Shown piece by piece: positions 1-64,000 of a stretch of 64,000 nucleotides of DNA. Source of the stretch: Thiomicrospira sp. (lineage in GTDB: Bacteria > Pseudomonadota > Gammaproteobacteria > Thiomicrospirales > Thiomicrospiraceae); the NCBI GenBank assembly GCA_034005865.1, contig JAVETW010000004.1, forward strand, positions 669-64,668. Direction: 5' to 3'. The translations under genes were made by a program, and so were the position numbers. Within the stretch, counting starts at the first letter, position 1. Every line of letters begins with the position of its first letter. The notes beneath the pieces were generated by a model. It searched no databases, had not been told where the DNA came from, and saw nothing but the letters and a program-made list of their open reading frames with translations.

Positions 1-1
1 G

Positions 2-205
2 ATTGTGCATCAGGGGTTGGAGGCCACCATCGCTAAAAAAATTGTGAAACTCATTAAAGACGCGAAGTTAAAAGTACAGGCACAAATTCAAGGTGATTCG
101 GTTCGTGTGACCGGTAAAAAGCGCGATGACTTACAAGAGGCGATTGCGTTGTTAAAAGGTCAAGAGTTAGAGCGTCCACTGCAGTTTAATAACTTCCGCG
201 AATAA
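2..205 (+). CDS. yajQ: YajQ-family (UPF0234) nucleotide-binding protein, 3' part; the 5' end lies outside the window
   Basis: The ORF is open to the window edge. Its C-terminus, [44 protein letters not shown], fits the remembered YajQ C-terminal pattern. Confidence 0.7.
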
Positions 206-357
206 GACCTAAGTGGGTTGAGTGTCCTATTTTTACCACGAAGATGAGGTGTTTTCCTAGTAAAAGTTCAGGGCACCTCGAATAACCCTCGATAAATTTT
301 TGCGGGACTTAAAGGCCACTTATTCGAAGTGCCCTTCATTTTCAATCATCCCAAGTT

Positions 358-882
358 TTAAAACTCAAACATTCTTAACGTCTCTTCCGGTACAAGCGTG
401 CTGGCTTGTTTAATGCGGTTTTGCATCCAGGCCATAAATAACTCCACTTCACGCAGGCTAATACGTTCGTCAATAAAGGTCATCGACGATTGCACTTCAG
501 CGGCTTGATTACCCGGTAGCACAATATACTTGGCGCAATTAAGTTTGGTGTTAAGCGTGGACAGGGTGATAAAAATCTCGGGGTTATCTTGGTATTCGGC
601 CTTAATCGGGTAGATTTGACTGACGACAATGCGACTCAAACGTCCGGCTTGAATGCGCGGCTCCATAATAAAAATCCCTTGACCGTATTCGACTTCTATT
701 TGGTCGTAGTTGCGTTGGCGGGTGATATAACCATGATTTTCCAGCGCGAGTCGTAACGTTTGGGCAGCGGGTTGATTGGCGTTAAATTCAATCCAAGCGC
801 TCGATTGCTGCGGGGTGTGGGCGCAACCGGCTAAACCGGCGAGAATGAACATCAGGGCAAAAAAACGCAAAGGAAAAGACAT
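358..882 (-). CDS. hypothetical lipoprotein
   Basis: The internal ATG at 882 gives MSFPLRFFALMFILAGLAGC, a signal peptide with lipobox L-A-G-C. I do not recognise the family. Confidence 0.6.
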   Translation of the reverse strand: MSFPLRFFALMFILAGLAGCAHTPQQSSAWIEFNANQPAAQTLRLALENHGYITRQRNYDQIEVEYGQGIFIMEPRIQAGRLSRIVVSQIYPIKAEYQDNPEIFITLSTLNTKLNCAKYIVLPGNQAAEVQSSMTFIDERISLREVELFMAWMQNRIKQASTLVPEETLRMFEF

Positions 883-933
883 GCGGGTTCCTGTATTTTT
901 AAGATGAAGTGAGTAAAATAAACTTTCCATTAA

Positions 934-1869
<936 letters not shown>

Positions 1870-1907
1870 GCTTGGTGCGAACATAATAAAAACGGGGCAC
1901 ATAATAT

Positions 1908-1944
1908 AAAAACGGGGCACATAATGGTCCCGTTTTTATTTTAG
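1908..1944 (+). terminator. rho-independent terminator after argB
   Basis: The stem is AAAAACGGG (1908-1916) paired with CCCGTTTTT (1929-1937), followed by a T-run. The left arm is part of a tandem duplication of AAAAACGGGGCACATAAT. Confidence 0.55.
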
Positions 1945-1969
1945 CGGTGATTACCAGGCCTGCTAGAAT

Positions 1970-2156
1970 CTGTTGATCATTCTTTTTTAACCACAGAGAT
2001 ACGAAGGTGCGAAGTTATTTAAGCGCGGTTTCAAGTATTAAGTCATTGGGTTTTGAAGATGTTTGTTTTTGTCAAACGTTTTGGCTGAACAATAAATGGA
2101 TTCAGCGATTAACTAGAACTTGACTTATCAATTAGTTACGGCGAATTGTCAACAAG
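1970..2156 (+). mobile_element. MITE-like element, copy 1 (about 187 bp)
   Basis: The left end is CTGTTGATCATTC...AACCACAGAGATACGAAGG and the right end is GAATTGTCAACAA, forming a terminal inverted repeat. The internal core CGTTTTGGCTGAACAATAAATGGATTCA is shared with the copies at 9452, 12172 and 52452. Confidence 0.6.
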
Positions 2157-2193
2157 CTATAGCCAAGTGAAGCAAGTGGAATGAGGGTGAGAT

Positions 2194-3621
2194 ATGTCGA
2201 TTCGTAGCAAGCTGGTGGCGTTATTATTGGGGTTTGGCTTTTTAATTTTGGGCGTGTTTTTGTGGAGCAATCAGTATGTATTGCATACCACGATTTTGCA
2301 CTATGTCGATCAGCGCGATCAGCAGCGTTTAGAGCGTCTTAAAAATAATCTCGAAGTTTATCTAAGTGACTATGCCGACTCGGTGAATGAGCCGATATCT
2401 TCATCGGTGTGGTTGGCGTTATTGCGTTTATCTAATCGTATTGACTTAACCCAACAAACGGTGCAAATGGATAGGGTTTTACGCCGTTTTGGTCAACCAA
2501 ATAATCGTTTGGATGAGTTTGAGCAACGCGTGAGTTTGCTTGGGTTGGATGGTGCAACACAGAGGGGCGCGGCGGCACAAAATTTTACGCGTGTGCTGGA
2601 CGTATTGTATAACGGTCAGGTGGTGCTGCGCTTGGGGTATAGGCCGCTTGATGCGTTGACCGAGCAAGCGGATATTGAGTTTGCGCAGTGGCAAAGCAAA
2701 ATACTGTTTGGCGGTGCACTGTTTATTTTACTGTTAAGCCTGGTGTTGTTGTGGCCGTTGCATTATCAATTATTGGCACCAATGCGACGTTTATCCGAAG
2801 GCTTAAAACGCTTGTCTCTAGGCGATTTTAATGTGCGTTTGGCGGCCACGCGCCAAGACGAGTTCGGCACATTAGAGCAACATTTTAATCATTTAGCGCA
2901 AAGTTTGGCGCAGGTTGAAGCCGGACGCAGCCAGTGGGTCGCCGATACCTCACATGAGTTGCGTACACCGATTACGGTATTGCGTAGTTCTATCGAGTCC
3001 ATGCTAGAGGGCGTGCGCCCAACGACGACCCAAAACCTACAGGCCGTGTACGACGAAGTTTTAGTGTTAAATCGGCTGGTCGAAGATTTGCATCAGTTGA
3101 ATAAGTATCATGTCGGCAATCTGCAATACCAGATGGTGCGACTGGATTGGCGCGCACTGATTCAGCAAGCGCTGGAAACGCAACGCGGCTTAATCGAAGC
3201 GAAAGGCTTGACCTTGACGATTAGCTTACCCTCCACGGCGGCTTGGGTATTGGGTGATGCGGTGCGGCTGCATCAGTTGATGCATAATATTTTGCATAAT
3301 GCCTTGACCTATACCGATGCACAGCAGGCCGACGCGTGTGCCGGTGTGATTTCAATTGTATTGACGGAGCAAGACCAGGCCTGGCAGCTCAAGGTGTGTG
3401 ACTCTGCGCCCGGTGTTTCAACCGACGAGCTGGCGCAGTTGAGTGCGCGTTTTTATCGTGCCGAAAGTTCACGCAATCGGCGTTTTGGTGGGGCGGGTTT
3501 AGGTTTGGCGATTAGCCGACAAATTGTGCAAGCCCATCAGGGAAGCATGGCATTCGCGCCCTCTCATTTGGGTGGTTTGTGCGTGATAATATCCTTACCT
3601 AAGCGCCATGAAGGGGTTTAA
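2194..3621 (+). CDS. sensor histidine kinase (HAMP-HisKA-HATPase; BaeS/CpxA-like)
   Basis: It has an N-terminal TM segment, a HAMP domain (LAPMRRLSEGLKRLSLGDFNVRL), an H-box (SHELRTPIT) and a G2 box (GGAGLGLAISRQIV). Confidence 0.9.
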   Translation: MSIRSKLVALLLGFGFLILGVFLWSNQYVLHTTILHYVDQRDQQRLERLKNNLEVYLSDYADSVNEPISSSVWLALLRLSNRIDLTQQTVQMDRVLRRFGQPNNRLDEFEQRVSLLGLDGATQRGAAAQNFTRVLDVLYNGQVVLRLGYRPLDALTEQADIEFAQWQSKILFGGALFILLLSLVLLWPLHYQLLAPMRRLSEGLKRLSLGDFNVRLAATRQDEFGTLEQHFNHLAQSLAQVEAGRSQWVADTSHELRTPITVLRSSIESMLEGVRPTTTQNLQAVYDEVLVLNRLVEDLHQLNKYHVGNLQYQMVRLDWRALIQQALETQRGLIEAKGLTLTISLPSTAAWVLGDAVRLHQLMHNILHNALTYTDAQQADACAGVISIVLTEQDQAWQLKVCDSAPGVSTDELAQLSARFYRAESSRNRRFGGAGLGLAISRQIVQAHQGSMAFAPSHLGGLCVIISLPKRHEGV

Positions 3622-3648
3622 TCAAGCGCGCAAATTCAGGAGATGAGT

Positions 3649-4323
3649 ATGGCAAACAGCATTTTGTTGGTCGAAGATGAACATAAAATTGCCGAAGTCG
3701 TGCAAGAGTATTTGCAAAACCAGGGATATGAGGTGGTGCATTTGGACGATGGCGCGCAGGTGATGCCCTGGCTCAGTCAGCATTCTGCCGACCTAGTATT
3801 GCTTGATGTTATGTTACCGAATGTGGACGGCTTGAACTTATGTCGTCAGATACGCACCCTGTATAGCATGCCGCTGGCGCTGTTGACGGCCAAGGTTGAA
3901 GAAGTGGATCGGATTATCGGTTGGGAAATGGGGGCGGATGATTATATTTGCAAACCGTTTAGTTTGCGTGAACTTTTGGCGCGCGTAAAAGCTTTGTTAC
4001 GGCGCGCGCAACCACACGCGCCCGCAGAATCGGGTTGGCGATTAGATAAGGATCGTTTTCAGGCTTGCTATCAAGGGCAGTGTGTTGAATTGTCAGCCAT
4101 CGAGTGTGCGTTGTTGCAAACCTTGTCCGCTTCGCCCGGGCGCATTTATTCACGTGCGCAACTGATAGACAGTATTTATGCCGATCATCGCGTGGTCTCA
4201 GATCGAACCATTGATAGCCATGTTAAAAAACTACGTCAAAAACTCGCCGCCGCGTTTGGCGAAATAGAGCTTATTCATTCCGTTTATGGTGCCGGATACA
4301 AGTTTCACCTTCCAGATGCCTGA
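3649..4323 (+). CDS. OmpR-family response regulator
   Basis: It has a receiver domain (ILLVEDE, LVLLDVMLP, TAK) and a winged-helix C-terminus (DRTIDSHVKKLRQKL...YGAGYKF). I chose ATG 3649 because of its spacing from AGGAG. Confidence 0.9.
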   Translation: MANSILLVEDEHKIAEVVQEYLQNQGYEVVHLDDGAQVMPWLSQHSADLVLLDVMLPNVDGLNLCRQIRTLYSMPLALLTAKVEEVDRIIGWEMGADDYICKPFSLRELLARVKALLRRAQPHAPAESGWRLDKDRFQACYQGQCVELSAIECALLQTLSASPGRIYSRAQLIDSIYADHRVVSDRTIDSHVKKLRQKLAAAFGEIELIHSVYGAGYKFHLPDA

Positions 4324-4471
4324 CGGCTCTATCGCGTTTTCACAATCTTGTAGATTCGACGCATATTCGTTGCACATTTGGGCATGATACTAGGAATCAA
4401 GGACGGCACGCACCTTTCATACATGGCAGGGCGGCGCGGTCTTCACCTAAACTCAAAACGAGGTATTCATT

Positions 4472-4894
4472 ATGAAAACATTCACCATGTCCTTACGTGC
4501 AACACGGCTTCCATCCTTGTTTGCTGCCGCCTGTTTAATGGGCGCAAGCTTAGCGTTTGTCCCACAAGTACACGCACAACCCGGCGCTGCGCAGATGTCG
4601 CAAGCTGAAGGTAAACCAGGTTGTCGCGGTAAACATCCGGTTTCGGCGGAGCAACGCCATGAAAAACGTCTTCAGCGCATGACCGAAAGCTTAGGCTTAA
4701 CCGGCGAGCAACAAGCGCAACTAAAAACCCTGATGACGGAACGTCATCAAACGATGCAGCAACAGCGCCGCGAATATCAACAGCAACTAAAAGCCGTCTT
4801 GACCGAAGCGCAATGGCAAAAGTGGCAAGCGCAAAAATCAGAACGTATGGAGCGTATGCAACATACAAAACCGGCTACAAAAACGGATTCATAA
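4472..4894 (+). CDS. periplasmic CpxP/Spy-family-like protein
   Basis: It has a signal peptide ending VHAQP, two LTxxQ-type motifs (LGLTGEQQAQL and LTEAQWQKW), a Q/R-rich helical composition, and sits directly downstream of the HK/RR pair. Confidence 0.55.
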   Translation: MKTFTMSLRATRLPSLFAAACLMGASLAFVPQVHAQPGAAQMSQAEGKPGCRGKHPVSAEQRHEKRLQRMTESLGLTGEQQAQLKTLMTERHQTMQQQRREYQQQLKAVLTEAQWQKWQAQKSERMERMQHTKPATKTDS

Positions 4895-4948
4895 CGCGTA
4901 CAAAAGTTATTAACACGCTGGCCGGGTATGAAGTAAATCATTTCAATT

Positions 4949-5040
4949 CCCCACAGCGGCACGAATGCACGAAGCTGATGGGTATAGCACGGTGAAATAG
5001 ACAATCTTTGTGTTGTTCGTGCCTTTCACGGTTCAAAAAA
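4949..5040. repeat. CACGAAG-module hairpin repeat
   Basis: CCCCACAGCGGCACGAATGCACGAAG ... TTCGTGCCTTTCACGGTTCAAAAAA are imperfect inverted arms of the same family as the elements at 24091, 39481 and 40033. Confidence 0.45.
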
Positions 5041-5086
5041 TGGTTTGCACTGCAAATCGAGGTGGCGATCTGTCAATCCTCAGCTT

Positions 5087-5110
5087 GGCGGTTTTGTTAC
5101 CGCCTTTTTT
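5087..5110 (+). terminator. rho-independent terminator
   Basis: GGCGGT-TTTGTT-ACCGCC followed by TTTTTT. Confidence 0.5.
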
Positions 5111-5367
5111 ACGTTTATTGATGCCATGTTGATTGCTCAAAAAGAAGATAAATAGCCTTTAAACCTTGTTAAACCTTGTGTTTAATCACGTCGATTGCCT
5201 CCTATTTGACTCATGCTGTCAATTTTTCCCAGTTTTTTTGTTTCGACTAATCGAGCTGCTCAAGTATGGGGTGTTGTTGATTGTGGACAAGCCGGATATT
5301 GGTTCATAATAGCCTCCATTTTTAAAACCCGTTATTATTGCGGCTTAACGTCAACAGAGGGAAAAGC

Positions 5368-6075
5368 ATGGAAAAAACGCAACAACAAATTTTGCGCCAT
5401 CATGGCGGCGACGGTGATCATGCGCGCACGATGATTACTCAAACCTATGCGGCGCGACATGATGAAGCTTTTTGGCAATACTGGCAAACCTGGTGTCACG
5501 GTTGTATTGCGCCGCAGGATGTGTTGCTGGATTTGGGCGCGGGCACCGGGTTATTTGTACAAGACTTATCACAGGCTTATCCACAGGCCAAAGTGATTGG
5601 TATTGAGGCCGCGCCTTACATGCTTGAGGCCTTGGTTAGTCTGCCGTCGAATGGCGAAGTGCTCGCGGATGATTTAAATCAACCTTGTGTTGCAATCCCT
5701 GAAAACACGGCGGCTGTAGCCATGTGTAATATGGTTGTACACGAACTGATGCAACCGATTTTAATGTTTAAATCGGTGTTTAATTGGTTAAAGCCCGGTG
5801 GACGGTTTTGTGTTATAGACCTTGTTCGTCAACCCTTGTCCCAGTATTTATCACATCGTTATCCACAGCTTGATTCCTGGCAGAATGCGCCTTCTCGTGA
5901 GGAGCTTGAAGAGGTGTTTGAGCATTTTTATGAACACAATCGTTATCATGCTGAAGACTTGATATTTATGTTGGAATCGGTCGGATTTCGACTTGTCGAA
6001 CAAAGCGTATTAAAAAATGGTCGCATGGTGCGGTTACTGGCAGAAAAACCAAGAGGTGCGAATGTTACAGTTTAA
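5368..6075 (+). CDS. class I SAM-dependent methyltransferase
   Basis: Motif I is VLLDLGAGTGLF, with the post-I/II pattern VIGIE. ATG 5368 follows AGAGGG. Confidence 0.8.
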   Translation: MEKTQQQILRHHGGDGDHARTMITQTYAARHDEAFWQYWQTWCHGCIAPQDVLLDLGAGTGLFVQDLSQAYPQAKVIGIEAAPYMLEALVSLPSNGEVLADDLNQPCVAIPENTAAVAMCNMVVHELMQPILMFKSVFNWLKPGGRFCVIDLVRQPLSQYLSHRYPQLDSWQNAPSREELEEVFEHFYEHNRYHAEDLIFMLESVGFRLVEQSVLKNGRMVRLLAEKPRGANVTV

Positions 6076-7237
6076 CGGCTTCGAGTTTGCTGCCACGCCG
6101 ACCTTGTATGTTGGTTGGGGCGTAGTGGAGCGTCAATTGGCGACACAATTACGTCAATTCAAGGCGAGACGCATTATGTTGGTGACCGGTCGCCATGTGG
6201 CTGAACGCGCTTGTCGTTATCTTGCCCCTTTGAATGGCGTACACCATGTGATTGTGCAAGGCGAACCGACCGTCGCTTTGATTGATAAATTGGTCACGAA
6301 TGCCCCGCAGGATATTGACCTGGTGGTCGGTATCGGCGGTGGCAGTGTGTTGGATGCCGCTAAAGCCATAGCAGGCCTGCTACCCGAGCGTTATTCTGTG
6401 TTGGATTATTTGGAGGGGGTGGGCTGTGGTCGCACGTTACAACAGCCACCGGTTGCGTTTATCGCTGTACCGACGACCGCCGGAACGGGTTCGGAAACCA
6501 CCAAAAATGCGGTTATTTCCGAGCCGGGACGGTTTAAGAAGTCGTTTCGTGATGCGCGTTTAGTCGCTTACCAGGCCTGGTTAGATCCTTCTTGGCTTGA
6601 GGATTGTCCCGCTTCGGTGTTGTATCCGACGGCGATGGATGCGCTGACGCAGTTAATTGAGTCTTACGTGACTTTAAAAGCCAATCCGATGACCGATGCG
6701 CTGGCTTGGCAAGGCATGGTATTGTTTCAAGGTGCATTGGCGGCGTTGGATGGCGATGACGAGGCGCAAAAACAGCAGGCTTTTGCGAACTTAATGTTAG
6801 CGGCAAGCTTGTCGGGCATCACCCTAGCGAACGCCGGTTTGGGGGCGGTGCATGGGTTGGCCGGACCGATTGGTGCCTTTTTTGATGCGCCGCATGGGGT
6901 TGTGTGCGCCAGGCTGCTGGCACCGATTACGCGAGAAAATATTCAGGCGCTGCGTGCGCAAAGCGGACAAGAGGCCGTATTGCGTAAATATGGCGCTATC
7001 GCACGCTTGTTGCGCGCAGAGCCGACTGAGGCGGCTTATGCGGATGATGCAGAAAGTTTAATTGATGAGTTGGAACGCTTAACGCAACGTTATGTGACAC
7101 AAGGATTGGCGGCATATGGGCTAACGGCGCAGAATGTGGCGCTGGTGATTGGACATTGTCGTGCGGGGAGTATGCTGGGTAATCCGTTGGTGTTGCCCGA
7201 TGAGGCGCTGTTGCGTGCGCTTATCGCGGCACTATAA
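6062..7237 (+). CDS. iron-containing (group III) alcohol dehydrogenase family protein
   Basis: It carries GIGGGSVLDAAKAIAG, AVPTTAGTGSE and a His-rich C-terminal metal site (GAVHGLAGP, APHGV). It overlaps the upstream methyltransferase gene by 14 nt. Confidence 0.85.
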   Translation: MLQFNGFEFAATPTLYVGWGVVERQLATQLRQFKARRIMLVTGRHVAERACRYLAPLNGVHHVIVQGEPTVALIDKLVTNAPQDIDLVVGIGGGSVLDAAKAIAGLLPERYSVLDYLEGVGCGRTLQQPPVAFIAVPTTAGTGSETTKNAVISEPGRFKKSFRDARLVAYQAWLDPSWLEDCPASVLYPTAMDALTQLIESYVTLKANPMTDALAWQGMVLFQGALAALDGDDEAQKQQAFANLMLAASLSGITLANAGLGAVHGLAGPIGAFFDAPHGVVCARLLAPITRENIQALRAQSGQEAVLRKYGAIARLLRAEPTEAAYADDAESLIDELERLTQRYVTQGLAAYGLTAQNVALVIGHCRAGSMLGNPLVLPDEALLRALIAAL

Positions 7238-7353
7238 TGAGCAGGCCTGCTAATCGGGTGGCTTTCATTTTGCACCACGAAGAAACGAAATGTGCGCGAT
7301 TCGAGCGTCAGCTTTGGCTAGGCCGATGTTCGGCCTTTGGGGGTTGTTGTGGG

Positions 7354-8214
7354 CTAAATGACTACCGAGCCCTCATAGATTTCGTGGGCATCGTCAATCA
7401 GGTTGAGGTAGTAGTCTTCATCCAAGCCAAAATGCGCTAAGGCGTTGTGCGCTTGTGCTGCTTGGTTTTGTGTGGCATTAAAGTAGCCAAAACTGAACCC
7501 CTTTAGGCGACTGCCCAATTCGGCTAAGTAGGTGATGTAGGCGTAATCGGCGTCGCGCCCTTGCAGTTTGGCGGGGGAGTGGTGACCGGCAATGCCCATA
7601 ACGATTTCTTGCGCAAACCCCCAGTTTTTGACAAGGGTGCCGGCGACGGCAGGGTGCGATAAGCCAATGTGGAAGCGTTCGCAGCTGACTTGCTGTGCTA
7701 AGTCGTCATCAAGCTGGGGCACTAGCTGGGCAAAGGTGGGCGGGTTGAAAATATCCATCAGCGCGAGCCCCATGTCGTGGAATAAGCCGCATAGGAACGC
7801 ATGGTTGGGGTTGAGGCCAACGCCGATCGCGCGTGCCAGTTCTTTGGCGATATAGGCGCTGAGCAGGGCGTTTTTGAGAAAGGCTTTGGTTTGGATGGTT
7901 TTGCAGCCGATTTTTAGGCCGCTTAAACTGACTTGATGCGCAATATTGTTAATTTCGCTGATGCCTAAGCGGACGATGGCTTCGCTTAGGTTGTCGATTT
8001 GGCGATTATGGCTGTATTTGGGGGTGTTGGCGGTTTGAAGAATGGCGACGGTGAGGCGCGAATCTTTCATAATAATGTCTTCAATGTCTTTGGCGGAAAT
8101 CTCCGGTTGCTGCAGCGCGCGTTGCAACTCAATCATTACCGAAGGCAAGCGTGGTAGCAGGTCGCTGCTGTTGAGGGTGTCGATTAAGTGTTGGCTAGTG
8201 AGTTTCTGAGTCAT
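7354..8214 (-). CDS. HDOD domain protein
   Basis: It shows LPSVMIELQRAL...IMKDSRLTVAILQTANT and GLFHDMG, the HDOD signature. Confidence 0.8.
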   Translation of the reverse strand: MTQKLTSQHLIDTLNSSDLLPRLPSVMIELQRALQQPEISAKDIEDIIMKDSRLTVAILQTANTPKYSHNRQIDNLSEAIVRLGISEINNIAHQVSLSGLKIGCKTIQTKAFLKNALLSAYIAKELARAIGVGLNPNHAFLCGLFHDMGLALMDIFNPPTFAQLVPQLDDDLAQQVSCERFHIGLSHPAVAGTLVKNWGFAQEIVMGIAGHHSPAKLQGRDADYAYITYLAELGSRLKGFSFGYFNATQNQAAQAHNALAHFGLDEDYYLNLIDDAHEIYEGSVVI

Positions 8215-8417
8215 TGAAGTGCGCCTCTTGTTGTATGTTTTTATGGTTTTGTATTCTAGCCTGTGTACAGAGCTTGTTAAATGTTAAATATCGCGTTTGT
8301 TGATTGCACCCTTTGCGTGCTCGGTCTAAACTTAAGGTTTAACAATAGGGCGCTGGCAGGTGAAATGCCGTGTCAGCAAGCAAAAAACATCGTTTTGAAT
8401 TGAATTAAGGAAAATTT

Positions 8418-9350
8418 ATGACTCACTCTATTTCTTCATCTATGACGTGGCTGGGGCTTGCGTTGTTGTCGTTGATGCTCGTGTTGCCACAAGTGGCGGA
8501 AGCGAAGCGTTTTGGTGGTGGTAAAAGCTTAGGGCAGCAAAAGTCGATGCCAGCGCAACAGCGTCAGGCGCCGTCGCAAACTCAGCCCGCGGCGCAACCG
8601 CCACGCCAAGCCGCCCCGAATCAAGCCACATCAGGCGCATCGAAATGGTTAGGTCCGTTAGCCGGATTAGCCGCAGGCGGTTTATTGGCTTGGATGCTGT
8701 TTGGCGAGGGGTTCGAGGGCATTCAGTTTATGGATATTATGTTGGTGTTATTAATCGGTGTGGGCATTTGGTTGTTTTTGCGTGCGCGTCGTCGTCAAGC
8801 AACCGAACCGGATTTGGCGTATGAAGGCGCGCAGACCTCGTCTGCCTCCAGTCAGCCGGTGATGCGTGAGACTGCACCAGTATCAACAGCCGCTGCCGCG
8901 CCAACGTCAAACGCAGGTTCGATTATCGGTTCGGCTTTATCTGCACAAGCGCAGCAGGGTGTGGCCGCACCAAGTTGGTTTGATGCACAAGGGTTCTTAG
9001 ACGGTGCAAAAGAGCATTTTGTTCATTTGCAGCAGGCTTGGGATAAGGGAGACGCAGCGGAAATTGAATCCTATTGTACACCTGCGTTGTTTGCCCAGTT
9101 GCAGGCGATGATGCAGACGGTGGTGGTCGGCGATAATCATACCGAAGTGGATACCTTGTATGCCGACATCGCTGAGCAGTCGATAGAGGGCGACTATTTT
9201 GTCGTGAGCGTGCGTTTTAGCGGTTTTATTCGCGAAGCCCGTGATCAAGAGGCGCATGGGTTTAGCGAAATTTGGCATATTCGTCGCTTAGCGATTGGCG
9301 AGGGCGACTGGCAAATTGCCGGGATTCAGCAGATGGAAGCGTTGGATTAA
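8418..9350 (+). CDS. Tim44-like domain membrane protein
   Basis: It has a signal/TM region, a low-complexity Q/P/A linker, two TM helices, and a C-terminal region (WFDAQGFLDGAKEHFVHLQQAWDKGD...YCTP.LF) like a Tim44 domain. Confidence 0.7.
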   Translation: MTHSISSSMTWLGLALLSLMLVLPQVAEAKRFGGGKSLGQQKSMPAQQRQAPSQTQPAAQPPRQAAPNQATSGASKWLGPLAGLAAGGLLAWMLFGEGFEGIQFMDIMLVLLIGVGIWLFLRARRRQATEPDLAYEGAQTSSASSQPVMRETAPVSTAAAAPTSNAGSIIGSALSAQAQQGVAAPSWFDAQGFLDGAKEHFVHLQQAWDKGDAAEIESYCTPALFAQLQAMMQTVVVGDNHTEVDTLYADIAEQSIEGDYFVVSVRFSGFIREARDQEAHGFSEIWHIRRLAIGEGDWQIAGIQQMEALD

Positions 9351-9451
9351 CGCCAAAGGCGTTTGGCGGCGGTGCTAAACGATGGCGTTTATTCACCGCT
9401 TAGTCAGCGCGCGTTGTGGTGTGAGGTTCGTTTGAGCGAAGCAACGAGGAA

Positions 9452-9623
9452 CTGTTGACGATTCATTTTTGAACCACAGAGACATGAAGATGCGAAGTTT
9501 TTAAGTGTTAAGTCGTTGATTTTTATAGGTGTTTTTTTATCCATCGTTTTGGCTGAACGATAAATGGATTCAAAGGTTCACTAAAACCGGATTTGTTAAT
9601 CAGTTACAACGAATTCTCAACAG
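9452..9623 (+). mobile_element. MITE-like element, copy 2
   Basis: CTGTTGACGATTCATTTTTGAACCACAGAGACATGAAG ... GAATTCTCAACAG. It ends 18 nt before the ATG at 9642. Confidence 0.6.
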
Positions 9624-9641
9624 GCTATTAGGAGAGGTTCC

Positions 9642-10091
9642 ATGAAAATTGTTTTTTCTCGCGTTTTGCCAGTTGTGTTGTTGGCATTGGCATTGGGTGG
9701 TTGTTCAAAAGAACCGGTCAAAATTGAAAGCGTTGAGGTGCTAACCGATGTTGATCGTGGTTCAGGCAACTTTAATCGGGTATTGAAAATTTGTTTTGAC
9801 CAGCCGTTAAAGTCGTCGTTTTATCATACGGTAACCTTGATTACTAATGAGGATTACAAGCTCGAAGGTGGAAATTGGTTGCGACCGATGGCATCCGATC
9901 CGACCAATCCGTGTCAGTTGCGTAATATTTATTTATATTTGGATAAAAACTCGCCGCCCGGTTCGCGTCCGTTGATTGATGAATATGTGCGTCCGGGTAA
10001 TGTTCGGCAGTTGTTAATTAAAATTTACGATGATGTACCGGCAACCGGTAAGGAGCGTCCGGTGGATGAAAAACTTTTCCGTAATATTTAG
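9642..10091 (+). CDS. hypothetical lipoprotein
   Basis: RBS AGGAGAGG; signal peptide plus lipobox LALGGC. By eye it is more AT-rich than its neighbours. Confidence 0.7.
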   Translation: MKIVFSRVLPVVLLALALGGCSKEPVKIESVEVLTDVDRGSGNFNRVLKICFDQPLKSSFYHTVTLITNEDYKLEGGNWLRPMASDPTNPCQLRNIYLYLDKNSPPGSRPLIDEYVRPGNVRQLLIKIYDDVPATGKERPVDEKLFRNI

Positions 10092-10094
10092 GAT

Positions 10095-10245
10095 TTATTG
10101 ATGATTCATTTTGAACCAGAAGGCATAAAGAGGTGAGGTTATTTTGTCGATACTGATGGGTGTTAAGGGGTTGAATTGGATAGTAAACGGTATCCAGCGC
10201 TAATCTAAATTTGATTTATCAATCACGACAGCAAAGTGCCAAAAG
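10095..10245 (+). mobile_element. MITE-like element, copy 3 (degenerate)
   Basis: ATTGATGATTCATTTTGAACCAGAAGGCATAAAG ... TTTGATTTATCAATCACGACAG aligns with the other copies but carries many substitutions. Confidence 0.4.
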
Positions 10246-10351
10246 ATGCTGATGTTTTGCGTTCAGCACGTTTGCTTTATTCAAATGGGCGCGGCATGGG
10301 CCGCGCCCTATCTTAAGCGCGGCTTGTCCGCTGGCTAAATTTCGAGGTGAT

Positions 10352-11380
10352 ATGCAACATCTAAGTTCACTGCCTTATGCCTATGGCGGTCCGGTGACAC
10401 GTGGCACTTTAAAAGCGCAACCCGCTGATTTTCAAGTTGAAGAACAGATAGCCTATCCGTTGAGCGGAGCGGGTGAGCACGTTTGGCTTTGGGTTGAAAA
10501 ACAGGGCGAAAATACCGACTGGGTAGCGCAGCAATTAGCCAAGTGGGCTGGTATTCGTTTGCGTGATGTCGGTTATGCCGGTTTAAAAGATCGCCACGGC
10601 ATTACACGCCAATGGTTTAGTTTGTATCTGCCCGGACAAGCCTCGCCTTTAGCGGAAACGTTTCGACAGCCTTCGGTGCGCATTTTAGAGATGACACGCC
10701 ATCAGCGTAAATTACAAACCGGGGGGTTGAGCGCTAATCGCTTTATTCTAACCTTGCGTCAGTTAGATGGTGAACGCGCTGAAATTGAGCAACGTTTGCA
10801 GCAAATCTCGACACAGGGTGCGCCCAATTATTTTGGCGAACAGCGTTTTGGGCGCAATGAGTATAATTTGGTGATGGCACAACGTCTGTTTGATGGTGAA
10901 CTCACGCGATTGCGTCCGGCGCAGCGCGGGCTGTATATTTCGGCGGCGCGTTCGTTTTTGTTTAATCGGTTGTTGGCGCAGCGTGTAGCGCAGCAAACTT
11001 GGCAGCAGGCTTTGTCGGGTGATGTATTTCAGTTGGAAGGCTCCGATAAGTGGTTTGTTGATGATGGTTCGGCTGATTTAAGTGAGCGTGTGGCGCGCGC
11101 CGACATTCATCCGACAACGGCGTTGGTGGGCGCGGGCGCGTTGCCTAGTTTTGGTGGGGTGGCGCAAGCGGAGCAGGCGTTGTTGGATCAACACGCGCTT
11201 TGGTGCCGAGCGCTGGCCGATTTGGGATTAACGCAAGAGCGGCGCGCGTTGCGTGTTATGGCGCAAGATATGCGCTGGCAGTGGCTGGGTGAAGATGTGT
11301 TGGAGGTGGCGTTTACCTTGCGACCCGGGCGTTATGCGACGGTGTTATTGCGTGAGTTATTGGTGAGTAAAGAGGGCTGA
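10352..11380 (+). CDS. truD: tRNA pseudouridine(13) synthase
   Basis: It carries PADFQVEE, GLKDRHGITRQWFS and NYFGEQRFG, which are TruD signatures. Confidence 0.9.
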   Translation: MQHLSSLPYAYGGPVTRGTLKAQPADFQVEEQIAYPLSGAGEHVWLWVEKQGENTDWVAQQLAKWAGIRLRDVGYAGLKDRHGITRQWFSLYLPGQASPLAETFRQPSVRILEMTRHQRKLQTGGLSANRFILTLRQLDGERAEIEQRLQQISTQGAPNYFGEQRFGRNEYNLVMAQRLFDGELTRLRPAQRGLYISAARSFLFNRLLAQRVAQQTWQQALSGDVFQLEGSDKWFVDDGSADLSERVARADIHPTTALVGAGALPSFGGVAQAEQALLDQHALWCRALADLGLTQERRALRVMAQDMRWQWLGEDVLEVAFTLRPGRYATVLLRELLVSKEG

Positions 11381-11382
11381 GT

Positions 11383-12168
11383 ATGTGGGATTTATTATTT
11401 AAAACGGCGATGAGTTTTCGCGATGCGAAGTTGTGGCTTTGGTTGATGTTGCCGTTTGTGTTGGCGATGGTGTTGGTGTCGTTGTTGGGCTATGGTTCGA
11501 TTGCGTATGTGCTCAATAGCGATTGGTTGTTGAGCAGCGCGTGGTTTGTTGAGGTGAATCAACAGGTTGATGAAGTGGAGAGTTGGTTGCTCGGCGTGCC
11601 GTTGATTGGCGCGGGTTTGGTGTGGTTTTTTACGCTGTTGTTTGGGGTGATTATTGGTTTGGTCACGCTGATTTTAGGCAGTTATTTGGTGTTGTTGTTT
11701 GCGATGTTTATTACCGGGTTTTTAACCGATATATTGATTAAGACGGTGCGCAATAAGGATTATCCTGGCGTGATTTACCAAGGCCACGGCAGTGTATGGG
11801 GAATGTTACTGAAGGTGGGCGGATATGGATTGGGGTTGTTGTTACTGTTTATCCTTACCTTGCCGATTTTGTTGATTCCGTTGGTGAATATTGTGTGGTT
11901 TTGGATGCTGGGGTTTTTGTTCTTCCGCTACGTTATGGTGTTAGATGTGGGTCAGGTGCTGCTGTCACACCCGCAGCATCAAGCGAGTAAATCGTTTCAA
12001 AATTGGACGCCAACACTCACGCTGGGTGTGTTGTATAGCTTAACCTTGTTGCCGTTTGTCAGTTTTTTTGTGCCAGTGTGGGCGGTGATTGCGTTGGCGC
12101 ACTATCATTTGGCGCGTTTGCAGGCTGAGTCGGGCGAGGTGTTGGTGAAAGAAATGAGCACCTCTTAG
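11383..12168 (+). CDS. polytopic membrane protein (EI24/CysZ-like, tentative)
   Basis: It has five or six hydrophobic helices and starts 2 nt after the truD stop. The family assignment is from memory only. Confidence 0.6.
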   Translation: MWDLLFKTAMSFRDAKLWLWLMLPFVLAMVLVSLLGYGSIAYVLNSDWLLSSAWFVEVNQQVDEVESWLLGVPLIGAGLVWFFTLLFGVIIGLVTLILGSYLVLLFAMFITGFLTDILIKTVRNKDYPGVIYQGHGSVWGMLLKVGGYGLGLLLLFILTLPILLIPLVNIVWFWMLGFLFFRYVMVLDVGQVLLSHPQHQASKSFQNWTPTLTLGVLYSLTLLPFVSFFVPVWAVIALAHYHLARLQAESGEVLVKEMSTS

Positions 12169-12171
12169 GAT

Positions 12172-12356
12172 TTGTTGACTATTGATTTTTGAACCACAAC
12201 GACATGAAGGCACAATGTTTTTTACGACATTGTTTGAGAACTAGGTGATTGATGTTTCAGGGGCTTGTTTGTGTTAAGCGCTTTGGCTGAGCTATAAACC
12301 GATTTGGCAACGCACTAAAGCCTATTTTATCAGTCGGTTACAGCGAATATTAACAG
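12172..12356 (+). mobile_element. MITE-like element, copy 4
   Basis: TTGTTGACTATTGATTTTTGAACCACAACGACATGAAGG ... GAATATTAACAG. It begins immediately after the stop codon at 12166-12168. Confidence 0.55.
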
Positions 12357-12557
12357 CGTTTTAGCGTGGGCGTTCCTTCTCTCCTGTCGTGATCAAACAG
12401 GTCACGGCGATTCATTAAATGACGGATTTTTTATATTTTTGTTACGACTTTGTATCGCTTTTGTATAATGTCGTAAAAAGGTATCGCGTTTGTGCGGTAA
12501 GTGTGTTATTTTGAATTATTTTAAATAATTTGCACTATTTGATGCGGAGGCAGGTCA

Positions 12558-15500
12558 ATGCGAAATAATGGGCCGGTAACACAACAACAGATTTCGATTC
12601 CGGAGCACTATATTCTTAGTACCAGTACCAATTTACAGGGAACGATTTTATCCGCGTCGGAGGATTTTCTAAAAATCAGCGGTTACTGTCGTGAAGAGAT
12701 GATTGGGCAGCCGCATAATCTATTACGCCACCCCGATGTGCCGTCGGCGGTGTTCGCCGATATGTGGCAGACGTTAAAAGCTGGTAAAAGCTGGACCGGC
12801 ATTGTGAAAAATCGCGCGAAGAACGGCGATTTTTATTGGGTGCAAGCAAATGCGTCGCCGATTGAAGAAAACGGGCAAGTGGTGGGCTATATTTCGGTTA
12901 TAACGCCTGCCAGCGCTGAACAGATCGCCGAGGCGGAGCGTTTGTATGCGGATGTGGCGCAGGGGCGGTCTGTGCTTTGGCAAGGTGTGGCGCTGACCAA
13001 CGCGCAAGCGCGTTGGCAGCGTTTTAGCTTAAAGGGCGGCTTGAGTGTCACGTTATTGAGTTATTCGGCGTTGATTTTGGTGCTGGGGTTGTCGTTGTTG
13101 GGCGCGGTGTTTTATCAAGCACAAATTGCGCCGATTGTAGAGCAGGAGTTGGCGCGGGAGGTGACCCAAGCGCAAGCACAAATTCGCGCTCCGATCGCAT
13201 CAAAGGCGATGTCAGCGGCGGATATTGCGGCTACAGCAGCGATGATGCCGGAAATAAAACAAGCTTTAGCAGGCCTGGTGCCGCGTAGTGTTGCTGAGCA
13301 ACGCTTGGCTGAGGTGCAGGCACATTTTGCCAAAATCACCGATTATAAAAATATTCGTTTTCAGTTATACGATCGTGATCGGCGTTCGTTTATGCGTTCG
13401 TGGGCGTTAGCGGAATTTGGTGATAGTCATGTGGATAGAATTCGTGATCGCGCCTTTGAAGAAAAGCGAGTGATTGGGGATTTATCGATTCATAAAAACG
13501 GCTTTGGGGTTGGCGCTACCGGTTATGCGCCGGTGTTTTATGGCGAAGAGCTGGTGGGGGTGATTTCTGCTTCCGGCGGTGTCGGCTCAATCGTGCGCGA
13601 ACTTAAGACCCATGGAACGGATTGGGTGATGGTGATTGATCAGTCGGTGTATGGCGATAAAATGCCTCCGACCCTAGCGAAGAACACGCCGTTTCGTTCA
13701 GGCTATGTGCTAGCGCATAATCGTTGGTTTGATGAAAAAGCCGTGGCGTATTTAAGTGCGCAGATGCCGACCTTGTTACAAGGAGAGGCGGCGCAGGCGT
13801 ATTTTGTCGGTGAGCAAATTTTAATTGATATTCCGGCGTATAACCCGGTGGGTGAGGTGATTGGCCGTCATTTAATTGTGAAATCGGCGCAGGCGATACA
13901 TGATCAAATTGCGCAGGCGCGCGAACAGGTGGTGATGTCGTTGCTCGGCGTGGTGGCGGTAGTGGTAGTAATTATACTGATTTTGCTCGCCTTGATTACA
14001 ACACGGGTGATTTCGCCGTTAAAACGTTTGTCGGCCTCGATGAGCAATATGGTGAAAACCGGGCGTTTTAATGACCGTGTGGTGCGTCTGGATAATGGCG
14101 ATGAAATTAGTCAAATCGCGAATGCGTATAACCAGTTTGCCGGTAATGTGCAACGCGTGATTACCAATGTGAATGATGTGATGTCGTCAGTGGCACAGGG
14201 GCAGTTTAACGTGGCGGTGACCGACAGTTTACAGGGCGATTTGGCGGTGATGAAAGACGCAGTAAACGGCTCGGTGTTGAGTGTGCGCGATACGATGCAA
14301 GCACTCGAGGTGGTGATGGAAGCCTTGTATCATGGCGATTTTAGTGCGCGTATGCCCGACTCGATAAAAGGCGAATTCCGCGAAAAAGTGGATCAAGCGG
14401 TGGCGGCGTTGAAACTGACCATTGATGATGTCAACGGCGTGATGAACTATATGAGCGAGGGTAAGTTCCAGCATCGAATCGAGTCCGATGCGCGTGGTGA
14501 CTTATTACAGTTAAAACAAACGGTGAATCAGTCGATGGACGCACTCGAAAGTGCGATTAAAGAGATTACCGAAGTCAACGTGGCCATGTCGCAAGGGGAT
14601 TTAACCCATTTAATTCATGGCGATTATCACGGTGAATTGCGCTTGTTAAAAGAAGCGGTCAATTCGTCGATTATGCGTTTGGAGGGAATCGTGTCAGTGG
14701 TGGTGGAGGCGACGCGCGTGGTCGAAGGCGCATCGGCGGAAGTTTCGCATGGGTCGCATGATTTGAGTGATCGCGTGCAACGTCAGGCGGCGGCGATTGA
14801 GCAAACGTCGGCGACGATGGATGAAATGAATTCGACGATTCAACACAATACGCAAAACGCGAATCAGGCGGCCGAGTTGGCGAGTAATGTGCAAACGCAA
14901 ATTGTGCAGGGGTCGCAAGTAATGACGCAAACCATTGAGGCTATGGCGGAAATCCAAAAATCCAGCCATAAAATTGCCGATATTGTGACCCTAATTGACA
15001 GTATCGCGTTCCAGACCAATTTGCTGGCGTTGAATGCGGCGGTAGAAGCGGCGCGCGCCGGTGATCATGGGCGTGGCTTTGCCGTGGTGGCGGGTGAAGT
15101 GCGTTCGTTGGCGCAGAAGTCGGCGGACGCGGCGCGTGATATTAAAGCATTGATTGAAGAAAGTGTGACACGCATTGATCAAGGCACCAAATTGGCCGGA
15201 GAGTCCGGGCAGGTGTTAAACGGCATTACCGATTCGATTCATCAGGTAACCGATATGGTGAATCAAATTTCGAAAGCGTCGAATGAGCAAGCGGCAGGGA
15301 TTCATCAGGTGCATGAAGCGATTAATAATATCGACCAAATGACGCAACAAAATGCGGCATTGGTTGAGGAAACCACGGCGGCATCGGAAAGCATGAGCGA
15401 GCAGGCAAAAAACCTTGCGCAAGAAATGGCGTTCTTTAAAACCCATGGTACGGCGGCGCAAGCGCAGAAAATGCTTGCGCCTAAGCGTCCGGCGGCTAAA

Positions 15501-15563
15501 GCCCCGCCGATAAAAACCAAGCCCGCCTTGGCGAAGAAGGGCGATGATTGGGCCGAGTTTTAA
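12558..15563 (+). CDS. methyl-accepting chemotaxis protein: N-terminal PAS, TM, about 275-aa periplasmic domain, TM, five tandem HAMP units, MA domain
   Basis: The Aer-type PAS start is MRNNGPVTQQQ...NLLRHPDVP...KNGDFYW. It has two TM segments, repeated G(D/Q/K)F...G(D/E)L HAMP-like units, a signalling tip ([20 protein letters not shown]) and a C-terminal DDWAEF. Confidence 0.95.
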   Translation: MRNNGPVTQQQISIPEHYILSTSTNLQGTILSASEDFLKISGYCREEMIGQPHNLLRHPDVPSAVFADMWQTLKAGKSWTGIVKNRAKNGDFYWVQANASPIEENGQVVGYISVITPASAEQIAEAERLYADVAQGRSVLWQGVALTNAQARWQRFSLKGGLSVTLLSYSALILVLGLSLLGAVFYQAQIAPIVEQELAREVTQAQAQIRAPIASKAMSAADIAATAAMMPEIKQALAGLVPRSVAEQRLAEVQAHFAKITDYKNIRFQLYDRDRRSFMRSWALAEFGDSHVDRIRDRAFEEKRVIGDLSIHKNGFGVGATGYAPVFYGEELVGVISASGGVGSIVRELKTHGTDWVMVIDQSVYGDKMPPTLAKNTPFRSGYVLAHNRWFDEKAVAYLSAQMPTLLQGEAAQAYFVGEQILIDIPAYNPVGEVIGRHLIVKSAQAIHDQIAQAREQVVMSLLGVVAVVVVIILILLALITTRVISPLKRLSASMSNMVKTGRFNDRVVRLDNGDEISQIANAYNQFAGNVQRVITNVNDVMSSVAQGQFNVAVTDSLQGDLAVMKDAVNGSVLSVRDTMQALEVVMEALYHGDFSARMPDSIKGEFREKVDQAVAALKLTIDDVNGVMNYMSEGKFQHRIESDARGDLLQLKQTVNQSMDALESAIKEITEVNVAMSQGDLTHLIHGDYHGELRLLKEAVNSSIMRLEGIVSVVVEATRVVEGASAEVSHGSHDLSDRVQRQAAAIEQTSATMDEMNSTIQHNTQNANQAAELASNVQTQIVQGSQVMTQTIEAMAEIQKSSHKIADIVTLIDSIAFQTNLLALNAAVEAARAGDHGRGFAVVAGEVRSLAQKSADAARDIKALIEESVTRIDQGTKLAGESGQVLNGITDSIHQVTDMVNQISKASNEQAAGIHQVHEAINNIDQMTQQNAALVEETTAASESMSEQAKNLAQEMAFFKTHGTAAQAQKMLAPKRPAAKAPPIKTKPALAKKGDDWAEF

Positions 15564-15582
15564 GCGGCGTTGAAAACAGTAT

Positions 15583-15609
15583 AAAGGCGAGCGTAGGCTC
15601 GCCTTTTTT
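15583..15609 (+). terminator. rho-independent terminator
   Basis: AAAGGCGAGC-GTAG-GCTCGCCTTT plus a T-run. Confidence 0.7.
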
Positions 15610-15945
15610 GTTTAGCAGGTGTATCTTGGTAGGGCTCAGCTCAGGCTGTCGAGTGGCGTGCCGCTTAATCGTGACGTTGTCGAGGCGTTGTTTATTCACC
15701 GTTTGCTTATCTGGTTTTTGCAGGCCTGCTAATTCATCGTATGCCATAAATCGCGTTATGGATAACGTCAAGAAAACTTAATTGTAAATTGGATTTTATT
15801 GTGCAAATATGTCCAAACGTGTGTGTTAAATGCTGCGTGTTCTGCGCGTGAAAAAACACTTTTTGTGTGATGTGTTAATAGTACAAATAAGAAGTGCGCT
15901 TAGCTTGTGCTAAAGACGCCTAAAAAATAAAGCGATGAGGATGTT

Positions 15946-18159
15946 ATGACAATTAAAAACCGAATGTTACTGTTGGTCTCCATTTTACTGGGCTTTGCGG
16001 TGTTGGCCGTGATAGTGGGTCTCAGTATTATGAAGTCCAACAATGAATCGCTAGAAGCCTTGTATGTTGACCGTGTTGTGCCGTTACAAGATTTAAAAAA
16101 CATCGCCGATTTATATGCGGTGAATATCGTTGATACTAATCATAAGTTGCGTAACGGCAATATTAATTGGGCGCAAGCGGAAAAGAATATTGCGAGCGCT
16201 AAACAAGAGATAGATCGTTTGTGGCGTGGTTATATGGCGACCACGCTCACACCCGACGAAGCGCGTTTAGCGAACCAAGCGCAAAGCTTAATGCAACCGG
16301 CTAACGTGGCGATTGATGAGCTCGAGCGCATGGTGAAAGCCAAGGATATGAATGGCTTGACGCAGTTTAGTGTTGCGCGCTTATATCCGGCGATTGATCC
16401 GATTTCAGCCGCGATAACCGATTTGGTGAATTTGCAGTTGGAGGTGGCCGCGCAGTTAAATGCACAAAATCAAGCCAGCTATCAGCGCACGTTAATGGTC
16501 AGTCTGGTTGTGGCTTTGTTGATTTTCGTATTTGCGGTCATTTTTGCGCGCTTCACGTTGCGCGCAGTGACGTTACCGTTAAATGAGTTGGTACGCGTAT
16601 CGACGCACGTATTAAGCAAAGGCGATTTCAGCGCGCGCGTGTCGGTGACGCGTATGGATGAAGTGGGACAGGCGGCCACTTCGTTTAACGAGTTAATTGA
16701 TAGTGTGGCAAAAGCGATTAAGGGCGCAAATCGCGTTGTCGGTGCCATCGCGCAATCGGATTTCAGTCAGCGTATTAATGGCGAATATGTCGGTGATTTA
16801 GATAAGTTAAAGCAAGGGGTGAATGCGTCGGCAGAGAGCGTGGCGTTTATGATGGGCGAGCTGTCGAAAGTGATGCAAGGCTTGCATAATGGTCAATTTG
16901 ATTTAACGATGGACGAGCGTGTACCGCGTGCATTTAGCGAGCAGGTAGAGAAAGCATTGCAAAGTATTAATCAGGTGATTGTTGAGATTAACGATGTGAT
17001 GCACTACATGAATGAGGGCAAGTTTCAGCACCGCGTAAATACCGAGGCGCGCGGGCAGTTAGAAGTGATGAAGCGTAATATCAACGGTTCGATGGATGCC
17101 CTTGAAAGCGCGATGAAAGACATTACGCGCGTTGTGGTCGCACAATCGAATGGCGACTTAACTCAAAGTATTAGCGCGCAATATCACGGCGAATTACGCA
17201 TTCTCACTGAGGCGGTGAATAGCACGGCCGCGCGCTTGACTGAGGTGGTGTCAAAAGCGGTGAATGCGTCAAATATCGTGTACTCGGCGGCGGATGAAGT
17301 ATCGAAAGGCGCGCAGGATTTAAGTCAGCGTGTGCAGGAGCAGGCGGCGGCGCTAGAACAAACCTCGGCGACGATGGATGAGATGAACTCGGCGGTGCAA
17401 AATAATACCGAAAATGCAAAACAAGCCACCGGCGTGGCGCGTGACGTGCAGAAAAAAGCCGCACAAGGCACCGAGGTCATGCAGCAGACAATTGATGCGA
17501 TGAACGCGATTCAAGAATCAAGCCATAAGATTTCCGATATAGTCACCTTGATTGATGGCATTGCTTTCCAAACGAATCTGTTAGCGTTGAATGCGGCGGT
17601 GGAAGCGGCGCGTGCCGGTGACCACGGGCGTGGTTTTGCGGTTGTGGCGGGTGAAGTACGCGCCTTGGCGCAAAAGTCGGCTGAAGCGGCAAAAGATATT
17701 GCTACGTTGATTAATGAAAGCGTCACTCGTATCGATCAGGGGACCAAGCTGGCCTCCGAATCTGGCGAAATGCTCGATAGTATTAATGCGGCGATTGAAC
17801 AAGTGACCGGTATGATTGAGCATATCGCACAAGCTTCCGCCGAGCAGGCCGAGGGCGTAAATCAAGTGCATAAAGCCATCAGTGACATTGATCAGGTAAC
17901 ACAGCAGAATGCCGCATTGGTGGAGGAAACGTCGGCGGCGTCGGAAAGCATGAGTGAGCAAGCGGCCGTGTTACGTGAGGACATGAGCTTTTTTAAAACC
18001 GCCAGCAGTGGCACGCGCAGCTTGCCTTCTGCCGCAAAAGCGAAACTGACTACACCCGCTTCGACAGCAAAGGTGAGCGCGCCGGTGAAAAAATCCGCTG
18101 GTTTACCAGCGCCGAAATCGGCTAGAATGTCGTCATCGGATGAATGGAGTGAGTTCTAA
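15946..18159 (+). CDS. methyl-accepting chemotaxis protein (helical-bundle sensor, five HAMP units, MA domain)
   Basis: It has a TM segment, a 4HB-like periplasmic domain, a second TM segment, poly-HAMP units, the [20 protein letters not shown] tip and a C-terminal DEWSEF. Confidence 0.95.
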   Translation: MTIKNRMLLLVSILLGFAVLAVIVGLSIMKSNNESLEALYVDRVVPLQDLKNIADLYAVNIVDTNHKLRNGNINWAQAEKNIASAKQEIDRLWRGYMATTLTPDEARLANQAQSLMQPANVAIDELERMVKAKDMNGLTQFSVARLYPAIDPISAAITDLVNLQLEVAAQLNAQNQASYQRTLMVSLVVALLIFVFAVIFARFTLRAVTLPLNELVRVSTHVLSKGDFSARVSVTRMDEVGQAATSFNELIDSVAKAIKGANRVVGAIAQSDFSQRINGEYVGDLDKLKQGVNASAESVAFMMGELSKVMQGLHNGQFDLTMDERVPRAFSEQVEKALQSINQVIVEINDVMHYMNEGKFQHRVNTEARGQLEVMKRNINGSMDALESAMKDITRVVVAQSNGDLTQSISAQYHGELRILTEAVNSTAARLTEVVSKAVNASNIVYSAADEVSKGAQDLSQRVQEQAAALEQTSATMDEMNSAVQNNTENAKQATGVARDVQKKAAQGTEVMQQTIDAMNAIQESSHKISDIVTLIDGIAFQTNLLALNAAVEAARAGDHGRGFAVVAGEVRALAQKSAEAAKDIATLINESVTRIDQGTKLASESGEMLDSINAAIEQVTGMIEHIAQASAEQAEGVNQVHKAISDIDQVTQQNAALVEETSAASESMSEQAAVLREDMSFFKTASSGTRSLPSAAKAKLTTPASTAKVSAPVKKSAGLPAPKSARMSSSDEWSEF

Positions 18160-18713
18160 TGAGTACAAACCAAAAACAAGATACGACCGAAAAAAAACGC
18201 GAAATTCGCTTACAGGCTGATCAAGATCAGTTTCTGACTTTTTTGTTGGGTAACGAAACTTATGGCATTGATATTTTACGCGTGCAAGAAATTCGCGGTT
18301 GGGAAAGCCCAACGCGCTTGCCGAATATGCCGCATTATGTGAAAGGCGTGATTAATATGCGTGGCGCGGTGGTGCCGATTATTGATTTACGCGAGCGTTT
18401 TAATATTAGCGAGCCGACTTATGATGAAAGCACGGTGGTGATTATTGTGCATGTGCATCATCGTAATGAAGGCGCGGATCACGACACGGTAAAAACGATT
18501 GGCTTGGTGGTGGATGGCGTGTCAGATGTTCACGATGTGAATTTGGCCGAACTTCAGCACGCGCCGTCTTTTGGCGATACACGTCGCGTGAGCGAGGAGT
18601 TTGTGCGCGGTTTAGCTACCTTGGAAGCGATAATGGTGATTATTTTGAATATCGATTTATTAGCGAATCAAGGTATTTTTGACGAAGTTAAACACTATTC
18701 AAGAAAACATTAA
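18159..18713 (+). CDS. cheW: chemotaxis coupling protein CheW
   Basis: FLTFLLGNETYGIDILRVQEIRGW...VKGVINMRGAVVPIIDLR. The TAATG junction overlaps the upstream MCP stop codon. Confidence 0.9.
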   Translation: MSTNQKQDTTEKKREIRLQADQDQFLTFLLGNETYGIDILRVQEIRGWESPTRLPNMPHYVKGVINMRGAVVPIIDLRERFNISEPTYDESTVVIIVHVHHRNEGADHDTVKTIGLVVDGVSDVHDVNLAELQHAPSFGDTRRVSEEFVRGLATLEAIMVIILNIDLLANQGIFDEVKHYSRKH

Positions 18714-18777
18714 TTTTAGCTAAAACTTATTATGGCTGAATTAGAATAATTTAGTTGAATTTAAGATGTTTGTTTTC

Positions 18778-18805
18778 AAAGCCCGCCTCGATAGCGGGTT
18801 TTTTT
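18778..18805 (+). terminator. rho-independent terminator after cheW
   Basis: AAAGCCCGC-CTCGATA-GCGGGTTT followed by seven T residues. Confidence 0.7.
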
Positions 18806-18954
18806 ATGCCTACGTGTTCGCACTTATTGCAGGCCTGCTAATAAACGAGATGTGGGTTTTTAATAAAAAGAGTTGATAGGCTTTGTTGTTTTTATGTTTT
18901 GTAAACAAGTTATAATTAAAAATTAATTTTTTGAACACATTAAAGAGGATGGCT

Positions 18955-21252
18955 ATGGGCTGGTTTAATAATCTAAAAATCCGCAATAAGTTGGTTTTGT
19001 TTGTGGTGGTGATGTTGCTCGCGCTGAGCATTAGCGGCTTTGTCGGTATTCGTGGCTTTTTGCAATGGGCAGACAATATGCAGAACGTCGGTGATGTGCG
19101 TTTACCTGGGGTACAAGCCTTAGCCAACCTCAATACTGAGCGTATGTCGATTCGTGCGCAAACGGTGGGCGTGTTTCAATACGATGGTAATTATAATGCG
19201 CAACAACCCTTACAGGCAATTATGGCTGAGCGTAATAAGTCGTGGACAGTAATTGACGCCAACTGGGAGGCGTTTGCCAAGTTGCCTCGTCAAACACAGC
19301 GCGGAGTTGAAGCCTATGCGCGCTTACAAAATGAATATAAAGCGTGGCGTGATATTTATGTCGATTTAGATCGTTTAATCGGCCAACTCAGCCAAACTAC
19401 GTCTAATAGTGAATATGATCGCTTGATGCGTGAGTATCGCGAAACCGCGGCGCGTATGGTGCCGATTTCCAACCAAATGGGCGCAACATTTGATGCGATA
19501 ACCACTAATAACGTAGCGTCAACGCAAGCGGCTGCAACGGCGGCGGTGAAACTTGCGCAGGATAGTAAATGGATTTTAGGTATTACGATGGTCGTTGCGC
19601 TGTTAGTAGCGATTTTAATGGGGTTTTTAATGGTGCGTGCAATTTCGCGTCCGCTGAACCAAATGGTGGGGGTACTGACTAATATTGATCGCAGCGGTGA
19701 CTATTCGTTGAAGCTTAACTATGCTTCGGAAGACGAAGTAGGTCAAGCGGCGACAGCATTAAATAATATGATGTCGAATTTGCAAAAAGCATTGAATAAC
19801 ACCAACCAAGTGGTGGGTGCGCTTGCAAAAGGTGATTTTACTCAGCGCATTCAAGGTCAGTATGCTGGCGACTTGAACCGTTTGCAACAAGGGGTGAATG
19901 GCAGTGCCGATTCGATAGCAACCACCATGAGTGAGATGTCAAAAGTGATGGATGCGCTGAGTGCCGGTGAGTTTAGCGTAAAAGTGAATGCGCAGTTGGC
20001 CGGGGATTATGGTGTGATGATGAAAAACGCCGCGCAAGCGATGACTTCGTTGAATCAAGCGATTAACGGTGTGATGGCGGTGATGGAGAAAATGCAACAA
20101 GGCCAGTTCAATGATCGGGTGACAGTCGAGGCGAAGGGCGATTTGCATAAGCTCAAAACGATGATTAACGATTCGATGAATGCGCTGGATTCGGCCATTC
20201 AAGATATTACCCGTATCACTGTAGCGCAATCCGAAGGTGACTTAACGCAAACCATTAGCGCACAATACCAAGGGCAGTTAGCGGTATTGAAAGAGGCGAT
20301 TAATAAATCGGTGGTAACGTTGGATGAAATTGTTTCGGTCGCGGTTGAAGCGGCGGATTCAGTCAGTCATGCGGCGCTGGAAGTCGCGCAGGGTTCGATG
20401 GATTTGAGCGATCGTGTACAGCGTCAAGCGGCGGCGATTGAGCAAAGTTCGGCCACGATGGAGGAGTTTAGCGCGGCGGTTCAAAACAATGCGCAAAACG
20501 CGACGGAAGCGACCCAAGTTGAGCGTCAAGTAGAAGCGAAAGCGAAACAGGCCGGCGAGGTGATGACGCAGACGATTGAGGCGATGAGCGCGATTCAGGA
20601 GTCGAGCCATAAAATTTCCGATATTGTCACCTTAATTGACGGCATTGCGTTCCAAACTAATCTGTTGGCGTTGAATGCGGCGGTAGAAGCGGCGCGCGCG
20701 GGTGAGCATGGTCGTGGTTTTGCGGTCGTGGCCGGAGAAGTTCGCGCCTTAGCGCAAAAATCCGCCGAAGCGGCAAAAGATATTAAAACCTTGATTAATG
20801 AAAGTGTAACGCGCATTGACCAAGGGACAAAGTTGGCGGCCGAATCAGGCGAAGTGATTCAAGAGATTACCACGTCGATTGAACACGCAACGCAAATGAG
20901 TGAGCAAATTTCACAAGCGTCTTCTGAGCAGGCTGAGGGCGTGCGTCAGTTGCAAGCGGCGATTAGTCAGATTGATGAAGGGACGCAGCAAAATGCCGCT
21001 TTGGTGGAAGAAACCTCGGCAGCAGCGGAAAGTATGCGTGAACAATCGGCGCGTTTAAGTGAGCGTATGGCGTTCTTTAAAACCACCGGCGCCAAACAAG
21101 GGGCGAAACAGCCAGCCAAGTTGAGCGCGCCTGCGCCTAAATTGGTTGCGCCGAAAGGGGCTGTAAAATCGGCTGAGGTGAAAAAGGTGTCTGCGTCGAA
21201 GCCTGCGCCGTCTAAATCCGCAAATAATGGGGACGACTGGGCTGAATTTTAA
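18955..21252 (+). CDS. methyl-accepting chemotaxis protein (helical-bundle sensor, five HAMP units, MA domain)
   Basis: It has the same architecture as the others and ends in DDWAEF. I chose ATG 18955 (MGWFNN) for its spacing from AAGAGG; the longest ORF starts at 18931 (TTG). Confidence 0.9.
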
Positions 21253-21267
21253 TCCCAACTCCACCTT

Positions 21268-21305
21268 GCCCCTAAGGCCTGATTCAAGTCTTAGGGGCTT
21301 TTTTT
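21268..21305 (+). terminator. rho-independent terminator
   Basis: GCCCCTAAG-13 nt-CTTAGGGGC followed by seven T residues. Confidence 0.75.
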
Positions 21306-21581
21306 GCCTACGGATTGGGTTGTTCTGCTGTAAAGCTGATGCGAGGCCGCGCGTTGGGTGTGTTACATACGTGGGTGAAAAAAGTAAACTTAGTGCAAAA
21401 AGTTGTCTTTGTTTATATCGGTGTTTAGTTTGCTTAAATAGGTCTAAAAATCCCCTTATGTACCCATAGAAAATTTGTGGTCGCAATTTGTGCTGAATCG
21501 CGCATGATATGCGAGATAAAATCAAGTTTGGTTTAATGCTTGCTAGTCGAGCGCGAGTTAATAAAAAAACACGGTGTGCTT

Positions 21582-23828
21582 ATGTCGATAAAAATGCGTT
21601 TAATCTTAATGTCGGTCATTATTTTCTTGTCGATCGCGATTTTGACCGCGCTAGGCTATATGGGTAATCAGCGGCTTAAAAATATTATTAATTACAATAA
21701 TGAATTGGCGCAGTTGCGCACCTTGCTAAATGTTGATAACGCCCTGCTTAATATGCATACGCAATATTTATTGACTTTGCAGCATAATCCTAAGCACCCA
21801 GATATCGTGGCAATGCACGACCATCCTGAAACGATGCACTTTAACCAAGTCCAGCAGTTCGAAGCGGGTATGGTGGCGCGGTTGAATGAGTTTGTCGCGC
21901 ATCCGGCGGCGAAGCCTTTTTTAAATAAGGCGCAAGATTTCCAGCAAAAAATTGAGGTATACCGTCAAAGTGTGGCGCAAGGATTGGATTTATTTAAGGC
22001 CGTTGAGTACGACAAGGCGAATTATCATTTGTTGACTAAAATGAATCCTCAGTTGCGTGAGGCGTTAAAAGCCACAGGCGATTTTCGTCAAGATTTGGTG
22101 AAGTTGTCACAGGCAACTCAGGTTGAAGCGGAGGCGTTTGTACGCAGTCAGACCAATTTAATGTTGTTTGTCGGCGCGATTTTTTTGCTGATTTTGGGCG
22201 CCTTGTCTTGGTATATCACACGCTCTATCCAAGGCGGGATAAGCGATACGGTTCAGGCGGTGACGCGCATTGTCGCTTCGATGCAGTTTGATACTCAGCT
22301 TAAACCGCGCAAAGACGAGTTAAATAAACTGGCCAGTGCGCTCAATGAGTTATTTGCTTCGTTGCGTTTAAGTATTAATGAAACCAATAAAGTAGTCGGC
22401 GCGATTGCACAAGGGGAGTTTGATAAGCGAATTCATAGCCAGTTAAACGGCGATTTAGCACTTTTAAAGCAAGGGGTTAATGCCTCGGCAGAAAGCGTCG
22501 CGTTTATGATGAACGAGCTTGAATTGGTAATGAATGCCCTTGATCAAGGGCAATTTGACGTGAAGATGGACGAACGTGTTCCGGTTGGCTTTAGAGAGAA
22601 GGTTGAGCACGCGTTGGAAAACATTAATGTCATTATCCAAGATATCAACCGTGTGATGAGCAAAATGGAGCAAGGCAAGTTTCAGCATCGCGTCGAAGTA
22701 GCGGCGAAGGGCGAGTTAGATGTGCTGAAGAATCGGGTAAACGGTTCATTGCAGGCGTTGGCCGAGGCGATGAGCGAAATTACTGCGGTGACAGTAGCGC
22801 AATCGCAAGGCGATTTAACGCAAACGATTAAGGGGGATTATCATGGTGAGTTGCGCTTGCTCAAAGATGCGATTAACACTACGGTAATGCGTTTGGATGG
22901 CATTGTGTCAGTGGCGGTTGAGGCGGCGCGCATTGTGAATGAAAACTCCAACGAAGTGTCGCAAGGGGCGTTGGATTTGAGTCAGCGAGTACAGGAGCAG
23001 GCCGCTTCGTTGGAGCAAACCTCCAGCGCGATGGAACAGATGAATGCGGCGATTCATAATAATACCGAACACGCGCAAACTGCGACCGAATTGGCCAGTG
23101 AGATGCAAAAAGATACCGCACAAGGCTCGCAGGTGATGCAGCAGACGATTGAGGCGATGAACGCGATTCAGGAGTCGAGCCATAAGATTTCCGATATTGT
23201 GACGTTAATTGACGGTATTGCGTTCCAAACCAATCTGTTGGCGTTGAATGCGGCGGTTGAGGCGGCGCGTGCCGGTGAGCATGGCCGTGGCTTTGCCGTG
23301 GTCGCGGGTGAGGTTCGCGCCTTGGCGCAAAAATCCGCCGAAGCGGCAAAAGATATTAAAACCCTGATTACCGAAAGCGTGACGCGCATTGACCAAGGCA
23401 CCAAGCTGGCTTCGGCTTCAGGCGAAGTGTTTAAGCACGTAACGGAGTCGATTAACGAAGTCACCGGCAAAATTAACCAAATTGCGCACGCATCGAATGA
23501 GCAAACCGTCGGCATTAGCCAAGTGCATCAGGCGATTACCAGTATTGATTCGGTCACGCAGCAAAATGCGGCCTTGGTAGAACAAACTTCGGCAGCGGCG
23601 GAAAGTATGCGTGATCAGGCGACTAACTTGATGGAGAAAATGGCCTTTTTTAAAACCACCAGTGTGCGTCAAGGCGCGCGTCCTAAAGCTTTAGCCGCTA
23701 AAGTAAAACCGGCATCGCTTTCGGCTCCCAGCGAGCAGTCGTTGAAAAAAAACGTGTCGGCGGATAAGAAACCGCTTAACAAGCCTACTGCGCAGGCAGC
23801 GCAAGGTGACGAATGGGCGGAATTTTAA
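21582..23828 (+). CDS. methyl-accepting chemotaxis protein (helical-bundle sensor, five HAMP units, MA domain)
   Basis: It has the same architecture and ends in DEWAEF. The start is uncertain (21540, 21582 or 21594). Confidence 0.9.
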
Positions 23829-23921
23829 CGAGGCGTAGAATAAATGAACCAGGCCTGGTGATTAAGCGTGCAACGCGCTTAATCTAAGGCTTCTCGTTGC
23901 TATGCTCTTGGGACTATGAAA

Positions 23922-24045
23922 GCATTCTGCGTTATTCCCCCGCCCAGCGGGAGGGGGGCTAGGGGGAGGGAGAATAGCCAGCGTTAGGTTTGACACTTCA
24001 CCCTCACCCAACCCTCTCCCTGAGGGAGAGGGCTTTAAAAAACCG
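23922..24045 (-). repeat. G/C-hairpin repeat, copy A (CCCTCTCCCTGAGGGAGAGGG type)
   Basis: It is the reverse complement of 43366-43486 over about 120 bp. It contains the hairpins CCCTCTCCC-TGA-GGGAGAGGG and CCCCGCCCAGCGGGAGGGG. Confidence 0.7.
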
Positions 24046-24090
24046 CTCACGTTCCTGCTGGGAGAGACCTTGAAAGCATTCATGTAAATT

Positions 24091-24206
24091 CACCTCAGAG
24101 ACACAGAGTCACGAAGAATTTAAAAATAAAGAGGTCTAAATGTTTAAAAAGCATCGTGTTCTTCGTGCCTTCATGTCTCTGTGGTTCAAAAATGAATTGT
24201 CAACAG
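24091..24206 (-). repeat. CACGAAG-module hairpin carrying a MITE-type end
   Basis: CCTCAGAGACACAGAGTCACGAAGAA ... TTCTTCGTGCCTTCATGTCTCTGTGGTTCAAAAATGAATTGTCAACAG. Confidence 0.6.
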
Positions 24207-24235
24207 TCCCTCGTTTTGGCAAATAATCGCAATAT

Positions 24236-24267
24236 AAAAAAGGCGAGTTCGTAAACTCGCCTTTTTT
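24236..24267. terminator. bidirectional rho-independent terminator
   Basis: AAAAAAGGCGAGTT-CGTA-AACTCGCCTTTTTT. The A-run and T-run allow it to serve both the + strand MCP array and the - strand helicase operon. Confidence 0.75.
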
Positions 24268-24280
24268 ATTTGTAGCGTCA

Positions 24281-24296
24281 TAACCAGGCCTGGTTA
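24281..24296. repeat. 16-bp perfect palindrome TAACCAGGCCTGGTTA (CAGGCCTG family)
   Basis: Read directly from the sequence. It overlaps the helicase stop codon at 24294-24296. Confidence 0.9.
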
Positions 24297-25538
24297 GCGC
24301 TTTTTCACGCTTTTAGGTTTGGTTTTGGGTTTGGTTTTAGCCAAGCTTTTCGCTTGTTTTTTCTTATGCGGTTTTTTCGCTGATGGCCCTTTGTTTGGTT
24401 TTAAGCGCGCTTCCAATCCGGCGATTTTGCCGACGGGCAGTTTGCTTTGCAGATGGTATTGAATCCGTTCCAGGCTTTTTAGCTCGTGTCCTTCGACCAG
24501 ACTGATGGCAATGCCGACGTTTTGTGCGCGTCCGGTGCGTCCGATACGGTGAATATAAATATCGCCGCGCAGCGGGAGATCGAAGTTAATAACGTGGGTA
24601 ATATTTAATAAATCTAAGCCGCGTGCGGCGACATCAGTAGCGACGAGCACTTTGATTTTGCCTTCACGAAAACGCTCGACTTTTTCAAGACGTTTAGCCT
24701 GAATAAAGTCGCCATGTAAAACTTGTGCGGAAATAGCTTGCGTGACCAGCCACTCGGTCAGTTGTATGGCGCGTTCTTTTTTGTTACAGAAAACAATCGC
24801 GCTTTGGCAACTCGGGTCGTTGAGAATTGCGGCCAAAAGCGTTTGTTTGTGCGCGCGGTCGTCGGCAAAGTAAACGGCTTGTTGTACTTGAGTGGATTGT
24901 TGATTCGCTGCATCCACTTGAATAATCGTTGGTTCGTCGAGAATGCGTTCGGCAAAGCGCTGAATTCCTGAACCAGCAAGTGTGGCGGAAAAAAGCGCGG
25001 CTTGGAAGCTGGCCGGAATGGCGTCGAGCAGGGCGTATACATCCGGCCCTTGCCCCATGTCCAGCATACGATCCGCTTCGTCAATAATCACCATTTCGAG
25101 GTATTCCAACTCAATATGTTCTTGATTTAAGAGGTTGAGTAAGCGCCCCGGTGTGGCAATCAAAATCTGGAAAGGCTGTTGCAGTTGATCGATTTGGCGA
25201 TTTTGTGCAAAGCCACCGCTAATGACTTTCGAGCGCACGGCCATATTCGTGCTGAGCTCGCGCACAACGGTGCGAATTTGAATCGCTAATTCGCGGGTGG
25301 GCGCTAGCATCAGAATGCGAGGATGCGGGTGAGATTGCGGGTTGTCGATCAGATGTTGTAGCGCGGGGAGGACAAAGGCGGCGGTTTTGCCCGTGCCGGT
25401 GGCGGCACCAGCGAGCACATCTTCGCCGTTCATTAAGGCCGGAATCGCTGCTTGTTGAATCGGTGTCGGTCGGTGGTAATGCACGCTTTCCAGTGCGCGC
25501 AGTAGGCTTGAGTCAAGGTCGAAATCTTCAAATGTCAT
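24294..25538 (-). CDS. DEAD-box ATP-dependent RNA helicase (RhlE/SrmB-like)
   Basis: It has a Q motif (TPIQ), AATGTGKT, DEAD, SAT, HRIGRTGR and a K-rich C-terminal tail. Confidence 0.9.
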   Translation of the reverse strand: MTFEDFDLDSSLLRALESVHYHRPTPIQQAAIPALMNGEDVLAGAATGTGKTAAFVLPALQHLIDNPQSHPHPRILMLAPTRELAIQIRTVVRELSTNMAVRSKVISGGFAQNRQIDQLQQPFQILIATPGRLLNLLNQEHIELEYLEMVIIDEADRMLDMGQGPDVYALLDAIPASFQAALFSATLAGSGIQRFAERILDEPTIIQVDAANQQSTQVQQAVYFADDRAHKQTLLAAILNDPSCQSAIVFCNKKERAIQLTEWLVTQAISAQVLHGDFIQAKRLEKVERFREGKIKVLVATDVAARGLDLLNITHVINFDLPLRGDIYIHRIGRTGRAQNVGIAISLVEGHELKSLERIQYHLQSKLPVGKIAGLEARLKPNKGPSAKKPHKKKQAKSLAKTKPKTKPKSVKKR

Positions 25539-25544
25539 AGCTAA

Positions 25545-26918
25545 TTACTCTTTAATAATTCGGTAGCAGGGTTCGTAGCTGGCGGCGTCGATTTTCATCC
25601 GTTTTTGGCTGACAAAAAAGGCAAGCAGTTCGTCGAGGGCGTGCATAATCTGGGGGTCGCCGACTAGTTCAAATGGGCCATGTTGCGCAATCGCTTGTAT
25701 GCCGGAGGCTTTGACGTTACCGGCAACAATGCCAGAAAAAGCACGGCGTAATTCGCTGGCCAGTTGGTGGACCGGTTGCGCTTTGGTTAAATTGAGTGCG
25801 CGCATATTGGCATGGCTGGGTTCAAACGGGTGTTGCAGTGCTGGGTCGATATGCAATAGCCAGTTGAAGTAGTAAGCATCGCTGGTATTTTTGCGATCGA
25901 GGTGAATCACCTCCATTTGTTGTTTCATTTGTTCGGCGACACTGTCGGCGTTATTAATTTCAATGCTGAGGCGGCGCAAAGCGGTATCGCCAAGCGTTGT
26001 TTTAATAAAGCGCTTTATTTGATCGAAATAATGTTGGCTGTGGTGGTCGCCGGTTAGTATCAGCGGGAATGGCAAGTCGGTATTTTTTGGATGCAGCAGT
26101 ACGCTGAGGATGAATAATAATTCTTCTACTGTGCCTGGGCCGCCGGGAAAAATAATTACGCCGTGGCCTAGGCGCACAAAGGCTTCCAAGCGTTTTTCGA
26201 TGTCCGGCAGAATGACCAGCTCATTGACCACTGCATTCGGTGATTCGGCGGCGATAATGCCGGGTTCGGATAGTCCGATATAGCGCCGATTGTTAAAGCG
26301 TTGGTTGTGATGGCCGACCGCCGCGCCTTTCATCGGGGCTTTCATTACGCCCGGGCCACAACCGGTACAAATATTTAATCGGCGCAAACCCAGCGAATAG
26401 CCAACGTGCTTGGCGTATTCGTACTCATGGCGCGGCACGGCGTGACCACCCCAACATACGACTAGATTGGGGCGTTCATTGGGATGCAGCACTTCGGCGT
26501 TGCGCAAAATATGAAAAACCGCATTGGTGATACCAAAACTGTCGCATAGGTCAAAACAGCCGGATTGGGTAATGTCGTTGCGTGCGTAGATTAAATCACG
26601 CACGACAGCGAAAAGGTGTTCTTTCAAACCAGCAATCAGCTCGCCGTCCACAAATGCACCCGCTGGCGGGTTGGATAGGATGAGTTCAACGCCGCGTCCG
26701 CGCGTGGTCACTTTGATGTCAAAATCCGGGTATTGGTTAAGCAAATGCAAACCGTTATCTTGATCCTGTCCGGTGTTGAGGACCGCCAATGCACATTGAC
26801 GTAATAAATCGTTAAGGCCTTTGTCACTGGTATCACACAGTTGCTCGGCTTCTTGTTGGGAGAGTACTTGCAGCGTACCTTCGGGGCGGATAAAGATTTT
26901 ATTAATAGCAAGAGTCAT
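25545..26918 (-). CDS. ppnN: nucleotide 5'-monophosphate nucleosidase PpnN (LOG family, YgdH-like)
   Basis: VVCWGGH, NICTGCGPGVMKAPMKGAAVGH and PGGPGTVEELL align along the full length with remembered E. coli YgdH. Confidence 0.85.
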   Translation of the reverse strand: MTLAINKIFIRPEGTLQVLSQQEAEQLCDTSDKGLNDLLRQCALAVLNTGQDQDNGLHLLNQYPDFDIKVTTRGRGVELILSNPPAGAFVDGELIAGLKEHLFAVVRDLIYARNDITQSGCFDLCDSFGITNAVFHILRNAEVLHPNERPNLVVCWGGHAVPRHEYEYAKHVGYSLGLRRLNICTGCGPGVMKAPMKGAAVGHHNQRFNNRRYIGLSEPGIIAAESPNAVVNELVILPDIEKRLEAFVRLGHGVIIFPGGPGTVEELLFILSVLLHPKNTDLPFPLILTGDHHSQHYFDQIKRFIKTTLGDTALRRLSIEINNADSVAEQMKQQMEVIHLDRKNTSDAYYFNWLLHIDPALQHPFEPSHANMRALNLTKAQPVHQLASELRRAFSGIVAGNVKASGIQAIAQHGPFELVGDPQIMHALDELLAFFVSQKRMKIDAASYEPCYRIIKE

Positions 26919-26990
26919 AGCGGGCAGTTATTGTTGATAGTGGAAATAGGCGTATTATGCGACTAAAGGCAGGCGAATGAAACGGCTTTG

Positions 26991-27018
26991 TTGAAAAAGC
27001 ACGGCGTTATCCCCATAT
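26991..27018 (+). promoter_or_regulatory. sigma-32 (RpoH)-type heat-shock promoter for cbpA
   Basis: TTGAAA (26991-26996), a 14-nt spacer, then CCCCATAT (27011-27018). This compares with the consensus CTTGAAA-N13-15-CCCCATnT and lies about 70 nt upstream of the cbpA ATG. Confidence 0.55.
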
Positions 27019-27091
27019 TATCGTCAATATTTAGGCGCTTTGATTAAAAGGGGTATTTGAGGTGCTCCTTACATAAAAGGATTTGGCAAGA

Positions 27092-28030
27092 ATGCAATAT
27101 AAAGATTATTACGCGATTTTAGGTGTGGAGCGCGGCGCAAGCGAGGCGGAGATTAAAAAGGCTTATCGCAAGCTGGCGGGTAAATTTCATCCGGATAAGC
27201 CGTCCGGTGATGAGGCTAAGTTTAAAGAAGTGAGCGAGGCTTACGAGGTGTTGAGCGATAAGCAAAAGCGCGCGATGTATGATCAGCTTGGCGCCGGTTA
27301 TCAAAATGGCCAACACTTTGAGCCGCCGCCCGGTTTTGAGTCGATGTTTAGCGGCGGCTTTGGCGACGGCCAAGGCGGGTTTAGCGACTTTTTCGAATCG
27401 TTGTTTCGTGGACAAGGTGGTTTTGGCGGCGGCGGCTTTGGTCGCGGTTTTGGCGGCCAGCGTTATACCCAGCGTGGCGATGATCAGGTGGTGAAGGTGT
27501 TGGTGAGCTTAGAAGAGGCGGTCAATGGCAATGAGCGGATGCTCAATTTGTCGATACCGCAGGCGGACGCGTTGGGGCGTGTTCAAACGAAATCAAAACA
27601 GATTAAGGTAAAAATTCCTGCCGGAATTAAGCAAGGCCAGCGCATTCGCTTGAGCGGCCAAGGCGGTGCCGGTTCTGGCGGTGCGGCAAATGGGGACTTG
27701 TTCTTGGAAATCGATTTACAGGCGCACCCGCTTTATCAGGTTGAGGGAGACAATGTGGTGTTGGCGTTACCGCTTACGCCTTGGGAAGCGGCGCTAGGTA
27801 CTAAGGTGCAGGTGCCGACTTTAAAAGGCGCGGTGAATCTGTCGATTCCGCCCGGCTCGCAATCGGGTAATAAGCTGCGCTTAAAAGGGCGCGGACTGGG
27901 TAAAACGCCGGGCGATCAATACGTGCTGATTCAGATTCATACGCCACCGCCAAGCGATGACGCTCAACAGGTGTTTTATCAGCGTATGAGCGAGCAGTTT
28001 GCTGACTTTAATCCGCGCACGCATTTTTAA
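27092..28030 (+). CDS. cbpA: curved-DNA-binding co-chaperone CbpA (DnaJ-like, no zinc finger)
   Basis: It has a J domain (DYYAILGV...HPDK), a G/F-rich linker, no CxxCxGxG repeats, and a DnaJ C-terminal domain. Confidence 0.85.
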
Positions 28031-28037
28031 GCAATGT

Positions 28038-28069
28038 GACCCAGCTTAGCAGGCCTGCTAAGCTGGGTC
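28038..28069. repeat. 32-bp perfect palindrome centred on CAGGCCTG
   Basis: GACCCAGCTTAGCAGG|CCTGCTAAGCTGGGTC, located 8 nt after the cbpA stop. Confidence 0.95.
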
Positions 28070-28124
28070 GTGGCGAAGAGTTATTAGAATATAATGGTTT
28101 TCTAATATTTTTTCACTCTATCTA

Positions 28125-28153
28125 TTGATAAGTAAATTTTATTGCTATATCAT
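28125..28153 (+). promoter_or_regulatory. putative sigma-70 promoter
   Basis: TTGATA, a 17-nt spacer, then TATCAT, about 45 nt upstream of ATG 28199. Confidence 0.35.
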
Positions 28154-28198
28154 AGACTCCGTTAAGTTAATAAATTCAAACGATTAGGAGTATTTGAG

Positions 28199-28414
28199 AT
28201 GATTAAGCAAACCTTTGGAGCTATCGCTTTTATTTGTGTTTCCGGTGTGGCTATGGCTGCAGAAACCGCGCAGCAACCAAGTTGGACGTTTGGTTGCAAA
28301 CTGGATGCGCAAGCAACGCAACAAGTCGAGTCGAAAATTGTTGAAGTAAAGGCAACTGAGCAAAACACGTGGAGTTTTGATGACGCACAAACGCAAACGG
28401 TTGCGTCTCGTTAA
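28199..28414 (+). CDS. small secreted hypothetical protein (71 aa)
   Basis: RBS AGGAG; signal peptide ending AMA-AE; flanked by its own putative promoter and a strong terminator. Confidence 0.6.
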   Translation: MIKQTFGAIAFICVSGVAMAAETAQQPSWTFGCKLDAQATQQVESKIVEVKATEQNTWSFDDAQTQTVASR

Positions 28415-28437
28415 GTAATACGCGCTGCAATACAACG

Positions 28438-28477
28438 AAAAAGCCCGTAACAGATTTATGCTGTTGCGGGCTTTTTT
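28438..28477 (+). terminator. rho-independent terminator
   Basis: AAAAAGCCCGTAACAG-ATTTATG-CTGTTGCGGGCTTTTTT. Confidence 0.8.
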
Positions 28478-28499
28478 GTTTCAAGGCCTTGGTTCGGTA

Positions 28500-28515
28500 T
28501 TAGCAGGCCTGCTAA
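28500..28515. repeat. 16-bp perfect palindrome TTAGCAGGCCTGCTAA
   Basis: Read directly from the sequence. It ends 1 nt from the stop codon of the - strand methyltransferase gene. Confidence 0.9.
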
Positions 28516-28516
28516 C

Positions 28517-29101
28517 TTATTCAAGTTTGGTGCAACGTGAAATCGTGTAATCCTTACCTTGTTTAACCTTTTCGTAATTTCCAAAAACCTCATTAAAATT
28601 ACGTTTCATATAGTCGCGCAGGCCGTTAATCGTTACCACCACCAGCTGGCCGCTGGGGGCGAGTTGGGCGTGAATGTCGTGCAATAAAATACTCAACATC
28701 TCTTTGCCGACTTTCGCCGGAATATTCGACACCACTGTGGTAAATAGCAGGTCTTTTGGTACCGCACTTAATCCGTTAGATAAATAGGCTTTGGCGTGCT
28801 GTAGTCCATTGAGTTGGGCGTTTTTATTGGCGTAGTCTACCGCCACAAAGTCTTTATCCACCATGTGAACTTGGCCTTGTGGTGCGTTGGCTGCAATCGC
28901 CAAACCAATCGGGCCGTAACCGCAGCCGATGTCGAGCGCGATTTCATCAGGTTTAATGTCTAAATGGCGCAATAATAAATCTGTGCCTGAATCGATTTCG
29001 CGTGGGCTGAAAATGCCCCAAGTGGTTTTAAAGGTGAGTGGTTTATCCATCAGTGTGGCTTGAATGGTAAGGTCTTGTTTTAGTTCGGCAATCGTCGCCA
29101 T
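28517..29101 (-). CDS. class I SAM-dependent methyltransferase, small-domain (RsmC/YbxB-like)
   Basis: GIFSPREIDSGTDLLL, motif I DIGCGYGPIG, and motif IV variant SNIPAKVGK. Confidence 0.75.
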   Translation of the reverse strand: MATIAELKQDLTIQATLMDKPLTFKTTWGIFSPREIDSGTDLLLRHLDIKPDEIALDIGCGYGPIGLAIAANAPQGQVHMVDKDFVAVDYANKNAQLNGLQHAKAYLSNGLSAVPKDLLFTTVVSNIPAKVGKEMLSILLHDIHAQLAPSGQLVVVTINGLRDYMKRNFNEVFGNYEKVKQGKDYTISRCTKLE

Positions 29102-29148
29102 TGTGTTCCTCGTTTGTGTTTGGTAATTTTTTTGTTTGTGGTTGGGGG

Positions 29149-29697
29149 TTAATCCAATGCCTTGCGCACCCGGCTAAAGATCAAGCCAAAATCCAATGCA
29201 AACGAACATTCGCCCAGTTCGATAGGGCATTGACCATCAATAAAGTCATTCACTTTAAGGTAGCGCCCCTCTTTTAGCTGATAGACCTTGGCGATGAGTT
29301 TTGTCGGATCAACCAAAATGTAATACGGCACGCCCTCGGTTTGATACAGCTCAAGTTTGGTGGTTCCATCTAAGCGTGCCGTCGAAGGGGACAGTACTTC
29401 GATAATCAGTTCCGGACGCTTGGTGAGGTAGTTTTTAGGCTTGTAGCAAATCACCACCGTGTCGGGTCTGACAACCGTATCATCGTACACACGCCACTCT
29501 GCTTCTTGGATGACCATGCAATCAGCGCAGTTGAGAAGTTGTTGATTTAAATAAGTTGAAAAATGCGTGTTCGTAAATTGATGACTTATCACCGGCGCAG
29601 GCGACATCGCAACCGGAATACCTTGGATTAACTCCCAATCCCCTTCCCATAATTCATAATCTTTGACCGTGTAATGCGGTAAATAGGCTGGATTCAT
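29149..29697 (-). CDS. Uma2-family (DUF820) PD-(D/E)xK-like endonuclease
   Basis: The length and pattern (YELWEGDWELIQG...PELIIEVLSPST...K...Y...GVPYYILVDP) match the remembered Uma2 family. Confidence 0.7.
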   Translation of the reverse strand: MNPAYLPHYTVKDYELWEGDWELIQGIPVAMSPAPVISHQFTNTHFSTYLNQQLLNCADCMVIQEAEWRVYDDTVVRPDTVVICYKPKNYLTKRPELIIEVLSPSTARLDGTTKLELYQTEGVPYYILVDPTKLIAKVYQLKEGRYLKVNDFIDGQCPIELGECSFALDFGLIFSRVRKALD

Positions 29698-29964
29698 GCT
29701 GCACACTCCTTGAGCTTAAAGCTTCACGCCATTGCAATGTGTTTTATCATATTCTACCTTTTAATCATACGATTGGCGCACTCAAAGGCTTTCCTTGGTT
29801 AAATCTTAAAAGATTTTGTTAAATCATTTTAAAAAATCGTATAAAATGCGAATACAACTCCCCCCGTGACCATCTAGTTAAGCTAGCTTGCTCTTGGGGC
29901 GACAAGCCACCTAAGCTCGTCTTCGGTGGCTTTGTCATTTCTAGGGCGCATCTAAGTTGCATGT

Positions 29965-30627
29965 ATGTTAAAAACTCGCGTTTACATTGACGGCTACAAC
30001 CTTTATTACGGCGTGTTACGCAACTCAGCATACAAGTGGCTGGATGTATATAGATTGTTTGCAGAAGGCGTGTTAGACGGCGCAAAAACTGAACTGGACA
30101 ATGTGAGTTATTACACCGCTCCTATTTTGGGGAAAATGTGTGATGATCCTGAATCTCCACAACGCCAGCGTACTTATTTAGCGGCACTCAACAAACGCTA
30201 TCCTCACCAAGTACGAATTGTTCAAGGCAAGCTTATTGCTTCTCGGGTGAAACGCCGTGTTATCGATGGGGTCGCTTGCGGTGAGTTGGTTGAGGTGCTG
30301 GACTTTGAAGAAAAGAAAACCGATGTCAGTATTGCCGTTGATATGTTAGCCGATGCCTTTTCAGGGAGTCTTGAGCAGCTTGTGTTATGCACAAACGACT
30401 CAGATTTAGCTCCGGCGCTTGCAAAAATTAAGCAGCTAAAGCCAGAAGTTCGGATTGGCTTGATTGCGCCGGTTCAAGGTGATGTGCGTAGGGTGTCGAA
30501 CGACCTAAAGCAATATTGTGACTGGCATAAAACCTTATCGCCGTTTCATCTTGTGCAGGCTCAGTTGCCCGAGAAAATCCCACATACTTCAATTAAAAAA
30601 CCTGCAGCATGGTTACTACAAGGTTAA
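29965..30627 (+). CDS. NYN-domain (PIN-like) ribonuclease-family protein
   Basis: It shows an N-terminal VYIDGYNLYY, EEKKTDVSIAVDML, and TNDSDLAPAL. These acidic residues are typical of NYN/LabA-like proteins. Confidence 0.7.
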   Translation: MLKTRVYIDGYNLYYGVLRNSAYKWLDVYRLFAEGVLDGAKTELDNVSYYTAPILGKMCDDPESPQRQRTYLAALNKRYPHQVRIVQGKLIASRVKRRVIDGVACGELVEVLDFEEKKTDVSIAVDMLADAFSGSLEQLVLCTNDSDLAPALAKIKQLKPEVRIGLIAPVQGDVRRVSNDLKQYCDWHKTLSPFHLVQAQLPEKIPHTSIKKPAAWLLQG

Positions 30628-30636
30628 TTTAACGCA

Positions 30637-32676
30637 ATGCACAGCCTAAACCCCCGCCAACTTGAAGCCGTTTTACATATCGACACCCCGCTATTGGTGT
30701 TGGCGGGCGCGGGCAGTGGCAAAACGCGCGTGATCACCGAAAAAATCGCCTATTTAGTGCGCAAGCACGATTACAAACCTTCGCAGATCTATGCCGTGAC
30801 CTTCACCAACAAAGCCGCGCGTGAGATGAAAGAGCGGGTCAGTAAATTGATGGTGAATACGCCGGCGAAAGGCCTCAACGTGTCCACGTTTCATAACCTG
30901 GGGCTGAATATTATTCGCCAGGAATACAAATCGCTGAACTACAAAGCTAACTTTTCGATTATGGATGCGCAGGACACCGGGCAGATTCTCAAAGAGTTGA
31001 TGAAAAAAAATGACCTCGACCCAGAAGAGCTCGACGGCGTGCAATGGGAAATTTCGGCGTGGAAAAACCAACATCTCGACCCGCAAATCGCGCTCGAAAT
31101 GGCCGAAGACCCGCTGGCGCAAGCCCGTGCGCGTTTATATGCCGCCTATCAAAAACAACTGCACGCTTATAACGCGGTGGATTTTGATGATTTGATCGGG
31201 TTGCCGGTGCGCTTGTTTAACGAACACCCCGATATCCTCACCAAATGGCAAAACAAAGTGCGTTACTTGCTGGTGGACGAATACCAAGACACCAACGCGG
31301 CGCAGTATCAACTGGTGCGCCAATTAGTCGGCTTGAATGGCAAACTCACCGTGGTCGGCGACGACGACCAATCCATTTACGCCTGGCGTGGTGCGCAACC
31401 GGAAAACCTCGCGTTATTGCAACAAGACTTTCCAGGCCTGCATTTGGTCAAGCTGGAGCAAAACTACCGCTCCAGCCAACGTATCCTAAATAGTGCCAAC
31501 CAACTGATTGCTAATAACCCGCACGTGTTCGAAAAACAACTCTGGAGCGAAATGGGTTTGGGCGACCCGATTCGGGTGATTGCCTGCGCCAACGAAAACC
31601 AAGAAGCCGAACGCGTGGTGTCGGAAATTATTGTGCATAAATTTAAGTACAAAACCAAAAACCGCGATTACGCGATTCTGTATCGCGGCAATCACCAGGC
31701 CAGGCTGATTGAGCGCGCATTACGTGAACAAAACCTGCCCTATATCCTGTCCGGCGGTCAGTCGTTTTTTGAACGCGCCGAAATCAAAGACGTGATGTCG
31801 TATCTCAAATTGATTGTCAATCCCGATGACGATGCCGCGTTTTTGCGCATTATCAATACGCCGCGCCGCGAAATCGGAGCCGGTTCGTTAGAAAAACTCG
31901 CCACTTACGCCACCAATCGCGGTATTAGCTTGTTCGATGCCACGCAAGAGTTTGGTCTCACTCAAGTGTTATCGGAAAAATCGCTTAAACGCGTCCAACA
32001 CTTTGGCGCGATGTTATTGGAATGGGTAAAAGAAGCCGAAGTGGTCGAAGGCAAAGACTTGATCGCGTTTGTGCGTGGCGTATTGGACAAAGTGGAATAC
32101 GACAACTGGCTGATGGAAACCGCTTCCTCGGTCAAAACCGCCGAACGCCGCATCGAAAACGTACGTGATTTATTGCTTTGGATTGAACGCATTGTCACCA
32201 AAGCGCAAGAAGAGGACGGCGACGAACTCAAACTCGCCAAAATCGTCTCGCACATGACGTTGATGGACATTATGGAGCGCAACGAAGAAGAAAAAGACCA
32301 CGACATGATCAGCCTGATGACCTTACACGCCTCCAAAGGGCTGGAGTTTCCGCACGTGTTTTTGATTGGCGTGGAAGAAGAAATGTTGCCGCACAAACAA
32401 AACCTCGAATCACCAGGCCTAGAAGAAGAACGCCGCTTGGCGTATGTTGGCATCACCCGCGCCCAACGTACGCTGACCATCACCTATGCACAAAAACGCC
32501 GTAAATATGGCGAAGATACGCCGTGTGATCCGAGCCGATTCCTCTACGAATTACCCGAAGATGCCCTACATTGGGAGGGCAAACCCGGCGTTCAGCTTAC
32601 TGAAGAGCAAGCGAAAGCGCACGGTAACGACCAAATAAGCAATTTACGTGCGCTACTTGCCGCGAAAGCAAAATGA
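30637..32676 (+). CDS. rep: ATP-dependent DNA helicase Rep
   Basis: LNPRQLEAV...LVLAGAGSGKTRVIT.KIA.L...VTFTNKAAREMKERV. Full-length SF1 motifs and a length of about 679 aa fit Rep rather than UvrD. Confidence 0.9.
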   Translation: MHSLNPRQLEAVLHIDTPLLVLAGAGSGKTRVITEKIAYLVRKHDYKPSQIYAVTFTNKAAREMKERVSKLMVNTPAKGLNVSTFHNLGLNIIRQEYKSLNYKANFSIMDAQDTGQILKELMKKNDLDPEELDGVQWEISAWKNQHLDPQIALEMAEDPLAQARARLYAAYQKQLHAYNAVDFDDLIGLPVRLFNEHPDILTKWQNKVRYLLVDEYQDTNAAQYQLVRQLVGLNGKLTVVGDDDQSIYAWRGAQPENLALLQQDFPGLHLVKLEQNYRSSQRILNSANQLIANNPHVFEKQLWSEMGLGDPIRVIACANENQEAERVVSEIIVHKFKYKTKNRDYAILYRGNHQARLIERALREQNLPYILSGGQSFFERAEIKDVMSYLKLIVNPDDDAAFLRIINTPRREIGAGSLEKLATYATNRGISLFDATQEFGLTQVLSEKSLKRVQHFGAMLLEWVKEAEVVEGKDLIAFVRGVLDKVEYDNWLMETASSVKTAERRIENVRDLLLWIERIVTKAQEEDGDELKLAKIVSHMTLMDIMERNEEEKDHDMISLMTLHASKGLEFPHVFLIGVEEEMLPHKQNLESPGLEEERRLAYVGITRAQRTLTITYAQKRRKYGEDTPCDPSRFLYELPEDALHWEGKPGVQLTEEQAKAHGNDQISNLRALLAAKAK

Positions 32677-32732
32677 GGTTCAAAGGCATGACGGTGATGA
32701 TGTCAGAAAGCAAGTCAGTGTTAAGAACCCTG

Positions 32733-33073
32733 TTAACACAGAAGGGTTTGGCAAACTAATTGGTCGAATTTGTCAGTGGCTTGGGGGCTGAGTTGAGCGA
32801 TGCGTTTATGGATTAAGCTCAGGTTTAGGGTGTTCAGTTTGTCAGGGCGAATGTAGCTGGCTTTGGGGAGTTTCCAATCGCCAAATCACTATTTAAAATC
32901 GACTCGGCGAGTGCATGACCTGCTTTTGATGTAATTTGCACGGCTAAAAAATCCCCTTGTTGATTGGGGGTTCGCAGTATTAAAACAGGTCGCAGTTTTT
33001 GCGAAGATAAGTCAGTAAACGGATAGGGAATGACCACCAAATCAGACTTCTGGTAGATGGTTCCATACCTCAT
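32733..33073 (-). pseudogene. MazF/PemK-family toxin gene disrupted by a frameshift
   Basis: Frame A gives MRYGTIYQKSDLVVIPYPFTDLSSQKLRPVLIL...SDLAIGNSPKPATFALTN*. The adjacent frame continues DWKLPKASYIRPDKLNTLNLSLIHKRIAQLSPQATDKFDQLVCQTLLC*, which is the expected MazF C-terminus. The frames switch near 32865-32880. Confidence 0.7.
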
Positions 33074-33242
33074 CGTCAGGATTGTCCCAATCATTTAGTG
33101 CCGACATTTGCGCGGCTTGTAAATCACGCCAGCTTTGATTATCGTCGCGTTGGGTTAAATACAGCGCAAAATCAAGCACCTCTTTAGCCAAGTCTTCCGG
33201 AAGGGGTTTTATGACTTCATAAATAGTTTCGGCTAACGGCAT
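33042..33242 (-). CDS. DUF2281-like antitoxin
   Basis: MPLAETIYEVIKPLPEDLAKEVLDFALYL... with an acidic C-terminus. It lies upstream of the MazF-like frame and overlaps it. Confidence 0.6.
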   Translation of the reverse strand: MPLAETIYEVIKPLPEDLAKEVLDFALYLTQRDDNQSWRDLQAAQMSALNDWDNPDDEVWNHLPEV

Positions 33243-33277
33243 AGAAGCGCTCCGCAAGTGATGGTTGAGTGTTTATT

Positions 33278-33299
33278 TAACCACCAGGCCTGGTGGTTA
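33278..33299. repeat. 22-bp perfect palindrome TAACCACCAGGCCTGGTGGTTA
   Basis: Read directly from the sequence. It lies between the two divergent TA loci. Confidence 0.9.
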
Positions 33300-33400
33300 G
33301 CAAGTTCAGTGCTCTTTCCTCACACGTCTTGCTTGTGTGTTACGTTTTGTATTACACTGTGTATTCACAATGTGTCATGCCAATGTATAGGGAGGGGGCG

Positions 33401-33691
33401 ATGAGTGCATTAACCTTACGTTTACCGGACAGTTTAGAACAACAAATTCGAGACTTAGCCGAGCGCCAGCAGATGACGCGATCTGATTTTGCGCGTCGTG
33501 CGTTAGAACGTTATGTCCAACAAACCCAACGAGAACTCGCCTTGCAAGCGATGGTTGAAGCGGCTCAATCCATTCAACACTCGTCGTTACTGCAGCAGCA
33601 TATCGCTGAAATGAACAACGAGTTTTCAGCCACCGAAGCGGATTTAGTTTTGAGTGTGGCGGAAGCAGAACCGCAAGGTTGGTGGAAATGA
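33401..33691 (+). CDS. ribbon-helix-helix (CopG-like) antitoxin
   Basis: RBS GGAGGGGG. MSALTLRLPDSLEQQIRDLAERQQMTRSDFARRALERY is a classic RHH N-terminus. Confidence 0.75.
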   Translation: MSALTLRLPDSLEQQIRDLAERQQMTRSDFARRALERYVQQTQRELALQAMVEAAQSIQHSSLLQQHIAEMNNEFSATEADLVLSVAEAEPQGWWK

Positions 33692-34035
33692 GTTTCGCGC
33701 GTGGCGATGTGGTGCTGGCGCGGCTGAACCCAAATCAAGGCGCAGAAATTGGCAAAATTAGGCCGGTAGTGATCTTAACTCAAACGGCTTTAATTCAAGC
33801 CGGTTTACCTATGCTGATGGTAGTGCCGCTGACCACGCAATTTTGGCCTACGCTAAAAGCGTTTCGTATTGAAATACCGGCACGTGAACGCCTGTTAAAA
33901 CCCTCTTATGCGGTACTTGAACAAGCCCGTTCAATCGATAAAAGCCGCATTCAGCCCGATGTTCTCACCCGGTTAACGCAACAAGAATTAAAAGAATTCG
34001 AATCCAAGCTCAAGCTGATGTTGGGGTTTGAATGA
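33679..34035 (+). CDS. MazF/PemK-family toxin (intact)
   Basis: RGDVVLARLNPNQGAEIGKIRPVVIL...PSYAVLEQARSIDKSRI. It overlaps the stop codon of the antitoxin gene. Confidence 0.8.
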   Translation: MVEMSFARGDVVLARLNPNQGAEIGKIRPVVILTQTALIQAGLPMLMVVPLTTQFWPTLKAFRIEIPARERLLKPSYAVLEQARSIDKSRIQPDVLTRLTQQELKEFESKLKLMLGFE

Positions 34036-34084
34036 TTAAAATATGCTCGAATGTGCATATGAGCTAGTTCAAAAAGGATGTTTG

Positions 34085-34498
34085 ATGACAGCAGCTATCT
34101 TTTCTATTATTGGCTTGGTTGTAGGTGCTGTATTGCAGTTTTTGTTCACTCGGCATTTAGATAATAACAGGCATCAGCGTGATCTTAGGGCAGTTGCTTA
34201 TGCTGATTACTTGAGAGCTGTGAGCGAAATTGCAAACTTGCGCTACAAAGTAGGTTCACAAGAGTGGTTGAAGCTGAATGCAAATACCGCTGATGCCAAA
34301 TGTAGAATTTCACTTTATGGCGCAAATACAGTTGTGTCTGCATTTGCAAGTTTTGAAAAGTTAGGCGCAACCATGAATACGCCAGAACAAGGTCACGTAT
34401 TTACCGATATGGTGATGGCGATGCGCAAAGACGTTCTTGGAAGTACATTAGTATCCGAGGCTGATCTCAAGACTTTGCTGTTAGGCGTTCAGCGTTAA
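34085..34498 (+). CDS. hypothetical single-pass membrane protein
   Basis: ATG 34085 follows AAGGA. It has an N-terminal TM helix (AAIFSIIGLVVGAVLQFLF) and AT-rich codons. I recognise no family. Confidence 0.5.
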   Translation: MTAAIFSIIGLVVGAVLQFLFTRHLDNNRHQRDLRAVAYADYLRAVSEIANLRYKVGSQEWLKLNANTADAKCRISLYGANTVVSAFASFEKLGATMNTPEQGHVFTDMVMAMRKDVLGSTLVSEADLKTLLLGVQR

Positions 34499-34547
34499 AA
34501 ATAGCGCGGTTCAGCTGTTCATTATTGAGCAGCCGCCCCGCCAATCT

Positions 34548-34889
34548 TTACTCGTTGACCTTTTTCACAAACTCCGTTTTTAAACCCATCTGGCCGATGC
34601 CGTCGATTTTGCAGTCGATGTCGTGATCGCCGTCTACTAAACGAATATTGCGCACTTTAGTGCCGACTTTTACCACGGATGATGAGCCTTTAACTTTGAG
34701 GTCTTTAATCACGGTGACGGTGTCACCGTCTTTGAGGATATTGCCGTTGGCGTCACGATAGACTTTTTCGTCGCTGTCTTCGAGCGTGTTTTTCGGCCAT
34801 TCATGTGCACATTCCGGGCAAATGTACATTTCGCCGTCTTCGTAAGTATATTCCGAGCCACATTTTGGGCAGTTAGGTAGTCCGCTCAT
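34548..34889 (-). CDS. yjdM: zinc-ribbon protein YjdM/PhnA
   Basis: [23 protein letters not shown] plus C-terminal [25 protein letters not shown]. Confidence 0.85.
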
Positions 34890-35021
34890 TGGTTATCCTT
34901 TAGTCAAAGAGCATTATTATAAGGGGCTAACACCTCGTGACCAAGTCCTGATTTGTGTTTAGCGGCGCGCATGAGTCTACGCTGGTTTATAATGGCGATT
35001 TTGCGTTTTGAAGGAGAGGTT

Positions 35022-35741
35022 ATGCGTCCAAGTGGTCGAGCGTTAGAGGCGTTGCGCGAGGTAGCGTTTCGTACACAGGTAACAAAGTATGCGGAAGGGT
35101 CGGTGTTGGTTTCGTTTGGAGAGACGCAAGTGATTTGTACCGCCTCGGTCGAGGAGTCGGTGCCGCCGTTTTTGAAGGGCAAGGGGCAAGGCTGGGTAAC
35201 GGCGGAATATGGTATGCTGCCACGTTCGACTGGCACGCGGATGCGACGTGAAGCGTCGGCAGGCAAGCAGAGTGGACGTACCTTGGAGATTGCGCGTTTA
35301 ATTGGGCGCGCGCTGCGTGCGGCGGTGGATTTAAGCAAGCTGGGCGAGCGCACGATTTATATTGATTGTGATGTCATTCAGGCCGATGGCGGTACGCGTA
35401 CGGCGTCGATTACCGGTGGTTTTATTGCGCTTGTGTTGGCGATTGAAACCCTCATTGAACAAGGCAAGCTGACGGATAATCCGATTTTGCACTATATTGC
35501 CTCGGTATCGGTGGGCGTATATCAAGGGCAGGTAGTGGTCGATTTAGATTATGCTGAAGATTCGAATGCGGATACGGATATGAATTTGGTGATGACCGAA
35601 AGCGGGGAGTTTATCGAAGTGCAGGGTACGGCTGAAAGTGCGCCGTTTTCGATTGCACAAATGAATGAGATGCTCACACTTGGACAAGCGGCGATTTTTC
35701 AATTAATTGAACAGCAAAAACAGGTATTGCGCGAAAGTTAG
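35022..35741 (+). CDS. rph: ribonuclease PH
   Basis: MRPSGR...REV.F....[24 protein letters not shown]...[14 protein letters not shown]. Confidence 0.95.
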
Positions 35742-35849
35742 GCGGCCTGCGTTCGTTGTTAAGCGTTTGATTAATAAAGTATATTTATTTGGTTTAAACC
35801 GATTTGCAAGCGTTTGCAAGTCGGTGCCTGCTTCGGTTGGGTTATCTTA

Positions 35850-36659
35850 TCAAAGCGGCGTGTGAATGGGCGCTCGGTGTAGAAGTTGTAGTGTGGTGGT
35901 TGTGCCGTTATGTCGCAGACGATGGGGTTGACTAAAGCCTTGGTATAACGCTTGTTTAGCGTGAGCGATGGCGTGACTGAGGGATGCGCCTTGGGCTAAT
36001 AAGGTTGCAATCGCCGTTGAAAGAAAACAGCCGGTACCCTTGACGTTTAACCCCTTTAGACGCGGTGCGCTGAAGGTTTGCATTGGTTGCCCCGCTTGCA
36101 GCAAATAATCAACCGCGCGTTGTTCATCACTATGTCCGCCTTTTACCAATATGGCGCGAATACCCTGATCAAAAAAAGCCTGTCCTATGTCGTGCATTTC
36201 GTGTGCGCGCCCATGATAGTTAGATTGCAGGAGCGCGTTGACTTCCGGGATATTCGGTGTGATTAAATCACACAGCGGCATAAGTTGTTTTAGCAGGCCT
36301 GCTAAAGCACTTTTATCCAATAAACGCCGCCCGCTAGAGCTGATAATCACCGGATCGAGCACCATCGGCGCACGCTGGTTTTGTAGTCGTTGTACGAGTA
36401 AATCAACTGTTTGTGCGCTCCCAAGCTGGCCAAGTTTGATCGCATCAATATCCACGTCGCTGAGGAGCGCATCGAGTTGGGCGGCCACTTGCTGTACGGG
36501 GAGGGGAAAAACGGCTTGAACGCCTTGGGTATTTTGGGCATTAATCGCGCTGATAACTGATAGACCATAGCCACCAAACTGTGTGATGGTTTGTAGGTCC
36601 GCTTGTATGCCTGCGCCGCTAAGCGGGTCACTTCCGGCGAGGGTTAGCACGGTTTTCAT
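35850..36659 (-). CDS. thiD: hydroxymethylpyrimidine/phosphomethylpyrimidine kinase
   Basis: VLTLAGSDPLSGAGIQADL, KLGQLG, ILVKGGH, GTGCFLSTAIA. The ATG at 36659 forms an ATGA overlap with the mnmC stop codon. Confidence 0.9.
   Translation of the reverse strand: MKTVLTLAGSDPLSGAGIQADLQTITQFGGYGLSVISAINAQNTQGVQAVFPLPVQQVAAQLDALLSDVDIDAIKLGQLGSAQTVDLLVQRLQNQRAPMVLDPVIISSSGRRLLDKSALAGLLKQLMPLCDLITPNIPEVNALLQSNYHGRAHEMHDIGQAFFDQGIRAILVKGGHSDEQRAVDYLLQAGQPMQTFSAPRLKGLNVKGTGCFLSTAIATLLAQGASLSHAIAHAKQALYQGFSQPHRLRHNGTTTTLQLLHRAPIHTPL
36289..36306. repeat. 18-bp perfect palindrome TTTAGCAGGCCTGCTAAA inside thiD
   Basis: Read directly from the sequence. It encodes ALAGLLK. Confidence 0.9.
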
Positions 36660-38611
36660 TCGGTTGCCTGTGTTGTATTGCGCGCGCGTCGCCATGCTCG
36701 AATAGCAAAGCGCGCCGGATGGGTGGCGTGATAGAGCGGCGCAGGCACGCATTGGGCTGTGCCGAGTAAGTCGGCGCGTATTATCTCGGCGCCGAGAAAT
36801 ACGGATAATAAGCCACGCGCGCCGTGACCATTACTCACATACAGGCCGCGACGATAGCGTTGCGACGGAAAACGAAACGGCGGTTGCGTTGGTGGGTGTT
36901 GTAAATAGGCTTGTTGCAGCCAGTCGCTATCGGCTATCGGGCCAATAATAGGCAAGTGATCGGGGGTGGTCGGGCGAAAGGCCACGCGTCCGTCTAGGTC
37001 CTCGGCGCGTGCCTTGATCCAATCGGGCAAGCTCCCTTGTGCCAAATCGAGGTTGGTTTGATGGCCTTGCAGGCTTGGTTGATTAATTAGGCAGGGCGCC
37101 TCGAAGGTGGCGCCGGTGACTGCTTGGCCGTCCAAAAAGGGCGTAGAGTAGCCAAGATGACTGACGGCGCGCCGCAGCGGGCGTTGTTGATGCTCAGCGC
37201 GCAGATGGCTCACTTGACCTTTGAGAGGACGAATCGGCAGACCCAAATCTGCGTTTAGCGACGATATTGCGCCGCAGGCGACAACAACATTGTCGCTGTA
37301 TCGCTGGGTGGCCGAGGTGTCGATATGCCAGCCTTGTTGGTGTGCGTGCAGGCCGATAACGCGCTCGTCACGGATAAGGTGGATATTGGGGTGCGCTAAA
37401 CAGCGTGCGACAATCGAGGGCGGATTGAGCCAGCCGCCTTGTGCAAAAAATGCGCCGGATTGACCTACCCGTTGGCCAAGCAGTTCGCTGGCTTGGTGTT
37501 TGTTTAGCGCGCGCACAAATGTAGCAGGCAGGTCGAGGCGCTCTAACGCGCTTTGCATACGTTGCGCTTGTTCGGCATTGGCCGCTAAATCTATCAAGCC
37601 GTTTAAGTCGCCGATAATTTCACCTTGCGCTAACCAGGGCAACAGGCGACGGCGGGTAGCGGCTAGGCCGAGCGCATACCATTGGCTGCGCAGGTTCCAG
37701 TCGGCAGTGAGCAGTGGATGGAGCGCGCCTGCAAGGTTGCCTGAGGCGTGTTGTGCCGGTTGTGATTCGCTTTCAATCACCGTAACTTGCCAGCCGACTT
37801 CGGCTAAGGCATGGGCCACCGCGGCACCAGCAAGTCCGCCACCAATGACCGTTAGACAAGGGGAGAATGTCGGCTCAGGGCGGCTAAACCAAGGTGTTTT
37901 GCTGCTAAAGGGGCGCGGTTGTTGTAGGTGTCCGCACAGTTGTTCACGTTTGTTGGCAAATCCGCGCCGTTTTTCAACGCAAAACCCTGCACCTTGTAGG
38001 CCTTTTCTAACCGCGCTGGCCGCGCTAAAGGTGGCAAAGCGCGTGTCGCGCCGACTTAAACGTTGCATCTGTTGGTAGAGCGCGGGGCGCCACATATCGG
38101 GGTTTTTGTCTGGGGCAAAGCCGTCTAAGAACCACGCATCGACCGTTGTATCGAGTTGCGCCAAGCCGTCGCACGCTTCGCCGAACCACAGACTTAGGCG
38201 GATGTTTTGCCAGTAAATATCGTGCCAGCCGGGAAGTAGCGGCGGATAGGCTGCCAAAAAAGGCGCAAATAAAGCGGCTAACTGTGGCCGTTGTGTATGG
38301 ATTTGCGCTAAATCGCTGGCGCAAAACGGATGTTTTTCGACACTGATATAGTGAAGTTTTGCCGATGTGGGCGCGTGTTGTTGCCAGTGCTTGAGCGTGA
38401 CTAAAAAATTTAGACCGCTGCCAAAACCAGTTTCGGCGATGCAAAAGGTGTGCGCTTGTGCAAAGCGTTCAATCAGTTGGTTAGGGGTAATAAATACATG
38501 ATTCACTTCGTCTTCGCCCTGCGCATCGATAAAGTAAATATCATCATATATCGGTGAGTAGGGGCGATTATGTTGCCAAATAAGCTTGGCCGGAACCAGT
38601 TTCATTGTCAT
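36656..38611 (-). CDS. mnmC: bifunctional tRNA mnm5s2U34 methyltransferase / FAD-dependent cmnm5s2U34 oxidoreductase
   Basis: It has the N-terminal DUF752 methyltransferase pattern (SPIYDDIYF, ETGFGSGLNF, DAWFLDGFAP) and a C-terminal DAO domain (VIGGGLAGAAVAHAL). Confidence 0.9.
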   Translation of the reverse strand: MTMKLVPAKLIWQHNRPYSPIYDDIYFIDAQGEDEVNHVFITPNQLIERFAQAHTFCIAETGFGSGLNFLVTLKHWQQHAPTSAKLHYISVEKHPFCASDLAQIHTQRPQLAALFAPFLAAYPPLLPGWHDIYWQNIRLSLWFGEACDGLAQLDTTVDAWFLDGFAPDKNPDMWRPALYQQMQRLSRRDTRFATFSAASAVRKGLQGAGFCVEKRRGFANKREQLCGHLQQPRPFSSKTPWFSRPEPTFSPCLTVIGGGLAGAAVAHALAEVGWQVTVIESESQPAQHASGNLAGALHPLLTADWNLRSQWYALGLAATRRRLLPWLAQGEIIGDLNGLIDLAANAEQAQRMQSALERLDLPATFVRALNKHQASELLGQRVGQSGAFFAQGGWLNPPSIVARCLAHPNIHLIRDERVIGLHAHQQGWHIDTSATQRYSDNVVVACGAISSLNADLGLPIRPLKGQVSHLRAEHQQRPLRRAVSHLGYSTPFLDGQAVTGATFEAPCLINQPSLQGHQTNLDLAQGSLPDWIKARAEDLDGRVAFRPTTPDHLPIIGPIADSDWLQQAYLQHPPTQPPFRFPSQRYRRGLYVSNGHGARGLLSVFLGAEIIRADLLGTAQCVPAPLYHATHPARFAIRAWRRARNTTQATE

Positions 38612-38682
38612 GCTCTAAGCCTAAATAAAACACACAAGATACAAGATTTATACAAGGATACAAGTTGCCTTGATCGGTTTTT

Positions 38683-39480
38683 TTAGTGCTGATGCCAAAA
38701 CGGGGTGCCTAAAACCGGGGTGGAGGCGCTGGCAAATTCCCGTTGTGGCATCGCACCGGCTTCATAACCTAAGCGTCCGGCTTCAATCGCGTGTTTAAAC
38801 GCGGTGGCCATTTTCACCGGATCATCGGCTAACGCCACCGCTGAGTTGAGTAACACGCCATCAAATCCCATTTCTAACGCTTGCGCCGCGTGCGACGGTT
38901 TGCCGATGCCGGCATCAACAATGAGGGTGGTTTTGTCGAGGCGTTTGCGAATCAATTCCATATTGTAGGGATTCATAATGCCTTTGCCCGAACCAATCGG
39001 CGACGCCCAAGGCATCACAATACGGCAACCGACATCGACTAAACGCTGACACAAAACTAAATCATCGCTGGCGTAAGGAAACACTTCAAAGCCGTCTTCG
39101 ATTAAGGTTTGTGCGGCTTTGACCAAATCAAACGGATCGGGCTGTAGCGTATAGTCGTCACCGATGACTTCGAGTTTGAGCCAGTGGGTGCCAAAAATTT
39201 CGCGTGCCATTTGCGCGGTGGTAATGGCTTCTTTGGCATTACGACAACCCGCGGTATTAGGCAAAATATGACAACCGAGTGATTGAATAATCTGCCAAAA
39301 GGCTTGGCCACTTTGATCGCCCGGATTCTGTCTGCGAATCGACACGGTGACTACTTGGCTGGCGCTGGCTTGAATCGCTTGGCGCATGATTTGCGGCGAG
39401 GGATAAAGTGCCGAACCGATTAATAAACGGCTGTTGATTTCTTTATCCGCGAGTAACCAGGCCTGGTTGTTTGTTGTCAT
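38683..39480 (-). CDS. thiG: thiazole synthase
   Basis: [42 protein letters not shown]. Confidence 0.95.
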
Positions 39481-39837
39481 GGTTTAATCCTGTTTTTTTA
39501 ATTCACCACAGAGACACGAAGACACTGAGGTTTAGCTTTTTCTCGTTCCCACGCTCCTGCGTGGGAATGCCTACTTGGCTGCAAGCATTAATGTTGCCTC
39601 AATCAAATTCCGGTTTGCGTTCCCACTGAGGACACGAAGATTTTTACGAAACTGACTGTCATCGCGAGGCCAAGGCCGTGGCGATCTCCAGAGATGGCTT
39701 CGCTACGCTCGCCATGACGACTGGTAATGGAGCGGTTTTTTACACCCAAAAACCTTCGTGTTCTTCGTGTCCTTCGTGGTTCCCTTAAAACCAAACCTTC
39801 GTGCCTCTGTGTCTCAGTGGTTCAAAAATTTAAACAC
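39481..39837. repeat. nested palindromic repeat block A, filling the thiS-thiG spacer
   Basis: The outer inverted arms are ACCACAGAGACACGAAGACAC and CCTTCGTGCCTCTGTGTCTCAGTGGTT. Inner units are TTCCCACGC-TCCT-GCGTGGGAA, GTCATCGCGAGGCCAAGGCCGTGGCGATC...CTCGCCATGAC, and three 9-nt TTCGTG repeats. Confidence 0.85.
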
Positions 39838-40032
39838 TCAGCCGCCTTGCATCGGCGCGACGATTTCTATGCGGTCGTTTTCGTGAATTGTCGTGTCGGC
39901 ATATTGGCTTTTGGGCACAAAGTTTTCATTTAAAGCCAACGCAAATGCGCCTTCAATATTTAATTCCACCACCAGGCCTGCTAAGTCCTTAGCGGCCGTT
40001 TCAGTGGGTTGATCATTAATCTTTACAATCAT
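39838..40032 (-). CDS. thiS: sulfur carrier protein ThiS
   Basis: It is 64 aa, runs MIVKINDQP...IEIVAPMQGG and ends in GG. Confidence 0.85.
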   Translation of the reverse strand: MIVKINDQPTETAAKDLAGLVVELNIEGAFALALNENFVPKSQYADTTIHENDRIEIVAPMQGG

Positions 40033-40393
40033 TCTGCACCTGTTTTTTTTGTTCACCACAGAGACACGAAGACACGAAGGTTATAGAGAATTTACCGTCA
40101 TCGCGAGGCCAAAGGCCGTGGCGATCTCCAGAGATGGCTTCGCTACGTTCGCCATGACGACTGGCAATAGAGCCGTTTTTTACACCCAAAAACCTTCGTG
40201 TTCTTCGTGGTTCTATTAAAACAAAACCTTCGTGTCTCTGTGTCTCTGTGGTTGGGAACGCCGCGCTGCTTAGTGCGTCGGTTTCGGTCAGCGGCTTACC
40301 AAGTACAACTTGGTAACCAGATAACCTTCGTGTTCTTCGTATTCTTCGTGGTTCTATTAAAACAAAACCTTCGTGCCTCTGTGTCTCTGTGGT
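40033..40393. repeat. nested palindromic repeat block B, filling the thiO-thiS spacer
   Basis: About 190 bp are near-identical to block A (GTCATCGCGAGGCCAAAGGCCGTGGCGATCTCCAGAGATGGCTTCGCTACGTTCGCCATGACGACTGG...), plus a second CTTCGTG/CTCTGTGTCTCTGTGGTT arm. Confidence 0.85.
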
Positions 40394-41431
40394 TTAATCA
40401 AATCGCAATGCTTTTTCAATTATCGCGGGTGAAAATAAATAACCGTGGCGATACAGGCCATTGATTCGCGTCAAGCCGTCGAGCTGCTCAATGCGTGGTA
40501 AATTATCGCCCAGCGCTGGGCGGCAATTGGTCAGTTGATTGACAATGCGTGCTTCGGCAAACCCCGCATGAACGCTATACACCGCCGATAACAATTCCAA
40601 ACTGGAGCGCACCGACATCGGACTGCGGTCTTCACTTTCGATTTCACTTGCACCGATGACATAACGTCCATTGGCGCGTGGCACAATATAAAGGCGATAA
40701 CGCGGGTGCATTAAACGTACCGGACGTGTGAGTTTCACGTCGGGCGCATCCAGCCAAAACACTTCGCCACGCACGCCACGTAAATCTTTTATATCTGCTT
40801 TTGCGCCAAGTCCGCGACAATCAAATACCCAATCAAACGCTTGGCCATCAATTTGCCTAGATGACAGTTGCTTCACCTCGGTGGTTTCACGCCATTCAAC
40901 TAATGGATGATTTTTCAGCAGGCGTTCGCTTTGTTGAAAAAACTGAGTTGAATCGACTTGGCCTTCATTCGGCAACCACCAGGCCTGGTGGTGATGCGTC
41001 AATTCAGGTTCTAGCTCGGTTAAACGTGCATTGTTTAGCGGTTCAACTTGATAACCGCTTGGCAATTTATCCATCAACTGACGCATGAAATGTTGCAAGT
41101 CGGCACGGTCATGATGGTGCGCTAAAATCAAACTGCCGCGATGTTGAAAATCCACCGGACAAGCTTGTTGCGCCATCCAATCCACCAGGCCTGGCCACAG
41201 TTCAATCGAACGCACGCCAAGTCGAAACAACTCGGCATCCATCAGTTCCAACTCGGCAAAGGGCGCAAGCATGCCGGCGGCGGTATATCCGGCGGCATTG
41301 GGGGGTGTTTCGGCGCTATCTTTTTCATACAGCGTGACGTGAATGCCGCGCTGTATCAAATTCAACGCCAGCACGCGACCCACCAGGCCTGCCCCCGCGA
41401 TACCTACGGTTTTTAAGCCGTCCAGGGTCAT
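40394..41431 (-). CDS. thiO: FAD-dependent glycine oxidase
   Basis: VGIAGAGLVGRVLAL is a dinucleotide fold, within a DAO family protein sitting between thiC and thiS. Confidence 0.8.
   Translation of the reverse strand: MTLDGLKTVGIAGAGLVGRVLALNLIQRGIHVTLYEKDSAETPPNAAGYTAAGMLAPFAELELMDAELFRLGVRSIELWPGLVDWMAQQACPVDFQHRGSLILAHHHDRADLQHFMRQLMDKLPSGYQVEPLNNARLTELEPELTHHHQAWWLPNEGQVDSTQFFQQSERLLKNHPLVEWRETTEVKQLSSRQIDGQAFDWVFDCRGLGAKADIKDLRGVRGEVFWLDAPDVKLTRPVRLMHPRYRLYIVPRANGRYVIGASEIESEDRSPMSVRSSLELLSAVYSVHAGFAEARIVNQLTNCRPALGDNLPRIEQLDGLTRINGLYRHGYLFSPAIIEKALRFD
40975..40992. repeat. 18-bp perfect palindrome ACCACCAGGCCTGGTGGT inside thiO
   Basis: Read directly from the sequence. It encodes HHQAWW. 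Confidence 0.9.
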
Positions 41432-41434
41432 AAC

Positions 41435-43336
<1,902 letters not shown>

Positions 43337-43342
43337 TTATGG

Positions 43343-43512
43343 ATTCACCACAGAGACACGAAGCTTTTTAAAGCCCTCTCCCTGAGGGAGAGGGTTGGGT
43401 GAGGGTGAAATGTCAAACCTAACGCTCGATATCCACCCGCCCCCCCCTAGCCCCCTCCCATCAAGGGAGGGGGCGCGCAAAAATGCTATGTCTTGTGTCT
43501 CTGTGATTTAAA
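43343..43512. repeat. G/C-hairpin repeat copy B, nested inside a CACAGAGACAC inverted pair
   Basis: TTCACCACAGAGACACGAAGC [43366-43486 = reverse complement of 23922-24045] CTTGTGTCTCTGTGAT. Confidence 0.75.
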
Positions 43513-43671
43513 TTCAAAGGCAGAAAAACAGCGTGAAAAGTCGGTTGGGGCGTTTGAAAACAGGCGAGGGGGCGTTTATTTGCAACCACCAGGCCTGGTT
43601 ATTCAAACGCAGGCACCGGAAGCATTCAGAAGCGGCGGTTGGGTTAGAGATAAAGCACGCCGATTAAGATT

Positions 43672-43768
43672 GTTCTCTTCCCTACGCTGGTTCTAACCAG
43701 TTCAAGTTCAGCGGGTTCGGTCTGGCGACCATCTCAGCGTTCATAAATCGAACGCACCCCGAGAGATA
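43672..43768 (-). promoter_or_regulatory. TPP (THI-box) riboswitch aptamer
   Basis: The minus strand reads CTCTCGGGGTGCG...GCTGAGATGG...ACCCGCTGAACTTGAACTGGTTAGAACCAGCGTAGGGAAGAGA, matching the remembered THI-element core (GGGGTGC, CTGAGA, ACCC..TGAAC.TGA.CTGG.TAA.ACCAGCGTAGGGA). Confidence 0.85.
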
Positions 43769-43875
43769 AAAAGCAGGTTAAACAAGGCTGGGGTAAATGT
43801 CAAGTCGATGCTGGCGGGGCGGGGTACACCAAGGTGTTTGAGCGAATCCCCGTGCACAGTGAGCCGTGACTAAGG

Positions 43876-44679
43876 TTAAGCTCTGGGGCGGGGTTTAAAT
43901 CGTAAGATGACAAATATAAAGGTCGCACTGACCACTATCGCCGGACCGGAAGGAATATCCCAGTGATACGAGGCGAGTAGGCCGAGCAATACACTCATCG
44001 CACCGGTTACGAAGGTATAAGCCAGCATCTGTTCCGGCGTGTGCGCGAGTCGGCGCGCGGCAGCGGCCGGTAAAATCAGTAGCGAGGTAATAAGCAAAAT
44101 ACCGACAATTTTCATCGCTAGCGCAATCACCAGCGCCAGCAATAAGGTCATCGCCAGTTGTAGTTGCTTGACGGCCACGCCTTCTACACGCGCCAGTTCG
44201 CTATTAAGTGTGAGGTTCAACAGATCATGCCAATAGTGCTTGAAAAAGTACGCCACAACAACACTGAGCAAGCCAATCCAAATTAAATCTTGTTCATGCA
44301 GACTGAGGATGTCACCAAATAAATAGCCCATTAAGTCGAGCTGGATATTTCCCTGTAAACTTAGGACGACAAGGCCGAGTGCGAGACTGCCGTGGGCGAG
44401 GATGCCAAGCAGCGTGTCGGCAGCGAGCTGGGTGCTTTGGCGCAGATGGTGCAGACTGAACACCAGCATAAACGAGGTGGCGAGAATTGCCAGTGTCAGA
44501 TTTAGATCAAGCAAAAGCCCTAGACCAATGCCCAAGAGCGCGGAATGGGCCAGGGTTTCTCCAAAATACGCTTGGCGTTGCCAAACAACAAACACCCCTA
44601 GTGGCGCGGCTAACCAAGCGATTAACACACCACCCAGCAAGGCGAGTAGCATAAAGTCGGGCAGAAACAAGTCGGTCAT
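43876..44679 (-). CDS. znuB: zinc ABC transporter permease
   Basis: PLGVFVVWQRQAYFGETLAHSALLGIGLGLLLDLN closely resembles remembered E. coli ZnuB. Confidence 0.9.
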   Translation of the reverse strand: MTDLFLPDFMLLALLGGVLIAWLAAPLGVFVVWQRQAYFGETLAHSALLGIGLGLLLDLNLTLAILATSFMLVFSLHHLRQSTQLAADTLLGILAHGSLALGLVVLSLQGNIQLDLMGYLFGDILSLHEQDLIWIGLLSVVVAYFFKHYWHDLLNLTLNSELARVEGVAVKQLQLAMTLLLALVIALAMKIVGILLITSLLILPAAAARRLAHTPEQMLAYTFVTGAMSVLLGLLASYHWDIPSGPAIVVSATFIFVILRFKPRPRA

Positions 44680-44682
44680 GGT

Positions 44683-45411
44683 TTATCCGTGATTACAGTG
44701 GGTATGGTGGTGCTGGTAGAGGGCGTGCTCACTCAGTCCACCGGCGAATTGGTCGATAAAAATCGGATTGTTACGCAGGCTTTGCAGATCGCCTGAGCAA
44801 CAAATATGCTGGTTAAGGCACAGTACTTCATCGGTATGTTTCATCACCAGGTGCAGATCGTGGCTAATCATCAATACCGCGCATTGGCGTTTGAGTTGTT
44901 GCTGATGGATAAGTTGATATATTTCCGCTTGGCTTTTAAGGTCGATGCCTTGTACCGGCTCGTCGAGTACCAGCAGGTTGGGGGCGCGGATGAGCGCGCG
45001 CGCAAGCAGTACGCGCTGCATTTCGCCGCCGGAGAGTGATTGTACGGCTTGGCTGAGCAAGGGACGAACACCGAGTTCATCAGCGATGCGCTCGAGGCTT
45101 GTGGTATGATGTTCGCCCCGTTTTTGCCCCAGTTGCAAGAAGCGTTGCACGGTGAGTGGCAGGGTGGGGTCGATATGAATTTTTTGCGGCATAAAGCCAA
45201 TCACCAAGGTTTGGTGATGGATAACTTGCCCTTGCGTCGGTTTAATCAGTTTGAGTAGGATTTTAACGAGGGTGGACTTGCCTGCGCCGTTGGGGCCGAT
45301 GAGGGTGGTAATTTGATTGGCGTGCAGTTGTAGCGAAACGGATTGCAAAACGGGCTTGCCATCGAATTGGTGATAAATGTGGTTAGCGCTAATCAGCGGT
45401 AGATGTGTCAT
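44683..45411 (-). CDS. znuC: zinc ABC transporter ATP-binding protein
   Basis: It has Walker A (GPNGAGKST), LSGGEMQR and Walker B (LLVLDEP), and sits next to znuB and divergent from znuA. Confidence 0.9.
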   Translation of the reverse strand: MTHLPLISANHIYHQFDGKPVLQSVSLQLHANQITTLIGPNGAGKSTLVKILLKLIKPTQGQVIHHQTLVIGFMPQKIHIDPTLPLTVQRFLQLGQKRGEHHTTSLERIADELGVRPLLSQAVQSLSGGEMQRVLLARALIRAPNLLVLDEPVQGIDLKSQAEIYQLIHQQQLKRQCAVLMISHDLHLVMKHTDEVLCLNQHICCSGDLQSLRNNPIFIDQFAGGLSEHALYQHHHTHCNHG

Positions 45412-45441
45412 GGACGCTATTTTACAGGGAGTGGTAACAAA

Positions 45442-46353
45442 ATGCGAAAGGTCGGATTAATTTTTGTGCTGTTGTTAGTTTGGGGCGGGGGGCACGCGCA
45501 GGGTGTGAAGCTGGTGGTGTCGATTCCGCCGTTAGCGGCGATGGTTATGCCATTGCTAGGTGAGCAGGATGCGCTTGAGGTGTTGTTGACACCGGGGGCA
45601 TCACCGCACGGTTTTCAGCTCAAGCCAAGCCATGTGGCGGCGTTGCGCGATGCGAATTTGGTGGTAACGGTCGGTACCGGTGCCGACGCGTGGATGATGC
45701 AGGCGTTGCGTCATTATGAGGGCGCGCATCTGGCGATGGCTAAATTAGCAGGCCTGCAACTTTTGCCAAAGCGGGATGGTGGCGTGTGGTCTCACGCACA
45801 TCGCGCGAGTGCGCTCGCGACGACAAGCCCGGTGCTGAGTGATAAGCGTATGGATGGTCATATTTGGTTGGGCTTGGATAATGCACGTGCGTTGATTCGC
45901 GCTGTGAGTGCGCAGTTGCAGACATTGCGGCCGTTGCGGGCGGGGGAGTTTGCGGCGCGAGAGGCGGCGATCTTGGCGGCGTTAGCGGCGCGTGAAACCC
46001 ATTGGCGCGCACAGTTGCTGCCTTATCAAGCCGCGCGCTTTATTGTGATGCATGATGCGTATCAATATTTTGAGCGTTACCACGGTTTGCAGGCAGCAGG
46101 TACTATTCACGTTAATCCAGAATTGCCGCCGAGTGCGAAGCGTATCGAGGCGTTGCGCGATGAAATTGCTCAACGTCATGTGCAGTGTGTGTTTAAAGAG
46201 CCGCAATTTCCGCAGGCACGTTTGCAGGCGTTGGTGCGTGGGTTAGAGATTAATATTGGCGAGTTGGATCCGTTAGGTTTTGATGGACAGATTCAGCCGT
46301 ATCAGGTGTTTTATGACAAGCTGGTACAAGATTTTGTGGCGTGTTTTGAATAG
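45442..46353 (+). CDS. znuA: zinc ABC transporter periplasmic binding protein
   Basis: It has a signal peptide, SIPPLAAMV, SPHGFQLKPS and HDAYQYFE, which is the cluster-9 SBP pattern. Confidence 0.85.
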   Translation: MRKVGLIFVLLLVWGGGHAQGVKLVVSIPPLAAMVMPLLGEQDALEVLLTPGASPHGFQLKPSHVAALRDANLVVTVGTGADAWMMQALRHYEGAHLAMAKLAGLQLLPKRDGGVWSHAHRASALATTSPVLSDKRMDGHIWLGLDNARALIRAVSAQLQTLRPLRAGEFAAREAAILAALAARETHWRAQLLPYQAARFIVMHDAYQYFERYHGLQAAGTIHVNPELPPSAKRIEALRDEIAQRHVQCVFKEPQFPQARLQALVRGLEINIGELDPLGFDGQIQPYQVFYDKLVQDFVACFE

Positions 46354-46365
46354 TGGGTTGAGGTG

Positions 46366-47058
46366 ATGGCTAAAACGTGTGCGCAGGTAGTATTAGTTGG
46401 CTGGCCGGGTGCAGGTAAGGCCGAGTTGGCGAGCGAATTGGCGCAAGCAGGCTATGTTGTCCAAACTGGTCATGCGCTGGCTTGGCATGCCACACCGTTG
46501 CCGGTTTGGGCGTTAGTCGATTGTCGGCGCCGAATAACGGATCAGGCGGCGCTTCAGGCTTTATTTTTGGCCGGTGATGCGCTGGTATTGATGTATTGGC
46601 ATGAGGTGGCGTTGGACGACCAGACTTGGTGGTTACAGCAGTGCCGCCGTTTAGCGCCGAGTAAACCCTATGTATTAAAAGGGTTGGCGCCGCTCACTCA
46701 AGTACAACTCACGACATTATTATCCGCAGCTAAAACGGCACAAAACCCGCATTGGCCGGAAGTTGAAGTGTGGCAACTTCACTGGCCGCATCGGGTGGTG
46801 TTAGAGCACGCGATGTTTGTCGTTGATAGCGCGCGCCAGCAATTAAACGGTGCGTTGTGGCGGGTAACTTGGGTGTGCGATACCTTGGAGTATATTAATC
46901 CGGTGGTGATTGATATGACGCCAACCGGGTTTGAAACGCGTGCCGCCAAGGCGGATGAAAAAGTAGGCGATATTCGAATCGTTGGGGTGGGCGTGTGTCA
47001 GCCTGCACTGCAACAACAATTTGCAGACTGGTTTATGGCTTGCCGTGCGCCGGGTTAA
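46366..47058 (+). CDS. P-loop protein, degenerate COG0523/CobW-like (tentative)
   Basis: RBS GAGGTG. It has a Walker-A-like GWPGAGKA and a C-terminal part resembling CobW_C (WRVTWVCD...GDIRIVGVGV...LQQQFADWFMAC). There is no CxCC motif: DCRRR occupies the place where GCICC is expected. Confidence 0.45.
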   Translation: MAKTCAQVVLVGWPGAGKAELASELAQAGYVVQTGHALAWHATPLPVWALVDCRRRITDQAALQALFLAGDALVLMYWHEVALDDQTWWLQQCRRLAPSKPYVLKGLAPLTQVQLTTLLSAAKTAQNPHWPEVEVWQLHWPHRVVLEHAMFVVDSARQQLNGALWRVTWVCDTLEYINPVVIDMTPTGFETRAAKADEKVGDIRIVGVGVCQPALQQQFADWFMACRAPG

Positions 47059-47132
47059 TCCGGTTTTGCCCTAGACAAGTTTATAATATCCGACTAAAAT
47101 ACTAAGAATTGTTTTAACTCAAAGAATGTTCG

Positions 47133-48620
47133 ATGACACAACCGACACAATATCAAGAAATCAACGACTTACTGCTTAAAAATAAACACTATAAAGAAGG
47201 TTTTTTTACCAAAACGTTGGTAGAGACTTTCGATAAGGGATTGAACGAGGCGGTGGTACGTGCTATTTCGGCAAAAAAAAATGAACCGCAATGGATGCTG
47301 GATTTTCGCTTAAAAGCGTTTGCGCATTGGCAAAAAATGCGTGAACCGCACTGGGCTAAGGCGGAATATGCGCCGATCGATTATCAGGATTATAGTTATT
47401 ATTCTGCGCCCGAATGCAGCAGCTGTAATATAGTTTGCGATAAAGCGCCGGATGGTAAGGATCACTCTCAGCCGCTGATGGATCCGGAAGTGGCAAAAGC
47501 GTTTGCCAGCTTGGGTGTGCCGATTGATGATTCCGATAATGCCAATATCGCGGTCGATGCGATTTTCGACTCAGTATCGGTTTCGACCACCAAGCGCGAA
47601 GACCTGGCTAAGCTGGGCATTATTTTCTGTTCGTTTTCCGAAGCGGTGCAGGAATACCCAGAGTTGGTACAACAATATTTAGGTACGGTGGTGCCATATC
47701 ACGATAATTTCTTTGCCGCGCTGAATTCGGCGGTGGCGTCAGATGGTACGTTTGTGTATGTGCCGCCGAATGTGCGCTGCCCGATGGATTTATCGACTTA
47801 TTTTCGTATCAACGAAGCCAAAACCGGTCAGTTTGAACGTACGATTTTAATCGCCGACAAAGGCAGCTATGTTAGTTATTTAGAGGGCTGTTCGGCACCT
47901 GTACGCGATACCTACCAGCTTCACGCAGCGGTAGTTGAGGTGATTGTGCATGAGGATGCCGAGGTGAAGTATTCCACGGTGCAAAACTGGTATCCGGGCG
48001 ATGACGATTGTCAAGGCGGTATTTTGAATTTTGTAACCAAGCGCGGCGTTTGTGAGGGGGAAAACGCCAAACTGTCGTGGACACAAGCCGAAACTGGCTC
48101 GGCGATTACGTGGAAATATCCAAGCTGTATTTTGAAAGGCGATAATTCGATTGGTGAGTTTTATTCGGTGGCGTTGACAAATCGACGTCAGCAGGCTGAT
48201 ACCGGTACTAAAATGATTCACATCGGCAAGAACACCCGCAGCACGATTATCTCAAAAGGCTTGTCGGCGGGAAAAAGCGACAATACCTATCGCGGTATGG
48301 TAAAAATTCTGCCGTCAGCCGAAGGGGCGCGTAACTTCACTCAGTGCGATTCGATGTTGATTGGTGATCAGTGCGGTGCGCATACGTTCCCTTATATCGA
48401 AGTGGAAAACCCGAGCGCACAAATCGAGCATGAAGCGACCACTTCACGTATTGGTGAAGATCAGTTGTTTTATTGTCAGCAGCGCGGTATTAGCGAACAA
48501 GATGCGATTTCGATGATCGTGAACGGGTTTTGTAAGGAAGTATTTAAAGAGTTACCGCTTGAGTTCGCGCAAGAGGCAGAAGAATTATTGGCGATAAGCT
48601 TAGAGGGCTCGGTCGGCTAA
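47133..48620 (+). CDS. sufB: Fe-S cluster assembly scaffold SufB
   Basis: It is 495 aa with the conserved FERT and GCSAP stretches and YPSCILKGD, and is followed by sufC and sufD. Confidence 0.95.
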
Positions 48621-48729
48621 TCGAAGCTCGACTCTAACAGCGCTTTGGCGCAAGTTTGGAAAGTCAGAAACAGTTTTAATAGGTTCGTGGCTAATATGAT
48701 GTTTAACGTATAACAAAAGACGACATACT

Positions 48730-49488
48730 ATGTTATTAGATATTCAAAATCTGCAAGCCCAAGTCGAAGACATGGCGATTTTAAAAGGCATTAACTTGCA
48801 AGTTAATCCAGGTGAGGTTCATGCGATTATGGGGCCGAACGGGTCGGGTAAAAGCACCTTGTCGAGTGTATTGGCTGGGCGTGAAGACTATGAAGTGACC
48901 GGGGGGGCGGTGGACTATGACGGTGAAGATTTATTAGAAATGGATGCAGAAGAACGCGCGCGCAAAGGGGTGTTTTTGGCGTTTCAATATCCGGTGGAGA
49001 TTCCGGGGGTGTCGAACAAGTTGTTTTTACAAACTGCGTTAAACGCGGTTCGCCAAGCACGCGGCGAGGCGCCGTTGGATATGTTTGATTTTGACCAACT
49101 GGCGCTGGAAAAAATGAAAGCGTTAGAAATGTCACCGATGATGTTGGAGCGTTCGGTGAATGTCGGTTTTTCCGGTGGCGAGAAAAAACGCAATGATATT
49201 TTTCAAATGGCGATGTTAGAACCTAAGCTGTGTATTTTGGACGAAACGGATTCAGGCTTGGATATCGATGCGTTGCGTATTGTCGCCAATGGGGTGAATG
49301 CGTTGCGCGCGCCGCAGCGTAGCTTTATTGTGGTGACTCATTATCAGCGTTTGCTCGATTACATTAAACCGGATTTTGTTCACGTGTTATATAAGGGCCG
49401 CATTATTAAATCGGGTGGGTTTGAGTTGGCACAAGAATTAGAGGAGCGAGGGTATGACCACCTTATCCAAGCCTACCAAGAAGCCTAG
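48730..49488 (+). CDS. sufC: Fe-S cluster assembly ATPase SufC
   Basis: GPNGSGKSTL, FSGGEKKRN, ILDETDSGLDIDAL. Confidence 0.95.
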   Translation: MLLDIQNLQAQVEDMAILKGINLQVNPGEVHAIMGPNGSGKSTLSSVLAGREDYEVTGGAVDYDGEDLLEMDAEERARKGVFLAFQYPVEIPGVSNKLFLQTALNAVRQARGEAPLDMFDFDQLALEKMKALEMSPMMLERSVNVGFSGGEKKRNDIFQMAMLEPKLCILDETDSGLDIDALRIVANGVNALRAPQRSFIVVTHYQRLLDYIKPDFVHVLYKGRIIKSGGFELAQELEERGYDHLIQAYQEA

Positions 49489-50785
49489 CCCGCTGGCGCA
49501 AAGCGCCGTGGCATTTTATTTACAGCAAGCGCAGCCGTTAATCGATGCTTCGCGTGATTTGCCGTTAGGGGCCTTTCGTCAATCGGTAGCGGAGCGTTTT
49601 GCACAGCAGGGGTTTCCAACGCGCCGTGATGAGGATTGGAAATACACGCCGTTGAATGCGTTTTTGCAAACACATTATCGCTTGTCCGGCGTTGCAAGCA
49701 TTGACTTTGCTCAGGTTAAGCGTTTTTTGCCGCCGTTTGCGGTGATGCACTTGGTGTTTGTTGATGGTTATTTTAGCGAAACCTTTTCCGACGATTTAGG
49801 CGCACTGCCTGAGGGATTGACGATTGAATCAGTGAAGGATGCGCTGGATTTTGTTTCTGGTCATCAGGCGCTGATGTCACATGAGTCCCAAGTCGAGGCC
49901 GAACCATTCGGCTGCCTGAACAGTTTGATGTTTGATGACGGGGTGCTGATTCAGCTGGAGCAAAATTGTATTTTAGATCGGCCGGTATTGTGCACTTATT
50001 TACAGACCCAAAGCGAGCACGCGAACACGACACGTAATCGTATTGTGTTGGCCGAAGGCGCGCAAATGACGCTGATTGAGCAGTATGTTAGCTTGAGTGA
50101 TGAATTGAATGCGTTTAATAACGTGGTCAGTGAAGTCGAGTTAGCGCAATCGGCGCAGTTGGATCAGGTGGTATTGCAGGCGATTGCGCACTCAGGGATG
50201 CACTTTGGCTTGCAGTTTGTTGAACAAGCGACGCAATCGCGCTTTAGTTCGCATTATGTCGGTTTGGGCGCGGCGATTTCGCGTCATCAAAATACACTGT
50301 ATATGCGGGGTGAGCACGTTGAATCGGCGCAGTTTAGTGCTTGTTTGGCGCAAGGAAATCAGGTGATGGATACGCGCACCCATACCCAGCATCAGGCCTG
50401 CTGGGGCGTGAGTCGGCAGCTGCATAAGTTGGTGCTGGATGATCAGGCAACCGGTGTATTCAACGGTATGATTCACGTTGCACGCGGTGCGCAGAAAACC
50501 GATGGCTTGATGGATAATAAAAATCTATTGTTGTCGAAGCAAGCGCAAGTAGACAGTAAACCGCAATTAGAAATTTATGCCGATGATGTCAAGTGTTCGC
50601 ATGGGTCAGCATCTGGTCAAATCAGCGATGAGCAGATTTTTTATTTGCGCGCGCGCGGTATTGCTGAGCAGGATGCTCGTCGTTTAGTGACGCAGGCGTT
50701 CTTGCTTGAGCCGCTGGAGTCGATTAGTTCGGCGCCGGTGCGCGATTGGTTAGCAGGCAAGTTAGTTCAAAAACTCAATCGATAA
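49454..50785 (+). CDS. sufD: Fe-S cluster assembly protein SufD
   Basis: The C-terminal block is KPQLEIYADDVKCSHGSASGQI...FYLRARGI. It overlaps sufC by 35 nt if the ATG at 49454 is used. Confidence 0.85.
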   Translation: MTTLSKPTKKPSPLAQSAVAFYLQQAQPLIDASRDLPLGAFRQSVAERFAQQGFPTRRDEDWKYTPLNAFLQTHYRLSGVASIDFAQVKRFLPPFAVMHLVFVDGYFSETFSDDLGALPEGLTIESVKDALDFVSGHQALMSHESQVEAEPFGCLNSLMFDDGVLIQLEQNCILDRPVLCTYLQTQSEHANTTRNRIVLAEGAQMTLIEQYVSLSDELNAFNNVVSEVELAQSAQLDQVVLQAIAHSGMHFGLQFVEQATQSRFSSHYVGLGAAISRHQNTLYMRGEHVESAQFSACLAQGNQVMDTRTHTQHQACWGVSRQLHKLVLDDQATGVFNGMIHVARGAQKTDGLMDNKNLLLSKQAQVDSKPQLEIYADDVKCSHGSASGQISDEQIFYLRARGIAEQDARRLVTQAFLLEPLESISSAPVRDWLAGKLVQKLNR

Positions 50786-50794
50786 GCTTCACTT

Positions 50795-50856
50795 ATTACG
50801 AAGGATAGGTTTTAGTCCCAGTCCTTCGTGATCTTCGTGGTTTAAAAAACAGGATT
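50795..50856 (+). repeat. CACGAAG-module hairpin plus shared pre-ATG cassette
   Basis: TACGAAGGA...TCCTTCGTGATCTTCGTGGTTTAAAAAACAGGATTATT, followed by the sufS ATG. Confidence 0.6.
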
Positions 50857-50859
50857 ATT

Positions 50860-52077
50860 ATGTTGGATCATGCGGCGCTGCGTGCGCAATTCCCGATTTT
50901 ACAGCTCACTGAAAACGGCCACCCCTTGGTTTATTTGGATAATGCCTCTACGTCGCAAAAACCCCAGTGTGTCATTGAGGCGGTAGCGCGTTATTATGCG
51001 CAACAAAACGCGAATGTGCATCGCGGCGTATATGGCCTTAGCGAGCGCGGTACGCAAGCGTTTGAAGCGGTGCGCGATCAGATTAAAGAGTTGCTGAATG
51101 CCGCGCAGCGTGAGGAAATTATTTTTGTGCGCGGGGCAACCGAGGGTATTAATCTCATCGCCCAAAGTTGGGGGTGTGCGAATTTGCAGGCTGGCGATGA
51201 AGTGATTGTGTCGGAAATGGAGCATCATTCTAATCTTGTGCCTTGGCAGATGCTGCGCGATATCTTGGGTATTAAGCTGGTGAAATGGCCAATTAATGCG
51301 CAAGGCGAAGTGGCGTTAAGCACATTAGCAGGCCTGCTAAATGCGCGAACCAAACTGGTTTGCGTGACGCAAATGTCGAATGCACTAGGGACGATTAACC
51401 CGATTGCTGAGATTGTGGAGTTGGCGCATCAGTATGGGGCGAAGGTACTGGTCGATGGCGCGCAGTCGGTGTCGCATATGGCGGTGGATGTGCAAGCATT
51501 GGATGTGGATTTTTTGGTGTTTTCCGGTCATAAAATGTATGCACCGACCGGTATTGGCTGTGTGTATGGAAAGCGCGCGCTGCTGGAGATGATGCCGCCT
51601 TATCAGGGCGGAGGCGATATGATTTATAAGGTGAGTTTTGAGCACACTGAATACAATCAGCTTCCTTATAAGTTTGAGGCCGGTACGCCAAATATTGCTG
51701 GCGTGATAGGGTTGGGCGAGGCGATACGGTTTATCACATCAGTCGGTTTTGAACGTATCGCTAATATTGAACAGGATTTATTGAATTATGCGACCGAGCA
51801 GCTTGGTCAAATTGACGGTTTGCGTATTATTGGTACAGCGGCACACAAAGGCGCCGTGGTGTCGTTTGTAATCGACGGGGCGCATCCGCATGATCTAGCA
51901 ACGCTGTTGGACCAAGATGGTGTGGCGGTTCGTGCCAGTCATCATTGCGCAATGCCGGTAATGCAGCGCTTTAATGTACCGGCCACGGTGCGTGCGTCGT
52001 TTGGGGTGTATAACACGCGTGAGGATATCGATCGACTGCTTGTTTCTGTGCAGGACGCGCTCGATATGTTACGCTAG
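50860..52077 (+). CDS. sufS: cysteine desulfurase SufS
   Basis: HHSNLVPWQ, SGHKMYAPTGIG (PLP lysine) and RASHHCAMP (active-site Cys). Confidence 0.9.
   Translation: MLDHAALRAQFPILQLTENGHPLVYLDNASTSQKPQCVIEAVARYYAQQNANVHRGVYGLSERGTQAFEAVRDQIKELLNAAQREEIIFVRGATEGINLIAQSWGCANLQAGDEVIVSEMEHHSNLVPWQMLRDILGIKLVKWPINAQGEVALSTLAGLLNARTKLVCVTQMSNALGTINPIAEIVELAHQYGAKVLVDGAQSVSHMAVDVQALDVDFLVFSGHKMYAPTGIGCVYGKRALLEMMPPYQGGGDMIYKVSFEHTEYNQLPYKFEAGTPNIAGVIGLGEAIRFITSVGFERIANIEQDLLNYATEQLGQIDGLRIIGTAAHKGAVVSFVIDGAHPHDLATLLDQDGVAVRASHHCAMPVMQRFNVPATVRASFGVYNTREDIDRLLVSVQDALDMLR
51325..51340. repeat. 16-bp perfect palindrome TTAGCAGGCCTGCTAA inside sufS
   Basis: Read directly from the sequence. It encodes LAGLL. 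Confidence 0.9.
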
Positions 52078-52111
52078 GGGCTTTTATTGTATTGATTGGA
52101 CAGGAGTCGTT

Positions 52112-52432
52112 ATGTCATCCACCCCGTTTGAATGGATTCGTCTTGAGCTGATGCCGTTGCCGGGCGCGACAGATTGGCCAAATTTAGTGTTGTGGTGGAA
52201 TCCGGAGGCGCGTGTGTTAGAAGGCGAGGGAAAGGAGGCGATTTTGCAGTTGGCGCTGGCGGCGAAAGATAAGGGCAGTTTGCAAAGCGGCAATGGTACA
52301 CACATTGAAATTACGGATCCGTTGCATCAGCCTTCTGAATTAGCCGCGGTTTTGGCGCAGTATTATTGGGTCATTCCTCAACCGGTGAGTGCGCCGGGCG
52401 ATAGTCACGAAACGCCGTCGTTATTGAACTAA
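52112..52432 (+). CDS. hypothetical protein (106 aa)
   Basis: RBS CAGGAG is followed 7 nt later by ATG 52112. It has no cysteine and I recognise no family. Confidence 0.45.
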   Translation: MSSTPFEWIRLELMPLPGATDWPNLVLWWNPEARVLEGEGKEAILQLALAAKDKGSLQSGNGTHIEITDPLHQPSELAAVLAQYYWVIPQPVSAPGDSHETPSLLN

Positions 52433-52451
52433 GAACGTGCTGGTCATAAAG

Positions 52452-52612
52452 GAGTTGATCATTTGCTCCAACGGATTGATAAGTCAAGTTTGAGTTAATT
52501 CTTTGCATTGGTTTTTTGTTCAGCTAAAACGATTGATACCAATAATGATCTGAAAAATTCATCGCTTAGTGCTTGGAGAAGGTCGTCTCTTTGTGGTTCA
52601 AAAAACGTCGCG
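52452..52612 (-). mobile_element. MITE-like element, copy 5 (left end truncated)
   Basis: The reverse complement reads TTTTTTGAACCACAAAGAGACG...CGTTTTAGCTGAAC...ACTTGACTTATCAATCCGTTGGAGCAAATGATCAAC. Confidence 0.5.
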
Positions 52613-52733
52613 CTTTAAGCTAAGCGGCCAGTGTCTATGACGCGGTTTCAAATTATGGCGTGATTTATCAGTGAATATCGACATCAGTGAATATTGACGC
52701 TTTAACCTTGATCGAGATGGCTTTAGTTGGGGT

Positions 52734-52851
52734 CTGTTGACAATTTGCTGTAACTGATTGATAGAAGTAAATGCCTTAAAGATCAATGGCTTAGTTTTTA
52801 TATTTTCGTTTTCTTCGTGAACGTTGTGGTTCAAAAATAACTTGTCAACAG
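52734..52851 (-). mobile_element. MITE-like element, copy 6 (short 118-bp variant)
   Basis: The reverse complement reads CTGTTGACAAGTTATTTTTGAACCACAACGTTCACGAAG...CAGTTACAGCAAATTGTCAACAG. This copy has the cleanest terminal inverted repeat. Confidence 0.65.
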
Positions 52852-53123
52852 ACGCTGGGCTGTTTGCTTTCGGCTGCTGGTGGTCGATTGGGCGGATAAG
52901 GTGGTCGATTATCCAGGCGGTCACTAACCTCAATTTTATATAGCGGATAGCAAAACGACTCCCGTTTTTGTCTTGTGTTTGTGCGTAGTCGTTTTGTTCT
53001 GGCAAGATTCTTGCATATACCTGTCTTGGCTTTTTGTTATCATACGCAGCCAATCTTATTAAACCGACTCTTTACGAGTCGATTCAAACTGTCTATACGC
53101 GCGACAGGTCGGTAGGGTGTTAA

Positions 53124-54518
53124 TTGAAAGAACAGGTCAAACAAATTCATTTTGTCGGTATTGGTGGGGTCGGCATGGCCGGAATCGCCGAAGTTTGCGT
53201 GAACCTTGGTTTTGAGGTCAGCGGCTCCGATGTCAAACGTAATCAAACGATTTTGCGACTGGAGTCGCTGGGTGCAAAGGTGCAAATCGGTCATGATCCG
53301 GCATTGTTGAAAACAGCGGATGTGGTGGTGGTATCGAGTGCCATTCGCGCCGATAATGCTGAGGTGCAATGGGCGAAAGCGCAACGTATTCCGGTGATTC
53401 CACGCGCCGAAATGTTGGCTGAGTTAATGCGAATGCGCTTTGGTATCGCGATTGCGGGTACGCACGGCAAAACCACGACAACCAGTTTAACGGCGGCGAT
53501 TTTGACTCAGGGCGGCTTGGACCCGACATTTGTTATCGGCGGCAAACTCAACCAAGTCGGCGCTAACGCACGTTTAGGTTCGGGACGTTATTTGGTGGCC
53601 GAAGCCGATGAGTCCGATGCCTCGTTTCTCCATCTCACGCCGATGATGTCTGTGGTCACCAATATTGATATGGATCACATGGAAACCTATCAAGGTGACT
53701 TTTCTAAGCTGATTCATACCTATGTCGAATTTATTAATCGGTTGCCGTTTTATGGATTGGCGGTGTTGTGTATGGACGATGCGAATATTCGTACATTGAT
53801 TCCTGATTTGGCCCGTAAAACCCGTACCTACGGTTTTCACGAGCAGGCGGACGTGCGTGCGCAGAATGTGGTGTTATCTGGGTTGCAAAGCCGTTTTAGC
53901 GTATGCTTAAAAGAGGGTGGGGGCTTTGATGTCACGCTCAATATTCCGGGGCGACACAATGTGCAAAATGCACTAGCGGCGATTGCGGTGGCCTTAACCT
54001 TAGGGGTGACAGTGGAGGCCATTAAGCAAGCGTTGTCGCAATTTGCCGGCGTAGGGCGACGTTTTGAGGTTTACCCGCAATGTTTGGTTGGCGGACATAG
54101 TGTGACCTTGGTCGATGATTATGGTCATCACCCGACAGAGTTACAGGCCACTTTGCACACCGCACGAGCCGCGTTTACGGGTAAGCGATTAGTGTTGATT
54201 TTTCAGCCTCATCGTTATAGCCGCACGCGTGATTTGTTTGATGATTTTGTACAAGTGATGATGCAGGCGGATCTTGTGGTGCTAACCCAAGTGTATGGTG
54301 CCGGTGAAACGCCAATTCCGGCGTTTGACTCCAAAGCGTTAATGCAGGCTATGCGTTTGCGCGGTGCACAAAACCTGTTGTTGGTTGAGGGGTTTGAACA
54401 GTTAAATCAGTTGGCCACGGATGTTTTTCAGCACGATGATGTGGTGCTGATGATGGGGGCGGGCGATATTGGCGCTTGGGTAAAAACTTGGCAAGAGCAA
54501 GGAATGGCAAAGGCATGA
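53124..54518 (+). CDS. murC: UDP-N-acetylmuramate--L-alanine ligase
   Basis: IHFVGIGGVGMAGIAE, GTHGKTTTTS. It has a TTG start at 53124. Confidence 0.9.
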   Translation: MKEQVKQIHFVGIGGVGMAGIAEVCVNLGFEVSGSDVKRNQTILRLESLGAKVQIGHDPALLKTADVVVVSSAIRADNAEVQWAKAQRIPVIPRAEMLAELMRMRFGIAIAGTHGKTTTTSLTAAILTQGGLDPTFVIGGKLNQVGANARLGSGRYLVAEADESDASFLHLTPMMSVVTNIDMDHMETYQGDFSKLIHTYVEFINRLPFYGLAVLCMDDANIRTLIPDLARKTRTYGFHEQADVRAQNVVLSGLQSRFSVCLKEGGGFDVTLNIPGRHNVQNALAAIAVALTLGVTVEAIKQALSQFAGVGRRFEVYPQCLVGGHSVTLVDDYGHHPTELQATLHTARAAFTGKRLVLIFQPHRYSRTRDLFDDFVQVMMQADLVVLTQVYGAGETPIPAFDSKALMQAMRLRGAQNLLLVEGFEQLNQLATDVFQHDDVVLMMGAGDIGAWVKTWQEQGMAKA

Positions 54519-55414
54519 ATTTTGGTAAGGTTGCGGTGTTGATGGGGGGCGTGGCCGCCGAGCGTGAAGTGTCGTTGCGTAGCGGACGAGCGGTGGAACA
54601 GGCGTTGCTTAACGCCGGCGTGGATGCGAAAGCGATTGATGTGACCGATTTGTCACAATTAGTCGAAGTGAGTCGTTTGTATGATCGCGCATTTATTGCA
54701 TTGCATGGTCGCTGGGGAGAAGACGGACAAGTACAGGCGATTTTACAATCGTTAAATATGCCGTTTACCGGTAGTGGCATGGCGGCTTCAGCCTTGGCGA
54801 TGGATAAGTTGCGCACCAAATGGCTTTGGCGCGGTGCGGGTTTGCCTACGCCTAATTTCAACGTGGTGAGCCGTTATCAACCCTTGTCGGTGCAGGACTT
54901 TGCGTTAGATTTTCCGCTGATGGTGAAGCCTTGTCACGAAGGTTCAAGCATCGGGATGCGTAAGGTTCATGATTGGGCTGCTTTAGAGGCGGCGGTGGCT
55001 TATGCACAAGAGTTTGACGATGAGGTGTTGATTGAGCAGTGGATTGAGGGGCGCGAGTTTACCGTTGGCTTTGTTGATGGACAGCTTTTGCCAACTATTG
55101 AGCTAAAAACCACCCATGAGTTTTATGATTATTCGGCGAAATATCAAGCTAACGATACGCAGTATCTGTGTCCGTGTGAGATTGATGCGGCTTTGCAAGC
55201 GCAACTAAATGATTTAACCCGCCGAGGTTTTGAGGTGCTCGGTGCGCGCGGCTGGGGTCGGATGGATTTTATGGTCGATGCTAATCAGCAGGCCTGGTTA
55301 ATTGAGTTGAATACGGTACCGGGTATGACTGATCATAGTTTGGTGCCAAAAGCGGCGAGGGTGGCAGGTATGTCGTTTGAGCAGTTGGTTGTGCGTATTT
55401 TAAGCGCAACATGA
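54515..55414 (+). CDS. ddl: D-alanine--D-alanine ligase
   Basis: KVAVLMGG.AAEREVSL.SG, HGR.GEDG, ELNT.PGMT. It has an ATGA overlap with murC. Confidence 0.9.
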   Translation: MNFGKVAVLMGGVAAEREVSLRSGRAVEQALLNAGVDAKAIDVTDLSQLVEVSRLYDRAFIALHGRWGEDGQVQAILQSLNMPFTGSGMAASALAMDKLRTKWLWRGAGLPTPNFNVVSRYQPLSVQDFALDFPLMVKPCHEGSSIGMRKVHDWAALEAAVAYAQEFDDEVLIEQWIEGREFTVGFVDGQLLPTIELKTTHEFYDYSAKYQANDTQYLCPCEIDAALQAQLNDLTRRGFEVLGARGWGRMDFMVDANQQAWLIELNTVPGMTDHSLVPKAARVAGMSFEQLVVRILSAT

Positions 55415-56121
55415 GTCGGTCTAAAATGCGTGCGAAATTAGGTTGGTCAGGGTTGGTTTTGCTCGTGCTGGTGCTGGCCGTGTTGGCTTACCAGACTTGG
55501 CAGGCACGTGCGGTGAATTATTTATCCTATACCTTGGTTAATTCGTTGCAATATGTGACTTTGGATGAGGTTGACGAGGCGTTAACGCCTTATTTGAGTC
55601 AGTCGTTTTGGCAGGTGGATTTGAATGCGTTGAAGCAGAGGCTAGAGTCGTTGACTTGGGTGAGTCAGGCGCGCGTAAAACGCAGTTGGCCGGGGTATAT
55701 TGAACTTGAGTTGATTGAGCATCAGCCGGTGGCTAGATGGGGCAAGGATGCCTTAATTAGTGACCAAGGAGTGGTGTTTTATCCATCGGATATGAGTGAT
55801 TTTGAGACGTGGGTAGGGTTAGACGGTGATGTGTTACAGGCCTCGCAGGTTTTGGCATTATGGCGCGAGGTGGAGATCAGACTGCAGCCCTTAGCATGGC
55901 GGGTGAGTCGGTTGACCCAGCAGGTGGACGGGGTGATGCGTATCGAATTGGCTCAGGGCACAACGATTTTGCTCGATAGGCCGCAGTGGACAACTAAACT
56001 CGCACGTTTCGTCAAGGCTTATCCTCAAATTTCGAAAAAGCTGGTAGAATCTGCAAAGCGTTTTGATTTGAGATACAGCAACGGCTTGGCGATAGGCCGC
56101 GATTCCACACAACTTAATTGA
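55411..56121 (+). CDS. ftsQ: cell division protein FtsQ
   Basis: It has a single TM segment and a POTRA-like region, sits between ddl and ftsA, and has an ATGA overlap with ddl. Confidence 0.8.
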   Translation: MSRSKMRAKLGWSGLVLLVLVLAVLAYQTWQARAVNYLSYTLVNSLQYVTLDEVDEALTPYLSQSFWQVDLNALKQRLESLTWVSQARVKRSWPGYIELELIEHQPVARWGKDALISDQGVVFYPSDMSDFETWVGLDGDVLQASQVLALWREVEIRLQPLAWRVSRLTQQVDGVMRIELAQGTTILLDRPQWTTKLARFVKAYPQISKKLVESAKRFDLRYSNGLAIGRDSTQLN

Positions 56122-56145
56122 TGCAGATTTAAAGTAGAGAAGGGT

Positions 56146-57396
56146 ATGGCGCGAAAAAAACAGGCTTCCAATATAGTGGTTGGGTTAGATATCGGTACCT
56201 CAAAAATTGCGGCCATTGTCGGTAATATTAAACCCAGTGGCGAAATTGAAATTATCGGTATGGGAACGCATCCTTCTAAGGGCTTGAAAAAAGGTGTGGT
56301 AGTGAATATTGATTCGACGGTCGAGTCGATTCAGCGTGCGATTGATGAGGCTGAGCGCATGTCCGGTCATCAAGCTCAAGCGGTGTATGTCGGCATTGCC
56401 GGTAGCCATATTAAAAGCTTTAACTCCAACGGCATGGTCGCGATTCGTAATCAAGAGGTCACCGAGGAAGATATTCAGCGCGTGATTGATGCCGCGCGAA
56501 CACAAGCGATTCCCGGGGATCAGAAAGTGCTGCATATTCTGCCGCAAGAATACATGATTGATAATCAAGATGGCATTCGTGAACCGGTAGGAATGTCCGG
56601 TGTGCGCTTGGAAGCTAAGGTGCATATGGTGACCGGTTCGGTGAGCGCGGCGTTAAATATCACAAAGTGTGTGCAGCGCTGCGGTTTGAAAGTAGAGGAT
56701 ATTATTTTAGAACAGTTGGCATCCAGCGAAGCGGTATTGTCCGAGGATGAAAAAGAGTTAGGTGTGTGCTTGGTCGATATTGGCGGAGGCACTACCGATA
56801 TTGCGGTGTTCTATCAAGGCGCGATTCGCCATACTTCGGTGATCGCCGTCGCCGGTGATCAGGTTACTAACGATATTGCCGTCGCGTTGCGTACTCCCAC
56901 CCCGGCGGCGGAAGAGATTAAACGCAAATATGCCTGTGCGTTACCGCAGCTGATTGCGGTGGATGAGGAAATCGAAGTGCCGAGTGTTGGTGATCGTCCC
57001 GCACGTTGTTTGTCGCGGCGTACCTTGGTTGAGGTGATTGAGCCGCGATATGAAGAGTTATTTCAGCTGATTCAGGCGGAGTTACGCCGTTCCGGTTTTG
57101 AAGACATTATTGCTGCGGGCATTGTGTTGACCGGGGGAAGTGCTTTAGTAGAAGGAGCGGTCGAGTTGGCGGAAGAGGTATTTAATATGCCAGTTCGCTT
57201 GGGTACGCCTCAGGGGGTGAACGGCTTGAAGGATGAGGTAAACAGCCCGTGTTATGCTACCACCGTTGGATTGTTGATGTACGCGCGCGAGCATGGCCAA
57301 GTCAGTTTTGAGTCGAATCAGGCGCAACCAACCTCTTTTGCTGAGGAGGGGGCGTTGATTACGCGAATGAAAAATTGGTTTGCGCGCAGTTTTTAA
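56146..57396 (+). CDS. ftsA: cell division protein FtsA
   Basis: VVGLDIGTSKI.AIVG, VDIGGGTTDIAV, and a C-terminal amphipathic helix MKNWFARSF. Confidence 0.95.
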   Translation: MARKKQASNIVVGLDIGTSKIAAIVGNIKPSGEIEIIGMGTHPSKGLKKGVVVNIDSTVESIQRAIDEAERMSGHQAQAVYVGIAGSHIKSFNSNGMVAIRNQEVTEEDIQRVIDAARTQAIPGDQKVLHILPQEYMIDNQDGIREPVGMSGVRLEAKVHMVTGSVSAALNITKCVQRCGLKVEDIILEQLASSEAVLSEDEKELGVCLVDIGGGTTDIAVFYQGAIRHTSVIAVAGDQVTNDIAVALRTPTPAAEEIKRKYACALPQLIAVDEEIEVPSVGDRPARCLSRRTLVEVIEPRYEELFQLIQAELRRSGFEDIIAAGIVLTGGSALVEGAVELAEEVFNMPVRLGTPQGVNGLKDEVNSPCYATTVGLLMYAREHGQVSFESNQAQPTSFAEEGALITRMKNWFARSF

Positions 57397-57441
57397 TGCG
57401 CCTAGAGCGCGACAAAGTGTTTTAAATTTAAGAGAGTTAGT

Positions 57442-58353
57442 GTGAAGCAAAGAACCCTTGCCAACCCCATTAAAGCGAAAGGCGTTGGCTTACATACCGG
57501 TCATGAAGCCTTAATGACCTTGCGTCCTGCCCCGGTGAATACCGGTATTGTATTTCGTCGTATAGATGTCGAACCCTATGTATGTTTTCCGGTAAGCCCG
57601 GAAATTGTCGGTGAAACCACTTTGTGTACTACGATTGTGAGTGAAGGTAAAAAAATCGCGACCATTGAGCATTTAATGTCGGCGTTGGCCGGGGTGGGCA
57701 TGGATAATCTGTATATTGATATTAATGCCGATGAAGTGCCGATTATGGACGGCAGTGCTTCGCATTTTATCTTTTTATTACAAGCCGCCGGTATTGCTTT
57801 TCAAGATGCGCCTAAGCGTTTTATTCGGATTAAAAAACCAATACGTGTGGAAAATACCTTGGGTGGCTGGGCGGAGTTTAAACCTTATTCCGGTTATCGG
57901 TTAAATTTCTCCATTCGTTTTGATCATCCGGCATTTAAACAAACCGCCGAAAAAATGACCCTTGACTTTTCTTCGACCTCGTATTTTAAAGAAGTCAGTC
58001 GTGCGCGTACTTTTGGCTTTATGCGCGATATGGAAATGCTGCGTTCGCAACGTCTTGCCTTGGGAGCGAGTTTAGATAACGCCATTGGTTTGGATGAAAC
58101 CGGGGTCATGAACAAGGGCGGCTTACGTAATAAAGATGAGTTTGTTCGCCATAAAATTTTGGACGCAGTTGGTGATTTATTTATGGCCGGCCATGCCATT
58201 ATTGGTGAATTTAGTGCGCATAAGTCGGGTCATGCGTTAAATAATCAGTTGTTACGCTCGTTATTTCAAACTCCGGATGCGTTTGAATTGGTGGATGCGG
58301 ATCAGTTGGAGCAGATTCCTATCGACTTCAGCAGTAGTAAGGTTTTGTTTTAA
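57442..58353 (+). CDS. lpxC: UDP-3-O-acyl-N-acetylglucosamine deacetylase
   Basis: MKQRTL...GVGLHTG, TIEHLMSAL, HKILDA.GDL. It has a GTG start after AAGAGAG. Confidence 0.95.
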   Translation: MKQRTLANPIKAKGVGLHTGHEALMTLRPAPVNTGIVFRRIDVEPYVCFPVSPEIVGETTLCTTIVSEGKKIATIEHLMSALAGVGMDNLYIDINADEVPIMDGSASHFIFLLQAAGIAFQDAPKRFIRIKKPIRVENTLGGWAEFKPYSGYRLNFSIRFDHPAFKQTAEKMTLDFSSTSYFKEVSRARTFGFMRDMEMLRSQRLALGASLDNAIGLDETGVMNKGGLRNKDEFVRHKILDAVGDLFMAGHAIIGEFSAHKSGHALNNQLLRSLFQTPDAFELVDADQLEQIPIDFSSSKVLF

Positions 58354-58778
58354 TCCGTTGAATTTTCTGCGTGGCGGCTGAGTTTAATGAGCGCTTGCGC
58401 CAGTTTGTCGGACTTGACCTGCTGGCTTAGTGCTTGCATTGCTTGCGCAGCGGCTCGGCTCGGTGGCGCGATCGGACGCTTGTTGGTTGTTTCGTTGCTG
58501 ACGACAGGGCGAACGCGAAATTTGATTTGCGTTAAGTGCAGGTGCGGCAGTTGTTGACGAAACGTATGCAATAAAGGTTGTTCAAAATAGCGGAGTTTGC
58601 TGGCCCAGTGTGCATCGCTCGTTAAGCAAATTAAGCAGGCCTGCTCAATAGTGACAGCGGTTAAATAGGGTTTGAGTTGATCGGGCAGGGTGCTGTGTGC
58701 AAGCTCAAGTAACGCTTGGTATTGTTGTGCTTGTTGCACTAATTTCATTAAGCCCGGTTGTTGCAGTGGATGGAACAT
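58350..58778 (-). CDS. dciA: DUF721/DciA-like protein (putative replicative-helicase operator)
   Basis: It is 142 aa with the pattern LTAVTIEQACLICLTSDAHWASKLRYFEQPLL...IKFRVRP, typical of DUF721. It occupies the lpxC-secA interval, as I remember for pseudomonads. Confidence 0.5.
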   Translation of the reverse strand: MFHPLQQPGLMKLVQQAQQYQALLELAHSTLPDQLKPYLTAVTIEQACLICLTSDAHWASKLRYFEQPLLHTFRQQLPHLHLTQIKFRVRPVVSNETTNKRPIAPPSRAAAQAMQALSQQVKSDKLAQALIKLSRHAENSTD

Positions 58779-58918
58779 AGTCTCGCTGTGATGATAAAAA
58801 CAGGGTTAATCGGAGCGCAATAATAACACTTCGTTTGCGTGGGTGTAAGCGGTTTTCTTTTACCGTCCTAGGTTTAGTCGTCTAGGACGCTTTTAATTGA
58901 TTCGGATAATTAGGCATT

Positions 58919-61630
58919 ATGTTTTCAAGTATTTTTAAAAAGATTTTCGGTAGTCGTAACGAACGTTTGTTAAAGCAATATAAAAAGCGTGTCGCACAAA
59001 TTAACGCATTTGAGCCTGCGCTGGAGGCTTTGTCTGATGCACAACTGCGTGATAAAACGCAGGCCTTTAAACAGGCGCTGGCCGAAGGAAAAACACTTGA
59101 TGATCTATTGCCCGAAGCGTTTGCGGTAGTGCGTGAAGCCGGTAAGCGCGTATTTGGTATGCGTCATTATGATGTGCAAATGATCGGTGGTATGGCGTTG
59201 CATGACGGGCGCATTGCTGAAATGCGAACGGGTGAGGGTAAAACCCTTGTGGCAACCTTGCCGGCTTATCTGAACGCGCTCGCCGCCAATGGGGTTCACG
59301 TGATTACGGTGAATGATTATTTGGCAAAACGTGATGCCGAATGGATGGGGCGACTGTTTGAATTCTTAGGATTATCGACCGGGGTTATTTTGAGCGGTCA
59401 AAGTCATCAAGAAAAACAGTTGGCCTACGCGATGGATATTACCTACGGTACCAACAACGAATTCGGCTTTGATTATTTGCGCGACAACATGGCGATTTTT
59501 AAAGAAGAAAAGGTGATGCGTGGTCAGTTTTTTGCCATCGTTGACGAGGTGGATTCTATTTTGATCGATGAGGCGCGTACGCCGTTAATTATCTCCGGTC
59601 CGGCGGATAATAAAGCGGAAATTTATCATAAAATTAATCCGCTGATTGCTCGCTTGGAGAGGGGGGAAGAAGATCAGGTTGAAAAAACCACCACCGGCGA
59701 TTACACGGTGGATGAAAAAGCGCGCCAAGTGTATTTAACCGAAGAAGGTCATGAAAAAATTGAAGCGATGTTGGTTGAGGTCGGCCTGCTTAATGAAGGC
59801 GATAGTTTGTATGACGCGGTGAACATTGGCTTGATGATTCACGTTAATGCGGCTTTACGGGCGAATGTGTTGTTTGAGCGTAATAAAGATTATATCGTTG
59901 AGAACGGCGAAGTGGTGATTATCGACGAACACACCGGGCGTAAAATGGTCGGCCGTCGTTGGGGGGAGGGCCTACATCAAGCCGTAGAAGCAAAAGAAGG
60001 CGTGAATATTCAGCACGAAAGCCAAACCTTTGCCTCGATTACTTTCCAAAATTATTTCCGTCAATATCAAAAACTGTCCGGCATGACCGGTACCGCTGAT
60101 ACCGAAGCCGGTGAATTTTTATCGACCTACAAGTTAGAAGTGGTGGTGATTCCGCCGAATAAAACACCGTTACGTCAGGACTTAACCGACTTAGTGTTTT
60201 TGGATATCGAAAGCAAATTCAAAGCGATTGTTGAAGATGTTCAACAAACCCATGCCACAGGGCAACCGATTTTGGTTGGAACGGCGTCGATTGAGATGTC
60301 GGAATTGTTGTCGTCGTTGTTTACCCGCGCCAAAATTAAGCACGAGGTGCTTAATGCGAAACAGCATGAGCGTGAAGCGCATATTATTGCCAATGCAGGT
60401 ATGCCGGGGGCGGTGACCATTGCGACTAATATGGCCGGACGCGGAACGGATATTGTGTTGGGGGGGAATCTTGAAGCCGAAATCGATAGTCTTGGCGAGC
60501 ATTCCAGTGCCGAGCAAGTGGCAAAGGTGAAAGCCGATTGGCAAGTACGCCATGATCAAGTATTGGCGTTGGGTGGGTTGAAAGTGATCGGTTCAGAACG
60601 CCACGAGTCACGTCGTATCGACAATCAATTACGCGGGCGTTCCGGTCGTCAAGGTGATCCGGGGGTGACACGTTTTTACTTGTCGTTGGACGATGATTTA
60701 ATGCGTCGTTTTGCCTCGGATCGGGTGAAAAGTATGATGCGTCGTCTAGGTATGAAAGAGGGCGAGTCGATTGAACATCCGATGGTGAGTAAGTCGATTG
60801 AGCGTGCGCAGAAGCAGGTGGAGCGTTTACATCAAGACGAACGTGCGAATTTGTTGAAGTTTGACGATATTGCCAACGAGCAGCGTAAAGTGGTGTATCA
60901 ACAGCGTAATGAGTTAATGGAGAGCGAGGAAGTGCGCGAAACCATTCGTTTGATGCGTGATGACGTGGTGAATGAGGTTATCGACCAGTACATTATGCCG
61001 GGCAGTTTAGATGAGCAATGGCGAGTAGCAGAACTAGAAACCGCGTTGCATGAAGAGTTTGGTGTCACTGTGCCGGTACAGGCCTGGTTAGACGCGGATA
61101 AGGGCTTGTACGAGGAGCCGTTGCGCGCGAAAATTGTCGAGGCGGTTGAGCAAGTTTATAACGACAAAATGGCAGTGGTGGATGAGCGTACCCTGGGTCA
61201 TTTTGAAAAAGAAGTGTTGTTGCGTAATATCGATAAGCTCTGGCGCGAGCATTTGGCGGAAATGGATTATTTGCGTCGCGGTATTCATTTGCGTGGCTTT
61301 GCGCAGAAGGATCCTTTCCAAGAATACCGTCGTGAATCGGCATTATTGTTCCAAGTGTTTTTAACCGAAGTGAAACGTGAAACGATTAAAATGTTATCGT
61401 TAGTGCAGTTGCACAGTCAGCAGGATGTCGCTGATTTTGAGGCGCAACAACAAGCGGAAGCGGCGCAAAAACTCGATGCGATTCATCCTGATGCCGATGC
61501 TGATCGTGATGATGAAGCCAAGCAAGATAGCTCGACTTTCCGTCGTGATATGCCGAAAGTGGGGCGTAATGATCCGTGTCCTTGCGGTTCGGGTAAAAAA
61601 TACAAACAGTGTTGCGGTAAGTTAGATTAA
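58919..61630 (+). CDS. secA: preprotein translocase ATPase SecA
   Basis: It is 903 aa with [29 protein letters not shown] and a C-terminal zinc motif [14 protein letters not shown]. Confidence 0.97.
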
Positions 61631-61705
61631 TTGATTAGACTTCTTGCAAAACTCAAGCACGGCGGCTTACCAAGTTGTGAAACGGGGAAAGAATGCATGA
61701 AAATT

Positions 61706-61796
61706 TACCACAGAGACACCAAGGCACGAAGATTGTTAAAACAAAGAAGTTGAAACGTTAAACATCTTCGTGTTCTTCGTGACCTTCGTGGTTTAA
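61706..61796. repeat. CACGAAG-module hairpin repeat
   Basis: TACCACAGAGACACCAAGGCACGAAG...CATCTTCGTGTTCTTCGTGACCTTCGTGGTTT, with three 9-nt units. Confidence 0.7.
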
Positions 61797-61928
61797 AACA
61801 ACCGATTTGCACAACTAATTTGCGTCAGCGGGGTGCAGTAATAAACGCTTTCACAGACAATATAACGCGCTAATCGTGTCATCGTAAAACCATCTATCAT
61901 TCATTTATTTTTTGCGCAGAGGTGTGCT

Positions 61929-63152
61929 ATGCCAGTGGGTCTTTCAAACGAATTGCCGGTGATTCATCCGGTAGCCGGTGCGTATTTAGGCGCGACGGCA
62001 GCTAAAATCAAAAAGAACGGAAAAACCGATTTAGTGGTGATTGAGTTTGTCGAGGGCAGTGTCACCGCCGCGACGTTTACCACTAATGCCTGCTGTGCCG
62101 CGCCGGTGACGGTGGCGAAACAACACCTGGCAAAAGCACAGCCGCGCGCGCTATTGATTAACAGTGGGAATGCGAATGCCGCTACCGGTGAACCAGGCCT
62201 GCTAAATGCTCGTCAAAGCTGTGAATGGCTGGCGGCAGAACTCGGTTGTAAAACTGAAGAAATCCTACCTTTTTCAACCGGCGTGATAGGCGAACCCTTG
62301 CCGATGCAAAAAATTCAAGCGGGTTTACCAGATGCCCTAGCCAATCGCAAAATTGACGGCTGGGCGCAGGCGATGGCCGGTATTATGACCACCGATATCG
62401 TGCCGAAAATGGTCAGTCGTGTGGTGAAAATTGACGGCCATGATGTCACTATTACCGGTATGGCAAAAGGTTCGGGCATGATTCATCCGAATATGGCCAC
62501 TATGTTGGGTTATGTGGTGACTGATGCCAAAATTACCGCCGAATTGTTGGATGTGTGTCTGAAAAATGCGGTCAAACGGTCATTTAACCGCATTACGGTG
62601 GATGGCGACACCTCCACCAACGATGCTTGCACCCTAACCGCGACTCAGCAAGCGGATATGCCGACCATCACCGAGTTTAATAGTGCCGCCTATCAACAAT
62701 TCAGCGCTGAGATTTTAGATGTGATGACGATTCTAGCGCAGATGATTGTGCGTGACGGCGAAGGCGCAACCAAGTTTATCGCCGTTGAAGTCAATGGCGG
62801 CCAAAATGAAGAAGAATGTCTAAAAGTGGCGCATGCGGTCGCGTTATCGCCGTTGGTTAAAACGGCGATGTTTGCCTCCGATCCTAACTGGGGTCGTATT
62901 TTGGCGGCGGTGGGACGTGCAGGCCTGGTCGATTTGGATATTAATAAACTGCAAATTTTCTTGGGCGATGCGTGTATCGTGCGTAACGGCGGCCGCGCGG
63001 CTGACTACACCGAAGACCAAGGTCAGGCGGTGATGAAGCAAGAAGAGATTCACGTGCGCATCGAACTGAATCGTGGCACGGCATCAGAAACCGTGTGGAC
63101 CTGCGACTTCTCGTACGATTACGTTAAAATTAACGCCGAATATCGGTCTTAA
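61929..63152 (+). CDS. argJ: bifunctional ornithine acetyltransferase / N-acetylglutamate synthase
   Basis: KGSGMIHPNMATMLGYVVTDA (autoprocessing site ATML) and C-terminal DFSYDYVKINAEYRS. Confidence 0.95.
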   Translation: MPVGLSNELPVIHPVAGAYLGATAAKIKKNGKTDLVVIEFVEGSVTAATFTTNACCAAPVTVAKQHLAKAQPRALLINSGNANAATGEPGLLNARQSCEWLAAELGCKTEEILPFSTGVIGEPLPMQKIQAGLPDALANRKIDGWAQAMAGIMTTDIVPKMVSRVVKIDGHDVTITGMAKGSGMIHPNMATMLGYVVTDAKITAELLDVCLKNAVKRSFNRITVDGDTSTNDACTLTATQQADMPTITEFNSAAYQQFSAEILDVMTILAQMIVRDGEGATKFIAVEVNGGQNEEECLKVAHAVALSPLVKTAMFASDPNWGRILAAVGRAGLVDLDINKLQIFLGDACIVRNGGRAADYTEDQGQAVMKQEEIHVRIELNRGTASETVWTCDFSYDYVKINAEYRS

Positions 63153-63201
63153 TGAATCGCGCATAATGAAGCGTTCTTAGTTTTACACAAGAAGACACAG
63201 A

Positions 63202-63236
63202 GGCACGAAGATGGTTGTGATTTTCGTGCCTTTTTT
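63202..63236 (+). terminator. rho-independent terminator after argJ, built from a CACGAAG unit
   Basis: GGCACGAA-13 nt-TTCGTGCC followed by TTTTTT. Confidence 0.65.
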
Positions 63237-63253
63237 ATTGGAGAGGACATTGT

Positions 63254-64000
63254 ATGATTCAGGTCGCCGTGGGCTGTTTGGTGAAAGAGGGCAAGGTGTT
63301 AATTGGTCAACGTTTAGCGCGTCAATCGTTTGCCGGACAATGGGAGTTTCCCGGCGGCAAGCTTGAAACGGGCGAAACGCCGCAACAAGCGCTGATTCGA
63401 GAATTTGCCGAAGAAACTAATCTGCAAACGGCCGATTGGCAACCGCTGATTTCTTACCCTTGGGATCATGGTGATATTCAGGTGCAATTACATGTGTTTG
63501 TTAGTCACCAAGCGCAAGGCGAGTTAAAAGCGCATGAAGGTCATGCGTTTGAATGGTGTCCGATAGCCGAACTGGATAGCCGTGAAATGCTGGTGGCGAA
63601 TCGCGGTATCGTGCGTGCCTTGCAACTGCCGGAACGTTATATGATTTCCGGCAGTTTTCACGACCAGCAGGATGCCTTACAACGTATTCAGGCGGCGTTA
63701 AAAGACGGCATTAAACTGATTCAACTACGTGCTAAATCGCTGGAAAAAGACGCGTTTATTGCGCTGGCTAAAGCGGCTTTGCCTTTTGTTCACGGTCACG
63801 GTGCGAAATTATTGCTCAATGCGAAAGCCGAATGGTTGGCGGAAGTACCGCAAGCGGATGGATTACAGTTAGCCTCCACCGCGATTATGGATTTAACGCA
63901 ACGCCCGATTGGCGCGGATAAGTTATTGGCGGTATCAACCCATAATGAACTTGAAATAGCCAAGGCATTGGAGTTGAGCGCGGATTTTATTTTATTATCG
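63254..64000 (+). CDS. NUDIX (MutT-like) hydrolase fused to a ThiE/TenI-like domain; the 3' end lies outside the window
   Basis: I translated this myself: MIQVAVGCLVKEGKVLIGQR...WEFPGGKLETGETPQQALIREFAEETNL (NUDIX box), followed by IKLIQLRAK...LLLNAK...LAVSTHN, which is TMP-TENI-like. The ORF is open to the window end. Confidence 0.8.
   Translation, partial: MIQVAVGCLVKEGKVLIGQRLARQSFAGQWEFPGGKLETGETPQQALIREFAEETNLQTADWQPLISYPWDHGDIQVQLHVFVSHQAQGELKAHEGHAFEWCPIAELDSREMLVANRGIVRALQLPERYMISGSFHDQQDALQRIQAALKDGIKLIQLRAKSLEKDAFIALAKAALPFVHGHGAKLLLNAKAEWLAEVPQADGLQLASTAIMDLTQRPIGADKLLAVSTHNELEIAKALELSADFILLS

Follow-up and report, generated by a model that had tools for sequence, protein, structure and literature searches.

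Hyper-abundance of the palindromic octamer CAGGCCTG in Thiomicrospira and its possible role as a self-marker

Why does one palindromic octamer, CAGGCCTG, recur throughout the genes and intergenic regions of a sulfur-oxidising bacterium? The window, i.e. the whole stretch of 64,000 nucleotides that was analysed, originates from a MAG of Thiomicrospira sp. It contained 30 exact copies of the octamer (0.47/kb), while dinucleotide shuffles gave 0.51 copies on average and never more than 2, and Markov models of orders 0-3 predicted 0.5-0.9. Orders above 3 were not usable as a null because CAGGCCTG itself contaminates them. The excess over chance asserted in an earlier note on this DNA was thus borne out. 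The note had listed 29 copies; the copy at 1634-1641 had been overlooked, the position given as 62204 should read 62194, and the remaining coordinates were correct. With the added copy, the division of 19 genic and 10 intergenic copies became 20 and 10. The copies are:

1634..1641, genic, amino-acid-kinase gene 955-1869 (+), frame A-G-L
1955..1962, intergenic, 86 nt past the stop of 955-1869, 12-mer ACCAGGCCTGCT
3376..3383, genic, histidine-kinase gene 2194-3621 (+), frame Q-A-W
6372..6379, genic, Fe-ADH-like gene 6017-7237 (+), frame A-G-L, 12-mer AGCAGGCCTGCT
6572..6579, genic, Fe-ADH-like gene 6017-7237 (+), frame Q-A-W
7242..7249, intergenic, 5 nt past the stop of 6017-7237, convergent genes on either side
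13270..13277, genic, large MCP-like gene 12558-15563 (+), frame A-G-L, hybrid flanks G..G
15721..15728, intergenic, 158 nt past the stop of 12558-15563
18830..18837, intergenic, flanked by 18159-18713 and 18931-21252
23850..23857, intergenic, 22 nt past the stop of 21540-23828
24281..24296 (core 24285-24292), 16-bp perfect palindrome TAACCAGGCCTGGTTA, 2 nt past the stop of DEAD-helicase gene 24294-25538 (-)
28038..28069 (core 28050-28057), 32-bp perfect palindrome, 20 nt past the stop of DnaJ-like gene 27083-28030
28500..28515 (core 28504-28511), 16-bp perfect palindrome TTAGCAGGCCTGCTAA, 6 nt past the stop of 28517-29101 (-)
31433..31440, genic, rep helicase 30637-32676 (+), frame P-G-L
33278..33299 (core 33285-33292), 22-bp perfect palindrome, upstream of RHH/PemK toxin-antitoxin pair 33293-34035
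36289..36306 (core 36294-36301), 18-bp perfect palindrome, thiD 35850-36752 (-), frame A-G-L
39458..39465, genic, thiG 38683-39480 (-), frame Q-A-W
39973..39980, genic, thiS 39838-40059 (-), frame A-G-L
40975..40992 (core 40980-40987), 18-bp perfect palindrome, putative thiO-like gene 40394-41431 (-), frame Q-A-W
41186..41193, genic, second in the thiO-like gene, frame P-G-L
41384..41391, genic, third in the thiO-like gene, frame A-G-L
43590..43597, intergenic, thiC-like leader, between TPP riboswitch aptamer 43662-43771 (-) and start codon 43324
45749..45756, genic, znuA-like gene 45403-46353 (+), frame A-G-L
50393..50400, genic, sufD, frame Q-A-C
51325..51340 (core 51329-51336), 16-bp palindrome TTAGCAGGCCTGCTAA, sufS, frame L-A-G-L-L
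55289..55296, genic, ddl, frame Q-A-W
58636..58643, genic, dciA-like gene 58350-58778 (-), frame Q-A-C
61079..61086, genic, secA, frame Q-A-W
62194..62201, genic, argJ, frame P-G-L
62920..62927, genic, argJ, frame A-G-L

A 241 kb pool of Thiomicrospira loci contained 116 copies against 3.7 expected. The over-representation amounted to 30-60-fold, or roughly 50-fold for this bacterium and many of its relatives. One-mismatch variants stayed at background, with 0-4 copies per variant in the window and 2-17 each in the pool (3-9 expected), suggesting that all eight positions are read. In window and pool, AGGCCT outside the octamer occurred at expectation and GGCC at or slightly below it; the recognised unit is therefore at least 8 bp long.

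The genic copies occupied only two reading frames, as previously noted. Twelve were read as xCA-GGC-CTG (A/P-G-L) and eight as CAG-GCC-TGS (Q-A-W/C), while the frame C-AGG-CCT-G was found in none of the 20 genic window copies. The copy at 39973 does lie inside thiS, whose product ends in ...MQGG. The excess survived the codon-shuffle test proposed in the earlier note: 500 synonymous-codon shuffles within genes yielded 1.71 +/- 1.26 copies and at most 6, whereas the gene set used contained 19, out of the 20 genic copies. Codon or amino-acid bias does not account for the motif. AGL was written GCA-GGC-CTG in 8 of 20 cases (0.22 expected), and the QAW peptide was about 5-fold over-represented. 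The density was about 3.6 times higher in intergenic DNA (1.29/kb) than in genes (0.36/kb), and five of the ten intergenic copies were located at most 25 nt past a stop codon (binomial p = 0.012), in agreement with the proposed gene-end placement. The spacing of the motif was more regular than random (pooled p = 0.004).

The flanks also carried information. G or C stood on both sides of 28 of the 30 copies (27 of 29 had been claimed), and every perfect palindrome in the note was recovered, with lengths of 16 bp (24281, 28500, 51325), 18 bp (36289, 40975), 22 bp (33278) and 32 bp (28038). Only the hybrid AACCAGGCCTGCTAA, placed at 62201-62215, had to be moved, to 62191-62205. Palindromy ended at the 8-mer in 10 of the 30 copies. 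Nineteen window sites fitted the 12-mer A-S-CAGGCCTG-S-T exactly (ASCAGGCCTGST), for which 0.01 would be expected. The fuller form of the motif is T-N-A-S-CAGGCCTG-S-T-N-A. The extended dyad flanks of the earlier note thus stood, while its small set of half-sites was recast as the single consensus T-N-A-S-CAGG: the apparent half-sites are this sequence in two coding frames combined with a lineage-specific choice of G or C. The base flanking CAGGCCTG varied from one sister lineage to another. Outside the motif, CCWGG was depleted (O/E 0.25-0.43) exactly in those lineages whose flanks had shifted from C..G to G..C, and CCAGGCCTGG consists of two abutting CCWGG sites. Bhagwat and McClelland are said to have found, in 1992, signatures of very-short-patch repair around CCWGG in E. 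coli. The likeness is that oligonucleotide frequencies shift under repair or restriction directed at a short palindrome, but such a process would account for the choice of the flanking base only and not for the octamer excess. At positions -3 to -6 the flanks were complementary in 233 cases versus 198 in within-locus shuffles (p <= 0.0005), which is more than the half-site consensus predicts.

Comparison with related loci indicated how the sites arise. In codon alignments, alleles with and without the motif were collinear and 1-4 substitutions apart, and no insertions were found at motif sites. Judging from these alignments, CAGGCCTG sites are born by point substitution, not by insertion. Of the two sites in the Fe-ADH-like gene, L094 (Rep 92% identical) lacked the motif at the orthologue of 6372..6379 and kept it at that of 6572..6579. 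The rep site (31433..31440) was without motif in L092 and L094 (CCGGGTCTG, CCTGGCTTG). A one-off, CAGGCCTA, occupied site 23850..23857 in relative L095 (98.4% identical). The znuA-like site (45749..45756) was TTACCAGGCCTGGTTA, with the other flank type, in L092, and L086 carried TTACCAGGCCTGGTAA, with both flanks flipped, at the codons equivalent to the sufS site (51325..51340). The dciA-like site (58636..58643) was confined to the window, L081 and L083. The secA motif (61079..61086) was shared by the window, L086 and L090; L083 had CAGGCTTG, and in L081 the site was replaced by a 36-nt divergent patch. Parallel gains of CAGGCCTG at identical codons were observed in separate lineages.

These gains came at a cost to the proteins and were then retained. 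At all seven window sites of the suf-argJ block, the encoded amino acids departed from those of most or all relatives without the motif. In ddl (55289..55296), QPWLIE, retained by most relatives without the motif, became QAWLIE; at the sufD site (50393..50400), motif-less outgroups encode H-N-x-x; and at the argJ site 62920..62927, most relatives outside the clade encode GRAGV. The sufD site was conserved in L081, L083, L086, L088 and L085, and the argJ site 62194..62201 in L081, L083, L086, L085 and L089. Synonymous codons inside the motif were conserved in 15 of 15 cases between the window and L086 (background 59%, p = 4e-4) and in 13 of 15 between the window and T. pelophila (background 48%, p = 0.002). 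Established sites stay put as adjacent synonymous positions drift.

CAGGCCTG was the leading palindromic octamer in all sampled Thiomicrospira loci (0.2-0.8/kb) and was also top in some Thiomicrorhabdus and Thiosulfatimonas loci. It was absent from other sampled Thiomicrorhabdus and Hydrogenovibrio loci, and no substitute motif was found in the sampled loci that lacked it. Relatives resembling the window in GC content and proteins had 0 copies. The earlier note knew of no description of such an element for this motif, but CAGGCCTG has already been published as an alternative, over-represented HIP-like palindrome, that of the cyanobacterium Synechococcus sp. PCC 6312, where it occurs at 0.37/kb with an O/E of 14.7 (Xu et al. 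2018, NAR, PMC5861425; also bioRxiv 10.64898/2026.06.24.733823). The octamer is identical, dominant among palindromic octamers in both organisms and similar in density, but that host is a cyanobacterium and this one a gammaproteobacterium with a higher O/E of about 35-60. Conservation, flanks and coding effects were established here for Thiomicrospira, PCC 6312 lacking a comparison genome for them. No description of CAGGCCTG enrichment in Proteobacteria was found in the literature, and the excess in Gammaproteobacteria appears to be the new part.

As the leading explanation we tentatively propose, as quite possible if short of probable, that CAGGCCTG marks DNA as self, is read by a protein and belongs to one class with DNA uptake sequences and HIP palindromes, having spread via biased uptake and recombination. 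We infer the motif-reading protein, its role as an uptake receptor, and biased uptake with recombination as the driving force. A sequence-specific DNA-binding protein of the lineage would read T-N-A-S-CAGGCCTG-S-T-N-A genome-wide, and a competence-associated surface receptor would prefer double-stranded DNA with the motif, so that motif-bearing fragments would enter and recombine more frequently. Alleles gaining the motif by point mutation would be over-transmitted and those losing it replaced. The motif would build up where tolerated, in genes in the frames A/P-G-L or Q-A-W/C and between genes chiefly just past stop codons, where it could also form a hairpin tip, until about one motif per 2 kb was reached with a spacing more regular than random. 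Presence or absence by lineage, with no substitute motif, is in keeping with a specificity that is optional, as uptake bias would be. The searchable literature yielded nothing on uptake or transformation in Thiomicrospira, and the window contained neither a competence gene nor a candidate receptor.

The HIP1- or uptake-like behaviour suggested by the earlier note was upheld with respect to hyper-abundance, genic and gene-end placement, distortion of peptides and extended dyad flanks. The DUS of Neisseriaceae (GCCGTCTGAA) and the USS of Pasteurellaceae (AAGTGCGGT) are units of 9-12 bp that occur at about 0.5-1/kb in genes and between them. They also resemble CAGGCCTG in being limited to frames that encode common peptides and distort the proteome, in being enriched past genes, where they form hairpins, and in being common to related species with lineage-specific variation. 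Known uptake sequences are, however, non-palindromic, and their host genomes hold many one-off variants, whereas a single copy of the palindromic CAGGCCTG works both ways and is surrounded by no enrichment of one-offs. Moreover, CAGGCCTG is all-or-none among related genera while DUS and USS are universal with dialects, and the uptake bias and receptor are putative here. The palindromy and the background level of one-offs count against the uptake reading. So does the flank complementarity, which a dimeric receptor alone leaves unexplained, and a horizontally mobile enzyme specificity would account for the octamer identity with PCC 6312 more readily than convergence of two unrelated receptors. 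HIP1 (GCGATCGC; variants GGGATCCC and TCGATCGA) is likewise a GC-rich palindromic octamer of coding and non-coding DNA that is conserved past neutral expectation, non-randomly spaced and patchily lost over the phylogeny; cyanobacterial HIP palindromes occur at 0.2-2.7/kb. According to PMC4390886, one-off variants of HIP1 are skewed to the outer positions, whereas outer-position one-offs were at background in Thiomicrospira. A preprint considers HIP1 itself a possible uptake sequence.

A somewhat unlikely alternative is that the copies are closely packed sites bound by a cytoplasmic chromosome protein, either a factor for nucleoid structuring or condensin loading, or one that uses them as a Chi-analogous bidirectional self-signal for recombination-repair. 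Dimeric DNA-binding proteins typically have a dyad consensus of 12-16 bp, the sites are conserved and regularly spaced, and the short conversion patch of L081 sits exactly on the secA site; on similar evidence a structural role was proposed for HIP1 (Xu et al. 2018). Total absence from close relatives, with no substitute, would nevertheless be odd for core chromosome maintenance, and no candidate protein was found. Chi sequences are strand-polar and over-represented a few-fold, unlike the symmetric and 30-60-fold over-represented CAGGCCTG. Unlikely, too, is a HIP-type origin by methylation and biased mismatch repair, in the manner of Elhai's ratchet or of a very-short-patch system like Vsr, in which a methyltransferase would mark the motif or its inner GGCC/AGGCCT and guided repair would convert near-cognates to CAGGCCTG. 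Methyltransferase specificities spread horizontally, so that a mobile enzyme pair would account for the identical octamer in a distant phylum, and in all cyanobacteria where another sequence is over-represented instead, a methyltransferase matching it was found (Elhai 2015). One-offs were scarce beside perfect copies in the pool (69 vs 116), as expected of an efficient ratchet, and the abutting CCWGG sites of CCAGGCCTGG also favour this origin. HIP1, however, holds GATC and CGATCG and co-occurs with their methyltransferases, while here at least one motif-rich species lacks a cognate enzyme: T. pelophila DSM 1534 (L085), with CAGGCCTG at about 30 times expectation, has a single methyltransferase annotated in REBASE (Type I, m6A, GARAN6GTT), and at 210x SMRT coverage GARAN6GTT was its only methylated motif, with no cytosine motif (Blow et al. 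2016). This methylome weakens the methylation link. A GGCC- or AGGCCT-specific system should also enrich these sites outside the octamer, which was not the case, and the StuI/GGCC-type methyltransferase suggested by the earlier note thus found no support. The deamination-type one-offs CAGGCTTG/CAAGCCTG (17 vs 7.6 expected in the pool) and CAGGTCTG/CAGACCTG (7 vs 3.2) were the commonest variants and not depleted, contrary to the prediction of T:G-to-C:G repair, and no DNA methyltransferase or Vsr was encoded within the window.

A primary function of RNA or single-stranded-DNA structure, with the motif as hairpin tip for termination or mRNA 3'-end stability and the genic copies as by-products, is disfavoured and very improbable. 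The copies close behind stop codons, the flank complementarity, the 32-bp palindrome (predicted hairpin of -29.2 kcal/mol, z = -4.9, without T-tract) and terminator-like forms with T-tracts in L008 and L011, e.g. aaaaaccgacCAGGCCTGgtcggttttt, point in its direction. Yet about two-thirds of the copies are genic, those without palindromy past the 8-mer are too short for a stable hairpin, and most window hairpins lacked a T-tract and folded no better than shuffled sequence; such a role also needs no specific octamer and leaves the amino-acid replacements in conserved proteins unexplained. That the recurring peptides in two frames reflect composition, codon usage or amino-acid content has practically no probability left, being refuted by the shuffle, Markov and codon-shuffle nulls, the ten intergenic copies and the zero-copy relatives. 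Scarcely more credible is a self-inserting REP- or MITE-like miniature element, in spite of the many palindromic copies and the intergenic position of the longer palindromes; for the copies inside housekeeping genes, two-thirds of the total, it was ruled out by the insertion-free codon alignments. REP/BIME elements likewise comprise many palindromes, part of them past genes, but they are 20-40 nt long, are confined to extragenic DNA and owe their mobility to RAYT transposases, whereas CAGGCCTG is largely genic and substitution-born.

The palindromic octamer CAGGCCTG was found 30 times in the window by exact search, which corresponds to 0.47 copies per kb and an observed/expected ratio (O/E) of about 35 to 60. 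Dinucleotide-preserving shuffles contained on average 0.51 copies and at most 2, and Markov models of orders 0 to 3 predicted 0.5 to 0.9 copies. Models of orders 5 and 6 predicted 12.6 to 25.7 copies and were unsuitable as a null, because they contain the motif's own sub-words and for this reason come near the observed count. The earlier note had listed 29 copies; it missed the copy at 1634 and wrote 62204 for the one at 62194, and all its other coordinates were right. The extended palindromes described there were all correct on re-checking.

Nearly all of the commonest 8-, 10- and 12-mers of the window were derived from the motif, and each single-mismatch variant of the octamer occurred 0 to 4 times. 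In the pooled Thiomicrospira loci (241 kb), 116 perfect copies (3.7 expected) were accompanied by 69 single-mismatch variants (66 expected). The twelve classes of variants were close to expectation, except for the C-to-T product CAGGCTTG/CAAGCCTG, which occurred 17 times against 7.6 expected. AGGCCT outside the octamer was present 11 times in the window, compared to about 14 expected as estimated from base composition, and GGCC showed no enrichment beyond the octamer. Enrichment therefore concerns a unit no smaller than the full octamer. Second among the AGGCCT contexts of the pool was AAGGCCTT with 10 copies (L086, L087 and other loci), which may be a weak secondary palindrome.

Twenty copies were located in genes and ten between genes (0.36 and 1.29 per kb, respectively). 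The copies in genes occupied two frames only, xCA-GGC-CTG (A/P-G-L, n = 12) and CAG-GCC-TGS (Q-A-W/C, n = 8); the unused third frame would require the rare codon AGG (2.4% of Arg codons). Synonymous shuffling within each gene, a check proposed in the earlier note, gave 1.71 ± 1.26 copies (maximum 6 in 500 shuffles), while 19 were observed in the same gene set. AGL was written GCA-GGC-CTG in 8 of 20 cases (0.22 expected), and the tripeptide QAW was about 5-fold more frequent than predicted from amino acid composition. Thus, the motif is imposed on the proteins and not produced by them, and the excess is not a coding artefact.

Orthologues were compared in codon alignments of eleven genes from up to 18 genomes. 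Alleles with and without the motif were collinear and differed by 1 to 4 substitutions with zero insertions. The orthologue comparison suggested in the earlier note thus showed that sites were gained by substitution without indels and with amino acid replacements. All seven window sites in the aligned block showed an amino acid difference from most or all motif-less relatives, e.g., QPWLIE to QAWLIE in ddl, H-N-x-x to H-Q-A-C/W in sufD, and GRAGV to GRAGL in argJ. In sufS and secA the same codons had gained the motif independently in separate lineages. Established motifs stayed while neighbouring synonymous positions changed. Synonymous codons overlapping the motif were identical in 15 of 15 cases in comparison with L086 (background 59%, p = 4e-4), in 16 of 17 with L083 (64%, p = 0.006) and in 13 of 15 with T. 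pelophila (48%, p = 0.002). The secA gene of locus L081 carried a 36-nt patch that differed at 12 positions from the window (opposite 61060-61095) and was positioned exactly over a motif site and bordered on both sides by more than 100 identical bases; L083 and L086 were window-like at this position. The patch looks like a very short gene-conversion tract. For intergenic copies orthology was compared at short distance, as synteny around rep was broken in L092 and L094, and L095 was too similar to the window (98.4% identity).

Flank statistics were based on 119 copies, taken from the window and from related loci. In the intergenic half-sites, position -1 was G or C in 53 of 56, position -2 was A in 50 of 56, and position -4 was T in 38 of 56, giving the extended consensus T-N-A-S-CAGGCCTG-S-T-N-A. 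The exact 12-mer ASCAGGCCTGST occurred at 19 sites in the window (0.01 expected). The three half-site families reported earlier reduce to this one consensus combined with coding-frame constraint and the flank preference of the lineage. For example, the Q-A-W frame uses AAC/CAC-CAGG, because TTAG-CAGG would introduce the in-frame stop codon TAG. Covariation of the bases at -1 and +1 seemed significant when the window was taken alone (20 symmetric and 8 hybrid sites), but with lineages kept apart the effect was not significant (z = 1.65). At positions -3 to -6, the flanks were complementary in 233 cases against 198 in within-locus shuffles (p ≤ 0.0005). This excess beyond the consensus indicates that some sites, mostly intergenic, are built into real hairpins.

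Five of the ten intergenic copies were located no more than 25 nt past a stop codon (p = 0.012), which confirmed an observation made by eye. The copy at 43590 lies between a TPP riboswitch aptamer (43662-43771, minus strand; Rfam RF00059, 78 bits), found upstream of a thiC-like gene, and the start codon, the expected place of the expression platform.

The relatives were sampled as loci of about 20 kb around secA and rep. SecA of the window shared 99% identity with that of Thiomicrospira sp. MAGs, 87% with T. pelophila, 85% with T. microaerophila, 79% with T. aerophila AL3 and about 75% with Thiomicrorhabdus, and the Rep helicase matched MDY0135750.1, encoded by a Thiomicrospira sp. MAG, at 100% identity. 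The host is therefore a Thiomicrospira (Gammaproteobacteria) and not a cyanobacterium. A scan of genome contigs for SecA homologues yielded, among the matches listed, relatives with at most 75% identity. In every Thiomicrospira locus of at least about 12 kb (L081-L083, L085-L090, L092 and L094) CAGGCCTG was the top palindromic octamer, in a few cases joint-top or second, with densities of 0.2 to 0.8 per kb. Thiomicrorhabdus chilensis (L003), three MAGs (L002, L004 and L008) and a Thiosulfatimonas MAG (L011) were also motif-rich. Thiomicrorhabdus marina (L007), Thiomicrorhabdus sp. 6S3-12 (L015), two MAGs (L001 and L005) and Hydrogenovibrio (L010) had zero copies, and a search of these motif-less loci for a substitute hyper-abundant octamer found none. 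About 60 other proteobacterial loci, among the matches listed, contained the octamer at background level. The core is thus common to Thiomicrospira and to part of Thiomicrorhabdus and Thiosulfatimonas, and the flanking base varies by lineage. When IMG/VR was scanned with 14- and 16-mers, the matches were single and near-random, and no phage reached host-like density; for these contigs of unassigned host, the result has no bearing on phage avoidance. Two IMG/VR contigs (L137 and L152, from isolate genomes 2517287021 and 2788499856) and L100, all of viral or prophage type, contained 3 to 4 copies in 5 to 12 kb and may be prophages of motif-rich hosts.

C..G flanks (CCAGGCCTGG) prevailed in most lineages (21 of 28 in L086/L092, 14 of 15 in L094, and likewise in L085, L088, L089, L008 and L011). 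G..C flanks predominated in the window, L083 and L002, and L081 agreed with the window wherever both had a site. Of six orthologous sites, four differed between the window clade and L086, L088 or L085 solely in the flank bases, the left one having changed from C to G (in one case to T) and the right one from G to C, at the cost of A/P, L/V or C/W replacements. Outside the motif, CCWGG was depleted exactly in the G..C lineages (O/E 0.41, 0.41, 0.43 and 0.25, against 0.64 to 1.10 elsewhere); values of 0.25 to 0.43 were obtained for the window, L081, L083, L095 and L002, and sister lineages were not depleted. GCWGC was depleted in L086/L092, L088/L094, L085 and L083 (O/E 0.35 to 0.56). These depletions suggest that closely related strains differ in their restriction systems, past or present. 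On the simplest reading of the flank shift, positions -1 and +1 would accept either G or C, and pressure against CCWGG, arising for example from a putative CCWGG-specific restriction system, would drive the G..C lineages off the CC..GG form.

The hyper-abundance of the octamer is real, robust and clade-wide, and the probability that it is an artefact of composition is negligible, with no more than two copies in any dinucleotide shuffle. Spread as a mobile element is hardly credible, as REP and MITE copies are extragenic and arise by insertion, whereas 20 of the 30 copies were in genes and the codon alignments contained no indels. A primary role as a hairpin would agree with the 32-bp palindrome at 28038-28069 (predicted fold -29 kcal/mol) and with textbook terminator shapes in L008 and L011, e.g., aaaaaccgacCAGGCCTGgtcggttttt. 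Most window copies, however, folded no better than shuffled sequence and had no T-tracts, T-tract terminators being restricted to some relatives, and it is very improbable that the hairpin came first. Spacing was more even than random (gap CV 0.76 in the window, p = 0.08; p = 0.004 for 11 loci pooled). A cytoplasmic binding-site array or a symmetric Chi-like self-marker is an unlikely explanation. Chi itself is asymmetric and has strand polarity relative to replication, whereas the octamer cannot be polar because it is a perfect palindrome.

HIP-type motifs have been tied to cognate methyltransferases and a methylation-guided repair ratchet, and membership requires that the same genome encodes a DNA methyltransferase for the motif or its core (Elhai 2015); that paper does not mention the present octamer, contrary to the implication of a preprint's citation. 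The window contained housekeeping genes only, and a Pfam scan of 20 of its proteins detected no DNA methyltransferase, restriction enzyme, Vsr or competence protein. As native-DNA SMRT sequencing lacks sensitivity for 5mC, the argument against a methyltransferase draws chiefly on the gene inventory of a single species, T. pelophila DSM 1534, the source of the motif-rich locus L085. This strain has a single REBASE-annotated methyltransferase, a Type I m6A enzyme specific for GARAN6GTT, which was also the sole methylated motif detected by SMRT sequencing at 210x (Blow et al. 2016, tables S1, S3 and S4); an enzyme for the octamer or its core is thus lacking from its inventory. A methylation ratchet, and with it the proposed link to an AGGCCT- or GGCC-specific methyltransferase, is further weakened by the inner sites, which were not enriched, and by the deamination-type variants, which were in excess and not depleted. 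We consider the ratchet quite unlikely and the link not upheld.

Xu et al. (2018, PMC5861425), who did not assess its conservation, described the same octamer in the cyanobacterium Synechococcus sp. PCC 6312 as the over-represented palindrome, with 0.37 copies per kb and an O/E of 14.7. It is also reported in bioRxiv 10.64898/2026.06.24.733823. The motif had thus been published, contrary to what was assumed earlier, and a full-text literature search gave no report of it from Thiomicrospira or from another proteobacterium. It resembles HIP in density and over-representation (at least 0.2 per kb and more than about 10-fold for HIP), in its occurrence both in genes and between them, in its synonymous conservation and in its quasi-regular spacing. 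Unlike HIP, it occurs in a gammaproteobacterial host, and no cognate methyltransferase was found in T. pelophila or among the window genes. With the uptake sequences DUS and USS it shares a short specific sequence present at about 0.5 to 1 per kb, genes included, with frame bias and peptide effects, as well as enrichment downstream of genes, palindromy past the core and, in some relatives, T-tract terminators. For the lineage dialects of uptake sequences the comparison is mixed: the core is shared between related species and the flank differs by lineage, but the flank shifts with CCWGG depletion and several related lineages are motif-free. Known uptake sequences are asymmetric and accompanied by many single-mismatch variants, which were not abundant here.

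The specificity of at least 8 bp, probably 12 bp, the costly substitutions and the synonymous retention, together with the enrichment between genes and after stop codons with hairpins, the even spacing and the all-or-none distribution, point to a sequence-specific protein reader and genome-wide drive or selection. Among the known classes an uptake sequence fits most of these features, and we tentatively prefer the reading that the octamer would be a DNA uptake sequence recognized by a putative protein, at a probability somewhat short of even. For HIP1, too, a role as an uptake signal has been argued in a recent preprint, and the HIP and uptake classes may therefore be one. Three points speak against the uptake reading: a literature search found nothing on competence in Thiomicrospira, known uptake sequences differ in symmetry and in their single-mismatch variants, as described above, and identity with the cyanobacterial motif would arise by chance in roughly 1 to 2% of cases under independent origins (as roughly estimated), so that a determinant that is shared or can be transferred is favoured. 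The octamer, already published as a sequence, is a new member of the HIP/uptake-sequence class and appears to be unreported in the proteobacterial phylum.

To our knowledge, uptake-like and HIP-like motifs are rare and each limited to one clade, and the function of such motifs, above all HIP, has been disputed for 30 years. With considerable doubt, Thiomicrospira and part of its family could join Neisseriaceae and Pasteurellaceae as a third bacterial group that has a DNA uptake sequence, and be the first in which this signal is palindromic. If so, the identity with the cyanobacterial core would mean that a recognition module moved between phyla or that receptors are under strong physical constraint, and HIP palindromes and uptake sequences would become one class. 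The octamer in a proteobacterial lineage and a cyanobacterium provides an independent natural replicate, and at least one motif-rich species, with a published methylome that lacks cytosine methylation, uncouples the motif from the methyltransferase hypothesis. As close relatives differ in whether they carry the motif, phylogenetic profiling makes the search for the responsible gene tractable. Efficient genetic manipulation of these chemolithoautotrophs may need the motif in donor DNA, and CAGGCCTG is a simple sequence tag by which their DNA can be binned from metagenomes.

A second repeat, dispersed between genes and about 40 to 60 nt long, with the core (TTGACR-N6-8-)TTTTTGAACCACAGAGACAYGAAGRCACGAAGGTT, was present in the window, often beside gene starts or ends:

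9443-9497, 12186, 24174-24200, 39505, 39817, 40055 and 40241, both orientations, second repeat
40382, 43347, 43495, 52593, 52826 and 61707, both orientations, second repeat (continued)

It also matched between the window and L095 and is possibly a promoter-bearing or REP-like element. Downstream of rep, an RHH antitoxin/PemK(MazF)-type toxin pair was located at 33293-34035. PemK-type modules were also found downstream of rep in L094 and L095; the L095 module lies on the opposite strand and has a different partner. Gene order near rep was otherwise rearranged among close relatives (L092 and L094). Long poly-C runs in two MAG contigs (CCCCCCCC, counted 9 times in L001 and 33 times in L012) are probably assembly artefacts at contig ends. 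The GC skew of the window kept one sign and was very strong, with values of about +0.1 to +0.24 in most bins of 4 kb, and was near 0 only at 28-32 kb and 36-44 kb, where genes are on the minus strand; the skew thus follows the coding strand as much as replication.
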